A stretch of DNA of 64,000 bases from an uncultured Acidobacteriota bacterium (GTDB taxonomy: Bacteria; Acidobacteriota; UBA6911): NCBI GenBank assembly GCA_963843575.1, contig CAWJKZ010000026.1, positions 96,001 through 160,000 on the forward strand, read 5' to 3'. Shown here piece by piece: positions 1 to 64,000 of the stretch. The notes beneath the pieces are model-generated. The model saw only the letters and a list, made by a program, of their open reading frames with translations, made no database searches and was not told the DNA's origin. A program made the translations under genes and the position numbers. Position 1 is the stretch's first letter; each line of letters opens with the position of its first letter.

Positions 1-149
1 GGGGAGATGCCGAGGCTTTGGGCGGGGGACCGGGGGGAGCAGCCTAACGGCGGCCGCGTGCCGCCGCCCCGATTGCCCTGACCTCGCTGTCCGGCAGATT
101 GCCCTCCGGTCGGCGATGGTCGGAACACCGTGTCCCGGCCGTTCCTCAT

Positions 150-298
150 GGCATCCGCGACTTCGACTTGGCGCCGCCCGGCGGCGCCTCCGCTTCGTGA
201 CGCTGGCTGAATCGGAAAACCAGCCCGGCGCAAGTTCAGCGACCCAACTGACCTTGGTCTTTAACTTTTTCGATGAGATCCGCCGCCTCACGAGGTGA
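150..298 (+). pseudogene. Degenerate C-terminal remnant resembling the end of TolB-like propeller/Ser-Thr kinase proteins
   Basis: Frame-split peptide RDFDLAP../RFVTLAES..ATQLTLVFNFFDEIRRLTR* resembles the 'FDxAPDGxRF...LVLNWFEELKR' tail of acidobacterial kinase-propeller proteins; no clean upstream ORF. Confidence 0.4.
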
Positions 299-344
299 CG
301 GTGCTTCCGGAAGCGGGCATGCGACCGAATTCTGGGGACAGGCT

Positions 345-476
345 ATGCAACTCCTGGCGATCCCCAGGGGCCCGTTCGATCGCGTGCTGGTGGCGCGGAG
401 CCTTTCCGAACCCCTCATCCTACTTACGAACGACGATGCTCTCGCCGGCTACGGAGCAGGCATCCGAGTCGTTTAG
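345..476 (+). pseudogene. PIN/VapC toxin C-terminal fragment
   Basis: PFDRVLVARSLSEPLILLTNDDAL matches the 'DPFDRxLxAQAxxExLxLLTxD' C-terminal PIN motif; N-terminal half and antitoxin absent. Confidence 0.6.
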
Positions 477-491
477 CCTAACGAGCCGAGG

Positions 492-1622
492 TCACTCGCG
501 TTCGTCTTTGGGGACGGGGCGCTCATCAGACGTCAGCCACCCTTTCCTGCCGAAGTAGATCAGCATGACCGTGGCGAGCAGTGCCATGAGCCCAAGGGCG
601 AACGGGTACCCCCAGTACCAGTTCAATTCCGGCATGTTCAATGGCGATTGGGCCGTGTTGAAGTTCATGCCGTAGATGCCGGCGATCAGGGTTAGCGGGA
701 TGAAGATGGTCGTAAAAATGGTGAGCACCTTCATGACCTCGTTCATGCGGTTGCTTACGCTCGACAGGTAGACGTCGGTCAGGCTGGAGGCGATGTCGCG
801 GTAATTCTCGAGCAGGTCGATGATCTGCACGGTGTGGTCGTAACAGTCCCGAAGGTAGAGCCTGGTCTCCTGGGTGATGAGGGGTGTGCTTTCCCGGTAG
901 AGAGTGGTCAGCACCTCGCGCAAAGGCCATGCCGCTCGTCTTAGCGTCAGCAGGTCGCGTTTGACCTCGTGAATGCGGGTTATGGCGCCGCGCAGCGGGT
1001 TGAGGATCACCTCGTCCTCGAGCGCCTCCAGCTGTTCGCCGTACTTCTCGAGCACGGGGAAATAGTGGTCTACGAAAGCGTCCACCAGCGCGTAGGCGAG
1101 GTAATCCGGTCCGGCGTTGCGGATCCGACCGCCGGCCTTGCGGATCCTCGCCCTGACGGGATCGAAGCAATCGCCGGGGAGTTCCTGGAATGTCACCACG
1201 AAGTTCTTGCCGAGGAACAGGCTCAGTTGCTCGGTTTCCACGCGCTGATTGATTTCGACCATGCGCCCGACAATGAAATAATAGTCGGGATACTGTTCCA
1301 CCTTGGCCCGTTGATGGACGTTAATGACGTCCTCCAGGGCCAGCACGTGCAGGTTGAACAGGGCGCCGAGTCCGGCGATGCTGGCCGCGTCCCCCAGCCC
1401 GTCGACGTTCACCCATGTCACGGGCCAGACCCCTACGAACTCGCGGACGTCCTCGGCCTGTCCCACGGTGCGCTCCGCGATGCCGTCAGGCCCATAGGCG
1501 ATCACCTTGATGTCGGGGTGCGGGGCGTGGGGGTCGGGAACCAGCGTGCCGGGGGGCGAACCCGGAGGCTGCCGCCTGTGGAGTTTGTGTCGGTGCCCTC
1601 TTCGCTTGTCTTTCCTGGTCAT
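492..1622 (-). CDS. corA: Magnesium/cobalt transporter CorA
   Basis: GIYGMNF (GMN signature), MPELNW, two C-terminal TM helices, N-terminal PGTL motif. Confidence 0.95.
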   Translation of the reverse strand: MTRKDKRRGHRHKLHRRQPPGSPPGTLVPDPHAPHPDIKVIAYGPDGIAERTVGQAEDVREFVGVWPVTWVNVDGLGDAASIAGLGALFNLHVLALEDVINVHQRAKVEQYPDYYFIVGRMVEINQRVETEQLSLFLGKNFVVTFQELPGDCFDPVRARIRKAGGRIRNAGPDYLAYALVDAFVDHYFPVLEKYGEQLEALEDEVILNPLRGAITRIHEVKRDLLTLRRAAWPLREVLTTLYRESTPLITQETRLYLRDCYDHTVQIIDLLENYRDIASSLTDVYLSSVSNRMNEVMKVLTIFTTIFIPLTLIAGIYGMNFNTAQSPLNMPELNWYWGYPFALGLMALLATVMLIYFGRKGWLTSDERPVPKDERE

Positions 1623-1863
1623 GGTCTCTCCTGCCGCCACCGTCCCCTCCGCGGCGAGTATCACGCGGCCGTGGACAACGGGGATTCTACACCGCGCGGC
1701 GGTTCGGGGCGGGGAAAACAGAGCGGAAACACTCTCGCCTCAGGTGCTTGGCAGCCCTTCATTTGCGCTTTGGTCCGGTGCGGATCCTGGAGTATGGTTA
1801 AGGCCGCCCATCGAACTTGCAGGGACCCGACGTGCGCTGCCGCCACGCACGACTGGAGGAGAT

Positions 1864-2868
1864 ATGGTCATCGTGCAGTCCTATCCGGTAGCCGTAGCGC
1901 TCTGCTTCGTCACGATGTTGTGTTGGGGTTCCTGGGCCAACACGCAGAAACTTGCCGGGAAGGAGTGGCGCTTCCAGCTCTTTTACTGGGACTATGCCCT
2001 CGGGGTCATCCTGGTCTCCCTGGCGCTCGCACTGACGTTGGGGAGCGTGGGGACAGAGGGGCGGAGCTTTGCGGCCGACCTCGCCCAGGCCTGCGCGCCG
2101 GCCCTGGGCTCTGCGTTTCTCGGTGGGGTCGTGTTCAACCTGGCGAACATCCTACTGGTGGCGGCCATCGATATCGCCGGAATGAGCGTCGCCTTTCCGG
2201 TCGGGATCGGGCTGGCGCTGGTGGTCGGGGTGCTGACTAACTATGTCGCGGCACCTGTCGGCAATCCGGCGCTGCTCTTTCTTGGGGTGGCGGGCGTGAC
2301 CCTGGCGATCGTGGTGGACGCCCTGGCCTATCGGCGCCTGCCCTCTGCCGGCACCAGAACCGGGGGCAAAGGGATCGGGGTCTCCATCCTGGCCGGCCTG
2401 CTGATGGGCTTTTTTTATCGCTTTGTTGCGGCCTCGATGGTCTCCGATTTTGCCCGGCCGGAGGCGGGGAAGCTGACGCCGTACACAGCCGTGGTCTTGT
2501 TTTCGGTCGGACTCTTCCTGTCCAATTTCGTCTGGAACAGCCTGTTCATGGCCAAGCCTCTGGTCGGGGAACGCGTGCCCTTCTCGGACTACTTTCGCAG
2601 GGGCACCCCGCGACTGCACGCGATAGGGGCGCTCGGCGGGGCGATCTGGGGTGTCGGCATGTCGTTCAGCATCATCGCCTCGGGGCAGGCCGGTGTGGCG
2701 ATATCCTACGGGCTGGGTCAGGGAGCGACCATGGTTGCGGCACTCTGGGGCGTGTTCGTGTGGAAGGAATTCCGGGGGGCCCGCCGCGGCACGGGCGGCC
2801 TGCTCGCGCTGATGTTTCTCGGTTACGCGGCGGGGCTTGCGCTGATCATCGCCGCCCGGGTCGCCTGA
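1864..2868 (+). CDS. DMT/GRP-family sugar (ribose-type) uptake transporter
   Basis: About 10 TM helices, CWGSWANT and GVFVWKEF motifs, GGAGGA RBS at 1855-1860, directly upstream of ribokinase. Confidence 0.8.
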   Translation: MVIVQSYPVAVALCFVTMLCWGSWANTQKLAGKEWRFQLFYWDYALGVILVSLALALTLGSVGTEGRSFAADLAQACAPALGSAFLGGVVFNLANILLVAAIDIAGMSVAFPVGIGLALVVGVLTNYVAAPVGNPALLFLGVAGVTLAIVVDALAYRRLPSAGTRTGGKGIGVSILAGLLMGFFYRFVAASMVSDFARPEAGKLTPYTAVVLFSVGLFLSNFVWNSLFMAKPLVGERVPFSDYFRRGTPRLHAIGALGGAIWGVGMSFSIIASGQAGVAISYGLGQGATMVAALWGVFVWKEFRGARRGTGGLLALMFLGYAAGLALIIAARVA

Positions 2869-2892
2869 GTTCCGGGCAGCCGAAGAGGGATC

Positions 2893-3834
2893 ATGACTCC
2901 ACGGGAAATCGTTGTCGTGGGCAGTTCGAACACGGACATGATCATTCAGTTGCCGCGGATTCCGCGTCCCGGAGAAACCATCCTGGGCGGCCGTTTCACC
3001 ATGGCCGCCGGCGGGAAGGGAGCCAACCAGGCCGTCGCCGCCGCCAGGGCGGGGGGAACTGTCCGGCTGGTAGCGCGGGTCGGCAGCGACGTCTTTGGTC
3101 AGCGGGCGCTGGAAGGCTTCGAGCAGGACGGGATCGACGTCGGCCGCGTCGTGCGCGACGCAAGCGAGCCGTCGGGGACCGCCTTGATCTTTGTCGAGGA
3201 TTCCGGCGAAAACTGCATTGCGGTGGCCCCGGGGGCAAACGCGCGCCTGTCCGTCGAGGATGTCGCGAGCGCGGCCAGTGCCCTCGAGTCCGCGTCCATA
3301 CTGCTTATGCAGCTGGAGATCCCGATGGAGTCGGTGCTCGCGGCCGCCGAGATCGCCTCGGCGCGAGGCGTGACCGTGATCCTGAATCCCGCACCGGCGG
3401 CTTCTGTCCCGGCTGAGTTGCTGGCACGAGTTTCCATTCTGACCCCGAACGAGACGGAGGCCCGGGTGCTGACGGGAGTGGAGATTCGCGACGACCTCAG
3501 CCTGGCGCGAGCCGCAGACGCTCTCATGTCCAAGGGGGTCGCGACGGTACTGATCACCTTGGGGGCCAAAGGGGTCTTTCTCGCGACCGCGGGGATGCGG
3601 CAGATCATACCCGGTTTCCCGGTGGCAGCGGTCGACACCACCGCCGCAGGCGATGTCTTCAATGGCGCCCTCGCGGTCGGGTTGAGCGAGGGTGTGGACC
3701 TGCGCGGTGCCGTCCGGTTTGCCAACGCCGCTGCTGCGCTGTCCGTCACGCGGTTGGGAGCTCAGCCGTCGATTCCGTCCCGTCCGGCTATCGACGCGTT
3801 CCTCGCCGCTGCCACTCCCGGCTCGGGAGCATAG
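2893..3834 (+). CDS. rbsK: Ribokinase
   Basis: GSSNTD, GGKGANQAVAAAR, PNETE, DTTAAGDVFNG PfkB signatures. Confidence 0.93.
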   Translation: MTPREIVVVGSSNTDMIIQLPRIPRPGETILGGRFTMAAGGKGANQAVAAARAGGTVRLVARVGSDVFGQRALEGFEQDGIDVGRVVRDASEPSGTALIFVEDSGENCIAVAPGANARLSVEDVASAASALESASILLMQLEIPMESVLAAAEIASARGVTVILNPAPAASVPAELLARVSILTPNETEARVLTGVEIRDDLSLARAADALMSKGVATVLITLGAKGVFLATAGMRQIIPGFPVAAVDTTAAGDVFNGALAVGLSEGVDLRGAVRFANAAAALSVTRLGAQPSIPSRPAIDAFLAAATPGSGA

Positions 3835-3921
3835 GGATCGACAGCCGTTTTGCCCCCTTGGCCCGACAATGGTAATAATTCCCCGTCACCCAAACGCATT
3901 CATAGACGATCGGAATCGATT

Positions 3922-6852
3922 ATGACGACCAACATGAAGTTCCCGAACCCGGGCGGTTTTGAATCGGAATCCCCGCTAGGAGAACGGCTCCGCCACCCTG
4001 ATTCTTTCGTGCGACGGCATGTCGGGCCGCGCGAACAGGATATCCAGCAGATGGCGGCCTTTCTCGGCTATCCCGGCATCGACGCGCTCATCGATGCTGC
4101 GGTCCCCTCATCCATCCGGTTGAAGCGGCCACTCGAGATCGGCGAGGGCCGCAGCGAGTATGTCGTCCTGTCGCAGTTGAGGGAGATCGCGTCGCAGAAC
4201 AAGGTGTTTCGCTCGTTCATCGGGATGGGTTACCACGACTGCATCACCCCCCCCGTGATCCAGCGCAACATCTTCGAAAATCCTGGATGGTACACGCAGT
4301 ACACGCCGTATCAGCCGGAGATTTCCCAGGGAAGGCTCGAGGCGTTGCTGAATTTCCAGACGATGGTCGCCGACCTCACGGGGCTCGAGATCGCCAACGC
4401 GTCCCTCCTGGACGAAGCGACCGCGGCGGCTGAGGCCATGCACATGAGCCGCAACGTCAGCCGGAACGACGCGAACGCATTCTTCGTCTCCGACGCCTGC
4501 CATCCGCAAAACATAGCGGTCGTCAAGACGAGAGCCACTGCCCTCGGAATCGAGGTCATCGTCGGCGATCACGAAAGGTACGACTTTTCGACCCCTGTTT
4601 TCGGGGCGCTCGTGCAGTACCCGGCAACGGACGGCACGATTTCCCATTACGGCGATTTCGTCCGGCGCGCCCACGAGCACGGGGCGCTGGTCACCGTCGC
4701 GGCGGACCTGCTTTCGCTGGCGCTGCTGGTCCCTCCCGGTGAGATGGGGGCGGATATTGCCGTCGGGAGCACGCAGCGGTTCGGGGTGCCTCTCGGCTAC
4801 GGCGGCCCTCACGCCGCGTATTTCTCCACGCGCGACGAGTACAAGCGGCAGATGCCCGGCCGCATCGTGGGCCTTTCCAAGGATGCCGACGGGACCCCGG
4901 CGCTCCGGTTGGCGTTACAGACCCGGGAGCAACACATCCGGAGAGACAAGGCCACGAGCAACATCTGCACGGCCCAGGTGCTCCTCGCGGTGATGGCTTC
5001 GATGTACGCCGTCTATCACGGACCCGAGGGACTGCGCAGGATCGCCGGGCGGATCCGCTTCATGACGGCGATGCTCGGAAACGGTTTGCGGGCGCTTGGC
5101 TATGCCGTGACCCCCGAGCACGTCTTCGACACTCTGAAGGTCCAGGTGAGCGAGAGCCGTCAGGCCGAGGTCGAGGAGTCGGCCCGGGCGCTCGGCATCA
5201 ACTTGCGGCGCCTGGACAAGGGATCGGTCGGAATCAGCCTCAACGAGACGACATCAGCCGACGACCTGCGCGACCTGCTGTCGGTCTTCTCACAGAAAAG
5301 CACGCTCCCGTTCGAGATGAAGGATCTGACCGGGGAGACTGCCCCGGCGCTGCCGCAGCAGCTGGAGCGGACCAGCCCTTACCTCAAACACCCGGTGTTT
5401 AACCGGTACCATTCCGAAACCGAACTGTTGCGCTATATCCACCGGCTGCAGGCCCGCGACCTGTCCCTGACTACGTCCATGATCCCGCTCGGCTCCTGCA
5501 CGATGAAGCTCAACGCAACGGTCGAGATGTTCCCGGTGAGCTGGCCGGAGTTTGCCAAGATCCACCCCTTCGCGCCGGTAGAGCAGACGCGCGGATACCA
5601 GGTCATGTTCGGCCAGCTCGAGCACTGGCTGGCTGAGGTCACCGGGTTCTCCGCCATCTCGCTGCAACCCAACGCGGGCTCCCAGGGGGAATACACGGGG
5701 CTCCTGGTCATCCGCAAATACCACGAATCCAGGGGGGAAGGGCATCGCCGCGTTTGCCTCATCCCGCAGTCCGCACACGGGACCAACCCCGCGAGCGCCG
5801 CGATGGCCGGTCTGAACGTGGTGGTGGTTGCCTGCGACCAGAACGGCAACATCGATGTGGCGGACCTGAAGGCCAAGTCCGCCAAACACGCGGGCGAACT
5901 CGCGGCGCTTATGGTGACCTATCCCTCGACGCACGGCGTGTTCGAAGAAGCGATAAAGGAGATTTGCGATACCGTGCACGCCGCGGGCGGACAGGTCTAC
6001 ATGGACGGCGCCAACATGAACGCGCAGGTAGGCCTGTGCCGTCCGGCCGAAATCGGTGCGGACGTCTGCCACCTGAACCTGCACAAGACGTTCTCCATAC
6101 CGCACGGCGGCGGCGGGCCAGGCATGGGGCCGATCGGGGTGCGGCCGCACCTCGCCCCGTTTCTCCCCCGGCACCCCGTGATCGAAGTCGGCGGCATGGA
6201 TGGAATCGGCCCGGTCTCCGCAGCTCCCTGGGGCAGCCCCAGCATCCTGCCGATCTCCTGGGTGTACATCGCGCTCATGGGTTCCAGGGGTCTGACGGAG
6301 GCCACCAAGGTCGCCATCCTCAACGCCAACTACGTCGCCAAGCGCCTCGACCCGTATTACCCGGTTCTATACAAGGGATCAGGCGGCCTCGTCGCGCACG
6401 AGTGCATCCTGGATCTGCGCCACCTGAAGAAGGATGCGGGGATCGAGGTCGACGACGTGGCCAAGAGGCTGATGGATTGCGGCTTTCATGCGCCCACGGT
6501 CTCGTTCCCGGTCGCCGGGACGATGATGGTGGAGCCGACCGAGAGCGAGTCCCGGGAAGAGCTCGATAGGTTCTGCGACGCCATGATCGCAATTCGAAAG
6601 GAAATCGGGGAGATCGAAGCCGGCCACATGGACGCGCGCGACAATGTCTTGAAGAACGCGCCGCACACGGCCTCGGCGCTGCTCGCCGAACAGTGGCGCC
6701 ACCCGTATTCGCGCGAGCAGGCTGCGTATCCCGTCCCTTGGACCAGAGACCAGAAGTTCTGGCCGCCCGTCGGCCGGGTCGACAACGTCTTCGGGGACCG
6801 GCACCTGATTTGTGCCTGCCCGCCGGTCTCGGCCTACGGCGAGACGAAGTAG
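3922..6852 (+). CDS. gcvP: Glycine dehydrogenase (decarboxylating), single-chain P protein
   Basis: [42 protein letters not shown] (PLP lysine), PHGGGGPG. Confidence 0.97.
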
Positions 6853-6860
6853 GACTGACG

Positions 6861-6899
6861 CCGGGAGCGGGGACGGCACCGGAGCTTCCCCGCTCCCGG
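6861..6899. terminator. Hairpin between convergent gcvP and gcvH
   Basis: CCGGGAGCGGGGA...TCCCCGCTCCCGG inverted repeat. Confidence 0.7.
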
Positions 6900-6906
6900 G
6901 TCGGTT

Positions 6907-7296
6907 CTAGCCGTTCCCCTGTTCCTGCAGGTACTCCTCGTATTCCTCCGCGCTCAACAACTCCTTCAGCTCGTCGCTGTTGGCGATGCGCAGCTTGATC
7001 ATCCAGGCCTTTTGGTGCGGGGATTCGTTTACCGTCTCCGGCGTCTCCTCGAGTTTCGTGTTCACCTCGATGACTTCTCCGCCGATCGGGCAGAAGATCT
7101 CGGAGACAGCCTTGACCGATTCAACGGAGCCGAACGGTTCGTTTGCCTCGAACGTGTCGCCGACCTCCGGGAGGTCCACGTACACGACGTCGCCCAGTTC
7201 ATGCTGGGCGTAGTCGGTGATTCCCACCGTGGCGACCTCCCCCTGCACCTGCACCCATTCGTGGTCCTTCGTGTACAGGTTTTCCTCGGGATACAT
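6907..7296 (-). CDS. gcvH: Glycine cleavage system H protein
   Basis: YTKDHEW, VGITDYAQ, VESVKAVS (lipoyl lysine); GGAGG RBS. Confidence 0.96.
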   Translation of the reverse strand: MYPEENLYTKDHEWVQVQGEVATVGITDYAQHELGDVVYVDLPEVGDTFEANEPFGSVESVKAVSEIFCPIGGEVIEVNTKLEETPETVNESPHQKAWMIKLRIANSDELKELLSAEEYEEYLQEQGNG

Positions 7297-7390
7297 CTCG
7301 CGACCTCCACTTGTGGCTGACGGCGGTTCCGGATATGGGCCCTCGGGCCCGGACAACGTTTCCAACAGAAGGCGACACCTGACTTGTTTC

Positions 7391-8500
7391 TTAGGCGGTC
7401 TTCGGCCGTTTGTAAAACGGAGTCTGGACCACCCGGGCCCTGACCGGCTTACCTCGAACGACAACGTCGAACTCCGTTCCGGGCGTCGTGCGGCCGGTCG
7501 GGAGATAGGTGAGTCCGATATTCTTCTGCAGGAACGGGGCCGGGCTGCCGCTCGTCACAACCCCAACCTGCGTCCCCGTCCAGGATCACGGGGTAATGAT
7601 CGCGGGCGATGCCGCGGTCGGTCATCTCGAAACCGACCAGCAGTCGCGGCACCCCGTTGCGACTCTGCTCCAGGAGGGCGTCGCGACCGATGAATTCGCC
7701 CTTGTCGAGCCTGCAGATCCAGGCGAGGTCCGCCTCCAGGACCGTGGTCGTGTCGTCGATGTCGTTGCCATAGAGCGCCATCTTGGACTTCCAGCCTCAG
7801 CGTGTTGCGGGCCGCCAGCCCCGCAGGCTGAAGCCCGAAGGGCGCGCCCGCCTCCATGATCCGGGTCCAGACCGCCGCGGCTTTGGCCGGCCCGAGATAA
7901 ATCTCGAACCCGTCCTCGCCGGTGTAGCCGGTGCGCGACACGATCGCGTCGACCCCCGCGATCTTCCCCTCCGCAAACCAGTAGTATTTCATCGCTGCGA
8001 GGTTGATGCCCAGTCAAGGGTTGCAGAATCTCGGCCGAACGCGGACCCTGCACGGCCAGCTGGCTGAATTCCTCGCTGCGGAACAGAACCTCGGTGCCCG
8101 GTTGTGCGTGGTCCCGGATCCACTGAAAATCCTTCTCCTGGTTGGAAGAGTTGACACAGAGGAAGAAATGACCGCGCCCCATGCGGTAGACGAGAATGTC
8201 GTCGACGAACGTCCCTTTGGGCGTCATCAGGGCGGAGTAGTGGCACTGGCCGATTGCAAGCCGCCGGACGTCGTTGCTCGTGACTTTCTGGATCGTCTCC
8301 TCGGCGGTCGAACCCTTCAGTTCGATCTCACCCATGTGGCTGACGTCGAATATTCCCGCGCGGGTGCGAACCGCCAGGTGTTCCGGCATGGGCCCGGCGT
8401 ACTGCACCGGCATGTCCCACCCGGCGAAGTCCACCATGCGCGCGCCCAGCTGACGATGAATCGAGTTCAGAGGCGTTTTCTTGAGTTCCGGAGAGTCCAC
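7391..8500 (-). CDS. gcvT: Aminomethyltransferase (T protein), split by several frameshifts
   Basis: FAGWDMPVQY, FDVSHMGE, SRTGYTGEDGFE, ARNTLRLE, LYGNDI and terminal VVQTPFYKRPKTA* lie in successive frames. Confidence 0.9.
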
Positions 8501-8703
8501 TGGAGAGTTCCTTTTGAAAAGACCCGAAATCGTGTGGAATCTATCACTTCGCGCTTGTGGGAGTCAAGCGCATTTCCTGCCTGCTAGCTTTTGACAACAA
8601 ATGGTTTAACAGGACGGCCCCGGTTTGCCGTGACCGCGAGGAAGCGGGCGAAGTTTGGGAACGTTCGACCCGGTGCGGAGTATAAGCGGCCGAGAGGAAT
8701 AAC

Positions 8704-11116
8704 ATGCTTTACGGCATTTTTTTGGCGCTGGCGCTTTCTGCCGGGGCCGGTTCCGAGGCGTCGCCGCCCCCCTCCGCCATTCGCCGGGTCGAGGTCGAGG
8801 GAAATCACCGGTTCCCCACGCCTGGGATTCTGAAAGTGATCTCGAGTGCTCCCGGGAAGCCATACGACGAAACGGCGGCCCGCGAGGACTTGCGCAGGCT
8901 GTACGCGACAGGTTTTTTCCAGGACGTTTCCGTCACCAGCCGGCCTGCGGACGACGGACGTGTGGATGTGCACGTCCGGGTCGTCGAGTTGCCGTACATC
9001 TCGGAGTTCGTCATCACGGGAGCGGGCTCGGGGCTGGAGCAACGCATCCGTGAGGTGTTGCGCAAGGAAAAGCTCGAGCTCCGCCCTGCCACGCCGTTCA
9101 GCCCGGCCCGATCGGGCAAGGCCGCGGCGCTGGTGAGGAATCTCCTGCGGGCGCAGAAGTACCCACAGGCGGAGGTGGTCGTGGATCCCGAGCCGGCAGG
9201 GGTTCTGGTGCGCGCCCACATGCGCATCCGCACCGGGCCTCAACTGAAAGTCGGGCGGGTGGAGTTCATCGGCAACTCCAGCATCGCGGCGGGGGAACTG
9301 CTGCGTGAGATGAAGCACACGCGCTCGGGCAGTCTGTGGGCGTTCTGGTCGGATGCCGGGCGATACCTTCCCGAGGAACTCGCCGCCGACATGGAATCGA
9401 TCCGGCGGCTGTACCAGTCGCGCGGTTTTGCGGCGGCGCGCATCGGCCCACCGGAGGTCGTGGCCCAGGATGCCGCGCCTCGTCGTGCCTTTCATGGCTC
9501 ACAAGGCCGAATTACGCATACGGATACCGGTAGCCGAGGGCGCGCAGTTCACCTTGACGGCTATCTCGGTCGAGGACGACGGCAAGCCGGCGTCGGAGCA
9601 GGCGGCCGATGTCGCGCGCCAGATCCGGGTGCCGTGCCGTTACGACTTGGCTGCGCTCGAGTCAGTCAAGACCTCGATGGGCCAGGCGCTCGGACACGCG
9701 GGCTATGCCATGGCCGATGTCCGGCTCGAGCAGGCCTTCGACGAGGGCACACGGTCCGTGCGGGCGACATACCGTGTCACCGCGGGTGAACCCGCGATCG
9801 TCGGACGCCTACGGTTCGAAGGGAACGCGCGGATCCCCGACAAGTTCCTCCGGCGCGAGCTGCGGACCAAGGAAGGGGATGTGTTCGACTCGTCACTTCT
9901 GGACGCAGAGTCTGGCGCGGTTGAACGGAAGCAATCTGGTCCGGGAAATGGGACGCACGGATGTCGTCCTGGAAATGGACGAGGTGCGGCAGGAACTCGA
10001 CATCACGTTCAAGGTGAAGGAGAACGAGCTCCGCGGAATCTACGGCACCGGTGGACTAGCCGGGGGTGGGTACCTCGGGCTGGTCTACTCCTTCTTCAAC
10101 CTGTTCGGGATCGGGGAGAGGATTGCCATGGAGTTGGACGGCGGGGCGGCGCAATCCAACCTGTTGCTCAACGTCGTGGGACATCATTTTCTCGGCTCGC
10201 CGTTCACCCTGGCGCTGTCCGCCTTCCACCGGTACACGAACCTCAACGTGGCCAACATCGTCCCCGACACGCAGGACATGGTTGGGGTATTCCGCCGGCG
10301 ATCCACCGGGTTGGGACTTTCGGGCTCTTATCCCCTGACCTCCCGGATACAGGCTCGGGCTGGGGTACCAGTTCGCGCGGGACGAGATTACGGGCGACGG
10401 GTTCGCCACCTCTACCGTAAGCCGGTCGGAGGTGACGCCCTCGCTGGTGTTCGACTCCGTCCGGGGTTCGGGGCCGGCCACGCGCGGGAACAGGGTCGCC
10501 TTCGCCCGGACGTGGTCGGGCCCCGTGCTGCTCGACAGGATAGAATCGGGCCGGGAAGCCTTCCGGTTTTCCAACTTCAGCGGCGACCCCTTGACCTCGG
10601 GCCGCAACTCGTTCGCCTTCCAGTTCCAGGGCGCGTGGGCGCACTCCGGTGCGACAGTCCCTCGCGCCCGACCTGCGCTACTACCCCGGCACCGAAGTGG
10701 CGCGAGGGTTTGCACGCGGCGGGCTGAGCGCCTGGGGCATGACCGATGGAGCGACCGGACCGTCCGATCTCCGGGTGCTCGGCGCCGACGCTCTGCTGGG
10801 ATTCTCCACAGAATACCGGCTGCCTTTGAGCGGGCCGCTCGGCGGCGCGGCCTTCTTTGATCTGGCCTGGACCCGGCTGAACACCCGCAACGGCAGCCCC
10901 ATCGCCGGGGTGCGGCAGTTGGCCGGCACCAGCGGCGTCATCCGCGCCTCAACCGGGGGAGAATTGCGGCTGCAGTTGCCAGTCATCCGGCAGCCTGCGC
11001 GCCTGATCTTCGCCTGGAATCCATTCCGGCTGGACGCCTTGGTCAGGGGAGCTTCACCCTTTCGCGTCGCTGACCCGCGTGGCGCGATCCGCTTCGCCCT
11101 GGGGGACATCTTCTGA
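8704..11116 (+). CDS. Omp85/BamA-family outer membrane protein (POTRA plus barrel), frameshifted
   Basis: Signal peptide, POTRA repeats (IRRVEVEGN, VEFIGN, LRFEGNARIPDKFLRREL), ARGF motif, terminal Phe; spread over about 5 overlapping ORFs. Confidence 0.8.
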
Positions 11117-11133
11117 GCCCGGGCCGGAGACCT

Positions 11134-11656
11134 CTACTTTGCGAACTGGAAGTCGGCTGAGAGTTTGGTGGTACCCCACAGCATGATGAAGGTACCTCCC
11201 TTCGGAGCCTCCTTGAGTTCGATCGTGAACGTCTCGACCGCACTCGGGGCCGCTTCCTTCTTCAGCGGGATCCTGCCGACATCCTTCGCCGGGTTGTGCT
11301 CCGTCCCCCATTGCCCCGTCTGGGAGTTCAACACCAGTTCGAATCTGTCCGAGGCGTCCCTGGCCAGGAACAGGCTGTAGCTCCCCTTCGGGACCTTGGT
11401 GCCGCGCGAAGGCGAGGTCCACGGGGGTGGTCAGCGTCGTCGCCTGGTTCATTCCCATACGCCAGGAGTCTCCCGGCTTGAGTTGCGCCAGCATTTCCCG
11501 ACCCTTCAGGGCGGGGCGTCCGTAGTCGATGGTGACGGACCCGGAGGCCGCCTTCAGTTCCGCCTTGCCGCGGCCGCCCTGGCCGGCGACCGGGAGCGCG
11601 AACGACAACACAAACAGCATGCCTGCGCACAATCCAACGGCTCTCTTGATAGTCAT
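11134..11656 (-). CDS. DUF2911 family secreted protein, one frameshift
   Basis: Signal peptide, VTIDYGRPALKGR, WRMGMNQAT, GQWGTEHN, ETFTIEL. Confidence 0.8.
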
Positions 11657-11810
11657 ACCCGTCACCTCCATAAGAAGTTGGTAGTGAAAAGATAACAGGA
11701 GACCTGCGGGGTGACTAGTGGGCTGGCAGTCTGAGCGGTCCCTGTCCCACTCTTCGGTTGGTTCCTGGCCCGAATTGTGAGAAGTTTCCGTCTCTCGATC
11801 GGAGCGCGAC

Positions 11811-13162
11811 GTGTCTTTGCCCGGTTCGGTGTTTTCGCAGCGGCACATCCTGCTGTTCTGGGCGCCCCTGGCGGCGAGCTGGGCGTTGATGAGCGCGGAG
11901 GTGCCGGTGCTTCAGGCTGCGATCGCGCGCCTCCCCGACATGCAGACGCAGCTCGCGGCCTTCGGCATCGTGATGAGCCTGGAGATCGCGATCGAAAGCC
12001 CGGTGATCATGCTGCTGGCCACGAGCACGGCGATGTGCACGAGCGGGGCCAACTACAGGACCGTGCGCTCGCTTCACGAACTGGACGAACCTGTTCGTGA
12101 CGGTCGTGGCCGTTGCGGTGGCTTTCACGCCGCTTTACTCCTTGATCGTCCTGTCCGTCATGCGCATCCCGCCGCACATCGCCCGGGCGGCGCATCCGGG
12201 CATGCAGATCATGACCCTCTGGTCGGCGGCTATCGGGGTGCGCCGGTTTCTCCAGGGTGTGCTGATCCGGTACGGTCGGACGCGCTGGATAGGGATCGGC
12301 ACGGCAGCGCGCCTGCTGTCCTCGGGCGGGACCGGGATCGGACTTGGCGCTGACCAGCGCGCTTCCCGGGGTCCATATCGCTGCCATCGCGCTGATGGCG
12401 GGGGTCGGGACCGAGGCGTTGTTCATCGTCGTCGTCTCGCGTTCGACGGTGCGTCGCGTGCTCGCGTCGGGATCCGGGCCGCAGCACGAACGGCTGTCAA
12501 TCTGGGATGTGTTCCGCTATCACCTGCCGCTGGCCGCGACGTCGCTGCTCACCCTGATGGCGCAGCCGTTGATTGGCGCGGGTCTCGCGAGGATGCCCCA
12601 CCCGGAGGAGAACCTGGCGGCGTGGCCGGTGATCTGGGGGATCCTGTTCCTGTTCCGCAGCGCTCCCTTCGCGCTGCCGGAAGCCGTGATCGCGCTGGCG
12701 GCCGAGCGGCGCCTGTACGGAGCCGGTTCGTGTCTTCTGCCGGCGGATAGGCATCGTGTCCACGGCGGCGATGGCGGTTCTGGCCGCCACGCCTCTGCTC
12801 GGCCTTTACCTCCGCTACGTGGCCGGCATCCCGGAGCACCTCGCACGCTTCGTTTTGCCCGGCACGATCCTGGCGGTGGTGATCCCGTACATCAACTCAG
12901 TTCACAGCTGGTTCCGCGGCCTGCTGATGTACTCGCGCATGACGCGCGTCATATATTGGGGGATGGGTTTGAACCTGTCGATCACGGCGGCGCTCGTCTT
13001 CGCGGGTGTGGCCTGCACACCCCGGGGGCGGAGACGGCGATCGTGGCTCTCACGCTGTCGCTTGTGGCGGAGGTTTGCTATCTCAGGCGGCAGTCGGTCG
13101 CCGGTCTGCGGGAACCGGCTGCCGGGGGCTGCCGACCGCGAGTGGCGCGGGCCGGTCGTTGA
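11811..13162 (+). CDS. MOP-superfamily (ANKH/MATE-like) membrane transporter, frameshifted
   Basis: Two homologous halves (FWAPLAASW...AAIARLPD...LAAF and YHLPLAATS...AGLARMPH...LAAW), about 12 TM helices, split over 4-5 frames. Confidence 0.65.
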
Positions 13163-13924
13163 TCAGATGCGGAACTGGCCCCGGAACTGCATCTGCTTCG
13201 GGTTCATCTTCACGAACAGGTTGAATGTCTGTTGTTTCCGCTTGGTCTCGATCGTGAGCTGGCTCGTCAGAGTGATGTCCTTTTCCTCGCCGGTGAAGAG
13301 CAATTCGCCGTTTTCGCCGAACCTCGGGAAGACAAACGCCGGGTTAGGCCGTCGTGCGTCCGGGGCCCAGTAATCGAGGAGGCGGATCGGCGCGTCGCTT
13401 CTCGACGTGTGGAGGTAGGTGTTGGTCCGGAACGTGTCCAGGGTCGCGTGGGTGAAATAGCTCCGGACGTCGTACAAGCTGGAATCGCCGGCCGGGACCG
13501 ACCTGTACGCCAGCTGGATGACGACGGTCTTTTCGGGAGGGGCGGCGGCCAGCTGCGCGACCTGGAGGTCGATGGCCTCGCTGTCGGCGGGCCGTTGCAG
13601 CGTCTGCAGCCGCCAGATCGCCAGCTTCACGGGCAGCGCGGACAGCGTGCGGATTTCGAAAGTGATCGACGTTTCCCCCTCGCCGAATGTGGGCCCCTGC
13701 GCAGCTGCCGTGGTCCTTTCGTTCGTCGGGAAGCTGCTGTTGTCCACGAAGACGTTGGTCACGATTCTGAATGTCGAGGTGTAGGCCCACGGCGACTTGG
13801 TGAGCAGTTCCTCGCACTCGCGCGCGGTCCAGGTCTTATAGTCGCGCGAGTCCCAGAATTTTGCCGCAAACCCATTGGCCACAAAGAGGGCCAGGATCAA
13901 GAGCCCACACCTGAATGTTTTCAT
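13163..13924 (-). CDS. Secreted hypothetical protein
   Basis: Intact 253-aa ORF with signal peptide; WTxxECEELLTKSPWA N-terminal motif. Confidence 0.7.
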   Translation of the reverse strand: MKTFRCGLLILALFVANGFAAKFWDSRDYKTWTARECEELLTKSPWAYTSTFRIVTNVFVDNSSFPTNERTTAAAQGPTFGEGETSITFEIRTLSALPVKLAIWRLQTLQRPADSEAIDLQVAQLAAAPPEKTVVIQLAYRSVPAGDSSLYDVRSYFTHATLDTFRTNTYLHTSRSDAPIRLLDYWAPDARRPNPAFVFPRFGENGELLFTGEEKDITLTSQLTIETKRKQQTFNLFVKMNPKQMQFRGQFRI

Positions 13925-14090
13925 AAGGCATTTTAGCAGTTTCAGGTCCGGGGCATCTCGTCAGACAGCGGTAATGCGTCCTCCCGGCGGTGCGGGACGC
14001 TGGACCACGGGATCCAGACGCCATTCTCCTGTGCACATTTTCCCTTACTGGGCGCCTCCACGGTGCGCTGGGGCACAAATCGGCCGGATT

Positions 14091-14504
14091 CTAGTGGTAT
14101 AGCATCAGGTATACAATAACACCGGTGATCGAAACGTAGATCCAGAGTGGGAAAGTCCACCGGGCTACGCTTCTGTGCCGTTCGAAGCGCCTGCCCAAGG
14201 CGAACCGCAGCGTGACGGCGATCAGCGGCACGATGAGGGCGGCCAGCACCGTGTGGGACAGGAGTATGATGAAATACACGGTACGTATCCAGCCCTGGCC
14301 CTGAAACCGCACCGAGCCCGCGTGAGCGTGGTAAACCAGGTAGCTGAGCAGGAAGGCGGCGGAGCTGCCCAGTCCTGCGAGCATGAACTTGCGGTGCCGG
14401 GTGATGTTCCGCCGGCGGACCGAGATGTATCCGAGCAGCAGCAGCAGCGCGCTCGCTGCATTGAGCACGGCGTTAAGATGAGGCAGAAGGGAGTAATACC
14501 CCAT
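14091..14504 (-). CDS. DUF420 family membrane protein (CtaM/YozB-like)
   Basis: HLNAVLN, HRKFML, ILLSHTVLA, HRSVARWTFPLWIYVSITGVIVY. Confidence 0.88.
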   Translation of the reverse strand: MGYYSLLPHLNAVLNAASALLLLLGYISVRRRNITRHRKFMLAGLGSSAAFLLSYLVYHAHAGSVRFQGQGWIRTVYFIILLSHTVLAALIVPLIAVTLRFALGRRFERHRSVARWTFPLWIYVSITGVIVYLMLYH

Positions 14505-14537
14505 GAAGTCTCCTGTGCCGTTCCGCACGGGGCCGGC

Positions 14538-14553
14538 CGGAATGAAACTTGCG
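14538..14553 (+). promoter_or_regulatory. Possible sigma54 promoter of the lipoprotein gene
   Basis: CGG-AATGAAACTT-GCG, GG-N10-GC spacing, about 50 bp before ATG 14605. Confidence 0.4.
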
Positions 14554-14604
14554 TGGTTGCATCGCATCTACACCAGAAGCAGTTCTAACAAAGGAGAACC
14601 GTCG

Positions 14605-15536
14605 ATGTCTCGAGCCCATTATTTCCTTTTTATCCTCTTGCTCGCCACGGCAGCCTGCAGCCGGGCTCCCCAGGAGGAGCAGAAGTCCGCTCAGCAGCAG
14701 CAACCTGCGGCGTCGCAACCGGAGACTCCGGCGGCCCCGTCGGCCGAAGCTCCCGCGGCTCAGCCGGAGGCCGCGCCGGCTGCTTCGGAACCGCCCGCGG
14801 CGCAGCCTGCGGGGAAGGCGGCGGCGACCCGTCCCGCAAGGTCGGCAGCCCGGAAGGAAACCGCTCGATCGGTCGATCGCTCGTCTCCCATTTCGCGCTC
14901 CGAGGAAACCCAACCGGGGACGCGCGGTCAGGAGGCGCGCGCCGGCCGAGGCTGTTGTGCCGCCTACCGCGCGCGGCGGGGGCGCCTGCAGCTAACGTGG
15001 CTCCCGAGCCACCGAAGCCGCGGATCGCGATCCTCGCCTCGGGGACCAAGCTGGACGTGCGCCTGATGGATGATCTGAGTTCCGACGTTAACAAGTCCGG
15101 CGACAAGTTCGAGGCGACGCTGGACAACGATCTCGAGGCCAACGGTCAGGTGATCGCGCCTCGCGGCAGCGTCATCGTCGGCAAGGTCGTACGTGCCGAC
15201 CAGGGGGGCAGGGTGGAAGGGAAGGCCGGGTTGTCGCTGACCCTGACCGAGATACGCACGAAAGCGAATGCTTACCCGCTGCGCACCAACACGCTCTCCT
15301 TCACCGCGGAAAGCTCCAAGAAGCAGGACGCGACGAAGATCGGAGCCGGTGCCGCCATCGGGGCCGTTATCGGTGCCATTGCCGGCGGGGGCAAGGGTGC
15401 AGCAATCGGGGCGGGTGTCGGCGGGGGTGCCGGAACCGGTGCCGTCTTGGCCACGCGCGGCAAGGCCGTCAAGTTCCAATCGGAGCACCAGTTCACCTTC
15501 GAACTGCAGCAAGACCTTCAAGTGAAGCTGCAGTAG
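14605..15536 (+). CDS. Lipoprotein with Ala/Pro-rich linker, beta-domain and glycine-zipper C-terminus, one frameshift
   Basis: AGGAG RBS, lipobox ATAAC, GAGAAIGAVIGAIAGGGKGAAIGAG glycine zipper; frame change near 14950. Confidence 0.7.
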
Positions 15537-15538
15537 CG

Positions 15539-16318
15539 TCAACGCGTATTCGTTCGGGCCGCGACGAGCGTCGTGGCCCCGAACGCCGCCAGACCGAACA
15601 ACAGGCTGACCGCGAGGCAAGTGCCGAGCGAGGGCACGTCGATGGCGGCCTGCGCCTTCCCCATATACAGGACGCGCCGGATTGCGCCGACCCCGTAAGT
15701 CAGGGGATTGGCGAAAATCAGCGCGCGGATCCAGCCGGGCGCCCCGGAAGCGGGGAAGAACGAGCCGGACAAAAGCCACATCGGGATAAGCAGCAGGTTC
15801 ATGATCGCGTGAAACCCCTGAGTGGAATCCATGCGCCACGCGATCAGGAAGCCGACGGACGTCAGGGCGAACGCCACGATGAAAAGGACCCCGGCCGCCA
15901 CCAGGAACTTCCCCGGCGTCAACCCGATCCCCACAAACGGGGCGAGCAGCAGGAAGAGCAGGGCCTGCATCAAGGCCAGGGTGGTTCCGCCCAGGATCTT
16001 GCCCAGCGTGATCGCAGCGCGCGGGACCGGAGCCACCAGCACCGATTGCAGGAACCCCGCCTGACGGTCCTCGATGATCGAGATCGTCGAGAAAATCGAG
16101 GTGAAAAGCAGGATGAGAGCGAGGGTGCCCGGGAACGAATATTCCAGGTAGTGTTCCCCTCCGAGGGTGCTCGATCGAAAAGAGCTGCCAAGTCCGGACC
16201 CGATAATCAGCCAGAAAACCAGCGGGGTGCCGAGGGCGCCCACGATGCGGTGCCGTTGCCGGAGAAACCGCACCACCTCGCGCCACCACAGCGTCCCGGC
16301 CGGCAGCAGCAGGCTCAT
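15539..16318 (-). CDS. ABC-2 type transporter permease
   Basis: Six TM helices, DRQAGFL, LSGSFFP, NPLTYGV. Confidence 0.9.
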   Translation of the reverse strand: MSLLLPAGTLWWREVVRFLRQRHRIVGALGTPLVFWLIIGSGLGSSFRSSTLGGEHYLEYSFPGTLALILLFTSIFSTISIIEDRQAGFLQSVLVAPVPRAAITLGKILGGTTLALMQALLFLLLAPFVGIGLTPGKFLVAAGVLFIVAFALTSVGFLIAWRMDSTQGFHAIMNLLLIPMWLLSGSFFPASGAPGWIRALIFANPLTYGVGAIRRVLYMGKAQAAIDVPSLGTCLAVSLLFGLAAFGATTLVAARTNTR

Positions 16319-16340
16319 TCTCCCTCCCCTTGACGCGCCG

Positions 16341-17303
16341 TCAGGCCGGCGTGTCCGACTCCCACAATCGGTGGCCGGTACGGTGGATAAAAACGTCCTC
16401 GAGCGTCGGCTTGCCTAACGAGACGGCCTGGACCCGGCCCGGAAAGGCCTCGACCAGCTGCGGTATGAACTGGTGCCCCTCGTCCTTCTCGATCCGGACG
16501 GTTCCGTCCAGGATGCTGGCCTCGATGCCGAAACGTCGTTGGACTTCGCGCTGCAGATCGCCCGGCGTGTCGGTGTGGACGGTGATGACGTCCCCCCCGA
16601 TTTCCGACGTGAGTTGCTGGGGCGAGCCCAGCGCGACCACCTGGCCCTGGTGCAACAGGGCGAGACGGTCGCAACCCGCGGCTTCTTCCATGAGGTGGGT
16701 GGTCAGGAGCACGGTCACCCCGTCGCGTTTGCGAAGAAGCTGGAGATGGTCCCAAAGATCGCGTCGGGCACCCGGGTCAAGGCCGGTGCTGGGCTCGTCC
16801 AGGATCAGGACCTCCGGGCCGTGCAGGAGGGTCTTGGCCAACTCGACCCTTCTGGCCGTTCCCCCCGAAAGCGTCTCCACGATGTCCCGGGCGCGATCCT
16901 GCAGCCCGAGCCGCGCCAGCATCTCCGCGATGCGGGTGTCGAGGACTCGGCCGCGCAGCCCGTAGAGGTGGCCGTGGTGCCAGAGGTTTTCGCGCACCGT
17001 AAGTTTCTTGTCGAGGCTGGGGGCCTGGAACGCCACGCCGATCAGTTTCCTCGCCTGCGCGGGCTCCCGCACGACATCCCGGCCGTCCACGACGATGGTG
17101 CCGGAGGTCGGCGCCATCAGGGTGGACAGGATTTTGAACAGGGTAGTTTTGCCACCGCCGTTAGGACCGAGAAGCCCGAAGATTTCGCCGCGGCCGACGC
17201 CGAACGAGACGTCCCGCAAGGCGCGCACGGGCGAGCCGCCGCGGCGGGGTGGGCCGTAGGTGTGGGTGACGTCCCGCACTTCGACGATCGCGTCGCCGTT
17301 CAT
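16341..17303 (-). CDS. ABC transporter ATP-binding protein
   Basis: GPNGGGKTT, LSGG, ILDEPSTGLD, LTTH, PTLEDVF. Confidence 0.92.
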   Translation of the reverse strand: MNGDAIVEVRDVTHTYGPPRRGGSPVRALRDVSFGVGRGEIFGLLGPNGGGKTTLFKILSTLMAPTSGTIVVDGRDVVREPAQARKLIGVAFQAPSLDKKLTVRENLWHHGHLYGLRGRVLDTRIAEMLARLGLQDRARDIVETLSGGTARRVELAKTLLHGPEVLILDEPSTGLDPGARRDLWDHLQLLRKRDGVTVLLTTHLMEEAAGCDRLALLHQGQVVALGSPQQLTSEIGGDVITVHTDTPGDLQREVQRRFGIEASILDGTVRIEKDEGHQFIPQLVEAFPGRVQAVSLGKPTLEDVFIHRTGHRLWESDTPA

Positions 17304-17317
17304 TGGGCTGCGAGCCT

Positions 17318-18226
17318 TCATGACGAGACTTTGTCGATCATCATAAGGCCGAAAAGCATCGGCAGATAACAGACGGAGACCCAAAACAGCCTCCGGGCGG
17401 ACATTCGATTCCGCTGCCGGACGAAGACCAGGCCGTAGGCCATGAACCACAGGCCTAGTGCGACCGCCCCCGTCAGGTATACCTTACCCGCCAGCCCAGT
17501 CAGGAATGGGAGAACCGTGATTCCGATCAGCAGCAGGATAAAGAGGCCCGCCTGCCGGCTGGTCCTGGCGCCGGTTTCGTCGACGACCGGAAGGAGGGGA
17601 AACCCGGCCCGGGCGTAGTCGTCCCGATACATCCACCCGATCGCATAAAAATGCGGCAGCTGCCAGACGAACACGATGGCGAAGAGGATCCATGCCCGCG
17701 CCGGGAGCGTTCCGTTAACGGCGGCCCAGCCCATCGCGGTGGGAAGCGCCCCGGGGACCGCCCCGATCAGGGTGCAGAGCCACGTGCGTTTTTTCAGCGG
17801 CGTGTACAGCGCGAGGTAGCTCAGGAAGGTGAGGGCCGAAAGGAAACTCGTGAGGAGGTTGACGAACACGAGCAGGTAAATCATCCCGGCGGCCGAAATC
17901 AGGGCCGCGAAACCCAGAGCCTCCCGGGATCCCATCCTGCCCGCAGGGAGGGGGCGCCGCGCCGTACGGCGCATGAGTCCGTCCAGGTTTCGCTCCAAGT
18001 ACATGTTGAAGGCGCTCGCTCCTCCTGCTACCAAGGCCGTTCCCAGGAGGGTGTGGGCCAGCAGGACAAGGGGAAGGCCGCGGGGCGCGCCCGCGTAGAA
18101 GCCGACCAGGGTCGTTATGACCACCAGCACCGTGATCCGCGGTTTGGTCAGTTGAAGGAAATCGTTGGTCCGCGCGCGCATGGAGGCGGGATTGGCCGCG
18201 GGATACGTCTCAAGGCCGGCTTTCAA
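17318..18226 (-). CDS. ctaB: Heme O synthase (protoheme IX farnesyltransferase)
   Basis: LTKPRI, DGLMRRTARRPLPAG, YTPLKK, WQLPHFYAI, YRDDY. Confidence 0.95.
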   Translation of the reverse strand: MKAGLETYPAANPASMRARTNDFLQLTKPRITVLVVITTLVGFYAGAPRGLPLVLLAHTLLGTALVAGGASAFNMYLERNLDGLMRRTARRPLPAGRMGSREALGFAALISAAGMIYLLVFVNLLTSFLSALTFLSYLALYTPLKKRTWLCTLIGAVPGALPTAMGWAAVNGTLPARAWILFAIVFVWQLPHFYAIGWMYRDDYARAGFPLLPVVDETGARTSRQAGLFILLLIGITVLPFLTGLAGKVYLTGAVALGLWFMAYGLVFVRQRNRMSARRLFWVSVCYLPMLFGLMMIDKVSS

Positions 18227-18238
18227 TGGTTCGCTCCG

Positions 18239-19186
18239 TCAAGCGCCGGCGTCGGCCAGCGTTGCGCACCGGGCCGCGGATCGCGGCAGAAGCACGCGGT
18301 AAGTGCGCAGCGTCAGGATGACGCTGGTCGCCAGCGTCACGGCGCCGACGGCCACGTGCGACGTGGCAGGGATCACGCTGCGGGCCGACCATACGGTTTC
18401 GGCTCCCAGGAAGACCTGGAGGACTAGGGCGCCGAGAAGCACGAGGGCAGGGCGGACCAACCACGGTTCCGACTTATGTCTTCGGACGACCGCAGTCACG
18501 ACCCAGATGACGCATACGGCGACGACGACAGCTCCCAGCCTGTGGACGTACTGTATCAGGATCTGCTGACTGAACACCTCGGGGACAAGCCGTCCGAAAG
18601 CGAGCGGGAAGTCGGGTATCGCCAGGGCGCTGCCGGTGTGGCGCACGAGTGCGCCCAGCAGGATCTGGCCGTAGATGGCGGCCGTGGTCACCACCGTCAG
18701 CACCCTCAGGCGCGACCCGGTCCCGTCCTCCACGCGCGGTTCGCGCTCCCGCCAGCCACGCGACGTGAACACCGCCAACGAGACGGTCAGGCAAAGAAAG
18801 ATCTGCGCGAGCCCCGCGTGGCCGATCGACACCGCGGTCGGGAGAAGAAAGAGGACCGTGATCCCGCCCAGCAGGCCCTGGCAGATCACGGCCAGCAGGG
18901 CGAGAAGTCCGACCCGGCGGACCCAGCGGCGGGGTTCGCGAAACCAGGTCCAAGCCGCCAGGATGACGGTAAGAAACCCGACGCTCGCTGCCACCATGCG
19001 GTGGCCGTGCTCGTAAAACACGCCCCCCACCATCCTGGGGAAGAGCTGCCCGTAAGAGAGCGGCCAATCCGGGACCGAAAGGCCGGAATCGGTCGAGGTC
19101 ACCAGCCCACCCACATAGATCAGGCCGATGGTGGCGATTGCGACAAAGACGGCAAAGCGGTGTAACGACTTGCTCTGACTGTTCAA
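18239..19186 (-). CDS. ctaA: Heme A synthase (COX15/CtaA family)
   Basis: GLSVPDWP, EHGHR, QGLLGG, second-half VHR and H ligands, 8 TM helices. Confidence 0.9.
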   Translation of the reverse strand: MNSQSKSLHRFAVFVAIATIGLIYVGGLVTSTDSGLSVPDWPLSYGQLFPRMVGGVFYEHGHRMVAASVGFLTVILAAWTWFREPRRWVRRVGLLALLAVICQGLLGGITVLFLLPTAVSIGHAGLAQIFLCLTVSLAVFTSRGWREREPRVEDGTGSRLRVLTVVTTAAIYGQILLGALVRHTGSALAIPDFPLAFGRLVPEVFSQQILIQYVHRLGAVVVAVCVIWVVTAVVRRHKSEPWLVRPALVLLGALVLQVFLGAETVWSARSVIPATSHVAVGAVTLATSVILTLRTYRVLLPRSAARCATLADAGA

Positions 19187-19228
19187 GGTCGAATCCTCGC
19201 TTCGGTTGCCGAGATTGGGTTGGATGCC

Positions 19229-20008
19229 TTACGAAGCAGGGGCGAAAGCGAAATCCACTTCCCTGGTTTCCTTCTCGCCCACGCTGATCTTCTGCGTCCT
19301 GGTGCCGAACCTTTCATGCCAGGCTTCTATGACGTAGTCGCCGGGAGGCAGGTTCCTGAGGGTATAGGTCCCTTCCGGACCGGTCACGCTGAAATAAGGG
19401 TGCGCAACGACCCCGAAGTAGCTGGACATCCACTTGTGCACGTCGCACTTGAACCGGATCATTATCTCGGGGGACGGGAAGCTTCTCTCGCTGGACATGC
19501 CCTGAATCGGCTGGCCGATGTTGAATTCCGGGTTTTTCTCCGCGACGCAGCGGATGTTGTGCAGCGTCGTATCGGCGTTCACGATCCGGAGTTTCTGGCC
19601 GACCATGATACCGCCCACGTGCGGGGCAAAGCGGCAACCTTCCTGAGAGAGGACGACCGGTTCCGCGGGCGGTGGGAACGAGTAGCCTTCGAGCCCTTCC
19701 TTGACCCAGACAAACACATTCTGCAGCTTCCCCTCCCGGACTACGATTTCCTCGGTGTACAGCGGATCCTTGTGGAGAATCGCGCAGGTGGGATCGGAGG
19801 TCAGATTGATCGCGGCAGCCGGGGGCGGCGTGCCGGAAAATGTGATCCTGCCGCTTACGACCGCAGTGCTTCGTGCGGCGTCGGGCGCGGCTCGCCCGGC
19901 CATGTCGGGGGATTGGCCGCTGCCCTGCGGTTCCGGTTTCGTGCCGCAGCCGGCTGCACACAAGAGCGTCGTGAGGATCAGAAATGCCCGGAGCTTCCTT
20001 GTGTCCAC
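19229..20008 (-). CDS. Lipoprotein with cupredoxin-like core and carboxypeptidase-regulatory-like domain
   Basis: GGGAGG RBS before GTG, lipobox CAAGC, QEGCRFAPHV, LHNI, CDVHKWM, PPGDYVIEAWHE. Confidence 0.75.
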   Translation of the reverse strand: MDTRKLRAFLILTTLLCAAGCGTKPEPQGSGQSPDMAGRAAPDAARSTAVVSGRITFSGTPPPAAAINLTSDPTCAILHKDPLYTEEIVVREGKLQNVFVWVKEGLEGYSFPPPAEPVVLSQEGCRFAPHVGGIMVGQKLRIVNADTTLHNIRCVAEKNPEFNIGQPIQGMSSERSFPSPEIMIRFKCDVHKWMSSYFGVVAHPYFSVTGPEGTYTLRNLPPGDYVIEAWHERFGTRTQKISVGEKETREVDFAFAPAS

Positions 20009-20156
20009 GTCCAGCCTCCCAGGCGGAAACGGTGCGGGGCTCGAGATCGGTTTTGCCGTGTCCGAAGGCGACAACACTACGGCCCGGAACCACTTATGAT
20101 ACGGAACTCTCCGCAAACGCGTCAAGCTTAACAGGCGTCTGTGCGCGCCGTGGGGG

Positions 20157-22619
20157 TTATGCGCTTTCCAGGGCGCGGACTCCGAGCAGCGGTTCCAGCA
20201 CCAGCCGTTCCTCGAGCGGGAGTTCCAGCAGGACGCGCGGATCCCGGGTCTCCGCGTAGGCGAGGGCGCCGTTGAGCAGACGGAAGGCGAGGGCGAATTC
20301 GGCGTCGGTAGCCCATTCGTGCCACAGGTCTCGCCAGAGCCGCAGGTCGGGGAGTGGGGCCGTCGACATCGCCGGGATCGAATCCACCAAGCCCTGGGCC
20401 AGTGCCCGCAACGCACGGTGCTTGCGGTAGATGAGCACCACCAGGCGTATCGCGAGGCGCAGGCGAGATCGGTCCCCGATGAGATCGGTCAGGTTGCGGA
20501 CGATGGACGTGGTGTTCCCGGCATCCGGTGTTTCACAGTGGGCAAAGCGGAGCAGCGCCGAGTCCAGCGTAACGCCGCCCTCACGCCAACGCTGCAGGGC
20601 CAGGAGAGACTCGGCCTCCTTGAAGTGGACAAAAGAGGAGTCCTCGCCGAGCCGACGGGACTTGCGAAATGCACCGAGGGCGTCGTCGTGTTGACACAGG
20701 TTCGCCAGGGCTGACCCGCGGACAACCCAGCCGAGCGGGTCAGACGGAGCCCGCGCGATGGCGGCGTCGGCGCTCACGAGGGCCTCGTCCAGCCTCTTGA
20801 GTTCGATGAGAGCAGCGCTCTGGTGGACAAAGGCGCGGGCGTTTTCCGGATCGAGGGAGGTCGCGGCCTCCAGGAATCCGAGCGCCTCATCGAATCGGCC
20901 CAAGCTCGACAGTACGACGCCGCAGCCGAAGTGGGCGACAGGATCTTCCGGGTCGCGCGCGATGGCTTGATGATAGGCGCCCACGGCATCCTCGTACCGG
21001 CCATGCGTCTCGAATATTTCCGCACAGGTGATATAGGCGTCGGAGGCCTCCGGGTCGAGCCCGAGCGCCTTCTCGCAGGCATTGAGCGCCATCTGGTGGT
21101 GACCGAGGGTGTGAAGCAGCGACGCTCGCAGTGCCCAGCCCCGCGCGTCCTCGGGCGACAGTTCGAGCATTTTGTCGCAGGCCGCCAGCGCCTCTTGCGG
21201 TTTACCTCCGTGCACCAGGCAGACGGCGCGGGCGAGCCAGTCCTGGGCATCGTCGCGGATGACCGTGAGCTCCTCGACGGCCCTGAGTGCACGCCCAAAA
21301 TCACCTCTCTCGACCGCGTGATTGTACTCGCCGCCGCAGGCCGCGATGCGTGGATCGGTCTGGCCGGACTCGGCCAACCGCAAAGCCGGCACGCCGTACT
21401 TGCGCTCCAGCACCGCTTCCCGGTGGAGTTCCGACAGCCTCTGCTTCAGTTCGCCCGGCGAATACCAGAGGCCCAGAAACTCGATCAGGAGGCGTATCGG
21501 TTCGTCCCGGTGCTTCTTGACCTCGACCGACAAGCGCATCAGCGGCTCGCGCAGTTCGTAGTACTTTTCACGCCCCGAGGCGATCGAGTGCAAGTACCCG
21601 GTCTCGCTCAAGGTCTCGAGCTGGGAAACCGCTGTAGCCGGAGCCAGAAAACAGTGCTGCGCGATTTCCCGGGCTGAAACGGCGGACCGCCGCTCGCACA
21701 TCCACTCCAGAACCTTGCGCAGTTTGGGCGGCAGACCGCTGATGCGGGACTGGTAATAGGGCGTCAGGTCGTCAATTGTGCGCACCAGCGGTTCGACGAG
21801 GTCTTCCAGCGATTCACTCGTGATGAACTCCGAAAAGATGATGCACACACGGTGGTTGCCCCCTGCCAGGTACTTCAGCGCCCTGATCCTGGAGCGGCCC
21901 AGCGGGGTCACCAGGAAGGCGGCGAGCCTCCCGTTCCCGGTATGCTGGGCGATCTTCGACAGCAGCAGGGAAGTGTCCTCGAGCGACAACCCCTCCAGAA
22001 GGTGCCGATGAAAGAAGTTGCAGAACGGGGACGACGGGCGCAACAGCCCGTTCCAAAGCGACTGCGCCGTCGCCACGAACATCCAGAAAGGATTGTCCCT
22101 GAGGTAGACGTGCAGGCGGTACTGGCCCGCGTCGCCGAGTCCTTTAAACAAATCGTCCAGGTTTTCCGCGAAAACGAGGAGCGTTCGGTTTCCAACTAAT
22201 CCCCGGAGAAGGTGGGTCGCCTCGCGTTCGGCCTGCTCAGGGGGCAGTTTGTAGAGTGCTTCGACCGTCTGGGCGAAGGCTGGGTCGCCGACCGTAGTCT
22301 CCACCGCCCGCAGCGTTCGCAGCAGGAGGTCGAGAACCGAATTGACGCCCCACTCTTCCTCCCGCAGCCAGGCAATCACCACCCGGCCGCTGAGTTCTTG
22401 GTCACGCCGGATCCGGTGGCTGAGTATCGAAATCAGGTGAGTCTTGCCAATCCCACGCGGGCCGACCAGCAGCGTGTGGCCCTTGACAGGCGCCTGCACG
22501 CTCTGTCTGATGCGCTCCAGGACTTCCTGCGCCAGCCCTTCCCGCTGGACAAAGATCGCTTCCAGCGCTTCCGGGTCCATCATGCTGGGAGTGAAGCGCG
22601 ACAGAAATGTTGCCGACAT
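20157..22619 (-). CDS. STAND-like P-loop ATPase with winged helix and TPR array
   Basis: Walker A GPRGIGKT, Walker B-like LVFAENLD, GGNHR, wHTH (EIAQHCFLAPATAVSQLETL), about 7 TPRs. Confidence 0.85.
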   Translation of the reverse strand: MSATFLSRFTPSMMDPEALEAIFVQREGLAQEVLERIRQSVQAPVKGHTLLVGPRGIGKTHLISILSHRIRRDQELSGRVVIAWLREEEWGVNSVLDLLLRTLRAVETTVGDPAFAQTVEALYKLPPEQAEREATHLLRGLVGNRTLLVFAENLDDLFKGLGDAGQYRLHVYLRDNPFWMFVATAQSLWNGLLRPSSPFCNFFHRHLLEGLSLEDTSLLLSKIAQHTGNGRLAAFLVTPLGRSRIRALKYLAGGNHRVCIIFSEFITSESLEDLVEPLVRTIDDLTPYYQSRISGLPPKLRKVLEWMCERRSAVSAREIAQHCFLAPATAVSQLETLSETGYLHSIASGREKYYELREPLMRLSVEVKKHRDEPIRLLIEFLGLWYSPGELKQRLSELHREAVLERKYGVPALRLAESGQTDPRIAACGGEYNHAVERGDFGRALRAVEELTVIRDDAQDWLARAVCLVHGGKPQEALAACDKMLELSPEDARGWALRASLLHTLGHHQMALNACEKALGLDPEASDAYITCAEIFETHGRYEDAVGAYHQAIARDPEDPVAHFGCGVVLSSLGRFDEALGFLEAATSLDPENARAFVHQSAALIELKRLDEALVSADAAIARAPSDPLGWVVRGSALANLCQHDDALGAFRKSRRLGEDSSFVHFKEAESLLALQRWREGGVTLDSALLRFAHCETPDAGNTTSIVRNLTDLIGDRSRLRLAIRLVVLIYRKHRALRALAQGLVDSIPAMSTAPLPDLRLWRDLWHEWATDAEFALAFRLLNGALAYAETRDPRVLLELPLEERLVLEPLLGVRALESA

Positions 22620-22836
22620 AGAAAGCGCCGTCTTCTTCCGCAACGCCGGCATGCCCAGGGCAAGCCGGACGACAACAGCATGGTACTCGCGCGAGTCGAT
22701 CCGAATATACTGCAAATCAGCGCGCCCGGCACGTAGATCCGACTCGGCACCACTTGGCTTTCAGGCCGATACGTCGCGCCGTTTAGGCGGGCGCTGGCGC
22801 GACGCCCGCGATCGCGCGCGATCCTCCGAGGTTGAT

Positions 22837-23079
22837 TCAGGCCTGTTTTTCCAGGTCTGCCAACGTGTAATCCTTCATCTCGATCACGCTCTTTACCCCG
22901 AGCCGGGCACACGCACCGTCATATATCTGCTTGACCGCCTTCTTGGCCTCCTGCAGTTCCTTGAGCTTGGCCTTGGCTTTGGCCAGTTCGGCCACAATGT
23001 CCCTGTCCAGAAGATCCAGCTCTTCCTTTGCCATCTGGCGGGTTGTCTCATAGCGCAGTTTCTGCTGTTCCGTCAACAT
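22837..23079 (-). CDS. Small coiled-coil hypothetical protein
   Basis: 80-aa ORF, GAGG/AGGA RBS-like sequence, heptad-rich; 6 nt downstream of the TonB gene. Confidence 0.7.
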   Translation of the reverse strand: MLTEQQKLRYETTRQMAKEELDLLDRDIVAELAKAKAKLKELQEAKKAVKQIYDGACARLGVKSVIEMKDYTLADLEKQA

Positions 23080-23085
23080 GTCATC

Positions 23086-24720
23086 CTACCTCTGATTGGT
23101 GAATACAACGGTGACTTTCCCCTGACTGGCAACGTTGCTTCCGCCGAGGGTTGCCGGCTTGAAACGCCACTTCCTGACGGCGTCCTCCGCCGCGGCATGA
23201 AAGAGTTGCGGCCCGCTGATGGGCTTCGCCTTGGTCACTCGGCCTTGCGCGTCAATTTCAATTTCAAGGTCTACCGTGCCCGAGATGTTTCTCTTGCGGG
23301 CGATGTCCGGGAAAACCGGCAGCACCCTCGACAAAAGCACAGCCTGCGTGCCCGACGGGTTTGCCGCCGGCACTCCGCTGGAAGGGGAGGCGGTTGGAAG
23401 CCGGGGTGCCGGCGCCGCCGCAGGCAGGGAAGTTGAGGTGGGAGACGGGAGGTTTGCGGCGGTCGATGTGGCGGGGGGCCCCGGTGCGGGGTCGGTCGGT
23501 TCTTCCGCTGCCGGTCGTGTGTCCGCTGCGGCGTGCTCTCCCTGCAGCCCCACCGAACCGGCCGGCGCTTGCGTTACCTGGGGATCATCCGCCGCCGGAG
23601 CCGCTGCCGGTGCGACCGGGGGTGGCGCAGTCGGCGTCACTTGCCGGATTTCATCCGGTGGACGCGTTCTGGGCGCACCTGCCTCGTTGAGCGCACGCGC
23701 TGGTGGGCTGGAGTCGTTGCCGGACCTGCGGGTCTTCGTGGCGGCTCCTGGCTCAGGCTCTATCGCTTCCTGGGACGGCTGTTTTGCCGCGGCAGTCACC
23801 TCGGGTGCCTGCGGTCCGTTGTCGACGGCCGACGCGGGGAGGGCCGGGGGGGTCGTTTCCTCTGCTGGACCTTCGGCGGGTACCGCAGACGCTCCGGTCG
23901 GACTTGGCGCACTCCTGGGGCGCGGCCTGAACAGGAAATACAGCAGGATGGCGGTGATCACCAGGTAAACGATGATCCCCACCCTTATCAGGATCTTCCG
24001 TCGGGAGTGCTCGGGTTGCGTGTTCAGGGTCCAAAGCGGCCTTTCATATTCGTCAGCCACTTCCCGGACGCCGTCCTGGACGGCCGCGGGAGTCTCCTCT
24101 GACGCCGGCGTGACGGCGATCGCCGAGGCGTTGAACGATGGATCAATGAGGGCGCTGCCCGGGTCGTCGGCATCGACCGTTGCCTGGGTAAGAGAGGCGT
24201 CGGGTTGCGCGAGTGCGGGCCCGGGGACTTCGAGGGGTTCCGGCGTGGCCGTGGGTACTTCCGGGACCACGGGTGCCGGTTCCTCCGCGTCCACCGCCGA
24301 GAGCTGTTCCAGGTCGTCGATTGTATGGGCGATGCTCTCGTCCAAATCGTTCGCGGGTCGAATGAACGGCAGTGGAGCCGTGTCCGGAGACTGCGAGGCC
24401 GTTGAGGGTGGCGGGTCGGTCCGGGCCGTGGCGTCGTCCACGGCGGCTGGTATGGCTGCCGCCAGTCCCGTCAGGTGCGCGCTGACGTCCGTTTCCGGGC
24501 TCAACTCGGAAAGCAGCGCGTCCACCTGCTCTGTCGACGTCTCGTGGGATGACTCGTATTCCGCCGTAACCGAGTTGGCGTGCTCCAAAAAGTTGAAGAC
24601 GAGCCTGTCCAACTCATCCGGCCGATCCGTGGGGGGGTCTCCAACCGGGAGCGCGGCGCCATCGGCCGCATCGTCATGCGTCTGGTCCGAATGGAGAATC
24701 TTCTTCGGGTCGCTGCTCAC
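23086..24720 (-). CDS. TonB C-terminal domain protein with long acidic N-terminal region
   Basis: Single TM helix, Pro/Ala linker, PVFPDIARKRNISGTVDLEIEIDAQGRV...AVRKWRFKPA; start approximate (GTG after GAGGT). Confidence 0.8.
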   Translation of the reverse strand: MSSDPKKILHSDQTHDDAADGAALPVGDPPTDRPDELDRLVFNFLEHANSVTAEYESSHETSTEQVDALLSELSPETDVSAHLTGLAAAIPAAVDDATARTDPPPSTASQSPDTAPLPFIRPANDLDESIAHTIDDLEQLSAVDAEEPAPVVPEVPTATPEPLEVPGPALAQPDASLTQATVDADDPGSALIDPSFNASAIAVTPASEETPAAVQDGVREVADEYERPLWTLNTQPEHSRRKILIRVGIIVYLVITAILLYFLFRPRPRSAPSPTGASAVPAEGPAEETTPPALPASAVDNGPQAPEVTAAAKQPSQEAIEPEPGAATKTRRSGNDSSPPARALNEAGAPRTRPPDEIRQVTPTAPPPVAPAAAPAADDPQVTQAPAGSVGLQGEHAAADTRPAAEEPTDPAPGPPATSTAANLPSPTSTSLPAAAPAPRLPTASPSSGVPAANPSGTQAVLLSRVLPVFPDIARKRNISGTVDLEIEIDAQGRVTKAKPISGPQLFHAAAEDAVRKWRFKPATLGGSNVASQGKVTVVFTNQR

Positions 24721-24818
24721 GACATTGACCTCATACTGCAGGACGACGGGGTCGCAGAGAAATCGACGGGCGGAAGCCGTGCGGCCGGCCAACACTGTCC
24801 AGTTCGGTATGATACCTT

Positions 24819-24847
24819 ACTCTAGCAGAAGCCCTCAACATAGACAA
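24819..24847 (-). promoter_or_regulatory. Putative sigma70 promoter of the TonB gene
   Basis: TTGTCT-17 bp-TAGAGT with extended TGn. Confidence 0.45.
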
Positions 24848-24984
24848 GCCGCCCCCGACCCTAGCCTGCACATTGTAACAGTTGTCTTTACGAGACACAG
24901 CCCGCAGGTGAATCTCCTGCGTCGGCCGCCCCGTTCTGTTCGCTCCGATGGCCGTAACGCCTACAAGATCTTATCGGCGCCCTC

Positions 24985-25000
24985 GGGGAATTTATTCCGG
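24985..25000 (+). promoter_or_regulatory. Candidate upstream activator site
   Basis: GGGGAATTTATTCCGG; the same motif precedes four other sigma54 sites. Confidence 0.6.
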
Positions 25001-25064
25001 TCGAACTATCTGAGCCTCGGGTGACCTCTGGCCTGCAAGTCGCGTGTTCGCGTCGGGTCGGTTG

Positions 25065-25080
25065 TGGTACGCCCCTTGCT
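25065..25080 (+). promoter_or_regulatory. Sigma54 -24/-12 promoter of hemerythrin
   Basis: TGGTACGCCCCTTGCT. Confidence 0.75.
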
Positions 25081-25117
25081 TCAGGGATTGCGACACATCG
25101 AGCCGGAGGTGCTTCTG

Positions 25118-25625
25118 ATGGTTATAAAGAACAGGACGAATACCAGGCCCAACCGATCCGCCAGAAAAGATGCCATTGCCATGTTTGAAGGAGGACCACA
25201 AACGCGTGCAGTATCTCCTGGGAAAGCTCGAAGCGTCCTCGGGCCGCGCTTCAAAATCGCGGGACTCCCTGTTAGCGCGAGTCGAGCGGAAGTGAAAACG
25301 CACGCCACGTTGGAAGATGAGATCTTCTACCCCGCCTACAAAGAAGCGGTGCGCAAGAAAGAGGATCAGAAGCTCTACTTCGAGGCGGCAGAGGAGCACC
25401 ACGTCGCGGACGTGGTCATGGCGGAGTTCCAGGATCAATCCCGATTCGGAATCGTTTGCGGCAAAATGCAAGGTTCTGAAGGACTTGGTCGAGCACCATA
25501 TACGGGAGGAAGAACGTGAGATGTTCCCGGTGGCCCGGAAGACCCTTGGCTCGGATCGCTTGCAGGAGCTTGGCAAGCGCATCGAAGAGCGCAAAGAGGA
25601 ACTCATGGCCGAGAGCGGTCGATGA
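25118..25625 (+). CDS. Hemerythrin (HHE) domain protein, two frameshifts
   Basis: GGAGGT RBS; DAIAM/LKEDH, HATLEDEIFYP, EEHHV, HHIREEEREMFP. Confidence 0.85.
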
Positions 25626-25646
25626 TCCGCTGACGGTCTGTGGCCC

Positions 25647-28600
25647 ATGGGGCCTATGAAGTCGCCCACGAGGAAAACGGCACTGCTGATCACGGCTGCC
25701 GTGGCGCTACTGGTCGCGCTCACCGTTGCCTTACTGCGGACGCCTCTTGTCGTGCGCCTGGCGATGGAGCGCGCGCAGGCGTATCTGCACGACAACTACG
25801 GCATCGACCTCAGCGCCGGACACGCGGACATCGACGTGGCGCGGGGAACTCTCTGGATGCGGGACGTCCTGGCGAAATCCGCCGCGTATCCCGATCTCCC
25901 GGCGATTCTCCGAGTCGACGACGCCTCGGTCAACTTCAGCGTCTTCGACCTGCTCCGAGGGAGGATACACGTTCAATCCGCTCGTCTCACGGGACTGGCA
26001 TTGAACGTCGTTGTCGCGCCGGATGGGCGCAACAACCTGCCGAGCATTGAGCAGCGCGCGCCCTTTCGCGGCTTGCCTCCATTCGTTGTGGATTCGCTCA
26101 CCGTCGAGCGGGCATCGCTCTCCGTGGACGACAGGCAGAAGGACCGGGCCCTCGAGTTGCCGGAGTGGTCGCTGCGCATAATGGGCACGTCGCAACCACT
26201 TGCCCACGAACTCCGCATGAGGTTGCTGCGGGCAGGGATCGTCCGTGCCGAGGCTCGTACCGTCTCGATTGAGCAGTTTGACGCGGTCGCTGCCGTTTCC
26301 AGGACCGACGTGCAGACCTCGACGATCGCGGTGCGTATCGGCGGTTCCTCGCTGCAGATGCGCGGCGCAGTCCGCGACCTCGGGGATCCCGTGCTCGACC
26401 TCTCTTTCGACTCCGTACTGGACCTGCCGGCGCTCAGTCGTCTTGCTCAGACCCCTGAGCAGGTAGGGGGGACATTGCGGGTGAGCGGCCGAGTTGCCGG
26501 AAAGCCGAGTGCCCTCGTGGTTTCAGGCCACGCTCGAGGGGATGGAATCTCAACCGCCGGGTATGACCGGGTCCGCCTCGAGACGGACTATCGCTTTCGT
26601 TCCGGCGACCCTCGTTTGGAGATTGAAAACCTCGACATCTTCTCCCCTTACGGCAGGGTGCAGGCACGCGGCGCGGCGGCTCTTACTCCGGAGCTGCGGA
26701 GTTCGATAGAAGGTCGCATCGAAGACTGGGATCTGGCCCCTCTGGGCCGGTTCCTCGACAAATCCGTGCGGGTTGCCAGCCGCGCAACCGCGAGGTTTGC
26801 GGTGTCGTGGTCCGGTATGGAGGTGGCAAGCGTGTCGGGGTTTGGGCGGCTGCAGCTTGTGCCGAACCGGCAGGCGGCGGCTCGAGGTCTCCTGCCTCTC
26901 GGCGGGGCTGTCGTCGTCCGAGCCCGACCTGGCCAGATCGACGCCACCCTGGAGGCGTTGAGTTTGTTGGGAGCCAGGATTTCCGGTTCGGCCACGTTGC
27001 GCGACGGAAGCCGGATATCCGGCGAAATCACAGGGGATGTCGCTGCCGTGGACCGCTTCCAGGACCAGCTCCAGTCACTCCTGGGAAGGCCCGGCGCTTT
27101 GCTACCCATTCAACTTGCCGGAAGGGCGGCTGTTTCTGCGCGTTTGGCGGGCACCATGTCGGCGCCGTCGGCCGAAGGAACAATTGAGTCTTCCGATCTG
27201 GCATTCGGCCGACTGCGCAACCTGGCTCTGACGGCCCACGCCTACCTTGATCCAGCCCGGCTCTTGATCCGGGATGCCGTGGCGAACATGGGCGGCCAGG
27301 TGCTCCGTATCGCCGGAACTGTCGGATTCGGCGGGAGGGACCCGGTGCTGGACCTCGAGGCTGCTCTGGAGCGTGGATCCATAGTTGCGCTTCTGGCTGC
27401 GGCAGACCTCGACGTTCCTATGAACGGGACGATCGAGGCCCGTGCCCGCGTGGCCGGCCCACTTGGTCAACTGCAGGGGGACGCACACGTTTCGGCGACG
27501 GGGCTGGTGGTCGGGGGGGAAACGCTGGGAACTTTCGGTTTGGATGCCATCCTGGGTGCGGGAACTCTCCGGACGACAAGGGCCGTGCTACAGAAAACCG
27601 CGGGAGACGAAGCCGCCGGTTACATGACCGCCGACGCTTCCTACGACGTCGAATCAGGGATATTTGCCTTCAACGCCGCGGCGCGGGAGTTTTGGCTTCC
27701 GCAGAGACTGCCTGTTGGCGGTAGCATCTCAGGCACTGCTGCGGGCCAGGGCACAGTGCAGGATCCCGTGATCGATCTCAAACTCGAGATCCCGGACATG
27801 TCGGTTCGGGGGGAGAGCGTCGGGAACGCGAGTTTGACCGCGGCGCTCCGGGGAGACGACGGCGAGGTGCGTGCGGAGTTGCCCCGTCTCAACCTGTCCG
27901 CAAACGGTAAGGTCCAGGCGCGTTCCCCGTTCCCGGCCGAGCTGCACGTCGAAGCCCGGGACCTCGACTTGTCGCTGCTCAGGCTCCCGGTTGCCGACGG
28001 TCAGGTACTGGCCGGCCGCATCGACGCTGCCGCAACGGGGACGGCAAACCTAAAAGAATGGAAGGCGGGGGAGGTTTCCGTTGTGGTCAGGAAAGCCAAC
28101 TTGGTTGCGCGTTCCCGGGAACTGCGCAACGACGGCCCAGTACAGGCCCGATATCAGCGAGGCACGTTGGAGATCGACGAGGCTCGTCTCGTGACGGAGT
28201 CGTCCTCCCTGGTTGTCGCCGGCACGATTGCACTCGACCGCGAGGCCCCCCGCAGCAAGCTCACGTTGAAAGGAGCACTCGAGATCGGGGACCTGCAACC
28301 GTTTTTCGAATCTCCTCCCGGTTTCTTCGCGTCCGGCTTGTTGAAATTCGACATGGCGCTGGAGGGAACCCCAGCGGAGATCGGAGCTTCCGGTGGTTTC
28401 TCCATGTCCGACGGCTTTCTGCATGTGCCCCAGATCCGACTGCCACTCACCGATATCGCGATCGATGGGAGTCTGGGCGACGGCGCGGTGCAGGTGCGAT
28501 CGGCCGAATCGCTGTGGGGCGCAGGGCGGATTACATACGCCGGCGAGATTCCGCTTGGGCTGCTCCCGAGAATGCCGTTTCGCTTCGAGCGGAAGCAGGG

Positions 28601-31600
28601 GGCGGCGCGCTTCGAGCTGACCTTCAGCAATCCCCGGCTCGAAGCGACCGAGGAGCTGCCGGCAGGCGTAGGGGGATCCCTCGACCTGCAGGTGCGCGGG
28701 GAACTCGGGCGTCCGGACCTGGAGTCACTCCGCGCCGTCGCGACAAGCAACAGGCTTCAGCTGACCGCCGGAGAGCTGGTCTTCGAACAACCACGCCCTG
28801 CCACGATCACGGTCCGGGACGGAACCGTGCGGGTTGACAACTTCGCACTCCAGGGTCCGGGTAGCCGCGTCGCGGTGAGCGGCACCGCGGGCCTGCTCGG
28901 CGAGCATCCGCTCGACCTGCGTGTCGATGGGGACGTGGATGCAGGGATCTTTTCGGTCTTCTCCAGCGATCTGCGGCTCACCGGCACTACCCGCCTCGAG
29001 GTGGCCGTGAAAGGCACCACGAGTGCCCCCGCGGTGTCAGGATTCGCGCAGCTTCAGGACGGAGAAGCCAGCGTCCGGTCTCTCCGGCTCGGTGCGGACG
29101 ATCTGAACGTCAAGCTGGGCTTCGCCGGGAACCGCATGACGGTCCAGACTCTCGCGGGTACCCTGAACGGCGGGACCCTGAGCGGCACTGGGACTCTCGA
29201 CTACAAGGGGACCACTCTTACCGGCTTGAACCTTGGCGCCCGGCTCGACGGCGTGTACGTCGGTTACCCCGAAGGGTTGCGCGCCATTGTCAACGGTAAC
29301 CTGAACATCAAGAGCACGGAAAGCCCCATCGTGGTCGGCGGGACGATCCTGGTGCAGGAGGGGTCGTATACCGAGCCCTCCCAGGCGGGGGGACTGTTCG
29401 GCGCCCTCAGTTCGAAGCAGGTCCTGGATGTCAGCCAGAAGCGAGACCCAGTCCTGTCGCGGATTCGCTACAACGTCGCGGTGCGTACGGTCGACCCCGT
29501 CTCGGTCTCCACCGGCATGGCAAAGCTTGCGGCCAGCGGCAATCTCCGGCTGGTCGGGACCTACTACAACCCTTCCATCGTGGGTCGGGCGACTTTCGAC
29601 GAAGGGGGCGAACTCCGGCTGAACGAGAGACAATACGTGCTCGATCAGGGGTCGATCAGCTTCGTCAACGAAAACCGCATTGAGCCGGTGCTTGATATCG
29701 AGGGCCGGACCGAGGTGGCCGGCTACGATATCAACCTCGCATTGACCGGAACGCCGGAGAACCCGAAAACCGCCTTGACCTCCGACCCACCCTTGCCGGA
29801 ACCGGACATCCTCTCACTCCTCCTCACCGGCCGGACCCAGGAGGAGTTTCGCGGCGAGGAGCTGGAGTTTGCCAAGGAACAGGCACTTTCGCTTGTGGCG
29901 GGGGAGGCGGGCGCCCGGATATCCCAGGGTGCGCAACGAGTCCTGGGGCTCAGTACGGTGCGGATCGAGCCCAACCTCATCTCGCCCGAATCGGATCCCG
30001 GCGCCAGGTTGACGGTAGGACAGAATCTCACCAACGATCTGCGGCTCATATATTCCATGAACCTAGTCAACAGCAACGACCAGATCTGGATCGGGGAGTA
30101 CGACGTGACGCGCCGCTTCGTCACCCGCGCGCTCAAACAGCAGGACAACAGCTACAGGTTCGAATTCCAGCACGATCTGCGCTTCGGCGGATCCGCCTCC
30201 ACCGGAAGGGTGCGACGATTCGACCGCACCAAGCGCGAAGTCGGCACCGTGTCGTTCAAGGGGGGAACGGCCCTGGGCGAGAAACGGCTGCAATCCAGGC
30301 TGAACTTCAAGAGCGGGGACCGTTATGACTTCACCAAAGTTCAGAAAGCGAGGGAAGATCTGAGGGGCTACTTCGCCTCGGAGGGGCGGCTCGAGTCAAA
30401 AGTCTCGGTCAGCAGGAGCGGGGAAGACGGCAAGGTCGACCTGGCCTTTGCCGTGACGCCGGGACCGCGGGTCCGCTTCTTCTTCGACGGGGATCCCGCA
30501 CCGCGCGGTGCGGCCGAGAAGGTCGCCAGCGTCTGGAGCGACGGTGTTTTCGATCTGCAGCGTGTTCAGGATGCGGTGCAAGCCATACGCCGCTCCCTGA
30601 TCGCCGAAGGGTATCTGCAGTCCGACGTCCGTTACCGCATAGAGCAGGAGGGAGAGGCGAAGGATGTCCACTTCACCATCCGACGGGGTGCGACGTTTCA
30701 CGACGTCCAACTCGTCTTCAGCGGGAACTCGGACGTCGAGTCGGCGGAACTGCGGCACCAGATCGTCGCGGCGAAGCTGGAGAACGCGGTCTACAACGAT
30801 CCGTCCCAAGTTGTCGACCTGCTGGCGAACTATTACCGAACCCAGGGCTACACTCACGCCAAGGTGGAGTCGCCGAAACTGGACTTGAACCCGTCGACGG
30901 GCTCCGGACGTGTCGAGATCCCGATCAAGGAGGGTCCCCGGTTCAGGATAGGGCAGGTCGTTTTCCAGGGAAACACCCTCTCCGACGATACCCTCAGGCG
31001 AGCCTCGGCTCTCGGCACCGGGACCATTTTCGCCGCGAGGGAGGTTGACGGTGCCCTGGAACGGATCGACCGCTTCTATCACAGCCGCGGGTATAACGAT
31101 GCGACCTTCGACTACGAAACCCTGCTCGACGACAGCACCGGTCTTGCCGAAGTGCGGTTCCGGATCGAGGAGCGACGACGGACCGTGATCCAGAGCATCG
31201 TGGTGCAAGGTAATGAACGGACCCCGACCTCGTTCGTGCGCAAACAGTTGAGCATCTCGGAAGGGGAAATTCTCGATCCCGAGGCGATCGCTCGTTCCCG
31301 CCGGGCGCTCTACGATACCGGGGTGTTCACTCTGGTCGATTTCGACACGCAACCAGCCGATGCCGTTTCACCGGCGGGAAACACGAAACGGGTGGACATC
31401 ACGGTCAAGCTGCGCGAGGTCAAACCGTACCGTTTCCGTTATGGGGGATTCTACGATACCGACCGCGGCGCTGGTTTCACGGGGGACATCTCCAACCGCA
31501 ATTTTCTCGGGCGCGCCGCCGTCGTCGGGCTGCACACGCGCTACGACGGAACGATGAAGGAGGCCCGCACCTATTTCGGGCAGCCGTTCACATTCGGCAT

Positions 31601-32426
31601 TCCGCTACAGACCAATGTCACGGCGTTCGTCCAGCGGGAGTCGCGCCCGGCCTACACCCTCGACAGGGTCGGCGCTTCCCTGGTCCAGGAAAAACAACTG
31701 CACGACCGCTATATCCTGAACTATGGCTACCGGTATGAACGGGTCAAGGCTCCGCAGGGCTTACCCGACCCCCTGCTCCGATTCACGAGCATGGTGCCGC
31801 TGGCACGCCTGACTGCGAGCATCACGGGGGATACGCGCGATGACATGCTCGACGCCACCCGCGGCTCGTTTCACTCGCAGGCCCTCGAGTACGCACCGGG
31901 GCTGCTCGGCGGGGATGCCCGCTTCGTGAAGTACTTCGGCCAGTATTTCCGCTACGTGCCCTTGAGCCGTCCTCAGAGGTTGTCCTCAGGCCGCGTCGTG
32001 CCCCGCTTCGTGTATGCAGGCGCGCTGCGCATCGGGCTATCCAAGGGCTTGGGAGGCCAGGAAGTGATCACGCCGGAGCGGTTTTTCGCCGGCGGCGGGA
32101 CCACGATGCGCGGATTCCGGCAGGACCGCCTCGGCCCGCTGGACGAAAACGGCAGGCCCGAGGGGGGGGAAGCCATGTTCCTCTTGAACAACGAGGTACG
32201 CCTGCCGTTGTTTGCGATCTTCGGCGGCGTCGGCTTCGTCGACATCGGGAATGTCTACCCCAGCGTTCGGGATTTCAATCCCTTCGATGTGCGAAAATCG
32301 GCCGGCGTGGGGCTGCGCGTCCGTACGGGGTACGTGGTCATCCGGGCGGATTACGGCGTCAAGCTCGATCGCAGAACCGGCGAGAGCCGGGGAGCCCTTT
32401 TCTTCAGCATAGGCCAGGCCTACTAG
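25647..32426 (+). CDS. TamB (DUF490)-POTRA-Omp85 fusion protein, 2259 aa
   Basis: N-terminal TM anchor, long beta-rich AsmA/TamB region, LTSDPPLPEPDILSLLLTG, several POTRA units, RFFAGGGTTMRGF, terminal FFSIGQAY; single uninterrupted ORF. Confidence 0.9.
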   Translation: MGPMKSPTRKTALLITAAVALLVALTVALLRTPLVVRLAMERAQAYLHDNYGIDLSAGHADIDVARGTLWMRDVLAKSAAYPDLPAILRVDDASVNFSVFDLLRGRIHVQSARLTGLALNVVVAPDGRNNLPSIEQRAPFRGLPPFVVDSLTVERASLSVDDRQKDRALELPEWSLRIMGTSQPLAHELRMRLLRAGIVRAEARTVSIEQFDAVAAVSRTDVQTSTIAVRIGGSSLQMRGAVRDLGDPVLDLSFDSVLDLPALSRLAQTPEQVGGTLRVSGRVAGKPSALVVSGHARGDGISTAGYDRVRLETDYRFRSGDPRLEIENLDIFSPYGRVQARGAAALTPELRSSIEGRIEDWDLAPLGRFLDKSVRVASRATARFAVSWSGMEVASVSGFGRLQLVPNRQAAARGLLPLGGAVVVRARPGQIDATLEALSLLGARISGSATLRDGSRISGEITGDVAAVDRFQDQLQSLLGRPGALLPIQLAGRAAVSARLAGTMSAPSAEGTIESSDLAFGRLRNLALTAHAYLDPARLLIRDAVANMGGQVLRIAGTVGFGGRDPVLDLEAALERGSIVALLAAADLDVPMNGTIEARARVAGPLGQLQGDAHVSATGLVVGGETLGTFGLDAILGAGTLRTTRAVLQKTAGDEAAGYMTADASYDVESGIFAFNAAAREFWLPQRLPVGGSISGTAAGQGTVQDPVIDLKLEIPDMSVRGESVGNASLTAALRGDDGEVRAELPRLNLSANGKVQARSPFPAELHVEARDLDLSLLRLPVADGQVLAGRIDAAATGTANLKEWKAGEVSVVVRKANLVARSRELRNDGPVQARYQRGTLEIDEARLVTESSSLVVAGTIALDREAPRSKLTLKGALEIGDLQPFFESPPGFFASGLLKFDMALEGTPAEIGASGGFSMSDGFLHVPQIRLPLTDIAIDGSLGDGAVQVRSAESLWGAGRITYAGEIPLGLLPRMPFRFERKQGAARFELTFSNPRLEATEELPAGVGGSLDLQVRGELGRPDLESLRAVATSNRLQLTAGELVFEQPRPATITVRDGTVRVDNFALQGPGSRVAVSGTAGLLGEHPLDLRVDGDVDAGIFSVFSSDLRLTGTTRLEVAVKGTTSAPAVSGFAQLQDGEASVRSLRLGADDLNVKLGFAGNRMTVQTLAGTLNGGTLSGTGTLDYKGTTLTGLNLGARLDGVYVGYPEGLRAIVNGNLNIKSTESPIVVGGTILVQEGSYTEPSQAGGLFGALSSKQVLDVSQKRDPVLSRIRYNVAVRTVDPVSVSTGMAKLAASGNLRLVGTYYNPSIVGRATFDEGGELRLNERQYVLDQGSISFVNENRIEPVLDIEGRTEVAGYDINLALTGTPENPKTALTSDPPLPEPDILSLLLTGRTQEEFRGEELEFAKEQALSLVAGEAGARISQGAQRVLGLSTVRIEPNLISPESDPGARLTVGQNLTNDLRLIYSMNLVNSNDQIWIGEYDVTRRFVTRALKQQDNSYRFEFQHDLRFGGSASTGRVRRFDRTKREVGTVSFKGGTALGEKRLQSRLNFKSGDRYDFTKVQKAREDLRGYFASEGRLESKVSVSRSGEDGKVDLAFAVTPGPRVRFFFDGDPAPRGAAEKVASVWSDGVFDLQRVQDAVQAIRRSLIAEGYLQSDVRYRIEQEGEAKDVHFTIRRGATFHDVQLVFSGNSDVESAELRHQIVAAKLENAVYNDPSQVVDLLANYYRTQGYTHAKVESPKLDLNPSTGSGRVEIPIKEGPRFRIGQVVFQGNTLSDDTLRRASALGTGTIFAAREVDGALERIDRFYHSRGYNDATFDYETLLDDSTGLAEVRFRIEERRRTVIQSIVVQGNERTPTSFVRKQLSISEGEILDPEAIARSRRALYDTGVFTLVDFDTQPADAVSPAGNTKRVDITVKLREVKPYRFRYGGFYDTDRGAGFTGDISNRNFLGRAAVVGLHTRYDGTMKEARTYFGQPFTFGIPLQTNVTAFVQRESRPAYTLDRVGASLVQEKQLHDRYILNYGYRYERVKAPQGLPDPLLRFTSMVPLARLTASITGDTRDDMLDATRGSFHSQALEYAPGLLGGDARFVKYFGQYFRYVPLSRPQRLSSGRVVPRFVYAGALRIGLSKGLGGQEVITPERFFAGGGTTMRGFRQDRLGPLDENGRPEGGEAMFLLNNEVRLPLFAIFGGVGFVDIGNVYPSVRDFNPFDVRKSAGVGLRVRTGYVVIRADYGVKLDRRTGESRGALFFSIGQAY

Positions 32427-32574
32427 ACCCCTGAAGTGCGTGAAGCATGGAGCGCGCCGCCTGCGGTGGCGTCGAGCCGCCCGTTCCGCGATCCGGCCGA
32501 TACTGGAACTCTCTTCGGGGACTGGCTATAGTGGTGCGGAGTCGTTCTCTCAAACCCGTTCCGGGGGTGTCCCC

Positions 32575-33561
32575 ATGCACGTTTTCGAACTGACCCGCCG
32601 ACTTATCGAAATAGAGTCGATCACAGACAACGAGAAATCCGTGGCTCATTTCCTGTCCGAGTACCTCGTCGGCCTCGGCTATGAAGTGAACCTGCAGGAA
32701 GCAGCCCCAGGCCGATTCAACGTGCAGGCGCTGGCGGGCACGCCCGACGTGGTCTTTACGTCGCACATCGACACGGTGCCTCCTTACCTCCCGTTCGGTG
32801 AAGACGGGGAATACCTCTACGGCCGGGGCGCGTGCGATGCCAAGGGCATCGTGGCCGCTCAGATCGAGGCCGTCGAACGTCTGAAAGCCAGCGGGGAACG
32901 CCGCCTCGGGCTCCTGTTCGTGGTCGGGGAGGAACGTAACAGCGCCGGAGCGCTCCACGCAAACCTGCACCCGGTGGGATCCCGGTGTTTCATCGACGGG
33001 GAACCGACAGAAAACAAACTCGCCATCGGGTCCAAAGGATCGCTCAGGATCGAAATCTGCGCGACCGGGAAGGCGGCCCACTCCGCTTACCCGCACATGG
33101 GGGAATCCGCGATCCTGAAGCTGCTCGACATTCTGCAGGACTTCCGCAGCATGCACTTCGAACCCGATCCGGTGCTCGGCACAACGACGTTCAACATTGG
33201 CACTCTGGAGGGCGGGACCAAGCCCAACATCGTTCCCGACCGCGCCCGGGCCGAGGTCATGTTCCGGTTTGTGGAGCCGTGCGAGGATCTGAAGAAGCGG
33301 ATCGAGGCTGTCATTGGGGGACGCGCGGCCTTTCGCTACCCCTTCGAGGTCCCGATAGTCCGAATGAACGTGGCCGAGGGATTCGAAACCACCGTAGTTT
33401 CGTTCTCGAGCGACGTGCCGTTCCTCACCGCGTGGGGTCGTCCGTACCTGCTCGGCCCCGGCTCAATCCTCGACGCGCACACGGCTCACGAACGGATCTC
33501 AAAAGCGGAGCTCCTGCGCGGGGTCGAGCTGTACGTCGAGCTGGCGCGCTCTCTATTGTGA
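32575..33561 (+). CDS. M20 family metallo-hydrolase (ArgE/DapE-like)
   Basis: SHIDTV, GRGACDAKG, GEE, GEPT, AHTAHE. Confidence 0.9.
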   Translation: MHVFELTRRLIEIESITDNEKSVAHFLSEYLVGLGYEVNLQEAAPGRFNVQALAGTPDVVFTSHIDTVPPYLPFGEDGEYLYGRGACDAKGIVAAQIEAVERLKASGERRLGLLFVVGEERNSAGALHANLHPVGSRCFIDGEPTENKLAIGSKGSLRIEICATGKAAHSAYPHMGESAILKLLDILQDFRSMHFEPDPVLGTTTFNIGTLEGGTKPNIVPDRARAEVMFRFVEPCEDLKKRIEAVIGGRAAFRYPFEVPIVRMNVAEGFETTVVSFSSDVPFLTAWGRPYLLGPGSILDAHTAHERISKAELLRGVELYVELARSLL

Positions 33562-34575
33562 CGATTCCGGTATGCCGCGCTGCAAGGCACGGCGCTGGGC
33601 GTGGAGGTTGCGCTCAGGGGTCAGGTCAGGGATCTCGCATCCGGCGGCACTGATGCAGCGAGTTCCGCCGCCCCGTAGGCACTCCGCCACGGCCTGGCAC
33701 ACCTGGTCCTCGCTCCCGCGCAGCATGATCTCCACCGGGTCGAAGTTCCCGCAAAGCGCCGGCCCGGTGGCGCCATAGCACTCGGCGGCACTCCTCAAGT
33801 CGACCATCCAGTCGAGGTCGACGATGTCGGCGCCCGTCTGGCCCATCAGCGCGACGATATGCGTCGTGTCGCCGCAGATGTGCAGCCGGCATATCGCGCC
33901 CATTTCCCGCACCGCGCGGAAAATCCGTTGTTCGCCAGGCAAGGCGAATCTGGCGTACATGCCGGGAGACACCTGCGAGGCGATGGCGTCTCCTAGCCCG
34001 ATGATATCCGCTCCTGCCTCGACTTGCGCTCTCGCGAACGCGATTTGCGCCACTGTGCAGACCTCGAGCAGTTCCTGTACCCACGCCGGCCGGTCGTACA
34101 GATCCATCATCAAGGCTGTGTCGCCCCTGAGCACGTTGGCCAGCGCCAGTGCCCCCTCGACCCAACCCATGACGGGCAGCTCCCCGGTTGCGCGCTCGTG
34201 GAGCAGGCGCACTCCCTCCAGCCGGTCGCTCATGCGCCGGCCGTCCGCCGGCGCCGGTATACGGAGGCGAGCCAGGTCCGCCGGTTCGACCAGCAGCGGG
34301 TGCCGCCGGAGCGGCAGGCCGTCCGGCGGGAATTCTATCTCGGTTCCGCAATCCGCCGCTTCTCGGTAGGGATCCGAGATGGCCTGCACGATATCCAGGC
34401 CGAATTTTTCGGCCGTCGCTAGGTTCGCCCGGGTCAGAACGCGGTAATCCAGGTAAAAGGAGGCCAGTGGCTCCCCGATCTGGTGAGCCGCGAAGGCCAT
34501 CACGATGTCGAAGTTTGGTGCCCGGTCCACCGCTTCGCCGCGGATCCTGCTTGCCAGCCGCGCGACTGAATTCAC
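33553..34575 (-). CDS. Uroporphyrinogen decarboxylase superfamily, MtaA/CmuA-type methyltransferase
   Basis: LHICG and GCE Zn-ligand motifs, GNFDPV, AGADIIGLGD; GGAGG RBS before GTG. Confidence 0.8.
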   Translation of the reverse strand: MNSVARLASRIRGEAVDRAPNFDIVMAFAAHQIGEPLASFYLDYRVLTRANLATAEKFGLDIVQAISDPYREAADCGTEIEFPPDGLPLRRHPLLVEPADLARLRIPAPADGRRMSDRLEGVRLLHERATGELPVMGWVEGALALANVLRGDTALMMDLYDRPAWVQELLEVCTVAQIAFARAQVEAGADIIGLGDAIASQVSPGMYARFALPGEQRIFRAVREMGAICRLHICGDTTHIVALMGQTGADIVDLDWMVDLRSAAECYGATGPALCGNFDPVEIMLRGSEDQVCQAVAECLRGGGTRCISAAGCEIPDLTPERNLHAQRRALQRGIPESSQ

Positions 34576-34757
34576 TTTTCCTAACCTCCGAACCCGGCAG
34601 AATTGCGGCTCATGGTAGCGCAATTACGCGGTTTTGACACCAACTTGAAACGAGGGTTTGACTTGCTCTTAGCCCGCGCCTGATGTATTTTGCCGTGCGT
34701 AGGAGTTTGCCGCCCGGCGAGGCGGTTGCCCCCCAACTCGAATCAAGGATTTTATCA

Positions 34758-35057
34758 ATGTCCGACAGGTTGATCGAACTGGCTCTCGAAACCCTTGAGC
34801 TGCGTAAGGCTGCCATCCAGGCGGAGATTGAACAACTGAGAGCCCAACTGAAGTCCCAGGGCACGGCTCGCCCTGCAAGCGGAGCTACGCGGGCGCCCAA
34901 GAAGGCCGTGCGCGCCCAAAGAGGCCCCAGGTCCGCCTCCGCACGCAAGGCGCAGAGCGAGCGTATGAAGGAATTTTGGGCCAAGAAAAAAGCGGAGGCG
35001 GCCGGCAAGAACAACAAGCCCGCAGCCAGTCCCGCCAAGAAGAACGGCAAAGAGTAA
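34758..35057 (+). CDS. Small basic protein (coiled coil plus Lys/Ala/Arg-rich tail), possibly nucleoid-associated
   Basis: 99 aa; SASARKAQSERMKEFWAKKK motif. Confidence 0.7.
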   Translation: MSDRLIELALETLELRKAAIQAEIEQLRAQLKSQGTARPASGATRAPKKAVRAQRGPRSASARKAQSERMKEFWAKKKAEAAGKNNKPAASPAKKNGKE

Positions 35058-35227
35058 CAAGGTCGCCACAAAGGACTCCAATCGGCCAATTTGTCACGTG
35101 ACAGGCAGTGGGTATCGGTCTGTCTCGGGTGCCTGTGACCGGTTTCGGCAGTGCGCACCCGATATCGACTATTGGCGGCGCGGCCGCTGATTTGGATTAA
35201 AATGCTCGCTTTCCGGCGAGTGTACCG

Positions 35228-36961
35228 ATGTCCAATGCACGCACGGGCTCAGAAGAAAAACCGGCCGCTCCGGGTTTGCTCGGACTCGTGGTCACCCTCG
35301 GGGTGGTCGCATTCGTCTACCGGGAGGCGTTCCTGGGTTTCTTCGTGCAGGACGACTACGGCTGGCTCGAGTCGTCGCGCTTCGGGGGAATCGGGGAGTA
35401 CCTCCAGTGCTTTTTCCGGTTCAACCCGGCCCTGACCTACCGTCCCCTAAGCCAGGAGACGTTCTTCTGGGCGGGGCAGCATTTCTTCGGGCTTGACCCT
35501 GCAGGGTTTCACGCCGTCAGCTTCGCCTTCCACTTGGCCGGCTGCATTCTTCTTTACGCGCTGCTGCGCCAATTCTTCGATCCTCTCCCCTGCCTCGCCG
35601 GTACCCTCGTCTACGGAGTGCACGGGGCGCACCTGCGCTCCGTCTACTGGATCTCCGCTCTGCCCGAGCCGATGGCACTCTGTTTTTATCTGGCCGCCGT
35701 GCTTCTCTTCATACGGTTTGACCGGACCGGCAACCGCACTCCCTTTCTGTTGAGTGTCGTCGCAATGGGACTCGGAATGATGTCCAAGGAATCGATCCTG
35801 ACAGTTCCCCTGGTACTCGCCGCCTACGCGCTGCTTTTTTCTCCGCGCCGGCTCTTGTGGACCGCGCCGTTCTTCCTGATGTCCGGAGCCTACACTGTCC
35901 TGCGGCTCACCAGCGAAGCGGTCAAGGCGGCTCCCTATCCTCTGACCTTCGGACGAGCAGCCTGGAGCAATCTGATGGCCTACGCCTCATGGGCGTCCGG
36001 CCTGACCGAAACAATGCTCAAGGTGAAACTGGGCTGGGGGGCCGAAGCGCTCTATCCGCGTGTCGCCGCCGGGTTCGCGGCGGCGGCCGGCATCCTCTTT
36101 GTCGTGGCGCGCCAGAAGAGAGTGGCGGGTCTGGCGTTGCTTTGGTTTCTGTTGGCTCTTCAGCCGGTCCTTTACTTCTGGCAGCACATCGATCCCTACT
36201 ACCTGGCCCCCTCGCTCGCAGGCTTGGCACTCCTGGTCGCGGCCGCCTGCCCCGCGACATTGTCTCGAAAGGCGCTGGCCCGCGGTCTGCCTGTGGCGCT
36301 GGCAGTCGGATTTACCGTCTGGAGCTCGGTTGCCGGGGTGAAGCTCGAAGGACGCTGGTGGAACACGCGTTCGCTCGAGGGGCGTAACATCCTCCGCCGG
36401 ATGCCTGAAGTGGATCGACAGGTGCCACCCGGGCGGATCGCTTACCTGTTCGGTTTCACCGAGAGCCAGTTCGGAGTCATGCAGCGGGATGCTGCCCTCA
36501 AAGCCTTCGGGTTCTCGCCCGGACGTTTCATTCTCGTCGGGCTGGACCCCGATACGCCCTGGCAGATCCGGAACCTTGAACGACACGGGGGACTGAGGGA
36601 CTATCACTGTTTCGTTTACCGGGGCGGCGAGTTCGTCAACATGACCGAGGCTTTTCGCCGTCGCCCGGGCAGGTTCCTTGTCCCCGTGGGGTTGAGGGTG
36701 AGCCCGCTCGACGTGCAGGCTGGGCGGGACACCCTGATGCTAACGACGTTGAACCTCGACGCTCGCGCAATAGACGTCCAGTACACGCTCGACGGCAAGG
36801 AAATGCCGCCGATCCTGTTCTGGCCTCTGAACAAGGGCGGCACCGCCACCTTGCGTGTGGACGCCAGCACGCGGAAGGGCGAATACCATTTCACCGCAAT
36901 CCGCGATGCCGAGGAGCGCGAAGCCTGGTATCCCGTCGACATTCGCGTAACCGTGCGATGA
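35228..36961 (+). CDS. GT-C-fold membrane glycosyltransferase-like protein with C-terminal beta domain
   Basis: QDDY first-loop acidic motif, YRPL, SKE, about 11 TM helices. Confidence 0.75.
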   Translation: MSNARTGSEEKPAAPGLLGLVVTLGVVAFVYREAFLGFFVQDDYGWLESSRFGGIGEYLQCFFRFNPALTYRPLSQETFFWAGQHFFGLDPAGFHAVSFAFHLAGCILLYALLRQFFDPLPCLAGTLVYGVHGAHLRSVYWISALPEPMALCFYLAAVLLFIRFDRTGNRTPFLLSVVAMGLGMMSKESILTVPLVLAAYALLFSPRRLLWTAPFFLMSGAYTVLRLTSEAVKAAPYPLTFGRAAWSNLMAYASWASGLTETMLKVKLGWGAEALYPRVAAGFAAAAGILFVVARQKRVAGLALLWFLLALQPVLYFWQHIDPYYLAPSLAGLALLVAAACPATLSRKALARGLPVALAVGFTVWSSVAGVKLEGRWWNTRSLEGRNILRRMPEVDRQVPPGRIAYLFGFTESQFGVMQRDAALKAFGFSPGRFILVGLDPDTPWQIRNLERHGGLRDYHCFVYRGGEFVNMTEAFRRRPGRFLVPVGLRVSPLDVQAGRDTLMLTTLNLDARAIDVQYTLDGKEMPPILFWPLNKGGTATLRVDASTRKGEYHFTAIRDAEEREAWYPVDIRVTVR

Positions 36962-39696
36962 TGCGAAAACTCTACCCGGTTTTCTTTTTTGCGGCCGCGA
37001 CGGTGCTCGTCTTCTGGAAGGTCATCTTCCACGAGGAGTTCACTCTCCTTGTCGGCGGCGACATGGCCTCGTCCTACTACCCCTGGTTCGAGGTCGCGTC
37101 CTACTGGCTCAAGCGAGGAGTCTTTATGCTCTGGGACCCCTACGTCTATGCCGGCAAGGTGAACATGGGAGAACCCCAGCCCGGGATTTTCTACCCGCTG
37201 AACTGGCTATTCATGCTGCTTCCGTCCAAGGGGAGCGGCGTCAGTCTCGGCGGGTTGCAGGCGCTGCTCATCCTGGACTATTTCCTCGCGGGCCTGTTTA
37301 CCTACCTCCTAGCCCGTTCCATGGGCATGTCGGGGGCGGGGGCTGCCTTGGCCGGTCTGGCGTTTGCCTATGGCGGACAGGTCGCCCATCTCTACGGGTA
37401 TGTGAACGTCCTGAGCGGCTTCGTCTGGATGCCACTGGCCCTTGTCTTCTTCCGGCGCGCGCTCTCGGCGGCAACCTGGACGTCGCGCCTCAGGGGCGTG
37501 GCCGGGGCCGGCTCGTGCCTGGCGCTGGCCTTTTTGCCGGGACACCACGTCCCAGCCTTGCACACGGGATTCCTGCTGCTGCTCGTCGCCGCGTTTGTTC
37601 TCGTCACCCGGGGTACGCCCCGCCTGTCCGACGCGCTGCGGGTGTCGCTCCTCCTCGGCCTGACCGCGCTGACTTCGTTGTCACTGACTGTATTCCAGTG
37701 GCTCCCGTCGGCGCAGTGGGCGCGCACCGTATTCCGCTGGGTGGGGATGGGTCCGCCGGTCCGCTGGGGCGAGAGCGTCCCGTATTCGATCCTGCAGCAG
37801 ACCTCCAACGCCAGCCCCCAGGATGCACTCTCGCTGGTTCTGCCGTATGTCACCACCGGTGCGAACCTCTACACGGGCGGCCTGGTCATCTTCCTTGCAT
37901 TGGTCGCCTTGCTCTTCGTGCGGAAACGCGAGGCCTGGTTTCTTGGTTTCACAGCGATCCTTTATTTCTTCCTGAGCTTGGGTCGCTTTTCTGTGCTGCA
38001 TGGCTGGGTGAATACATTCGTCCCCGGTCTGTGGTTTGCGCGTGAGCTGTTCTACTACCTGGTGCCGATGCAACTGTGCATCGCGCTTCTCGCGGGCTGG
38101 GGACTCGATTGCATCGTCGAGGGTCCCGGCACCGCAGCCGACCGCGTGTTCGAGGGTTTCCTGAGAAAAGCCAGCTGGTGTCTGGCCGTCCTCGTCCTCG
38201 GCTCGGCGGCGCTGATCGCGTTCCTCTTCCTTCACCAGAGACTGCCCATGGCCCACCCGTTCATCACGGCGGTCGCGGGGCTGGCTTCCCATCTCTTTGT
38301 GCTCGGCCTACTGCTGTTTTATTTCAAGAGGGGGCGCATTGGGCCACGGGTCTTCGCGAGCTCCCTCGTGCTCCTCGTGCTGGTCGACCTGGGTTCGCAT
38401 CTCGCCATCGACATTAGAACGAAGTCTTCCCCTCCCGGAGAGAAGAACACATACGTGCGGGCGTTCTGGAGCATGCCCGCCCCGGCCGAGCGGCTCAAGG
38501 CGATGCGCCAGGCGGAGTATTTCCGGGTCGACGACCCGTCGGGTATCTTCCCCCCAAATTACGGCGACGCCTGGCGCCTGGATGCGACCATGGGGCACGG
38601 GGCCACGGCCCTGGTCGACTACTTCGATTTCCGAGGCACCGGTTGGGAACCTGCGTCGAATGCTTCGGCGCTTCTGAATGTGGCTTACTTCCCGAGCCGA
38701 ACCGAGGTGACCGGCATGGAACGGCTCGGGGGAGAGGGAGTGGCGATATACCGAAATCCCCGCGCCGTTCCGCGCGCCTTCGTGCCGTCGCGTTTCCGCT
38801 GCTTCTCCAAGCGCGAGGAGTTGCTGTCGTGGCTGGCATCCCCCCTGTTCGACCCTCGGGGAACCGTCCTGTTGGACTGCGCCGACCTCGGCACGCTGCC
38901 CCTGGAGTACAGGGCGCCCGAGTGGCGGGACGACGACGGCGTCGAGGTCAGGCTGACACACCGGCGTACCGCCGGGGATCAGGCCGCCGCTGGGCTCGCC
39001 GAGGACAAGCGCCCGGAGTTCGCGAAGTACCAACCCCCTCCAGGCTGGAGTGTCGGAGACGAGCTTTCCTTCGAACTTGATCCTTCCCAGGAGACGCGAT
39101 TCTTTCTCGTCGTAGGCTACCGCCCCGTGCGGGGGGCGGCATCGCGGTTGCGCCTGCTCCTGGAGGGCGCCGGGGAAAAGCGCGAGATCTACGCCGATCT
39201 TCCCGGCAGCGTCGCCGAGGGGCCGGGGCAGTGGCTGAGGGCGAGTGCCGACCTGGGGATTTTGCGGCGCTTCCCCTACAAGCTGTCGCTGAAAAAAGAC
39301 GAGCGGTGCACCGCGCTGCTGGACAGCTTCCGGGTGGCGCGCTCGGTGTTCCCGCCGGACCAGGAACAGGCGGGAACCGTAAGGGTGACGTCCCTCAGGC
39401 CGAATGTCGTCCGGCTCAAGGCGCAATTGCGCCGTCCGGGATTCGTGGTCCTGAGCGAGGTGAACTACCCCGGCTGGGAGGCGCGAGTCGACGGCAAGCC
39501 GGCGCCGCTTCTGACTGGCGACTACATTCTGCGCACGCTGCCCGTCCCGGCCGGGGAGCACGACATCGAACTCACCTTCCGGCCCGCGGCCTTCCGCTGG
39601 GGGCTGGTGCTGAGTCTGTTGTTCCTCGCGGCCATGCTGGCTTTCCTGGCGTGCGGCCGAAGTTCGAAACCGTCCCGTCTCGACCCCTTCCAATAA
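36958..39696 (+). CDS. YfhO-family GT-C glycosyltransferase
   Basis: LWDPYVYAG...FYPLN, NPRAVPRAF, LSEVNYPGWEARVDG, VPAGEHDIELTF. Confidence 0.88.
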   Translation: MMRKLYPVFFFAAATVLVFWKVIFHEEFTLLVGGDMASSYYPWFEVASYWLKRGVFMLWDPYVYAGKVNMGEPQPGIFYPLNWLFMLLPSKGSGVSLGGLQALLILDYFLAGLFTYLLARSMGMSGAGAALAGLAFAYGGQVAHLYGYVNVLSGFVWMPLALVFFRRALSAATWTSRLRGVAGAGSCLALAFLPGHHVPALHTGFLLLLVAAFVLVTRGTPRLSDALRVSLLLGLTALTSLSLTVFQWLPSAQWARTVFRWVGMGPPVRWGESVPYSILQQTSNASPQDALSLVLPYVTTGANLYTGGLVIFLALVALLFVRKREAWFLGFTAILYFFLSLGRFSVLHGWVNTFVPGLWFARELFYYLVPMQLCIALLAGWGLDCIVEGPGTAADRVFEGFLRKASWCLAVLVLGSAALIAFLFLHQRLPMAHPFITAVAGLASHLFVLGLLLFYFKRGRIGPRVFASSLVLLVLVDLGSHLAIDIRTKSSPPGEKNTYVRAFWSMPAPAERLKAMRQAEYFRVDDPSGIFPPNYGDAWRLDATMGHGATALVDYFDFRGTGWEPASNASALLNVAYFPSRTEVTGMERLGGEGVAIYRNPRAVPRAFVPSRFRCFSKREELLSWLASPLFDPRGTVLLDCADLGTLPLEYRAPEWRDDDGVEVRLTHRRTAGDQAAAGLAEDKRPEFAKYQPPPGWSVGDELSFELDPSQETRFFLVVGYRPVRGAASRLRLLLEGAGEKREIYADLPGSVAEGPGQWLRASADLGILRRFPYKLSLKKDERCTALLDSFRVARSVFPPDQEQAGTVRVTSLRPNVVRLKAQLRRPGFVVLSEVNYPGWEARVDGKPAPLLTGDYILRTLPVPAGEHDIELTFRPAAFRWGLVLSLLFLAAMLAFLACGRSSKPSRLDPFQ

Positions 39697-39721
39697 GGCC
39701 GGCTTCGGGCGTGCGGTTCGG

Positions 39722-42217
39722 CTATCTCACCACCACCCGGCCCTGGACCCGAATCCATCCCTCGGGGGCAGCCTCGGCTGAATCGCGAATTGCCCGGTAC
39801 TCGTAGACACCCTTCGGCGTGTCCCGGTCCACGAAAACCGTCGCACCGCCCGAGTCGTCGAGCCGCCATCCATAGAGGATGGGCATGAGCTTGCCGTCGA
39901 TGCTGTAGAGCACGTCGATGTAACGGGCGTCAAAGTCGATGACGCGCAGCGCGAGCGTGCTTTCCCCCGCGATGACCTCGGCGGGCGTCAACTCCAGCCG
40001 CACCCCCGGGATGGTGGCATAGCCTCCGATGACGGCGTCGGCGTCGGCCTCAGGCCGTTCGATGGGCCTCGGGTTGAAGTCGGTTCTCAGCTGCAGCGGG
40101 CCCTCTGAAAGATAGAGATAGTCCAGATGAAGCACCTGGTGTTCGGAGGTCGGCTGGACGCGTATTTCATGGCTTCCGGCAGAGATATCCCCAACCTCGA
40201 CTCCGCGCAGGTGCCAATCCGCCGAGCGCCAGCCGTAGCCGCCCGTCGGCTCCAGCATCAGCGCACCCACGTCGCGTCCATCCAACGAAATCCGGCACCC
40301 GTGCGGCCTGTCGGCGGCAAAGGCATACCGCAGGTAAAGCAGGACGTTGTGAATCGGGCGGTCCGGGGCGAAGCGGTACGTCGCGAAATCGCTCGCCCGC
40401 TGGCCCCAGGAGAATCCCAGCAATTCTCCTCGCGATGCGCCCTTCATCCTTTCCAGGCCGCCACCCGAACGAGCGTCCCAGGTCTCGGCCTCCCGGAGGT
40501 AGAATGCCCGTCCCCGGGCGACGTGATCGGCGAGCTCCGGCTGGACGGTTTCATAGGCGACCGCAAGGGGTACCCCGTCCCGCTGGTAGAAGGTCGCCAT
40601 GCGCCGCGCGCCGACGGAGTAGTTTCGAAGGGCGGCTTTGAAGAGGTCGTACGTGTGCAGGGTCTCGAATCTCGGCACATGGAACAGCAGGACATTTCCG
40701 GGATTCATCAAATACGGGACCAGAGCCGCAATCTTTTCGGCGTTCGTCGGTAGGTAATTCAGTTCCGCGAAGACCTCCTTCTGGGCGACCTTTCCGTGCG
40801 TCAGGACTGAGAGTTGCGATCCGAATCCCCAGTCCATCAGGGCGAAGTAGCGGTCGGGGTGTCGAGAGGCAAAATCCGCCACCCGGTATATGGCATCCGA
40901 CCAGTTTCCCCGGCCGCCCAGGATCTCGAAAGATTTCAGGTATGCAGTTCCGAGCGCGAACTCGGCGAGAAGAAACGGGCCGGCGACGACCCCGGCGACG
41001 ATCCGGGCTCGCGTCGCGCCCGGACCGATCACCTCACGGATGGCGCAGATCAACTGCCACAGCCCGAGCGCCGTCAGCATGTGGGTAAACGGGAAAATCA
41101 TCACGGCGTGGTGGGGTCCTGTCGCCTGGGCAGTGACGAGGATGAACAGGCAGAGAAAGGCCAGCAGCAGTACCAGGAACAAAACCTTCCTGGGGTCTGC
41201 GAGCCTTCCGCGTGTGCGCCGAATTCCGATGGCCAGGAGGGCGACGAGCAGACCGTAGAGATTCCAGTCCCTGTCGAGGGGAATCGCACGCGGCAGCCAG
41301 TCGAGGAACCGCCCCGCCTCTCCCGCGGAGTCGCGCGACATGAGCCGGGCAATCTCGCCCGGGCCGGGCTGGTGCACCAGGTCCTGGATCGCTCTCCCGT
41401 CCACCGTCCGCTGGAAGAGCTCGCCGCGAGAGGCGAGTGATCCGGGTCCGGGAGTTCGGAGCAGCGATTGTTTCTCAAAGGTCCGAAGCGGGTAGACGAT
41501 GTTGAATGCGACGAGCGGGGCGCACCCCAGCACGAAGAAGATCGCGGCGACCGCTGCGTTCGCGGGCCGGACCAGTGCCCGGAACTTCGCCGGGCAGCAC
41601 GCCAGTCCGGCCGCTGTGAGTGCGGCGATGAACCACACGAAAACGATCTTGTCGTAGAGGCCGAGCCCAAGCAGGAAGGCCCCGGCCCCCAGCAACACGC
41701 GGCTCCCCTTTGCAGCCCAGCGCCAGAGGTAGTAGAGCGAGGCCATCTTGAGCGCCGTCCCGAGCGCCACGGGTCCCCAGTCCAGCTTATTGGAGAAGAT
41801 GAATGAGGGGTCCAACGCGAGCAGCAGCAGACACAGCCGCGCGGAGGCGGTTCCCAGCAAGTCGCGCGCGACCCGGAAGGTGAATCCTAGTGTCACGACT
41901 CCGACGAGAACCACCGGGAGCCGCACGCTCCAGACACCGCTTCCGAATAACGCGAAAACCGCGGCGTAGAGGTGCGCTTTCAGCGCCCCGAGATACCCCA
42001 TGAGCATTAGCGGTATGTGGACGCCGCCAACGTCGAGCTGCCACTCGAGAAACGCCCCCTGCGTTCCGCCCAGGGCTGCGTTCGCGAAGAGCACCTCATC
42101 GTATTGAAGGCCCGGGAGCGGCAGGAAGGTGAGGGCAAAGAACAGGTACAGAACGGTTGCGAGGATCGGCGCCCACTGGGAGCTGATGCGAGTGAAAGGT
42201 GAAGCAGACCGCCGCAT
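39722..42217 (-). CDS. ArnT/PMT-like GT-C glycosyltransferase with CBM-like and C-terminal beta domains
   Basis: YDE motif, VWSVRLP, GLGLYDK, many TM helices; REAE...DYLYL CBM6/35-like segment. Confidence 0.78.
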   Translation of the reverse strand: MRRSASPFTRISSQWAPILATVLYLFFALTFLPLPGLQYDEVLFANAALGGTQGAFLEWQLDVGGVHIPLMLMGYLGALKAHLYAAVFALFGSGVWSVRLPVVLVGVVTLGFTFRVARDLLGTASARLCLLLLALDPSFIFSNKLDWGPVALGTALKMASLYYLWRWAAKGSRVLLGAGAFLLGLGLYDKIVFVWFIAALTAAGLACCPAKFRALVRPANAAVAAIFFVLGCAPLVAFNIVYPLRTFEKQSLLRTPGPGSLASRGELFQRTVDGRAIQDLVHQPGPGEIARLMSRDSAGEAGRFLDWLPRAIPLDRDWNLYGLLVALLAIGIRRTRGRLADPRKVLFLVLLLAFLCLFILVTAQATGPHHAVMIFPFTHMLTALGLWQLICAIREVIGPGATRARIVAGVVAGPFLLAEFALGTAYLKSFEILGGRGNWSDAIYRVADFASRHPDRYFALMDWGFGSQLSVLTHGKVAQKEVFAELNYLPTNAEKIAALVPYLMNPGNVLLFHVPRFETLHTYDLFKAALRNYSVGARRMATFYQRDGVPLAVAYETVQPELADHVARGRAFYLREAETWDARSGGGLERMKGASRGELLGFSWGQRASDFATYRFAPDRPIHNVLLYLRYAFAADRPHGCRISLDGRDVGALMLEPTGGYGWRSADWHLRGVEVGDISAGSHEIRVQPTSEHQVLHLDYLYLSEGPLQLRTDFNPRPIERPEADADAVIGGYATIPGVRLELTPAEVIAGESTLALRVIDFDARYIDVLYSIDGKLMPILYGWRLDDSGGATVFVDRDTPKGVYEYRAIRDSAEAAPEGWIRVQGRVVVR

Positions 42218-42290
42218 TGGCAAAACCCGTGACGTATTTTTCAGGACGCAGAACAACACGGGCAATGAAAGACAAAAGCCAAAACAGAAC

Positions 42291-42365
42291 GCAGATTCCG
42301 CGGATCCAACGGATTCACGCGGCCTGTCGCTAGGTCGATCCGTGGGGATCCGCGCGAATCCGCGT
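42291..42365. repeat. Intergenic inverted repeat built from short tandem units (REP-like)
   Basis: GCAGATTCC-GCGGATCCA-ACGGATTCA-CGCGG ... ATCCGTGGGG-ATCCGCGCGA-ATCCGCG. Confidence 0.55.
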
Positions 42366-42403
42366 ACTGAAAAATACGTTAACGTATTCGTGAACATCAG
42401 TAC

Positions 42404-44641
42404 TTAGTGAACTCGTCCCCTCTTCCCGCCTGCCCAGCAGGCTGCTGCCAGGAGAAGGGTTCCCAAAACCGCAAGGCCCGTTAGGGCTGCGCCGGTTAAG
42501 ACAGACCGGGGGGCGTACCGCATGACGATCCGGCTCTGGCCTCCCGGCACCAGGACGCCGCGCAACAGTCCATTCACCTTGTAGATCGTCGCCGGGGAGC
42601 CGTTGACGGTGGCCTGCCATCCCGGAAAGTGCATTTCGCTGAGGACAAGGAGCCCGCGGCTGCCGGCGCGGACCGCGAGTTCGAGTCGATCCGCCCGGTA
42701 TCGCTCGAACTGCACTTCCTCGTGAGAATCGAGCGCTCTGGACTCCAGCGCCGCCTCGAGTGGTTCGCTGACCACCGCGGTGTTGAGTCCGTCGAAGTCC
42801 GGGGACTGGAGGAGACTGAAGACACGATCCTTGGAGGATTCGCTGATCGCCTGGTGAACGACCCAGCCCCGGGGATAACCGCCCGCGTTCTCGTAGACCT
42901 TCCACTGATCGTCGGTGTACACGGGACCGGGTTCGCCGGAGTTGCTGCTTTTGACGACGTACCGCACGTTCAGGTAGTCGTAGGCGCGCGGCACCGTCGT
43001 CCTGAACCTGAGAAAATCGGCCAATTCCGTCGCCGTCGTCCCTTCGGTCGTCTGGACCCCGAAAAGATCTCCGATATTCAGTGGGCCGGGAAGCTCCAGG
43101 TGGACCCTGAAGAGGCCCGGTCTGTTCTTCAGGAACTCGGCCATGTTCCGGCTGTGCAGCAGGGTAGCGAGATAATCCCCACCGGCCTTCTGTGCCCGCG
43201 CCCTGTTCTGTACGATCCAGTAGAAACCGTTCAGATCGAAGAGGACCAGCGATACGAGGACGATCCGCGCGGCCGTGGAGACAGGCGCCCGGGCCAGGTA
43301 AATGAACAGGCCCGAGCTCGAGATGATCAGCAGGAAGGAGAGGTATATCCAGTCGTTTACCTCGGGCTTGCCGTAGACGGCCGGCACCAGCAGGGCGGCC
43401 GCCACAGCGGCGATGGCCCACTTGAGGGCTTTGACGCAGGCGCCGACTCCGGGCGACGTCTCCTTGGACAGCAGCGCCTGCAAGCCGAATCCCGCCAGCA
43501 GAGCCAGGGAAAAATGCGCCAGGTAGATGAAACGCGCCGCACCCCGGGCCACCCACAGGAAAGGGACGAGCGCGTAGGCGAGTCCGTGCAGCAGCGAGTA
43601 CGCGCCGAGGCTGTAGCCGAACGCAAGGACCGCGACCACGGTCAGGAACCGCACCCACCTGTCGCCCCACTTCTGCCAGATGCCGAAAGCAGCGAGCATG
43701 AGGGGCAAGACCCCGAAGTAAAGCGAGAAACCCTCGCCTCCGACAGAACCTCCGAAAGCAGTGGGAAACAGCAGGGTGGCGAGAGACCGGACCTGGAATT
43801 CGTCGTGCAGGTCGGCATACGGGATCTTCACGGTCGCGGGCACCGGGGCATCCGCGCCGATGTGGCGTACCGCGAGCGGGCTGTATTCGATAGAGGGGAG
43901 AAGCTGGATCGCTCCCAGGCAAAAAGCGAAAAGGCCGACGACGGCGACCACGGCAATCGAACGAATCCAGCGGGACAGGGAGCGCGGCTTCTCGCAGGCG
44001 ACATAGGCCGCAGCCGCTGCGACGGCCGCCCCGTCCATTATTACGATGTGGATGCGCCCGGCGAGAATGGCCATCCCCAGCGCGACGCCTGAAAGACACG
44101 CAAACAGGGCGACCCAGCGGGCCCCCGACGTACGTAGGGCCCGGAGCAAGAACAGGATTACGAGCGGCAACCATATTCCGCTGTCGAGCATGTCCGGCCA
44201 CGGCAGCTTTGCCAGGAATCCCGCCAGGGAAAAGCAGAGCGAAGACACGAAGGCGGCGAACGGCCCGAGCCCCAATTCCCTGGCGAGCAGGAAGAGAAAG
44301 CACGCGGCCAGGATGTGCGTGAGAACGTAATAATCGTGAAAGAGCTTCGGGGATAAGAGGCCCGAGCGATTCAGGGGCCAGGCATAAAGCAGCATTTTCG
44401 GCGGGTAAAAGAGGCCCGTCTCCATTCCACCAACGAAGGTCCGCCCGGCATGGGTGTAGGGATCCCACAACGGCACGATCCCCTGGTGAAAGGCAGCCGA
44501 AGAAAAATGGTACCAGGCATAGGCCTGGTTGGCCTGTTCCTGCTGCATCAGGACGGAGAATTGCTGGGTGAGAGTGATCTTCCAGAAAAACAAGACCGTG
44601 ACGGCGAAGATCAGGGACATCCACTTCAAGTTGGTCTTCAT
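42404..44641 (-). CDS. YfhO-family GT-C glycosyltransferase
   Basis: PLWDPYTHAG...LFYPP, QLLPSIE, LSEMHFPGWQATVNG. Confidence 0.88.
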   Translation of the reverse strand: MKTNLKWMSLIFAVTVLFFWKITLTQQFSVLMQQEQANQAYAWYHFSSAAFHQGIVPLWDPYTHAGRTFVGGMETGLFYPPKMLLYAWPLNRSGLLSPKLFHDYYVLTHILAACFLFLLARELGLGPFAAFVSSLCFSLAGFLAKLPWPDMLDSGIWLPLVILFLLRALRTSGARWVALFACLSGVALGMAILAGRIHIVIMDGAAVAAAAAYVACEKPRSLSRWIRSIAVVAVVGLFAFCLGAIQLLPSIEYSPLAVRHIGADAPVPATVKIPYADLHDEFQVRSLATLLFPTAFGGSVGGEGFSLYFGVLPLMLAAFGIWQKWGDRWVRFLTVVAVLAFGYSLGAYSLLHGLAYALVPFLWVARGAARFIYLAHFSLALLAGFGLQALLSKETSPGVGACVKALKWAIAAVAAALLVPAVYGKPEVNDWIYLSFLLIISSSGLFIYLARAPVSTAARIVLVSLVLFDLNGFYWIVQNRARAQKAGGDYLATLLHSRNMAEFLKNRPGLFRVHLELPGPLNIGDLFGVQTTEGTTATELADFLRFRTTVPRAYDYLNVRYVVKSSNSGEPGPVYTDDQWKVYENAGGYPRGWVVHQAISESSKDRVFSLLQSPDFDGLNTAVVSEPLEAALESRALDSHEEVQFERYRADRLELAVRAGSRGLLVLSEMHFPGWQATVNGSPATIYKVNGLLRGVLVPGGQSRIVMRYAPRSVLTGAALTGLAVLGTLLLAAACWAGGKRGRVH

Positions 44642-44809
44642 GATTCCTTGGACTTGCAGCAGAGCTTCCGGCAACGACGGCTGTCCTACTGGGCAGCCTC
44701 GAACTGTATACCAGCGGCAGCCGGCGATGCAAGGCGGTGCCGGAGTGGGCACGCAGATCGCACTGTTTTGCGCTGCCTCGATAACTGGAAGCAGCAGAAT
44801 GCCTTGCGC

Positions 44810-44838
44810 TTGACAACCCCGGAGGTGGGTTGTAGGTT
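44810..44838 (+). promoter_or_regulatory. Putative sigma70 promoter of fhs
   Basis: TTGACA-17 bp-TAGGTT about 70 bp before the GTG start. Confidence 0.55.
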
Positions 44839-44909
44839 GAGGGCGCACTTGCCTGATGTGCTGGTGCTCCGCATGTGCGTCTGCTTTTGAATTTCCACAG
44901 GAGCCTACC

Positions 44910-46674
44910 GTGGCCTACGACGCGACCAGGATACCGGATTGGCAGATTGCCCAGGCTGTCGAGAAGAACATGCCCACTCCGGAGGAGTGGAGGCAGAAGC
45001 TGGGCCTCGAGAAGGACGAAGTCATCCCGATGGGGAAGGTGTGCAAGCTCGACTTCCTCAAAATCATCAACCGGCTGGGGAACAGGCCGAACGGAAAGTA
45101 CATCGAGGTCACCGCCATCACGCCGACGCCGCTCGGAGAGGGGAAGACCACCACGTCGCTTGGACTCATCCAGGGCCTCGGAAAGAGAGGGAAGAACGTG
45201 GGGGGCTGTTTGAGGCAGCCTTCGGGGGGGCCCACCATGAACATCAAAGGGACGGCGGCCGGAGGCGGAAACGCTTTGCTGATCCCGATGACCGAGTTTT
45301 CGATGGGGCTCACCGGGGACATGAACGAAGTCGTCAACGCCCACAACCTCGCCATGGTGGCGCTCACGGCCAGGATGCAGCACGAACGCAACTACGACGA
45401 CGAGCAGCTCCGGAAGCTGACCCGCATGCGCCGCCTCGATGTCGACCCGACCCGCGTGGAGTTCGGGTGGATCATGGACTTTTGCGCCCAAGCCCTGCGC
45501 AGCATCATCATCGGGATCGGGGGCCGGAATGACGGCTACATGATGAAGTCCCAGTTCAACATCGCACCGAGTTCCGAACTCATGGCGATCCTGGCAGTGG
45601 TGTGCGACCTAGCGGATCTGCGCACGCGCCTGGGCGAAATCACGGTGGCATTCGACCGGAAGGGGAATCCCGTTACCACCTCCGACCTGGAAGTCGCCGG
45701 CGCGATGTGCGCGTGGATGCGCAACACCATAAACCCGACGCTGTGCAGCACGGCGGAATATCAGCCGTGCATGGTGCACGCGGGTCCGTTTGCCAACATT
45801 GCCGTGGGCCAGTCGTCGGTCATAGGGGACCGGGTCGGGCTCAAGCTGTTCGACTATCACGTGACCGAGAGCGGGTTCGGGGCCGATATCGGGTTCGAGA
45901 AGTTCTGGAATGTCAAGTCGAGGTACAGCGGCTTGAAGCCGCACGTCTCCGTGCTGACGGCCACGATCCGTGCTCTGAAGATGCACGGGGGCGGCCCCAC
46001 CGTCACCGCGGGACTGACGCTCCCGGAGAACTACACCCGCGAAAACCTGGCCCTGGTCGAGAAGGGGCTCGGCAACCTCGTCCACCATATCGGGATCATC
46101 CGCCGTTCCGGCATGAACCCGGTGGTCTGCCTGAACGCATTTCACACCGACACGCGGGAAGAGATCAAACTGGTCCGCGGTGCCGCCGAGGCGGCAGGAG
46201 CCCGCTTTGCCCTGTCCGAGCACTGGAGCAAAGGGGGTGACGGTGCGCTCGACCTGGCCGACGCGGTTGCGGACGCGTGCCGCGAAGAGAGCGACGTGCG
46301 CTTCCTCTATCCGCTCGAGACAAAGCTGCGCGAGCGCGTCGAGATCATCGCGCGTGAAGTGTACGGGGCCGACGGCGTGTCGTGGACGCAGGAGGCGCTG
46401 GCCAAGGCCAAGATGTTCGAGTCCAACCCGAAGTACGATGAGTACGCCACCCTGATGGTCAAAACGCACCTGAGCCTGAGCCATGACCCTGTCCTCAAGG
46501 GCGTGCCGAAAGAACTGGGTCCTGCCCATCCGTGACGTTCTGATTTTCTCGGGTGCACGATTCCTGTGCCCGTGTGCCGGATCGATCAGCCTGATGCCCG
46601 GGACGGGTTCAAACCCCGGTTTTCGCCGCGTGGACGTCGACGTGAAGACCGGGGAGGTGATGGGCCTCTTCTAG
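44910..46674 (+). CDS. fhs: Formate--tetrahydrofolate ligase, one frameshift near 46510
   Basis: [52 protein letters not shown]; C-terminal LMPG...GLF in the next frame. Confidence 0.93.
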
Positions 46675-46774
46675 GCCGGGTTGAACGAGGAGGCCGGCCA
46701 CGGAGTCCCGGTGCGGTTCCTCCTTGGGGGCGGATTGTTCCGGCTGGTTGCGTTGTGCTAGGCTGTCGCCGTTT

Positions 46775-47572
46775 ATGGCAAGGCGTCTCACTGTCGACAT
46801 CGTTATCCCGGTCTACAACGAGGAGGCGGCAATCCGCCCGTGTGTCGAGCGGTTGAGCCAGTTCCTCGCCGAAGAATTTCAGCACCCATGGCAGATTATC
46901 ATCGCCAACAACGGTTCCACTGACCGCACCCTGGGGGTGGCCAGGGAAATTAGCGCTGCGGACAGGCGCGTGCGCGTGCTTGACCTGGACCGCAAGGGCC
47001 GAGGCTTGGCGCTGCGCAGGGCGTGGGGGGAGAGTTCCGCCGACGTGGTCAGCTACATGGACGTGGACCTGTCGACGAACCTGCGTTACTTCCCACTGCT
47101 CGTCGAGGGCCTGCGCTGCGGGTACGACATAGCGGTCGGGTCGCGCCTTATGCAGGCGTCGATCGTGGCGCGCCGGTTGAAACGCGAGGTGCTCTCGAGG
47201 GGTTTCAACTTTCTGATCCGCATGCTGTTCCGGACGCGCTTTTCCGATGCCCAGTGCGGTTTCAAGGCCCTCCGTCGCCAGGCGGCACAACTGTTGTTGC
47301 CGCACGTCCTCAACAACAGTTGGTTCTTCGACGCCGAGCTTCTGATCCTCGCCGAGAAGAACAGTTTCCGCATATTCGAGGCACCGGTGGAGTGGATGGA
47401 AGACCTCGACAGCCGCGTACACCTGCAGGCGACCGCGGTCGAGGACCTGCGCGGGCTTGCGCGCATGCGGACCCGCCGCCTGAAACTCGAACTGCCGCCG
47501 CGCGAAGACTCCTTCGGCTCGATGCAGACAACGCGCACGCTGGGAAGCCCCGCCCGCCGGGCGGCGGACTGA
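46775..47572 (+). CDS. GT2 polyprenol-phosphate glycosyltransferase (DPG/DPM synthase-like)
   Basis: VIPVYNEE, NGSTD, MDVDLS, DAQCGFKA, WFFDAELL. Confidence 0.9.
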   Translation: MARRLTVDIVIPVYNEEAAIRPCVERLSQFLAEEFQHPWQIIIANNGSTDRTLGVAREISAADRRVRVLDLDRKGRGLALRRAWGESSADVVSYMDVDLSTNLRYFPLLVEGLRCGYDIAVGSRLMQASIVARRLKREVLSRGFNFLIRMLFRTRFSDAQCGFKALRRQAAQLLLPHVLNNSWFFDAELLILAEKNSFRIFEAPVEWMEDLDSRVHLQATAVEDLRGLARMRTRRLKLELPPREDSFGSMQTTRTLGSPARRAAD

Positions 47573-47584
47573 GGGACGCCGAAT

Positions 47585-48190
47585 ATGTCGCTCCTCCGGC
47601 TGAAGGACCGGTTCCTGGCCAACCCTTGGGTTTACGACCACCTCCGACCCCTGGTCGTCGGCGGCATCGATCACGCGGAACTCGCCCGTTTCTGCGGCGT
47701 GGGGCCCGACGACCGGGTCTTCGATCTGGGGTGCGGAACGGGCCAGTTGGTGCCCCATATCACGTGCGCGGAGTACCTGGGCGCCGACCTGGACGAGGAG
47801 GCGCTGAAGAGGGCCGCACGCTACGCCTCCGCGGGCGTCCGGTTCATCCACGGAGACCAGTGGGATTCGGCGCTGGGCGTGCTGCGGCCGACAGTCGTCC
47901 TGATGATCGGCGTCGTCCACCATCTGGCCGACGGCGACTTCCACTCGCTCATCGACAGGTTGCGCCGGCAGGGAAGCGTGCGTCGTATCGTCACGCTCGA
48001 TGTCTCCTACCTCCCAGGCGAACCGGTCAACAACCTGTTCAGCCGGCTGGACAGGGGCCGCCACGTGCGCTCCCCGGAGCGGTACGAAGCGTTGTTCCGG
48101 GAGGGAGCCCTGCGCATCACCGTGCGCAAGACCCTTGCGACCCGGCTGCGCTACGTGCACTACATCGGATACCACCTCTCGATAGAATAA
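47585..48190 (+). CDS. Class I SAM-dependent methyltransferase
   Basis: FDLGCGTG, GADLD, GVVHHL. Confidence 0.85.
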   Translation: MSLLRLKDRFLANPWVYDHLRPLVVGGIDHAELARFCGVGPDDRVFDLGCGTGQLVPHITCAEYLGADLDEEALKRAARYASAGVRFIHGDQWDSALGVLRPTVVLMIGVVHHLADGDFHSLIDRLRRQGSVRRIVTLDVSYLPGEPVNNLFSRLDRGRHVRSPERYEALFREGALRITVRKTLATRLRYVHYIGYHLSIE

Positions 48191-48253
48191 GCACGCCCAA
48201 GCCTGATGCGGGCGGCCTGCGGAAACACTCGCTCAGGGAGCACCAGGTCTGCC

Positions 48254-48269
48254 AAGGGAAATGTTCCCC
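48254..48269 (-). promoter_or_regulatory. Candidate upstream activator site
   Basis: Reverse complement GGGGAACATTTCCCTT. Confidence 0.55.
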
Positions 48270-48335
48270 GTAACCTGTGCCTGCCGGAGGTGCCCCCTGA
48301 CGCCGGATCGTTAACCCGCCGCTAGTTACCGCGCA

Positions 48336-48351
48336 TGGCATGACGATTGCC
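48336..48351 (+). promoter_or_regulatory. Sigma54 -24/-12 promoter
   Basis: TGGCATGACGATTGCC. Confidence 0.75.
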
Positions 48352-48399
48352 TTCAGCTTTTGAGAGTAAGTGGGTAATTCAATCAGGTAAGGAGGCAGT

Positions 48400-49224
48400 A
48401 TGTTTTGCAGAACAGGAATCGTCCTTTCCGCCTTGGCGCTCGGGTTGACCCTTGCGGTACCGCAGGCGAACGCCGACGTGTGGAACAAGAAAACTGTCAT
48501 TACCGTTCGGGAAACATTGCGAATCCCGACGACAACCCTGCAGCCCGGCAAGTACGTTCTGAAACTGGCGGAATCGGCTTCGAACCGCCATATAGTCCAG
48601 ATTTTCAACGAAGACGAGTCCCAGGTGCTTGCGACGATCCTGGCGATTCCCAATGAACGACTGGAGCCGACCGGCGATACCGTGCTCGAGTTGTGGGAAA
48701 CACCCAAGGGAGAGGCCCGGGCGCTTCGGGCGTGGTTCTACCCAGGCGACAGCTTCGGCCAGGAGTTCGCGTACCCGAAAGCCGAAGCGACGGCTTTGAC
48801 GGCTGAAGTCCACCAGGAAGTCCCTGCGCTTTCGGCGGAAGACGAGGCAGCCCTTGCCAGTCGGTCGACGAACTCCTCCGGATCCGAGGTCGCGGCGAAC
48901 CGCCCGGAAACCGCTGCCCCGGCGCAACCCTCCGCCCTGGACGACAGCACTCGCGAGATGGCGAGGACCGACAACGAAAGCACTCCGCCGCCGGCTCCCG
49001 AGACCCACAGCTCGGCGAGTGACATGTCGTCCAGTTCTTCCGACCAATCCGCCAGCGAAAAACAGGACAGCTCGGGTATGGCGACAGAGGAAACCTCCGG
49101 AGCACATTCCGCATACGCCGGGAGTGAGCTCCCCCGTACCGCGAGCTTTCTCCCCCTTCTCGGCCTGACCGGCCTTTTGGCCGTCGGCGCCGCCACGGTC
49201 CTGCGTGCAGCATCGGGCCGTTAA
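48400..49224 (+). CDS. Secreted protein with LPxTG-like C-terminal sorting signal
   Basis: AAGGAGG RBS, signal peptide, AWFYPGDSFGQEFAYPK domain, Ser/Ala linker, LPRTAS plus hydrophobic helix plus basic tail. Confidence 0.8.
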   Translation: MFCRTGIVLSALALGLTLAVPQANADVWNKKTVITVRETLRIPTTTLQPGKYVLKLAESASNRHIVQIFNEDESQVLATILAIPNERLEPTGDTVLELWETPKGEARALRAWFYPGDSFGQEFAYPKAEATALTAEVHQEVPALSAEDEAALASRSTNSSGSEVAANRPETAAPAQPSALDDSTREMARTDNESTPPPAPETHSSASDMSSSSSDQSASEKQDSSGMATEETSGAHSAYAGSELPRTASFLPLLGLTGLLAVGAATVLRAASGR

Positions 49225-49415
49225 TCCCCCCGGGTCTCGGGAACGGGAGCGGGCACCCGCACCCGCGGAGCCGCAATCCCTTTCCTGGCGTGCCTTTCAG
49301 GCCAGGAGGCCGGGTCGGATACCCTGGTGCTCCTGCCCATCCTCGAGTAATATTACAGGGGGAGGCGTTGCTTCCTGGCGCCCCCCCATCTGAATTCCAG
49401 GCTGTTCACCCCGTA

Positions 49416-50354
49416 ATGAGATTCATAACGCTGGGCTTCTTTTTCGTACTGGCAGTCACGGTCGCTCTGGCCGTGGTGCAGGACGAGCCGGGCGACTCCG
49501 CGAAGCCCTACACCATGGCCGCCAGGGTCGAGATGGTGGCACTTGACCTCACCGTCGTCGATCGCCGCGGCTCTTTTGTTTCCGGTCTGACCGAAGGCGA
49601 TTTTCGGGTCCTCGAGGACGGCGTACCCCAGCAGATCAAGCTCTTCAGCCACGAGGACGTTCCGGTGACGATTGGCCTGGTCGTCGACAACAGCGGCAGC
49701 ATGCTCGAGAAACGATCGTATGTCATCGGCGCCGCGCTCGCGTTTGCGCAGTCCAGCAATCGTGACGACGAGCTTTTCGTAGTTCATTTCAACGACGACC
49801 TGGATTTCGGACTCGGGCCGGGCGTCGATTTTACGAGCGACGTCGGACAACTCAGGAAAGCCCTGTTGCGGTTGACGTGCGAAGGACGAACGGCGCTCTA
49901 TGACGCTCTCACTGCTGGGCTGCTGCACATTAGCAGGGGCCGGTACCAGAAAAAGGCGCTGCTGGTTGTGAGTGATGGACAGGATAACGTCAGCGGAACG
50001 GGTTTCGAAGAGGCGCTCGAGCTGGCCCGCCATTCCGGCGTTGTTATTTATACGATCGGGGCGTACAACCCCGTCACCGACCGGCACAACACCAAGGTGC
50101 TCAAGAAACTGGCCGACGTTACGGGGGGGCAGTTCTACTTTCCCTCGGGTCTGCCGCAGATTATCTCCCATTGCCGCCGCATCGCCAAAGGGATGCGCAC
50201 CAGCTACAGGGTCGGCTACTACTCGACCAACACCCGGCGCGACGGCGCATACCGCCATGTCGTCGTAACTGCCGGCCCACCAGCCAGAGGCAAACTTGCC
50301 GTGAAGGTACGCGAGGGGTACTATGCCCCTCCGCCGGACGGTTCCGGGAACTGA
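49416..50354 (+). CDS. VWA domain protein (acidobacterial type)
   Basis: VDRRGSFVSGLTEGDFRVLEDG, MIDAS DNSGS, TALYDA, SDGQD, TGG, YRVGY. Confidence 0.88.
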   Translation: MRFITLGFFFVLAVTVALAVVQDEPGDSAKPYTMAARVEMVALDLTVVDRRGSFVSGLTEGDFRVLEDGVPQQIKLFSHEDVPVTIGLVVDNSGSMLEKRSYVIGAALAFAQSSNRDDELFVVHFNDDLDFGLGPGVDFTSDVGQLRKALLRLTCEGRTALYDALTAGLLHISRGRYQKKALLVVSDGQDNVSGTGFEEALELARHSGVVIYTIGAYNPVTDRHNTKVLKKLADVTGGQFYFPSGLPQIISHCRRIAKGMRTSYRVGYYSTNTRRDGAYRHVVVTAGPPARGKLAVKVREGYYAPPPDGSGN

Positions 50355-50420
50355 AAGCGGGGGAAGATTTCCCGGCTTCTCTTGTCAATCCCGGCCCTCA
50401 AGCTATCCATCCCTTGTCGG

Positions 50421-50768
50421 TTACGCCCACGAATTGCGCCCCGCCGGAGAGCTCGACCTGCCTGCGGAGGGCCTCAGAGAGAACGGGATCACCGCAGCCG
50501 AAGTCAGGATGGCCGAGTGCTTGGTGGAGGCCATGGTCGGCGAGTGGGAGCCAGGCAAGTACCGGGATGAGTACCGCGACGACCTCATGGCCCTGACGAA
50601 GGGTTGATCAGGGCGACTCGGGCGGTCGAGGACGCTGAGGCGCCTAAGCCCAGAAGTTCTGCAAAGGTCGTAGACATCCTGGACCTGTTGAAGGAGAGCG
50701 TCCAGCGGGCGGATAAGGGAGAGCCCCGGGAAAGAAAAAAGCACGAGGGGCGGCGCATAGCCGGATAG
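50421..50768 (+). pseudogene. ku: Ku (NHEJ) C-terminal remnant
   Basis: YAHELR...EVRMAECLVEAMVGEWEPGKYRDEYRDDLMAL, then (shifted frame) AKVVDILDLLKESV; N-terminal two thirds missing. Confidence 0.75.
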
Positions 50769-50787
50769 CGCGCCTCCTTTGGCGGCC

Positions 50788-50803
50788 GGGGAATAAATTC
50801 CTG
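50788..50803 (+). promoter_or_regulatory. Candidate upstream activator site
   Basis: GGGGAATAAATTCCTG. Confidence 0.6.
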
Positions 50804-50865
50804 TCCCGGAACCTGGAAAGCCCGTTCCGTGAATGGAAGCGGTTGAATCCTGTGCATTTCACTCG

Positions 50866-50881
50866 TGGTACGGCTCTTGCG
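50866..50881 (+). promoter_or_regulatory. Sigma54 -24/-12 promoter
   Basis: TGGTACGGCTCTTGCG. Confidence 0.75.
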
Positions 50882-50996
50882 TCCCGTGCGTCGAGATTTT
50901 CTTGAGTTTAGTTGTGAAGGGCCATAGTCGGGTGTCACGAGGTGGCTGGTGTTGGAATGACGCCCGCCACGAGTTTCCTAAGGAAATGGGGGGATC

Positions 50997-51341
50997 ATGG
51001 ACGAGAGAGAAACCGTCAACCCGGGCAGTCCGGGCGAGTCTGGGGACGGACGTTCCTTCAAGGCATCCCGGTTCGAAGAGGCCAAGAGGACCGTGGCAGA
51101 CAAGCTCCACGACGCGGCCGGGGCGCTCAGGGGCAAGACAGCCGAGCCCAGTTCGGGCCTGGGCCGCTATGGCTACCAGGCATCCGACTGGCTCGACCGC
51201 TCCGCCGAGTATGTCCGCCGGTTCGATTACCAACGCGCTAACGCGCAGGTGAAAGACTACATCCGCGACAATCCGGGCCGGAGTCTGCTTATGGCGGGCG
51301 CGGCCGGCCTGATCATCGGAGCACTCGTCCGACGACGGTAG
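50997..51341 (+). CDS. ElaB/YqjD (DUF883)-like tail-anchored protein
   Basis: YIRDNPGRSLLMAGAAGLIIGALVRRR C-terminus. Confidence 0.8.
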   Translation: MDERETVNPGSPGESGDGRSFKASRFEEAKRTVADKLHDAAGALRGKTAEPSSGLGRYGYQASDWLDRSAEYVRRFDYQRANAQVKDYIRDNPGRSLLMAGAAGLIIGALVRRR

Positions 51342-51357
51342 AGGAGTATTGATTTTT

Positions 51358-51771
51358 ATGAATAGAGTGCTGACCAAAGAGGACGTACCTGTCCTGCAGC
51401 GGGAGTCGTTTGGCGAACTGCTCGGCCAGTTGGCCGGCCACTCGGCAGCGCTTGTCCGGGATGAGATCGAACTGGCGAGGCAGGAAACACGCGAGAAGTT
51501 GCGTTCTCTGAGCAGCGGCGCGATCACCCTTGGAGTCGGGGTGGCCCTGGTCTGGATGGCTCTTCTGACGTTGTGCGCTGCCCTCGTGGTCGGCCTTTCC
51601 GCCCACATGGGCCCGGGACTGGCCGCGCTGGCTACCGGGTTGGGGCTCGCAGTGATCGGTGGGGCCATTGGCTTCGTCGGGTTCCACCGTTTGAAGAAAA
51701 CCGGGCTTACACCGAAGAAAACGATACGGTCGCTGAAGGAGAATAAGGAATGGCTGAAAGAGATGACCTGA
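51358..51771 (+). CDS. YqjE/DUF1469 holin-like membrane protein
   Basis: SFGELLGQL...LVRDEIELARQE, two TM helices, PKKTIRSLKENKEWL. Confidence 0.85.
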   Translation: MNRVLTKEDVPVLQRESFGELLGQLAGHSAALVRDEIELARQETREKLRSLSSGAITLGVGVALVWMALLTLCAALVVGLSAHMGPGLAALATGLGLAVIGGAIGFVGFHRLKKTGLTPKKTIRSLKENKEWLKEMT

Positions 51772-52259
51772 AACTCAATGCCGAACGAAGCACAGACGCG
51801 ATCCGCCGCGACATCGCGGCAAAGCGGGAAACGATCTCCGAGACCGTCGACAGGCTGGGCGAGCGCATTCAGGAGAAGCTCGATTGGCGAGGCTACGTCT
51901 CCGAATACCCCTACTGGGCCATTGGTGCGGCGGCGGGACTGGGCTTTGTCGCGTCCCAGTTGATGCGCCGGCGTGCCTCTCCGCTCGACAGGATTTCCTA
52001 TGCGGTCAAAGACACGGTCGAGGAATTGGGGGACCAGGTCCGGCATGCACTGGGCGGGGCCCTCGTTAGGGCGAGCGGGCGCGGCCTGGTGAAAGGCACG
52101 CTCTACGGGATGGCTACCAAGATCGCCGTCGATTGGCTGAAGGGGGCGGCATCCAACGCGCTGAGTTCAGGCAACCACGACGAATCCGCGCGACCGACGC
52201 CCTCCGCAGCGAACGCGTGGGCGCACAATCCAGAACCAAGCTCCACCAGGCCAATCTAG
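51750..52259 (+). CDS. DUF3618-like protein
   Basis: DAIRRDIAAKRETISETVDRLGER, YPYWAIGAAAGLGF; overlaps the YqjE stop. Confidence 0.75.
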   Translation: MAERDDLKLNAERSTDAIRRDIAAKRETISETVDRLGERIQEKLDWRGYVSEYPYWAIGAAAGLGFVASQLMRRRASPLDRISYAVKDTVEELGDQVRHALGGALVRASGRGLVKGTLYGMATKIAVDWLKGAASNALSSGNHDESARPTPSAANAWAHNPEPSSTRPI

Positions 52260-52289
52260 GTCTGACGGACTTACTGACGAGGAGGAACT

Positions 52290-52637
52290 ATGGACGCTGA
52301 AAACACCAACCCCGATCCTAACCGGCAAATCGCGGCCGGCCCCGGCAGCACCAACCCGCGAGATCTCCTCAACCGCGGCAGCGATGTCTACAACCAGACC
52401 AAACAGACCGTGAGCCAGGCGTACGACCGAACCGCACGGAAGCTGAGCCAGGGGTACGACCAGGCGATCAGCTACGGACGCGACAATCCAGGAACAGTGA
52501 CGCTGGTCGCATTCGGTGCCGGGTTTGCCCTGGGATTGCTTCTGTCCGGGACACGCCGCAGCCGCACAAGCCGGTACGCCGAGCCTATCGTCAACGTGCT
52601 TTCCGACATCGCTCTCGATTTCGTACGCCATCGCTGA
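52290..52637 (+). CDS. ElaB/YqjD-like membrane-anchored protein
   Basis: GAGGAGG RBS; YGRDNPGTVTLVAFGAGFALGLLL. Confidence 0.7.
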   Translation: MDAENTNPDPNRQIAAGPGSTNPRDLLNRGSDVYNQTKQTVSQAYDRTARKLSQGYDQAISYGRDNPGTVTLVAFGAGFALGLLLSGTRRSRTSRYAEPIVNVLSDIALDFVRHR

Positions 52638-52649
52638 GCCCAAACGAAA

Positions 52650-52676
52650 CGAGGCGCCCGGTTGCCGGGCGCCTCG
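52650..52676. terminator. Hairpin between convergent operons
   Basis: CGAGGCGCCCGG-TTG-CCGGGCGCCTCG. Confidence 0.7.
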
Positions 52677-52707
52677 CGCAATCTCCCAACACAAATCTCG
52701 TCACAGG

Positions 52708-52929
52708 CTATTGTGCCGGCACGTGCCGGTCGTCGAACGTGCCAATCCGCTCCTCTACTTCCCGTTCTGCCCGTTCCTTGTTGTATCCATACCGCTCCTG
52801 GATCTTCCCAATGAGCCGGTCCTTGGACCCGGCGATCTGGTCGAAGTCGTCCTCGGTTAGACGACCCCACCATATCTTCAGGTCGCCCTTCATCTGTTTC
52901 CATTTTCCCTTCAGGATGTCACTGTTCAT
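52708..52929 (-). CDS. CsbD/YjbJ family stress protein
   Basis: MNSDILKGKWKQMKG...WGRLTEDD...GKIQERYG. Confidence 0.92.
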   Translation of the reverse strand: MNSDILKGKWKQMKGDLKIWWGRLTEDDFDQIAGSKDRLIGKIQERYGYNKERAEREVEERIGTFDDRHVPAQ

Positions 52930-52980
52930 CCCCGATGCCCTCCTTGCATTCATTTCGAAGCTCCCCGCTCTACCGCGTAC

Positions 52981-53166
52981 TCACGAACGGGTAAGCACTT
53001 CTTCCGGCCGGTCCACGAACAAGTCCGCGTCCCGATCCCGAGAAAGCTGATACACGGCGTCGAAGCACGCATCGCAAAAATCCAAGTGATCGAGAACTGC
53101 GAGTTGATCGTCGAGTTCGAGCCGCTTGTCGAGGTATTCGACCAGTTTGTCAAAGTCGCATTTCAT
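52981..53166 (-). CDS. Stand-alone zf-HC2 (ZAS) zinc-finger protein
   Basis: MKC...EYLD...HLDFCDAC (HxxxCxxC); 61 aa. Confidence 0.7.
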   Translation of the reverse strand: MKCDFDKLVEYLDKRLELDDQLAVLDHLDFCDACFDAVYQLSRDRDADLFVDRPEEVLTRS

Positions 53167-53218
53167 CGCCCACCCCCTGTCGTGCCGGCCGGGAGCCGTC
53201 ACCGTCTGTCGCCCGCTT

Positions 53219-53368
53219 CTATACCACCCTGCGCCCGCTGATGAGCTGGAACACCACGGCTACGATCGCAAGGACCAGCAGGATGTGGATGAACCCGCCA
53301 AGCGTGTAGGACGTGGCAATACCCAAGAGCCAAAGCACCAGCAGAATCACGAAAATCGTCCAAAGCAT
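53219..53368 (-). CDS. lmo0937 family (DUF5670) small membrane protein; not in the supplied ORF track
   Basis: Hand translation MLWTIFVILLVLWLLGIATSYTLGGFIHILLVLAIVAVVFQLISGRRVV*. Confidence 0.9.
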   Translation of the reverse strand: MLWTIFVILLVLWLLGIATSYTLGGFIHILLVLAIVAVVFQLISGRRVV

Positions 53369-53457
53369 CTATACCACCCCCCCCTGTTTCAGAATTCCTA
53401 CGGCGCCGAACCGACAGCGGGTGCAGCGCTGAACGGCTTCGCCGTCACCGCAAGGTA

Positions 53458-53473
53458 TGCAATTAGAGAACCA
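53458..53473 (-). promoter_or_regulatory. Sigma54 -24/-12 promoter
   Basis: Minus strand TGGTTCTCTAATTGCA. Confidence 0.7.
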
Positions 53474-53569
53474 GATGAAACAACTGGCACGCAGCCGCGG
53501 TAGCCCCCCAAAATCAAAGGCCCTGATGCTGGCGCGCCTGTGACGGGAGGCGTAGTAACCACTCGCGGA

Positions 53570-53585
53570 CGAGGAAAGATTCCCC
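53570..53585 (-). promoter_or_regulatory. Candidate upstream activator site
   Basis: Minus strand GGGGAATCTTTCCTCG. Confidence 0.55.
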
Positions 53586-53692
53586 ATGGTGACGGGACAC
53601 CGGCGGACGCGGCAAACCGGACGTACGGTCCCGCGACAACGCCGTGCTGAACGGCGCTTGGGGGAGACATTGTCAGGTATTTTTTGCGCATT

Positions 53693-54180
53693 TCAGCGCA
53701 CTACCTCCGCGCCGCAAGCATCCAGGATTTTGTGGGCGATACCCTTTCGGTCCGCATGCGCATAGACACCGACGAGCATTGCCCCTTTTACGAGCTCTTC
53801 GTTGTAGAACCTAGCTTCGTGCTCGGGTATGCCCAGCCCGACGAGGGCGCCGGTCAAGCCGCCGGCGGCTGCGCCAGCTCCGACCCCGGCGAGCACCGCA
53901 ACGACGGGCCCCGCGGCGAGCAGTGCGAGTCCGGGGATTGCGATTGTTCCGAGAGCGACCAGGCCTGCGGCGACGCCGCCAAGTACGCTCCGACGGTGGC
54001 GCCCGTGGCCGCGCCTTCGGGTGCCTTTGTGGACATTTCGAGACCAAACTCGCGACCTCGCGTCGCCTCCGTCATAAGAAGGCTGATATCGTCACGCGAG
54101 AAGCCTGCGCGCATCAGGTCGTCGATCGCGCGTTCCGCCGCTTCCCGTGTTTTGAAGATCCCTGATACCAAGACTGCCAC
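53693..54180 (-). CDS. General stress protein (YflT/17M-like, glycine-rich), one frameshift
   Basis: GIFKTREAAERAIDDL..GFSRDDISLL, GALVGLGIPEHEARFY; GGAGGAG RBS. Confidence 0.8.
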
Positions 54181-54216
54181 CTTCTGCTCCTCCTGTCTGA
54201 TGATTTAAAACCGGGG

Positions 54217-54405
54217 TTAATCGGCTGCGGGTTTTGTGGGGTCAAGTGTCGCCAACAGATCGCGCAATTCGTCGGCGTGCTCCTCCTCGTTGGCGAGCAC
54301 CTCCTCCATGATCCGCCTGAATGTGATGTCGTCGTCGCCGAGGAAACGGATGAACCGGTTCAGGACCGGGATCACCTCCTGCGTGGATTTCGTCAGGTTC
54401 TTCAT
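54217..54405 (-). pseudogene. Internally deleted ferritin-like (bacterioferritin/Dps-like) gene
   Basis: N-terminal QEVIPVLN joined directly to C-terminal IRFLGDDDITFRRIMEEVLANEEEHADEL; only 62 aa. Confidence 0.65.
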
Positions 54406-54564
54406 ATCTCTCCGAAAGCGGCTCTCCCAAAACGGCGTCACCAGGATGGCAAAACGACTGCCGGGGCGCGGCCGGGGAGGAAGGGGGGTCACAAGACTCC
54501 TCGCAGGGATCGACCCGTGGTACCTATGCCGCTCCGGCGCTCACAGGAAGCCATTGTTCCCCAC

Positions 54565-54580
54565 GGCAATTCTCAGGCCA
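54565..54580 (-). promoter_or_regulatory. Sigma54 -24/-12 promoter
   Basis: Minus strand TGGCCTGAGAATTGCC. Confidence 0.72.
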
Positions 54581-54663
54581 AAATGGGGCAGAGGTATCGA
54601 TTTACTCCAGGGCTGAGATTCCCAGTAAGGTCAGGGGCGGCTCCCGGATGCATCCGGGGATTT

Positions 54664-54694
54664 CGAGGAGAGTTGCCCCTGGAAAAGTTTCCCC
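54664..54694 (-). promoter_or_regulatory. Tandem candidate upstream activator sites
   Basis: Minus strand GGGGAAACTTTTCCAG followed by GGGGCAACTCTCCTCG. Confidence 0.55.
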
Positions 54695-54736
54695 GGGGAC
54701 CTGTCCGTTGTTGCGGGCAATCTGAGGTGATGAAAT

Positions 54737-54780
54737 GGCGGCGGCGGCGCGCCGCCGTTGGCGTGGTGCGCGCCGCCGCC
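54737..54780 (-). terminator. GC-rich hairpin after the SOD gene
   Basis: GGCGGCGGCGCGC...GCGCGCCGCCGCC. Confidence 0.55.
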
Positions 54781-54801
54781 TTCCTTCCGAATAGCCGGGT
54801 G

Positions 54802-55422
54802 TCAGCCGCGGGCCGAGCTCTTCAAGCGCTGGTCAAGGACAGACCAATCGATATTCGAGAAAAAGGCCTCGATGTACTTCGGGCGCTCGGCGGGTTTGTA
54901 ATCGAGGAGGAACGCATGCTCCCAGACGTCCATAATGAGGACGGGGGCGTATCCGGCGACATTTCCGGTCTCGTGCAACGTGATCCAGTGGTTGGATATG
55001 CGGTTGGACGCCAGGTCGAGATAGCAGGCGGCCCAGCCGACGCCGCGCATCTGGCCCACCCCCACGAAGTCTGCCTTCCAGCGTTCGTAGCTGCCGAAGG
55101 TCGACTCGGCGGCCGCACGGAACGCGGAATTCGCCTCCGGCGCTCCGCCCCCGCCCTTTTTGAGGTTTCCGAAATAGTACTCGTGCAGCACCATGCCGTT
55201 GTATTCGAAGCCGAGCCGGCGCGTCAGTTCCGAATAGGAGATCATCTGTTCGGCTGCAATGCCATCGTTGCCGAGCAGTGCGGCGATTTTTTCGTTCAGT
55301 GTGTTGGTGTTCTTGACGTACCCCTGGTAAAGCCCAAAGTGCGTTTCCAGCGTCCGGTCCGATATGCCGTTTAGCCCGCTCAGGTTGAACGTCTTCGGTT
55401 TGTAGGTCACAGTACCTGCCAT
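54802..55422 (-). CDS. Fe/Mn superoxide dismutase family protein
   Basis: ETHFGLYQGY, LHEYYF, DVWEHAF metal ligands. Confidence 0.9.
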   Translation of the reverse strand: MAGTVTYKPKTFNLSGLNGISDRTLETHFGLYQGYVKNTNTLNEKIAALLGNDGIAAEQMISYSELTRRLGFEYNGMVLHEYYFGNLKKGGGGAPEANSAFRAAAESTFGSYERWKADFVGVGQMRGVGWAACYLDLASNRISNHWITLHETGNVAGYAPVLIMDVWEHAFLLDYKPAERPKYIEAFFSNIDWSVLDQRLKSSARG

Positions 55423-55515
55423 TTGTTCCCCCCTTGTTTGGTAGTGCTGAATACCCGCGAACGCTGCCTGCGCGCCGCGGGCCTGCAAATGGATCAGTTT
55501 GATGCGAATTCCGGC

Positions 55516-56970
55516 TCAGTTGCCTGTCACCGGGCCGTTGCCCAGAGCGTACAATTCGCCCCGGTTCATGATGAACAGGACGCCGTTGGCCGGCACGGGC
55601 GTGGAGTAGACGGAACTGCCCATCGAGTTTTCCGCAAGGACCTTGAGTTCCTTGCCGGCTTGAAGCACGGCGACATCCCCGTCTTCGTCCCCCAGGTAAA
55701 CCCTTCCGTCCGCTACGAGCGGGGATCCCCACACGGCCGCCAGCATGTCATGCACCCAGAAAGGCTTCCCGGTCTGCGCATCAAGGCAGTGGAGGAACCC
55801 GCTGAAGTCGGCGATGTAAACGAGTCCACCTGCAACGGCCGCGGTGGAAATGGTACGCCGTATCTTTTCGTAATGCCAGACTTGGCCTGTCTCGGTGATG
55901 TCCCCTTTGCCGGACGGGTCGATGCAGTACATGTGCCCCATTCCCTCGCCCTGCTCGGGATCCTGCCCCGTGCCCATGAAGATGCGGTCCTGATGAAACA
56001 CAGGGGTGGCGATCCCGTCGTTGCGTGATTTCGGCGACACGGCAGCTTTCGGGTTAAGGTCGAACTTCCACAACGGTGCGCCGGTGAGAGCATCGAATCC
56101 GTAAAGCCAGCCGTCGCCGCCGGGGAAGAACGCCTGCATGGTTCCGTTCACCATTCCCAGCGCAGGGGACGACCACTGCCCGTTCATGATCTTGTCCCCG
56201 GGAGAGTTGTCCTTCCAGACCAGCTTACCCGTCTTTTTGTTCACTGCGATGAAACTTGGGGCCTGTGGCGCGGGCACGCGCGCGTGGTCCTCGTCGATTC
56301 CGTTGGAGGTCTCCACGAATACGAGATCGCCGTGCATTGCCGGGGACGAGTTGGCCATATTGTGCTGCCGGACGCCGAGTTCCTTCATCATGTCGAGCGA
56401 CCAGACTATGTCGGCATCGATCGTCGATTTCAATTTCTCGGCGTCGAAAGGTCCGTCGTTTTCCCCGTCAAGAAAACCTTCGACGTCGAGGCAGACGAGC
56501 TCACCCCGGTTGGTGACGTAGTAAAGACGGTCGGCGTCGACCAGGGGCGACGAGCAGATCCCCTGGGAGGGCCAGTCGTTTGCGGCCCCCGTTTCGAGCT
56601 TGTCCGACACGGCCTGCCACAGGAACTTGCCGTCGGCCTCGCGAAAGCACATCAGGATGCCCTTGTCCCCCTCGACCGCCGGGTTCCGGGGATTGTCGTT
56701 GTTGGTCCCAGCGAAGATTTTCCCCCCGGACACCACGGGGTTGCCGTAGCTGGTGCTTCCCAGCGTGGCCTTCCACTTGATGCTCCTGCCGGATTTTATA
56801 TCCCAGGAGACCGGGAGCCCCGTCTGTCCGGAAACCATGTTTCGCTGAGGAGTTCCGCCCCACATGGGCCAGTCCTGCGACGAGACGGGCAGCACCGCGG
56901 CGGCGAAGAGTGCCGATAGGATACAGACCAGGGATGTCGCTTCAGTCGACTGCAGCAGACGCATTTTCAT
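55516..56970 (-). CDS. Secreted PQQ-binding-like beta-propeller protein
   Basis: Signal peptide, DWPMWGGTPQRN, repeated SSP/TG..W blades. Confidence 0.85.
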   Translation of the reverse strand: MKMRLLQSTEATSLVCILSALFAAAVLPVSSQDWPMWGGTPQRNMVSGQTGLPVSWDIKSGRSIKWKATLGSTSYGNPVVSGGKIFAGTNNDNPRNPAVEGDKGILMCFREADGKFLWQAVSDKLETGAANDWPSQGICSSPLVDADRLYYVTNRGELVCLDVEGFLDGENDGPFDAEKLKSTIDADIVWSLDMMKELGVRQHNMANSSPAMHGDLVFVETSNGIDEDHARVPAPQAPSFIAVNKKTGKLVWKDNSPGDKIMNGQWSSPALGMVNGTMQAFFPGGDGWLYGFDALTGAPLWKFDLNPKAAVSPKSRNDGIATPVFHQDRIFMGTGQDPEQGEGMGHMYCIDPSGKGDITETGQVWHYEKIRRTISTAAVAGGLVYIADFSGFLHCLDAQTGKPFWVHDMLAAVWGSPLVADGRVYLGDEDGDVAVLQAGKELKVLAENSMGSSVYSTPVPANGVLFIMNRGELYALGNGPVTGN

Positions 56971-57065
56971 CACCCACTCCTCGGGTCGGGAAGCATATGT
57001 CATGGCCCCGGTCGTTTCAAGGTCGCGCGGCCGTCGTTGCCAAAATCGGACCGCCCGAAATCCGA

Positions 57066-57653
57066 TTAGAGGGGGCCGATTTCGAGCAGGAAATCGCGGA
57101 TGATGCGGGCCGTGAGGCCCCAGATGACATGCGGGCCATAGGTGAAGTGGTAAACGTCCAGGGGCTGCCCCAGCCGGATATTCCTCTCGACCCGGAGGAG
57201 GGCCGGGTCGAGGAAAACGCGGAAGGGGACCGTAAGGATTTCGGCGACTTCACGCGCCTGTGGGATCGTCTCAATCGGCTCGGTCAGGTAGCCCGCGAAC
57301 GGGGTTACGAGGAATCCAGTGATGGATAGATAGTCGCGGAAGCGCCCGAGCAACTCGATCTTCGATTCTTCGATCCCGATCTCCTCGTAGGTCTCCCGGA
57401 TCGCTGTCCTCAGCAGCGGTTCGTTTCCCTCGCGCATTCCGCCGGGAAAGGAGATCTGACCCTTGTGGGTCTCCACCTCCTCGGTTCTTCGCGTCAGCAG
57501 GAAGTGCGGTTCCCCTCCGCGCTCGAAAACGGGCATGAGTACGGCTGCCTCGCGGCTGAAGCCCTCGATTTCATTGCCCGACTGGAGCGACGAGAGCCGT
57601 CCCCGTATCCGGTGCTTCAGTCCGATCGAGGGGCCGCCGGTACCGCCGTTCAT
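57066..57653 (-). CDS. CoA pyrophosphatase (Nudix)
   Basis: LLTRR...HKGQISFPGG, AIRETYEEIG, IWGLTARI. Confidence 0.9.
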   Translation of the reverse strand: MNGGTGGPSIGLKHRIRGRLSSLQSGNEIEGFSREAAVLMPVFERGGEPHFLLTRRTEEVETHKGQISFPGGMREGNEPLLRTAIRETYEEIGIEESKIELLGRFRDYLSITGFLVTPFAGYLTEPIETIPQAREVAEILTVPFRVFLDPALLRVERNIRLGQPLDVYHFTYGPHVIWGLTARIIRDFLLEIGPL

Positions 57654-58456
57654 TTCAGCCGGATCCTGGACAGGTCAATGGTCGGTTCGGGGAATTTCAT
57701 ATGGAGGTCTTCCAGGGTTTTAACCAGTATCCTGGATATGGCCAGGTTGCGATACCATTTGCGATTGGACGGGATGACGTACCAGGGGGCGTGCTCCGTG
57801 CTGCAGCGTGTCAGGGCTTCCTCATATGCCTTCATATAGTCGTCCCAGTAATCCCGCTCGGCGAAATCCGCTTCCGAGAGCTTCCACTGCCGTGTAGGAT
57901 CTTCGACCCGGGCGCGAAACCGCTCCAGCTGTTCCTCTTTGCTGATGTGCAGAAAGAATTTCATGATGACGACGTTGTTGTCGGCCAGCAGCCTCTCGAA
58001 CGCGTTGATCTGCTCGTAACGCGTCCCCCAGACCGTCTTGGGCACGAGCTTGTGCACCCGTACGATCAGCACGTCCTCGTAATGGGAGCGGTTGAAGATG
58101 CCGAACTCGCCTTTCGGTGGCACCCTCTGGTGAATCCTCCAGAGAAAATCATGGTCGACTTCTTCGGCTGAGGGGACCTTGAACGAGGCCACCTGGCACC
58201 CTTGCGGATTCAACCCCGTCATGACGTGGCGGATGGTGCCGTCTTTTCCACCGGCGTCCATGGCCTGGACGACGATGAGAACCGCGTGCCGGTTCTCGGC
58301 ATAGAGGAGGTACTGCAGTTCGGCCAGGCGCTTTGTCTGCTGGGCGAGCATCGCTTCAGCGCTTCGCTTGTTGAAGCCCGGGGTGGCGTCTGGGTCACGC
58401 CTGGAGATCAGGGCCTTGCTGCCGGGTTTTACGATCAGCCTTCTGCTCAGGTCCAT
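57650..58456 (-). CDS. ppk2: Polyphosphate kinase 2 family protein
   Basis: QAMDAGGKDGTI, FNRSHYEDVL, KFFLHISKEEQ, APWYVIP. Confidence 0.93.
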   Translation of the reverse strand: MDLSRRLIVKPGSKALISRRDPDATPGFNKRSAEAMLAQQTKRLAELQYLLYAENRHAVLIVVQAMDAGGKDGTIRHVMTGLNPQGCQVASFKVPSAEEVDHDFLWRIHQRVPPKGEFGIFNRSHYEDVLIVRVHKLVPKTVWGTRYEQINAFERLLADNNVVIMKFFLHISKEEQLERFRARVEDPTRQWKLSEADFAERDYWDDYMKAYEEALTRCSTEHAPWYVIPSNRKWYRNLAISRILVKTLEDLHMKFPEPTIDLSRIRLK

Positions 58457-58607
58457 ATGTGCTCCGGAAGAGACGTTCAACGGCATGGTGCGACGCTAGT
58501 CGTGCATCATACCCCGGCCGGGTTTGGGGTGCCAGTCACGACTGGCGCCCTGGATCACCCCGGAGTATTCTTTCCCCTGAACCCTCGATATCAAACAGGA
58601 ATGACTT

Positions 58608-59726
58608 ATGCCCAAGTACAGGATCGCCTGGCTTCCGGGTGACGGTATCGGCGTCGAGGTGCTCGAAGCCGCCAGGATCGTGTTGGACCGCCTCGCGTTT
58701 GACGCCGAGTACATTCACGCGGATATCGGGTGGGAGTTCTGGAGAACGGAAGGGGACCCGCTGCCCGAACGCACGGTGGCGTTGTTGGGCGGGGTCGACG
58801 CCGCGCTGTTCGGCGCCGTCACTTCCAAGCCGGCTAAGGCGGCGGAGGCTGAACTCGTGCCTGAATTGAGGGGCACGGGATTGGTTTACCGTTCGCCCAT
58901 CGTCCGCATGCGCCAGCTCTTCGACCTGTACAATTGCTACCGGCCGTGCAGGAGTTATCCCGGCAATCCTCTGAATTTCAAGGAAGGCATCGATCTCGCC
59001 GTCTTCCGGGAAAACACCGAGGACCTATACTCGGGAGTCGAGTTTTCACCGGTGCCAGAGGATTTGGCAGAGGTGCTCGGGCGTCTGTCGAAACCGTTCG
59101 CGGCGTTCCGGCAGATCCCTCGCGACCAGTACGCGGTCTCGTGCAAGATCAACACCCGACGGGGGTCCGAGAGGATCGTGCGCGCCGCCTTCGCATTCGC
59201 ACGCCGGAACGGGCGCCGTCGCGTCACGGTCGTGCACAAGGCAAACGTCGTGCGCGCCAGCGACGGGCTGTTCCTCGAGGCGGCGCGCGCCGTCGCGCGG
59301 GAGTATCCCGAGATCCCGACGGACGAAGCCAACATCGATGCCATGACGATGTGGCTGTTGAAGAACCCGCACAATTACGACGTCCTGGTCGCCCCGAATC
59401 TCTACGGAGACATCATCTCGGACCTGTGCGCCCAAATGGTGGGTGGACTTGGGTTCGGTTGCTCGGCCAATATCGGGGAGAAGCTGGCCGTTTTCGAGCC
59501 GACACATGGGTCCGCGCCGAAATACGCCGGCCTGTACAAGGTCAACCCCATCGCCACCATCCTCGCGGCGCGCATGATGCTGGACTGGCTAGGCGAGGAA
59601 GCCCAGGGGCGGCTGGTCGAGCAGGCCGTCGCGGAGGTGATCCGCGAGGGTAAGGTGCGCACGTACGACATGGGAGGGCACGACTCGACCCTCGACATGG
59701 CCGCCGAGATCGAGCGCAAGCTGTAG
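58608..59726 (+). CDS. Isocitrate/isopropylmalate (beta-decarboxylating) dehydrogenase family protein
   Basis: PGDGIGVEV, RENTEDLY, VHKANV, NLYGDIISD, FEPTHGSAPK. Confidence 0.92.
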   Translation: MPKYRIAWLPGDGIGVEVLEAARIVLDRLAFDAEYIHADIGWEFWRTEGDPLPERTVALLGGVDAALFGAVTSKPAKAAEAELVPELRGTGLVYRSPIVRMRQLFDLYNCYRPCRSYPGNPLNFKEGIDLAVFRENTEDLYSGVEFSPVPEDLAEVLGRLSKPFAAFRQIPRDQYAVSCKINTRRGSERIVRAAFAFARRNGRRRVTVVHKANVVRASDGLFLEAARAVAREYPEIPTDEANIDAMTMWLLKNPHNYDVLVAPNLYGDIISDLCAQMVGGLGFGCSANIGEKLAVFEPTHGSAPKYAGLYKVNPIATILAARMMLDWLGEEAQGRLVEQAVAEVIREGKVRTYDMGGHDSTLDMAAEIERKL

Positions 59727-59800
59727 GCCGTGCCGCGCGCGGGACAGGAGCCGGAAGAGTACAATCTCGCTATTCTGCGATAGACCAAGAGGAGTTTCTC

Positions 59801-60691
59801 ATGAATCAGAGTGCAGCGCTGCGCAAAGCCATCATGGAGCGCCGGGCCGTCGTGGTCCCGGGTTGTCACGACGCCCTCAGCGCCCGGATCATTGAACAGT
59901 GCGGTTTTGAAGCCATCCAGATCTCGGGCTTCGGGGTGGCAGGGTCCCTTCTGGCCAAACCCGATGTCGGGCTCGTGCAGATGAAGGACGTTCTCGACCT
60001 CACTTGGAACATCGTCCAGGCGGTCGGGATACCCGTGATGGCCGACGTCGATACCGGCGGCGGGAATGCGATGAACGCCGCGTGGATCACGGAGCGGCTG
60101 ATCGCGATGGGCGTGGCCGGCATGAACATCGAGGACCAGGTCTTCCCGAAGAGGTGCGGCCATATGGCGGGGAAGGAAGTCATTTCCGCCGACGAGATGG
60201 CCGGCAAGGTGCTCGCCTGCGCCCGGGTGCGCGACCGACTGCACCCCGAGTTCGTCATCAACGCCCGGACCGACGCCTTCGCGGTACACGGCCTCGCGGA
60301 GGCTGTGCGCCGCTGCAACCTGTACCTCGCCGCTGGTGCCGACATGGCCTTCATCGACGGCATCGCGACCCGGCTGGACATCGAGAGCGCGGTCAAAGAC
60401 GTTCGCGGACCCCTGTCGGTTAACCTGATGGACGCCATCACGGGCGTGAAGACCGAGCTGATCCCCGTCCCTGAGCTGGCCCGCCTCGGGGTGGGACGCG
60501 TCTCTATCCCGGTCGCCTCCATCATGGTCGCACACAAGGCGCTGACCCAGTTTTTCACGGCCCTGCGGACTGCGCCGGATGGGATTCTCACCGGACAGAC
60601 TCAGTGGGCGTCTTCGTTCGCCGAGTTTACCGAGTTCGTGGGCCTGCCGCAGCACAGGGAGGCCGAGAGGGCGCTGTCGTCCGGGCGGTGA
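59801..60691 (+). CDS. ICL/PEP mutase family lyase (PrpB/dimethylmalate lyase-like)
   Basis: DVDTGGG, IEDQVFPKRCGH, INARTDA. Confidence 0.9.
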   Translation: MNQSAALRKAIMERRAVVVPGCHDALSARIIEQCGFEAIQISGFGVAGSLLAKPDVGLVQMKDVLDLTWNIVQAVGIPVMADVDTGGGNAMNAAWITERLIAMGVAGMNIEDQVFPKRCGHMAGKEVISADEMAGKVLACARVRDRLHPEFVINARTDAFAVHGLAEAVRRCNLYLAAGADMAFIDGIATRLDIESAVKDVRGPLSVNLMDAITGVKTELIPVPELARLGVGRVSIPVASIMVAHKALTQFFTALRTAPDGILTGQTQWASSFAEFTEFVGLPQHREAERALSSGR

Positions 60692-60723
60692 CGCGCGCGC
60701 ACCCCTTTTGCCGGAGGTGATCC

Positions 60724-62014
60724 ATGGGGATGACGATTGCTGAGAAGATACTGGCCCGGGCCTGCGGCCTGGCTGCCGTGCGGCCCGGCCAGGTGGTCGA
60801 GCCGGCCGTCGACCTCGCGATGTCGCACGAAAATGCGGCGCTCGTGATCAACCAGTTCAACGAGATTTTCCACGGCACCCCGCGGTGCACCCAGGGTTTG
60901 GGATCCCGACCGCATCGCCATTATCTTCGATCACCGGGTCCCCGCCGAAAGCGCCAAGACCGCGACCAACCAGAAGAAGGTGCGGCAGTTCGTGGCGCGC
61001 CAAGGGATTGCGAAATTTCACGACATCCGGGGGGACGAGGGAGGGATCTGCCACCAGGTCCTGCCCGAAAACGGTTATGTCCGGCCGGGTGCGGTCGTGG
61101 TCGGGACCGACAGCCACACCACGACTCACGGAGCACTGGGGGCTTTCGCCTTCGGCATCGGTGCCACCGAGATGGCCAGCGTCTGGACGCTCGGCACCAT
61201 ACTGAACCTCGATGTCCCTTGCACCATCAAGGTGATCGTGCGGGGCCGGTTCGGAAAGTACGTTTCGGCGAAGGACCTTGTGTTGCACCTGATCGGGAAG
61301 CTCTCGGCCCAGGGAGCCAATTTCAAGGTGCTGGAATTCCACGGGGACGCCATCCGGGCCATGTCGACATCGAGCCGGCTCGTGCTCAGCAACATGGCGG
61401 TCGAGGCCGGAGCCACCTCCGGGATCGTCCCTGCCGATGCCGAGACGTTGCGCTACCTCCGTGAGGAAGCCCATGTCGAGGGGGACATCCCGCTGGTCGC
61501 CGCCGATCCGGACGCGGAGTACGACAGCGTGGTGGAGATCGACGCCGCGATGCTCCCGCCGCAGGTCGCGCGCCCGCATACCGTCGACAACGTCGTCCCC
61601 GTACAGGAGGTGCAGGGAACCCCGGTCGACCAGATCGTCATCGGTTCGTGCACGAATGGCCGCCTCGACGACCTCGCCGCCGCCGCCAACCTGCTCCGGG
61701 GCCGGAAGATATCCGCCCGCGTGCGCATGCTCGTGTTCCCGGCATCGTGGAAGGTCTACCGCGAAGCCATGGAACAGGGCCATCTGAAGACGCTCATGGA
61801 GGCGGGGGCGGTGATCATGAACCCCGGCTGCGGTTGTTGTCTCGGCGTGCACCAGGGAGCCCTGGCCGACGGCGACGTGGCCCTGTCGACGACCAATCGC
61901 AATTTCCAGGGCCGCATGGGCAATCCGAAATCCGAGGTCTACCTCTGCTCGCCCGAAGTTGCTGCGGCCAGCGCCATCACCGGCACCATCAGCGATCCGA
62001 GGCACCAGCCATGA
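60724..62014 (+). CDS. Aconitase-family dehydratase large subunit (LeuC/HacA/DmdA-like), one frameshift near 60890
   Basis: TIAEKIL, FDH, GICHQV, GTDSHT, IGSCTNGR, PGCGCCLG, STTNRNF. Confidence 0.9.
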
Positions 62015-62550
62015 CTCAGGCACACGAGAAACCCGACAACGAGAACAAGGCCAGCCTGAATGCCCGCGTGGTGTTCGTGCTTGGGGACGACATCTCCACG
62101 GACGTCATCTACCCCGGACGGTACATGGCTACGGTGCTGCCGTCGGAAACGCCGGCCTTTGCGTTTGCCGACCACCCCGGCTTCAACGAGCGGCTGCTGC
62201 GACGGGAGGTGGCGCCCAATGGCGTCGTTCTGGCAGGCAGGAACTTCGGCTGCGGCTCTTCCCGCGAGCAGGCCGCTTCGGCGCTGCGAGGGCACAGCCT
62301 GATCGTGGTGGCCCAGGGCTTTGCGCGCATCTTCCTGCAGAACGCGGTCAACCTCGGGCTGCGCGCCATCACCTGCCCGGCTATCGAGGCCTCCGAAGGC
62401 GACGAGCTGGAAATCGCTTCCGACAGCGTCTTGAACCGGTCCACCGGCAGACGATACGCCGTAGAGCCCCTCCCGCCCGCGCGTCAGGCCATCATGGACA
62501 CCGGCGGTCTCATAGCCTATACCCGCAGGAGACTCCTCGAACGCGGCTGA
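62011..62550 (+). CDS. Dehydratase small subunit (LeuD/HacB/DmdB-like)
   Basis: GDDISTDVIYPG, GRNFGCGSSREQA, FARIFLQNAVNLG; ATGA overlap with the large subunit. Confidence 0.9.
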   Translation: MTQAHEKPDNENKASLNARVVFVLGDDISTDVIYPGRYMATVLPSETPAFAFADHPGFNERLLRREVAPNGVVLAGRNFGCGSSREQAASALRGHSLIVVAQGFARIFLQNAVNLGLRAITCPAIEASEGDELEIASDSVLNRSTGRRYAVEPLPPARQAIMDTGGLIAYTRRRLLERG

Positions 62551-62632
62551 CGCGACCGGTCTCGATGCCGGGCGCTTGTCGGCGCGCGCAGCTTTATTCG
62601 TTTCCCGGCCGTGCTTCGCATACAATTCACAG

Positions 62633-63595
62633 ATGCGGGTCCTCACGATTGCGGCGGCGACGCTCATCCTTCTGGCGCTGGCGGCTGCGTCCATTTCCGG
62701 CCAGGAGCCGATCCGGGTACGCACCGCGCTCGTCAGCGTCCCGACGATCGTCTCAGACCCGGAGGGACGCCATGTCCCCGGCTTGCAGGCGAGGGATTTC
62801 GCTGTGTACGACGACGGCGTCCTCCGGAAGATCGAGTTCTTCGCGGCCATGGATGAACCGCTCAATGTCGCGCTGCTGATGGACACGAGCAAGAGCACGG
62901 TAGCTGTGCTGAGCCGGATCAGGAAGGCAGGACTGAAGTTCGTGCGGAAGCTCCGCCCCCACGACCGCGCCCTGGTCGCCTCCTTCGACGCTTCCGTCAG
63001 GGTCCTGTGCCCTCTCACCGACGACCGCGGCGATCTCGAGGAGGCGATCCGTGAGGCGAAGCCCGGCGAGTACGTCGGGACGAAGTTGCGCGACGCCGTC
63101 GTTACGATCGCCGGCACCCGGCTCAAGACGATTCTCGGGAGGAAGGCGGTGATACTCCTCACCGACGGCCAGGACTTCGGCAGCGAGTCTTCCCCGGAGC
63201 AGGCGGTGGCGTCAGTCACGGATGCCGGCGTGGTCGTGTACACGGTGCTTTACTCCATCGACCCGCGCGCAACGATGAAGAAGCTGTTCGGAGTTTCCCC
63301 GAGAGTCTCCCCGCGTGGCGCCGGGCCAGGGCGCGACTGGGTGGAGCGCGAACAGAAGGCGGCCGAACTGATGGAAGGGCTGTCGCGCGAGTCCGCGGGG
63401 CGGTTGTACCGAGTCGAGGTGACCGATCTGGACAAGGCGTTTGGGCTGGTGGCGGAAGAACTGCGGCACCAGTACCAGCTGGCATTTTATCCCGACCCCT
63501 CCAGGTTCGACGGCAACCCTCACGAACTCCGCGTCGAGGTGTCACGCCCCGGGGCGCAGGTGCGCAGCCGGTTCAACTATCGCGTGACCTCGTAA
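62633..63595 (+). CDS. VWA domain protein (acidobacterial type)
   Basis: Signal peptide, MIDAS DTSKS, TKLRDA, LTDGQD, ELRHQYQLAFYP. Confidence 0.88.
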   Translation: MRVLTIAAATLILLALAAASISGQEPIRVRTALVSVPTIVSDPEGRHVPGLQARDFAVYDDGVLRKIEFFAAMDEPLNVALLMDTSKSTVAVLSRIRKAGLKFVRKLRPHDRALVASFDASVRVLCPLTDDRGDLEEAIREAKPGEYVGTKLRDAVVTIAGTRLKTILGRKAVILLTDGQDFGSESSPEQAVASVTDAGVVVYTVLYSIDPRATMKKLFGVSPRVSPRGAGPGRDWVEREQKAAELMEGLSRESAGRLYRVEVTDLDKAFGLVAEELRHQYQLAFYPDPSRFDGNPHELRVEVSRPGAQVRSRFNYRVTS

Positions 63596-63634
63596 CCGGG
63601 GAGCCGGATTCCCCCGCGGCGCCCGGTTACGAGG
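63588..63634. terminator. Hairpin after the VWA gene
   Basis: CCTCGTAACCGGG...CCCGGTTACGAGG. Confidence 0.6.
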
Positions 63635-63649
63635 ATGTCGCTCACGCGA

Positions 63650-63889
63650 TCAGAAGAAACACTTCGCGGTAAACATATACCTCCGCCCAAACGCGTCGAC
63701 CTGTCCCGGGTTCATGAACAGGAACAGGTTGGTGTCTGAGGTGACCACGTTTATGGGCGCCGTCATGTCGAGGCTTCGTGCGAGCGGGGTAGCCGGTCTG
63801 GCGGGAGTAGCGACAGCGTAGTAAGATGACATTTCCCCGGAGTTTGCCGGGTCCAGGAGGCGAAGCCGATGGTCCAGGATCTTTTCCAC
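63650..63889 (-). CDS. Possible C-terminus of a gene running off the window edge
   Basis: Open frame ending at the hairpin; an in-frame stop near 63936 upstream makes this uncertain. Confidence 0.3.
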
Positions 63890-64000
63890 GCGCTCAAAGA
63901 CGTTCCCGGCCGGCTCAGGCCGCTCGGCCGGGTACTACTCTCTCCCGGAGCTCGAGCGGCAGGGACTCGGGCCCGTTTCCAGGCTCCCGGTGTGCCTGCG

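Follow-up and report, generated by a model that had tools for sequence, protein, structure and literature searches.

Five transcription units in the window analysed here, a 64,000-nucleotide stretch of contig C26 from an uncultured Acidobacteriota bacterium, carry a -24/-12 element preceded by a palindrome, and the pairing of the two has been conserved in a soil-dwelling family of Acidobacteriota. The five units are likely to be transcribed from sigma-54 (RpoN) promoters, each activated from its palindrome, with an NtrC-family response regulator encoded on contig C10 as the best candidate for the activator. An earlier note on this DNA had described both elements and ascribed them to a general stress response run through sigma-54. 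The sequences and positions that it gave for the -24/-12 elements are exact, and the palindrome, AT-centred GGGAA-N3/4-TTCC, is present before all five as it had said.

Promoter elements and palindromes in the window

Table 1 Features of the five units and of the candidate regulator; genes were mapped with a rough home-made ORF caller.
Feature	Position	Strand	Sequence or content
Unit 1 -24/-12 element	25065..25080	+	TGGTACGCCCCTTGC, listed also as TGGTACGCCCCTTGCT
Unit 2 -24/-12 element	48336..48351	+	TGGCATGACGATTGC, listed also as TGGCATGACGATTGCC; PWM score 17.7
Unit 3 -24/-12 element	50866..50881	+	TGGTACGGCTCTTGC, listed also as TGGTACGGCTCTTGCG
Unit 4 -24/-12 element	53458..53473	-	TGGTTCTCTAATTGC, listed also as TGGTTCTCTAATTGCA
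Unit 5 -24/-12 element	54565..54580	-	TGGCCTGAGAATTGC, listed also as TGGCCTGAGAATTGCC
Unit 1 palindrome	24986..24998	+	GGGAATTTATTCC
Unit 2 palindrome	48256..48268	+	GGGAAATGTTCCC
Unit 3 palindrome	50789..50801	+	GGGAATAAATTCC
Unit 4 palindrome	53573..53584	-	GGGAATCTTTCC
Unit 5 palindrome	54681..54693	-	GGGAAACTTTTCC
Orphan palindrome	50361..50373		GGGAAGATTTCCC; without intact -24/-12 element downstream
Unit 1 hemerythrin gene	25129..25625	+	three frames, read by eye; frame broken twice, near short runs of T and A
Unit 1 fusion protein	25647..32426	+	DUF748-TamB-POTRA-Omp85 (Pfam), 2259 aa; 22 bp past hemerythrin ORF
Unit 2 secreted protein	48400..49224	+	274 aa; LPRTAS, membrane segment, basic tail (sortase-type sorting signal)
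Unit 2 VWA protein	49290..50354	+	Acidobacteria-type family TIGR03436
Unit 3, four genes	50997..52637	+	DUF883_C-like (114 aa), Phage_holin_3_6/YqjE-like (140 aa), DUF3618+DUF883_C (169 aa), LapA_dom-like (115 aa); Pfam
Unit 4, three genes	52708..53363	-	membrane protein (54 aa), zf-HC2 (73 aa), CsbD (81 aa); Pfam
Unit 5	53693..54492	-	ferritin-like remnant (91 aa), YflT-like ORF (108 aa), DUF1269-like ORF (67 aa); sub-threshold Pfam
Candidate activator	C10:281390-282751		453 aa; receiver, AAA+ (GAFTGA), C-terminal HTH_8

Taken alone, the five -24/-12 sites are at background level. The loose pattern TGGN8TTGC occurs 10 times in the window against 7.96 expected, a count reached or exceeded in 29 of 100 shuffles and thus no enrichment. 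On a crude 12-position consensus, counted by eye, the sites score 11, 10, 10, 9 and 9, and genome-wide an intergenic enrichment appears only at scores of at least 11. Two further observations count against our interpretation: the PWM scores are low (17.7, 14.7, 14.6 and two below 17), and TGGTTCT and TGGCCTG among the window sites deviate from TGGCAYG.

The palindrome follows the family consensus cAGGGAAAWTTTCCCtG and starts 77-80 bp before the TGG in three units and 111-113 bp before it in two. In the window, GGGAANNNTTCC has 6 strand-matches against 0.81 expected, a number reached in 0 of 100 shuffles, and GGGAANNNNTTCC has 3 against 0.65, reached in 6 of 100. The orphan palindrome is followed by a probable C-terminal remnant of Ku, recognised by eye and by synteny, whose 94-aa ORF has no Pfam match. 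At this place the sister genome (G001) has an intact palindrome, TGGCATTGCAATTGC, a PEGA gene and Ku, and about 1.3 kb are absent from the present genome (G000) relative to it.

Conservation of the pair

Comparison of the two genomes reveals both elements as conserved islands. The palindromes of units 1, 2, 3 and 5 are identical at 12/13, 11/12, 13/13 and 11/13 positions and their -24/-12 elements at 13/15, 14/15, 14/15 and 15/15, while the rest of the upstream regions is 40-55% identical (48% for the unit 1 flanks). Local alignment gives the same result for both elements of unit 4, where the -24/-12 counterpart in G001 is TGGCTACCCAATTGCA; the orthologous place in unit 1 reads TGGCACGCCTCTTGC.

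The earlier note had proposed comparing motif pairs with control sequence. With a strict pattern (GGGAAN{3,4}TTCC-N{60,105}-TGGN8TTGC) and the same pattern read backwards as the control, this genome contains 7 pairs in 6.68 Mb against 0 reversed, where arithmetic from the pattern counts predicts about 1.1 pairs. Across 41 related genomes there are 89 pairs, 6 of them from the unpublished G034, against 8 reversed. From the relatives, 71 pairs were fetched, and the 58 with an AT-rich palindrome spacer (at least 0.66, a filter picked after the matches had been viewed) represent 56 non-redundant promoters. The free -24 positions of these promoters are C (0.77), A (0.80), C/T (0.51/0.35) and G (0.63), giving TGGCAYG-N4-TTGC, the canonical sigma-54 consensus. 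The palindrome centre lies 68-74, 80-85 or 88-98 bp from the TGG, and the intervals between these classes are empty. Rayleigh tests on this spacing (n=64), run for periods of 10.5-12 bp, give p of about 7e-4 to 1e-4, values that, like the co-occurrence counts given below, are overstated because related genomes are not independent.

The background-level scores of the single sites, together with 38 matches to sigma-70-family proteins in the genome, are what speaks for transcription by sigma-70-family or ECF factors from units whose -24/-12 look-alikes arose by chance, the palindrome being an ordinary activator or repressor site. This is very improbable given the consensus spelled by the relatives' promoters, the conserved -24/-12 blocks, and the directional and spacing-restricted pair; in addition, there are zero sigma-70-family genes from C26:96001 to the contig end at 190084.

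A candidate activator on contig C10

The genome encodes rpoN, whose presence the earlier note had set as a test, as an open frame of 488 aa, and about 21 sigma-54 activator genes. None of the latter is on contig C26, in line with the note's expectation of an activator encoded outside the window. Its further expectation of one enhancer-binding protein agrees with a single candidate, the C10 regulator, which is alone among the roughly 21 activator genes in having a palindrome (at most one mismatch) within 2 kb. Inspection by eye identified aspartate 56 of the receiver, the GAFTGA motif and a Walker A motif. Two to three palindromes (GGGAATTTTTCCT, GGGAATTTTTCCC and GGTAGAATTTCCC) lie within 430 bp upstream of its gene, and the same region contains TGGTACGCCAATTGCC, divergently oriented before a receiver-only regulator gene. 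The gene directly downstream encodes a membrane-bound histidine kinase. This protein has a HAMP domain, resembles a four-helix-bundle sensor module weakly and below threshold, and has its best NCBIfam matches to the WalK, BaeS and CpxA types, all below cut-off.

This association recurs in relatives. Of 30 loci, 11 have a palindrome at most 350 bp before the orthologue of the regulator, and 27 are orthologues at no less than 50% identity (one of these, L026, yielded no upstream sequence). Eight genomes (G000, G001, G004, G006, G007, G009, G020 and G040) have a strict pair no more than 3.3 kb from the orthologue. Among genomes with an orthologue (at least 50% identity), 20 of 26 contain one or more good pairs, versus 3 of 13 among those without one, G034 being excluded. 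The HTH stretch NKAEAAR-LG-DVKTIRNKLK is near-invariant among orthologues with as little as 57% identity, and the paralogues have a different sequence there. In 5 of 80 loci from more distant, named Acidobacteriota MAGs (L069, L071, L072, L112 and L143), the regulator gene is preceded by a palindrome at a distance of up to about 175 bp, versus a single one in all 558 kb of the reversed control.

The link between palindrome and regulator is guilt by association, resting on co-localisation and co-occurrence, and there is a small chance that the palindrome is bound by another of the enhancer-binding proteins, a repressor or an architectural protein. The palindromes beside the C10 regulator gene would then only mark this gene and its neighbours as targets. 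Such a binder would suit G011, which has 4 good pairs and a best regulator match of 49% identity with a different HTH (the genome is 86% complete). It would also suit the good intergenic palindromes without a nearby -24/-12 element at C13:363395, C21:13702, C21:190788, C25:42026 and C10:411316, which suggest that the palindrome-binding protein may also act elsewhere or that another protein binds there. Against it stand the uniqueness of the C10 gene among the activator genes, the strict pairs near its orthologues, the palindromes in the distant loci, and an HTH kept exactly over the range of genomes with the pair. Two observations weigh against the C10 regulator acting from this site: G029 has the conserved HTH and no strict pair, and most promoters have a single recognisable palindrome. 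A second site (at most 3 mismatches, within 60 bp) occurs in just 11 of 65 promoters versus 1 of 65 in the reversed control, whereas many of the activators characterised bind at two or more sites.

Overall, the pairing is probably run by one two-component activator. In the mechanism we envisage, an extracytoplasmic signal would activate the kinase, leading to phosphorylation of the C10 regulator. The regulator would oligomerise on a single palindrome of 13-14 bp (GGGAAA-N1/2-TTTCCC), whose centre is some 70-105 bp before the -24 GG, and would open the closed sigma-54 complex through DNA looping and ATP hydrolysis.

Putative targets of the regulon

The gene labels of the earlier note hold in part. 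CsbD, zf-HC2, VWA, Phage_holin_3_6 (its yqjE-like gene) and DUF3618 reach the Pfam cut-off, while hemerythrin, ferritin, YflT ('17M-like'), DUF883_C ('elaB-like') and DUF1269 stay below it; the 54-aa protein that it called lmo0937 has zero Pfam or NCBIfam matches. The sub-threshold hemerythrin matches are on two overlapping ORFs of unit 1, and a hemerythrin match among the relatives (E 6.7e-17, member unnamed in the tally) is attributed to the 183-aa G001 orthologue. The fusion gene is probably in one unit with the hemerythrin gene, and G001 has the same gene order (clusters window_+25079_g1/g2 with L149). In unit 2, the LPxTAS protein is borne out by its C-terminal sorting signal, and it belongs to no Pfam or NCBIfam family. 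The VWA protein clusters with the second genes of 8 relatives, its homologues being the second gene of a family-wide core operon. In G001 and G008, too, a pair precedes the unit 3 operon. Unit 5 is intact in G001, where DUF2383, ferritin-like and YflT are each above the Pfam cut-off.

The regulon appears to have two layers. Its family-wide core would be a secreted DUF5666/alanine-zipper/OmpA-like protein followed by the Acidobacteria-type VWA protein, often beside the regulator gene. The second layer, in this genus, would be an expanded set of small stress and envelope proteins: CsbD, DUF883/YqjE-like, ferritin-like/YflT, hemerythrin with the TamB-Omp85 fusion, BON, the sortase and the LPRTAS-tailed protein, Ysc84/EipA-like and, in the sister genome, Ku. 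Stress genes (CsbD, DUF883, BON, Ku, ferritin-like/YflT) were detected as targets mainly in this genus (this genome and its sister G001); elsewhere they turned up sporadically, namely the DUF883 operon of G008 and csbD of G028. In this genome the whole regulon comprises about 11-12 promoters.

Of the claim that sigma-54 runs the general stress response, the sigma-54-type promoters with a shared enhancer-like site stand, whereas a lineage-wide stress role is not established. The 38 sigma-70-family matches make other stress sigma factors possible. A look for transcripts yielded no RNA run with this region. Pairs before csbD, which the note had proposed to look for, precede one copy here and are missing upstream of the other two; csbD itself was detected in only 9 of the 41 genomes searched.

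This distribution lends weight to a reading that we hold to be a serious contender, if the less probable one, in which promoters and enhancer site are real and the regulon, instead of a general stress response, is a programme dedicated to the cell surface or envelope. A single signal (envelope, osmotic or desiccation) would control an OmpA-like peptidoglycan anchor, VWA, the sortase with its LPRTAS substrate, the TamB-Omp85 fusion, BON and Ysc84/EipA-like proteins, and the stress-named genes would be small membrane-associated proteins recruited in one genus. The commonest first gene in relatives indeed encodes a signal-peptide DUF5666/alanine-zipper/OmpA_C protein (17 of 56 by BLAST clustering; OmpA by Pfam in 15 of 56, one of the 17, L184, being excluded from the Pfam set). 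VWA proteins come next (8 relatives and the window; VWA_2 in 6 of 66 later genes), and PEGA, Gly-zipper_YMGG and OMP_b-brl account for 2 other first genes each. A sortase, a BON protein and a Ysc84/EipA-like protein are among the further targets in this genome, and the domain matches of the kinase point the same way. Two points speak against the envelope reading: cytoplasmic-type stress proteins among the genus targets (Ku, ferritin-like/DUF2383, hemerythrin) are not envelope components, and the CsbD, YflT, OsmY/BON, ElaB/YqjD and YciE/F-like targets are of families presumably controlled by SigB and RpoS. There is overlap between the two readings, which are inseparable by sequence alone. The envelope reading agrees with the proposal that sigma-54 controls the 'bacterial exterior' (PMC3162934).

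Comparison with known systems

The C10 regulator resembles those of NtrBC, ZraSR, AtoSC and GlrKR/QseEF in its receiver, AAA+ (GAFTGA) and HTH_8 domains and in the adjoining histidine kinase. Also shared with NtrC-family regulons are a palindromic upstream site, here about 70-105 bp before the GG-N10-GC promoter, and palindromes upstream of the regulator gene itself. None of the NCBIfam equivalog cut-offs is reached by the C10 regulator, which scores 436 vs 714 bits for AtoC, 414 vs 559 for NtrC, 387 vs 503 for the PEP-CTERM regulator and 381 vs 760 for ZraR. To our knowledge, the site GGGAAAWTTTCCC is unlike those of NtrC and NifA. The targets differ as well, being stress and envelope proteins here and nitrogen, zinc or acetoacetate genes in the NtrC-family regulons named.

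The proteobacterial dedicated sortase system reportedly comprises a sortase, a VWA-type target, the OmpA-like PdsO and a two-component system. Similar parts occur here (sortase, LPxTA-tailed protein, VWA, OmpA-like protein and a kinase/regulator pair), and the NCBIfam scores are far below cut-off (62.7 vs 152 bits for PdsO, 105 vs 612 for the kinase), so that kinship may be considered as a lead only.

Sigma-54 with an activator also drives stress or envelope genes, as proposed here, in PspF and phage shock, the Borrelia Rrp2-RpoN-RpoS cascade and Desulfovibrio vulgaris. PspF, unlike the C10 regulator, is without a receiver domain, and the analysis came across no psp genes. The one promoter through which sigma-54 is known to act in Borrelia is that of rpoS. 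The D. vulgaris regulome table lists 'general stress response' for the targets of DVU3305 and 'envelope stress response' for the activators DVU1419 and DVU3381, and the main text of that paper does not contain the string GGGAA or TTCCC (PMC4641369).

The target families also overlap with those of SigB (Bacillus/Listeria), RpoS (E. coli) and EcfG (Alphaproteobacteria). The families concerned are CsbD, YflT (GSP17M), BON/OsmY, DUF883 (ElaB/YqjD), YqjE-like, ferritin-like/DUF2383 and Ku, which we take to be members of those regulons. Unlike them, the regulon here is small and misses some csbD copies. SigB, RpoS and EcfG belong to the sigma-70 family and are regulated through partner switching or proteolysis, whereas the present units combine a sigma-54 promoter type with a putative ATP-dependent activator.

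A palindrome paired with probable sigma-54 promoters

Each of five gene clusters in the window (units 1-5) is preceded by a -24/-12 element of the sigma-54 type and, further upstream, by a copy of one AT-centred palindrome. A pattern search recovered all five elements at the places where the earlier note had put them, each with a spacing of exactly 10 bp between GG and GC, as our criterion for sigma-54 (this spacing in a context like TGGCAC-N5-TTGC) demands; the common pseudo-palindrome it had described was likewise read before every unit. From the start of the palindrome to the TGG of the promoter, the distance is 77-80 bp or 111-113 bp.

Single -24/-12 elements were dropped as evidence because the loose pattern TGGN8TTGC is not by itself enriched in the window (10 found, 7.96 expected) and because the 12-position consensus separates sites from background only at scores of at least 11. 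Intergenic enrichment across the genome (G000) is confined to these scores; at a score of 10 (75 of 374 sites intergenic) and 9 (454 of 2562), the fraction is at the 18% intergenic background, which was taken from a rough gene map. The five window sites score 11, 10, 10, 9 and 9 (counted by eye). The palindrome is enriched in the window, with six strand-matches against 0.81 expected, and a second form of it with three against 0.65. A loose version, GGGAAN{3,4}TTCC, was rejected as a genome-wide marker: its 158 matches lie mostly in coding DNA and their flanks are not conserved, so that only AT-centred versions matter.

G000 (6.68 Mb, 27 contigs, 64% G+C) has seven ordered pairs spaced by 40-160 bp, five of them in the window, compared with an expectation of about 1.1 calculated from the single-element counts. 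We then defined a strict pair, GGGAAN{3,4}TTCC-N{60,105}-TGGN8TTGC, with the same pattern backwards as control. Searched for in 41 genomes (G000 plus 24 from its family and 16 from its class), it was matched 89 times, six of these in the unpublished genome G034, versus eight backwards; G000 alone gave 7 versus 0. The pairing of palindrome and -24/-12 element is real.

We retrieved 71 of the matches in relatives, leaving out four others and those of G034; 58 of the 71 have an AT-rich palindrome spacer, which yielded 56 non-redundant promoters. The four free positions of their -24 region are C (0.77), A (0.80), C or T (0.51/0.35) and G (0.63), giving TGGCAYG-N4-TTGC, the textbook sigma-54 consensus. 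As the filter was applied to the palindrome only, this consensus is independent evidence for a sigma-54 promoter as the downstream element. The palindrome consensus in the same set extends to cAGGGAAAWTTTCCCtGa. We had also considered GGGAAT as the -35 box of an ECF promoter; by eye it has no constant -10 partner, only a variably placed AAC, and this reading was abandoned after the relatives' consensus and the conserved blocks shared with the sister genome G001 had emerged. No ECF sigma gene was found within the island.

Palindrome centre-to-TGG distances in 64 promoters fall into groups of 68-74, 80-85 and 88-98 bp, with 75-79 and 86-87 bp empty. The Rayleigh p, about 7e-4 to 1e-4 when periods of 10.5-12 bp are assumed, overstates the effect because many of the promoters are orthologous; the grouping suggests face-of-helix dependence. 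A second palindrome-like site (at most three mismatches, within 60 bp) accompanies 11 of 65 promoters, versus one of 65 reversed flanks. A matrix (PWM) built from the relatives' promoters finds 24 intergenic sites in G000 at a threshold score of 16 and 39 at a threshold of 14, so that the palindrome regulon, predicted at about 11-12 promoters, would be a sizeable share of its sigma-54 promoters. For five further intergenic palindromes, with no or one mismatch to GGGAAANTTTCCC, no -24/-12 element was recognisable at up to 200 bp; these could have arisen by chance or might serve as repressive or non-sigma-54 sites.

Coordinates of promoters, palindromes and genes. Plain numbers are window positions; C-prefixed positions are on G000 contigs (C26 is the contig of the window) and L-prefixed ones on loci cut from G000. 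All five unit promoters have exact GG-N10-GC spacing; all unit palindromes are AT-centred and were read in upstream DNA. The targets named are predicted.
Feature	Position	Strand	Details
Unit 1 -24/-12 element	25065	+	targets: hemerythrin, 2259-aa DUF748-TamB-POTRA-Omp85 fusion
Unit 2 -24/-12 element	48336	+	targets: LPRTAS-tailed secreted protein, VWA
Unit 3 -24/-12 element	50866	+	targets: DUF883_C-like, Phage_holin_3_6, DUF3618, LapA_dom-like
Unit 4 -24/-12 element	53473	-	targets: 54-aa membrane protein, zf-HC2, CsbD
Unit 5 -24/-12 element	54580	-	targets: ferritin-like remnant, YflT-like, DUF1269-like
Unit 1 palindrome	24986	+	GGGAATTTATTCC
Unit 2 palindrome	48256	+	GGGAAATGTTCCC
Unit 3 palindrome	50789	+	GGGAATAAATTCC
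Unit 4 palindrome	53584	-	GGGAATCTTTCC
Unit 5 palindrome	54693	-	GGGAAACTTTTCC
Palindrome, binding-probe form			GGGAAAATTTCCC
Sixth AT-centred palindrome copy	50361		
Conserved 15-bp block, unit 1	24966-24980	+	CAAGATCTTATCGGC
Hemerythrin gene	25129-25625	+	
2259-aa ORF	25647-32426	+	
LPRTAS-tailed protein gene	48400-49224	+	
VWA protein gene	49290-50354		
Gap relative to G001	50345-50452		
Gap relative to G001	54351-54769		
BON protein, outside window	C26:168541	-	TGGCACGGCTATTGCC, PWM score 21.1, palindrome with 3 mismatches
Sortase, outside window	C26:169545	-	predicted pair target
Sortase gene	C26:168781-169449; L004:8781-9449	-	
Transgly_assoc protein gene	C26:166735-166998; L004:6735-6998	-	
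Ysc84/EipA-like protein, outside window	C25:214891	+	predicted pair target
77-aa membrane protein, outside window	C10:503073	+	predicted pair target
Lipoprotein, outside window	C15:86905	+	predicted pair target
206-aa receiver-only regulator gene	C10:280336-280956; L002:6336-6956	-	predicted target
C10 intergenic region	C10:280957-281389		contains GGGAATTTTTCCT, GGGAATTTTTCCC, GGTAGAATTTCCC; TGGTACGCCAATTGCC on one side, before the 206-aa receiver-only regulator gene
C10 regulator gene (candidate activator)	C10:281390-282751		weakly predicted target
rpoN	C14:375424-375897 (PF04552 match)		
Promoterless intergenic palindromes	C13:363395, C21:13702, C21:190788, C25:42026, C10:411316		

Conservation in the sister genome

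G001 is syntenic with G000 over the island at about 70-82% DNA identity. Before units 1, 2, 3 and 5, the two genomes agree at 11-13 of 12-13 bases of the palindrome and at 13-15 of 15 of the -24/-12 block, while other upstream DNA is 40-55% identical. Both conserved islands are also present at unit 4 in a local alignment, the global alignment being mis-registered there (UAS 4/12). At unit 5, the palindrome lies 122 bp before an identical TGGCCTGAGAATTGC in G001 and 113 bp before it in G000.

Other short stretches are conserved as well. The two genomes share, within otherwise differing surroundings, an identical 15-bp block immediately before the unit 1 palindrome, and units 1-3 have more short conserved blocks between their palindromes and promoters; these extra blocks might be second binding sites or IHF-type sites. 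At two places, G000 lacks about 1.3 kb relative to G001. Missing at the first gap are a promoter, a PEGA gene and the greater part of Ku, so that the sixth palindrome copy is an orphan; missing at the second are DUF2383 and the initial half of the ferritin-like gene. Either could be a real deletion or an assembly collapse. G001 is intact, with PEGA and Ku behind a pair of their own and unit 5 comprising DUF2383, ferritin-like and YflT genes.

A candidate activator outside the window

An rpoN gene, which the proposed regulon requires, is present in G000 (PF04552, 199.7 bits, in an open frame of 488 aa). The regulatory repertoire of the genome is large, with about 21 sigma-54 activator genes and 38 sigma-70-family region-2 matches in 6.7 Mb. 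As the earlier note had supposed, the activator is not encoded in the window: the whole of contig C26 is devoid of sigma-54 activator genes.

The most suggestive gene lies on contig C10, beside an intergenic region bearing palindromes. The C10 regulator (453 aa) combines a receiver (PF00072), Sigma54_activat (PF00158, 226.8 bits), AAA_lid_14 and HTH_8 (PF02954); D56 as phospho-acceptor Asp, GESGTGKE and GAFTGA were read by eye. A HAMP/HisKA/HATPase_c kinase with a weak, sub-threshold four-helix-bundle match is encoded directly downstream. An AAA+ domain with GAFTGA, a receiver, HTH_8 and an adjacent histidine kinase are the features of an NtrC-type enhancer-binding protein. Against the NCBIfam equivalogs NtrC, AtoC, ZraR, the PEP-CTERM regulator PrsR and GlrR, the protein falls below every cut-off, the best match being AtoC (436.2 bits, cut-off 714).

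Orthologues of the C10 regulator form a clear group at 50-95% identity, versus 40-46% for paralogues, and occur in most genomes of the family and several of the class. A palindrome lies at most 350 bp upstream of the regulator gene in 11 of 30 loci, 27 of which are orthologues at 50% identity or more (one of the 27 gave no upstream sequence), and in eight genomes the coordinates put a strict pair no more than 3.3 kb from the gene. Of 26 genomes whose orthologue reaches 50% identity, 20 have one good pair or more; of the 13 lacking such an orthologue, 3 do. This comparison undercounts G015, whose good palindrome was removed by de-duplication, and G014, where the OmpA-like promoter reads TGGCGC. 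The HTH stretch NKAEAAR-LG-DVKTIRNKLK hardly varies among matches of 57% identity and above and differs in those of 54%, 50% and 49% as well as in paralogues. In a comparison of positions, no other activator gene of G000 has a palindrome (at most one mismatch) within 2 kb.

A search among named metagenome-assembled genomes returned only more distant matches (48-62% identity) and none of the close family. In these Acidobacteriota (Thermoanaerobaculia and others), 5 of 80 loci have a palindrome no further than about 175 bp ahead of the gene, compared with one palindrome in all 558 kb of the reversed control; three of the 80 have a loose pair of doubtful quality. By association, the C10 regulator is likely the activator that binds the palindrome.

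Divergent from the activator gene is one for a 206-aa protein consisting of a receiver and about 70 residues without a Pfam family. It has a good sigma-54 promoter with a palindrome 100 bp upstream, and the protein is possibly a feedback component. A 187-aa receiver-domain ORF also stands behind a pair in another related genome (G009).

Target genes

The first gene after the pair in relatives most often encodes a protein of some 350 aa that carries a signal peptide, DUF5666, an alanine zipper and a C-terminal OmpA domain (17 loci by BLAST clustering; among 56 first genes, Pfam gives OmpA 15, DUF5666 11, Alanine_zipper 9). A VWA protein then follows, in a cluster of nine that includes the unit 2 VWA protein of the window (TIGR03436 'acidobact_VWFA', 206 bits). 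Response regulators, Crp-type regulators, PEGA, Gly-zipper and beta-barrel proteins occur twice each as first genes, and the rest are singletons. The DUF883 operon is also found behind a pair in the genus g8 (G008), and csbD in another family of the class (G028).

The second gene of unit 1 is a single ORF with DUF748, TamB, four POTRA repeats and an Omp85 barrel (Pfam) and resembles a translocation module of the TamB-TamA type whose parts have been fused into a single protein. The ORF begins 22 bp past the hemerythrin ORF, an order kept in G001. The hemerythrin gene is readable only with two frame changes, near TTT and AAAA runs (by eye), and could be a pseudogene or contain homopolymer errors of the assembly; its G001 orthologue is a single 183-aa ORF.

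The secreted protein of unit 2 ends in LPRTAS, a membrane segment and a basic tail. Outside the window, the same contig encodes a sortase (Pfam Sortase, E 1e-31). Both genes lie behind the palindrome/sigma-54 pair, which suggests that this diderm bacterium may have a sortase and a substrate dedicated to each other. At the island edge, a gene for a small Transgly_assoc (YmgE/YeaQ-type) membrane protein lies some 1 kb away from the BON gene.

General stress or envelope programme

The SigB and RpoS regulons include csbD/yjbJ, yflT, osmY, elaB/yqjD/yqjE and dps/yciEF, and the families found in this genus appear, by analogy, to match these members. The earlier proposal that the targets are stress families holds for G000 and G001, but the family-wide core is the OmpA-like/VWA envelope operon. 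Its wider claim, a lineage-wide stress regulon run by sigma-54 and one activator, stands in its promoter and enhancer architecture, which is well supported, and only partly in its stress label; the observation is confirmed and the interpretation partly supported. A same-strand pair is upstream in only 3 of the 15 csbD loci scanned. With csbD in only 9 of 41 genomes, we rejected the gene as a family-wide regulon marker; in G000 itself, two of three copies are without a pair upstream. The 38 sigma-70-family matches of G000 are available alternatives to sigma-54 for stress control. A sequencing-run search with window 48200-54750 returned no RNA run; two soil DNA runs share a small part of its words.

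The envelope core, the csbD counts and the sigma-70-family alternatives speak against a lineage-wide general stress response, and the physiological role may be either 'general stress' or an 'envelope, osmotic or surface programme'. The strongest form of the stress reading is that in this family sigma-54 and one two-component enhancer-binding protein, acting through GGGAAAWTTTCCC, do the job of RpoS, SigB or EcfG and switch on CsbD, OsmY/BON, ElaB-like, Dps/YciF-like, YflT and Ku; we regard this as rather unlikely. Were it true, this family would have solved the general stress response independently, by an ATP-gated route, and the phylum would gain its first candidate master stress regulator, our literature searches having found none described; 'general stress proteins' could then be wired to a mechanistically different sigma factor. 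If the stress reading fails, a clean new enhancer-binding-protein regulon of the cell envelope would still stand.

Relation to known systems

Acidobacteriota are among the most abundant soil bacteria, and we found almost nothing in the literature on their gene regulation. The circuit, conserved in 20 or more genera within one family and also seen in other classes, brings together a 13-bp site and a promoter class with a candidate regulator, its kinase and a target list; it would give the phylum a first circuit controlling stress and envelope genes that can be tested. It could also aid annotation of many proteins whose function is unknown, among them DUF5666/OmpA, Acidobacteria-type VWA, DUF883 and DUF3618 proteins.

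Control of stress genes by sigma-54 has precedents. PspF represents a sigma-54 system for stress, and the Rrp2-RpoN-RpoS cascade of Borrelia is described as another. The regulome table for D. vulgaris labels the targets of one activator 'general stress response' and those of two others 'envelope stress response' (PMC4641369). Searches of full-text papers turned up no sigma-54 regulon, stress regulon or palindrome motif described for Acidobacteriota. The string 'acidobacteri' is absent from the main text of Francke et al. (PMC3162934); the supplementary tables of this paper and of PMC4641369 give predicted promoters and motifs across many genomes and may bear on novelty.

The mechanism resembles that of an ordinary NtrC-type two-component sigma-54 regulon and as such is already known; what is new is the orthologous group, the site, the targets and the phylum. 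The core OmpA-like/VWA operon fits the proposal of Francke et al. (PMC3162934) that places the bacterial exterior under sigma-54 control.
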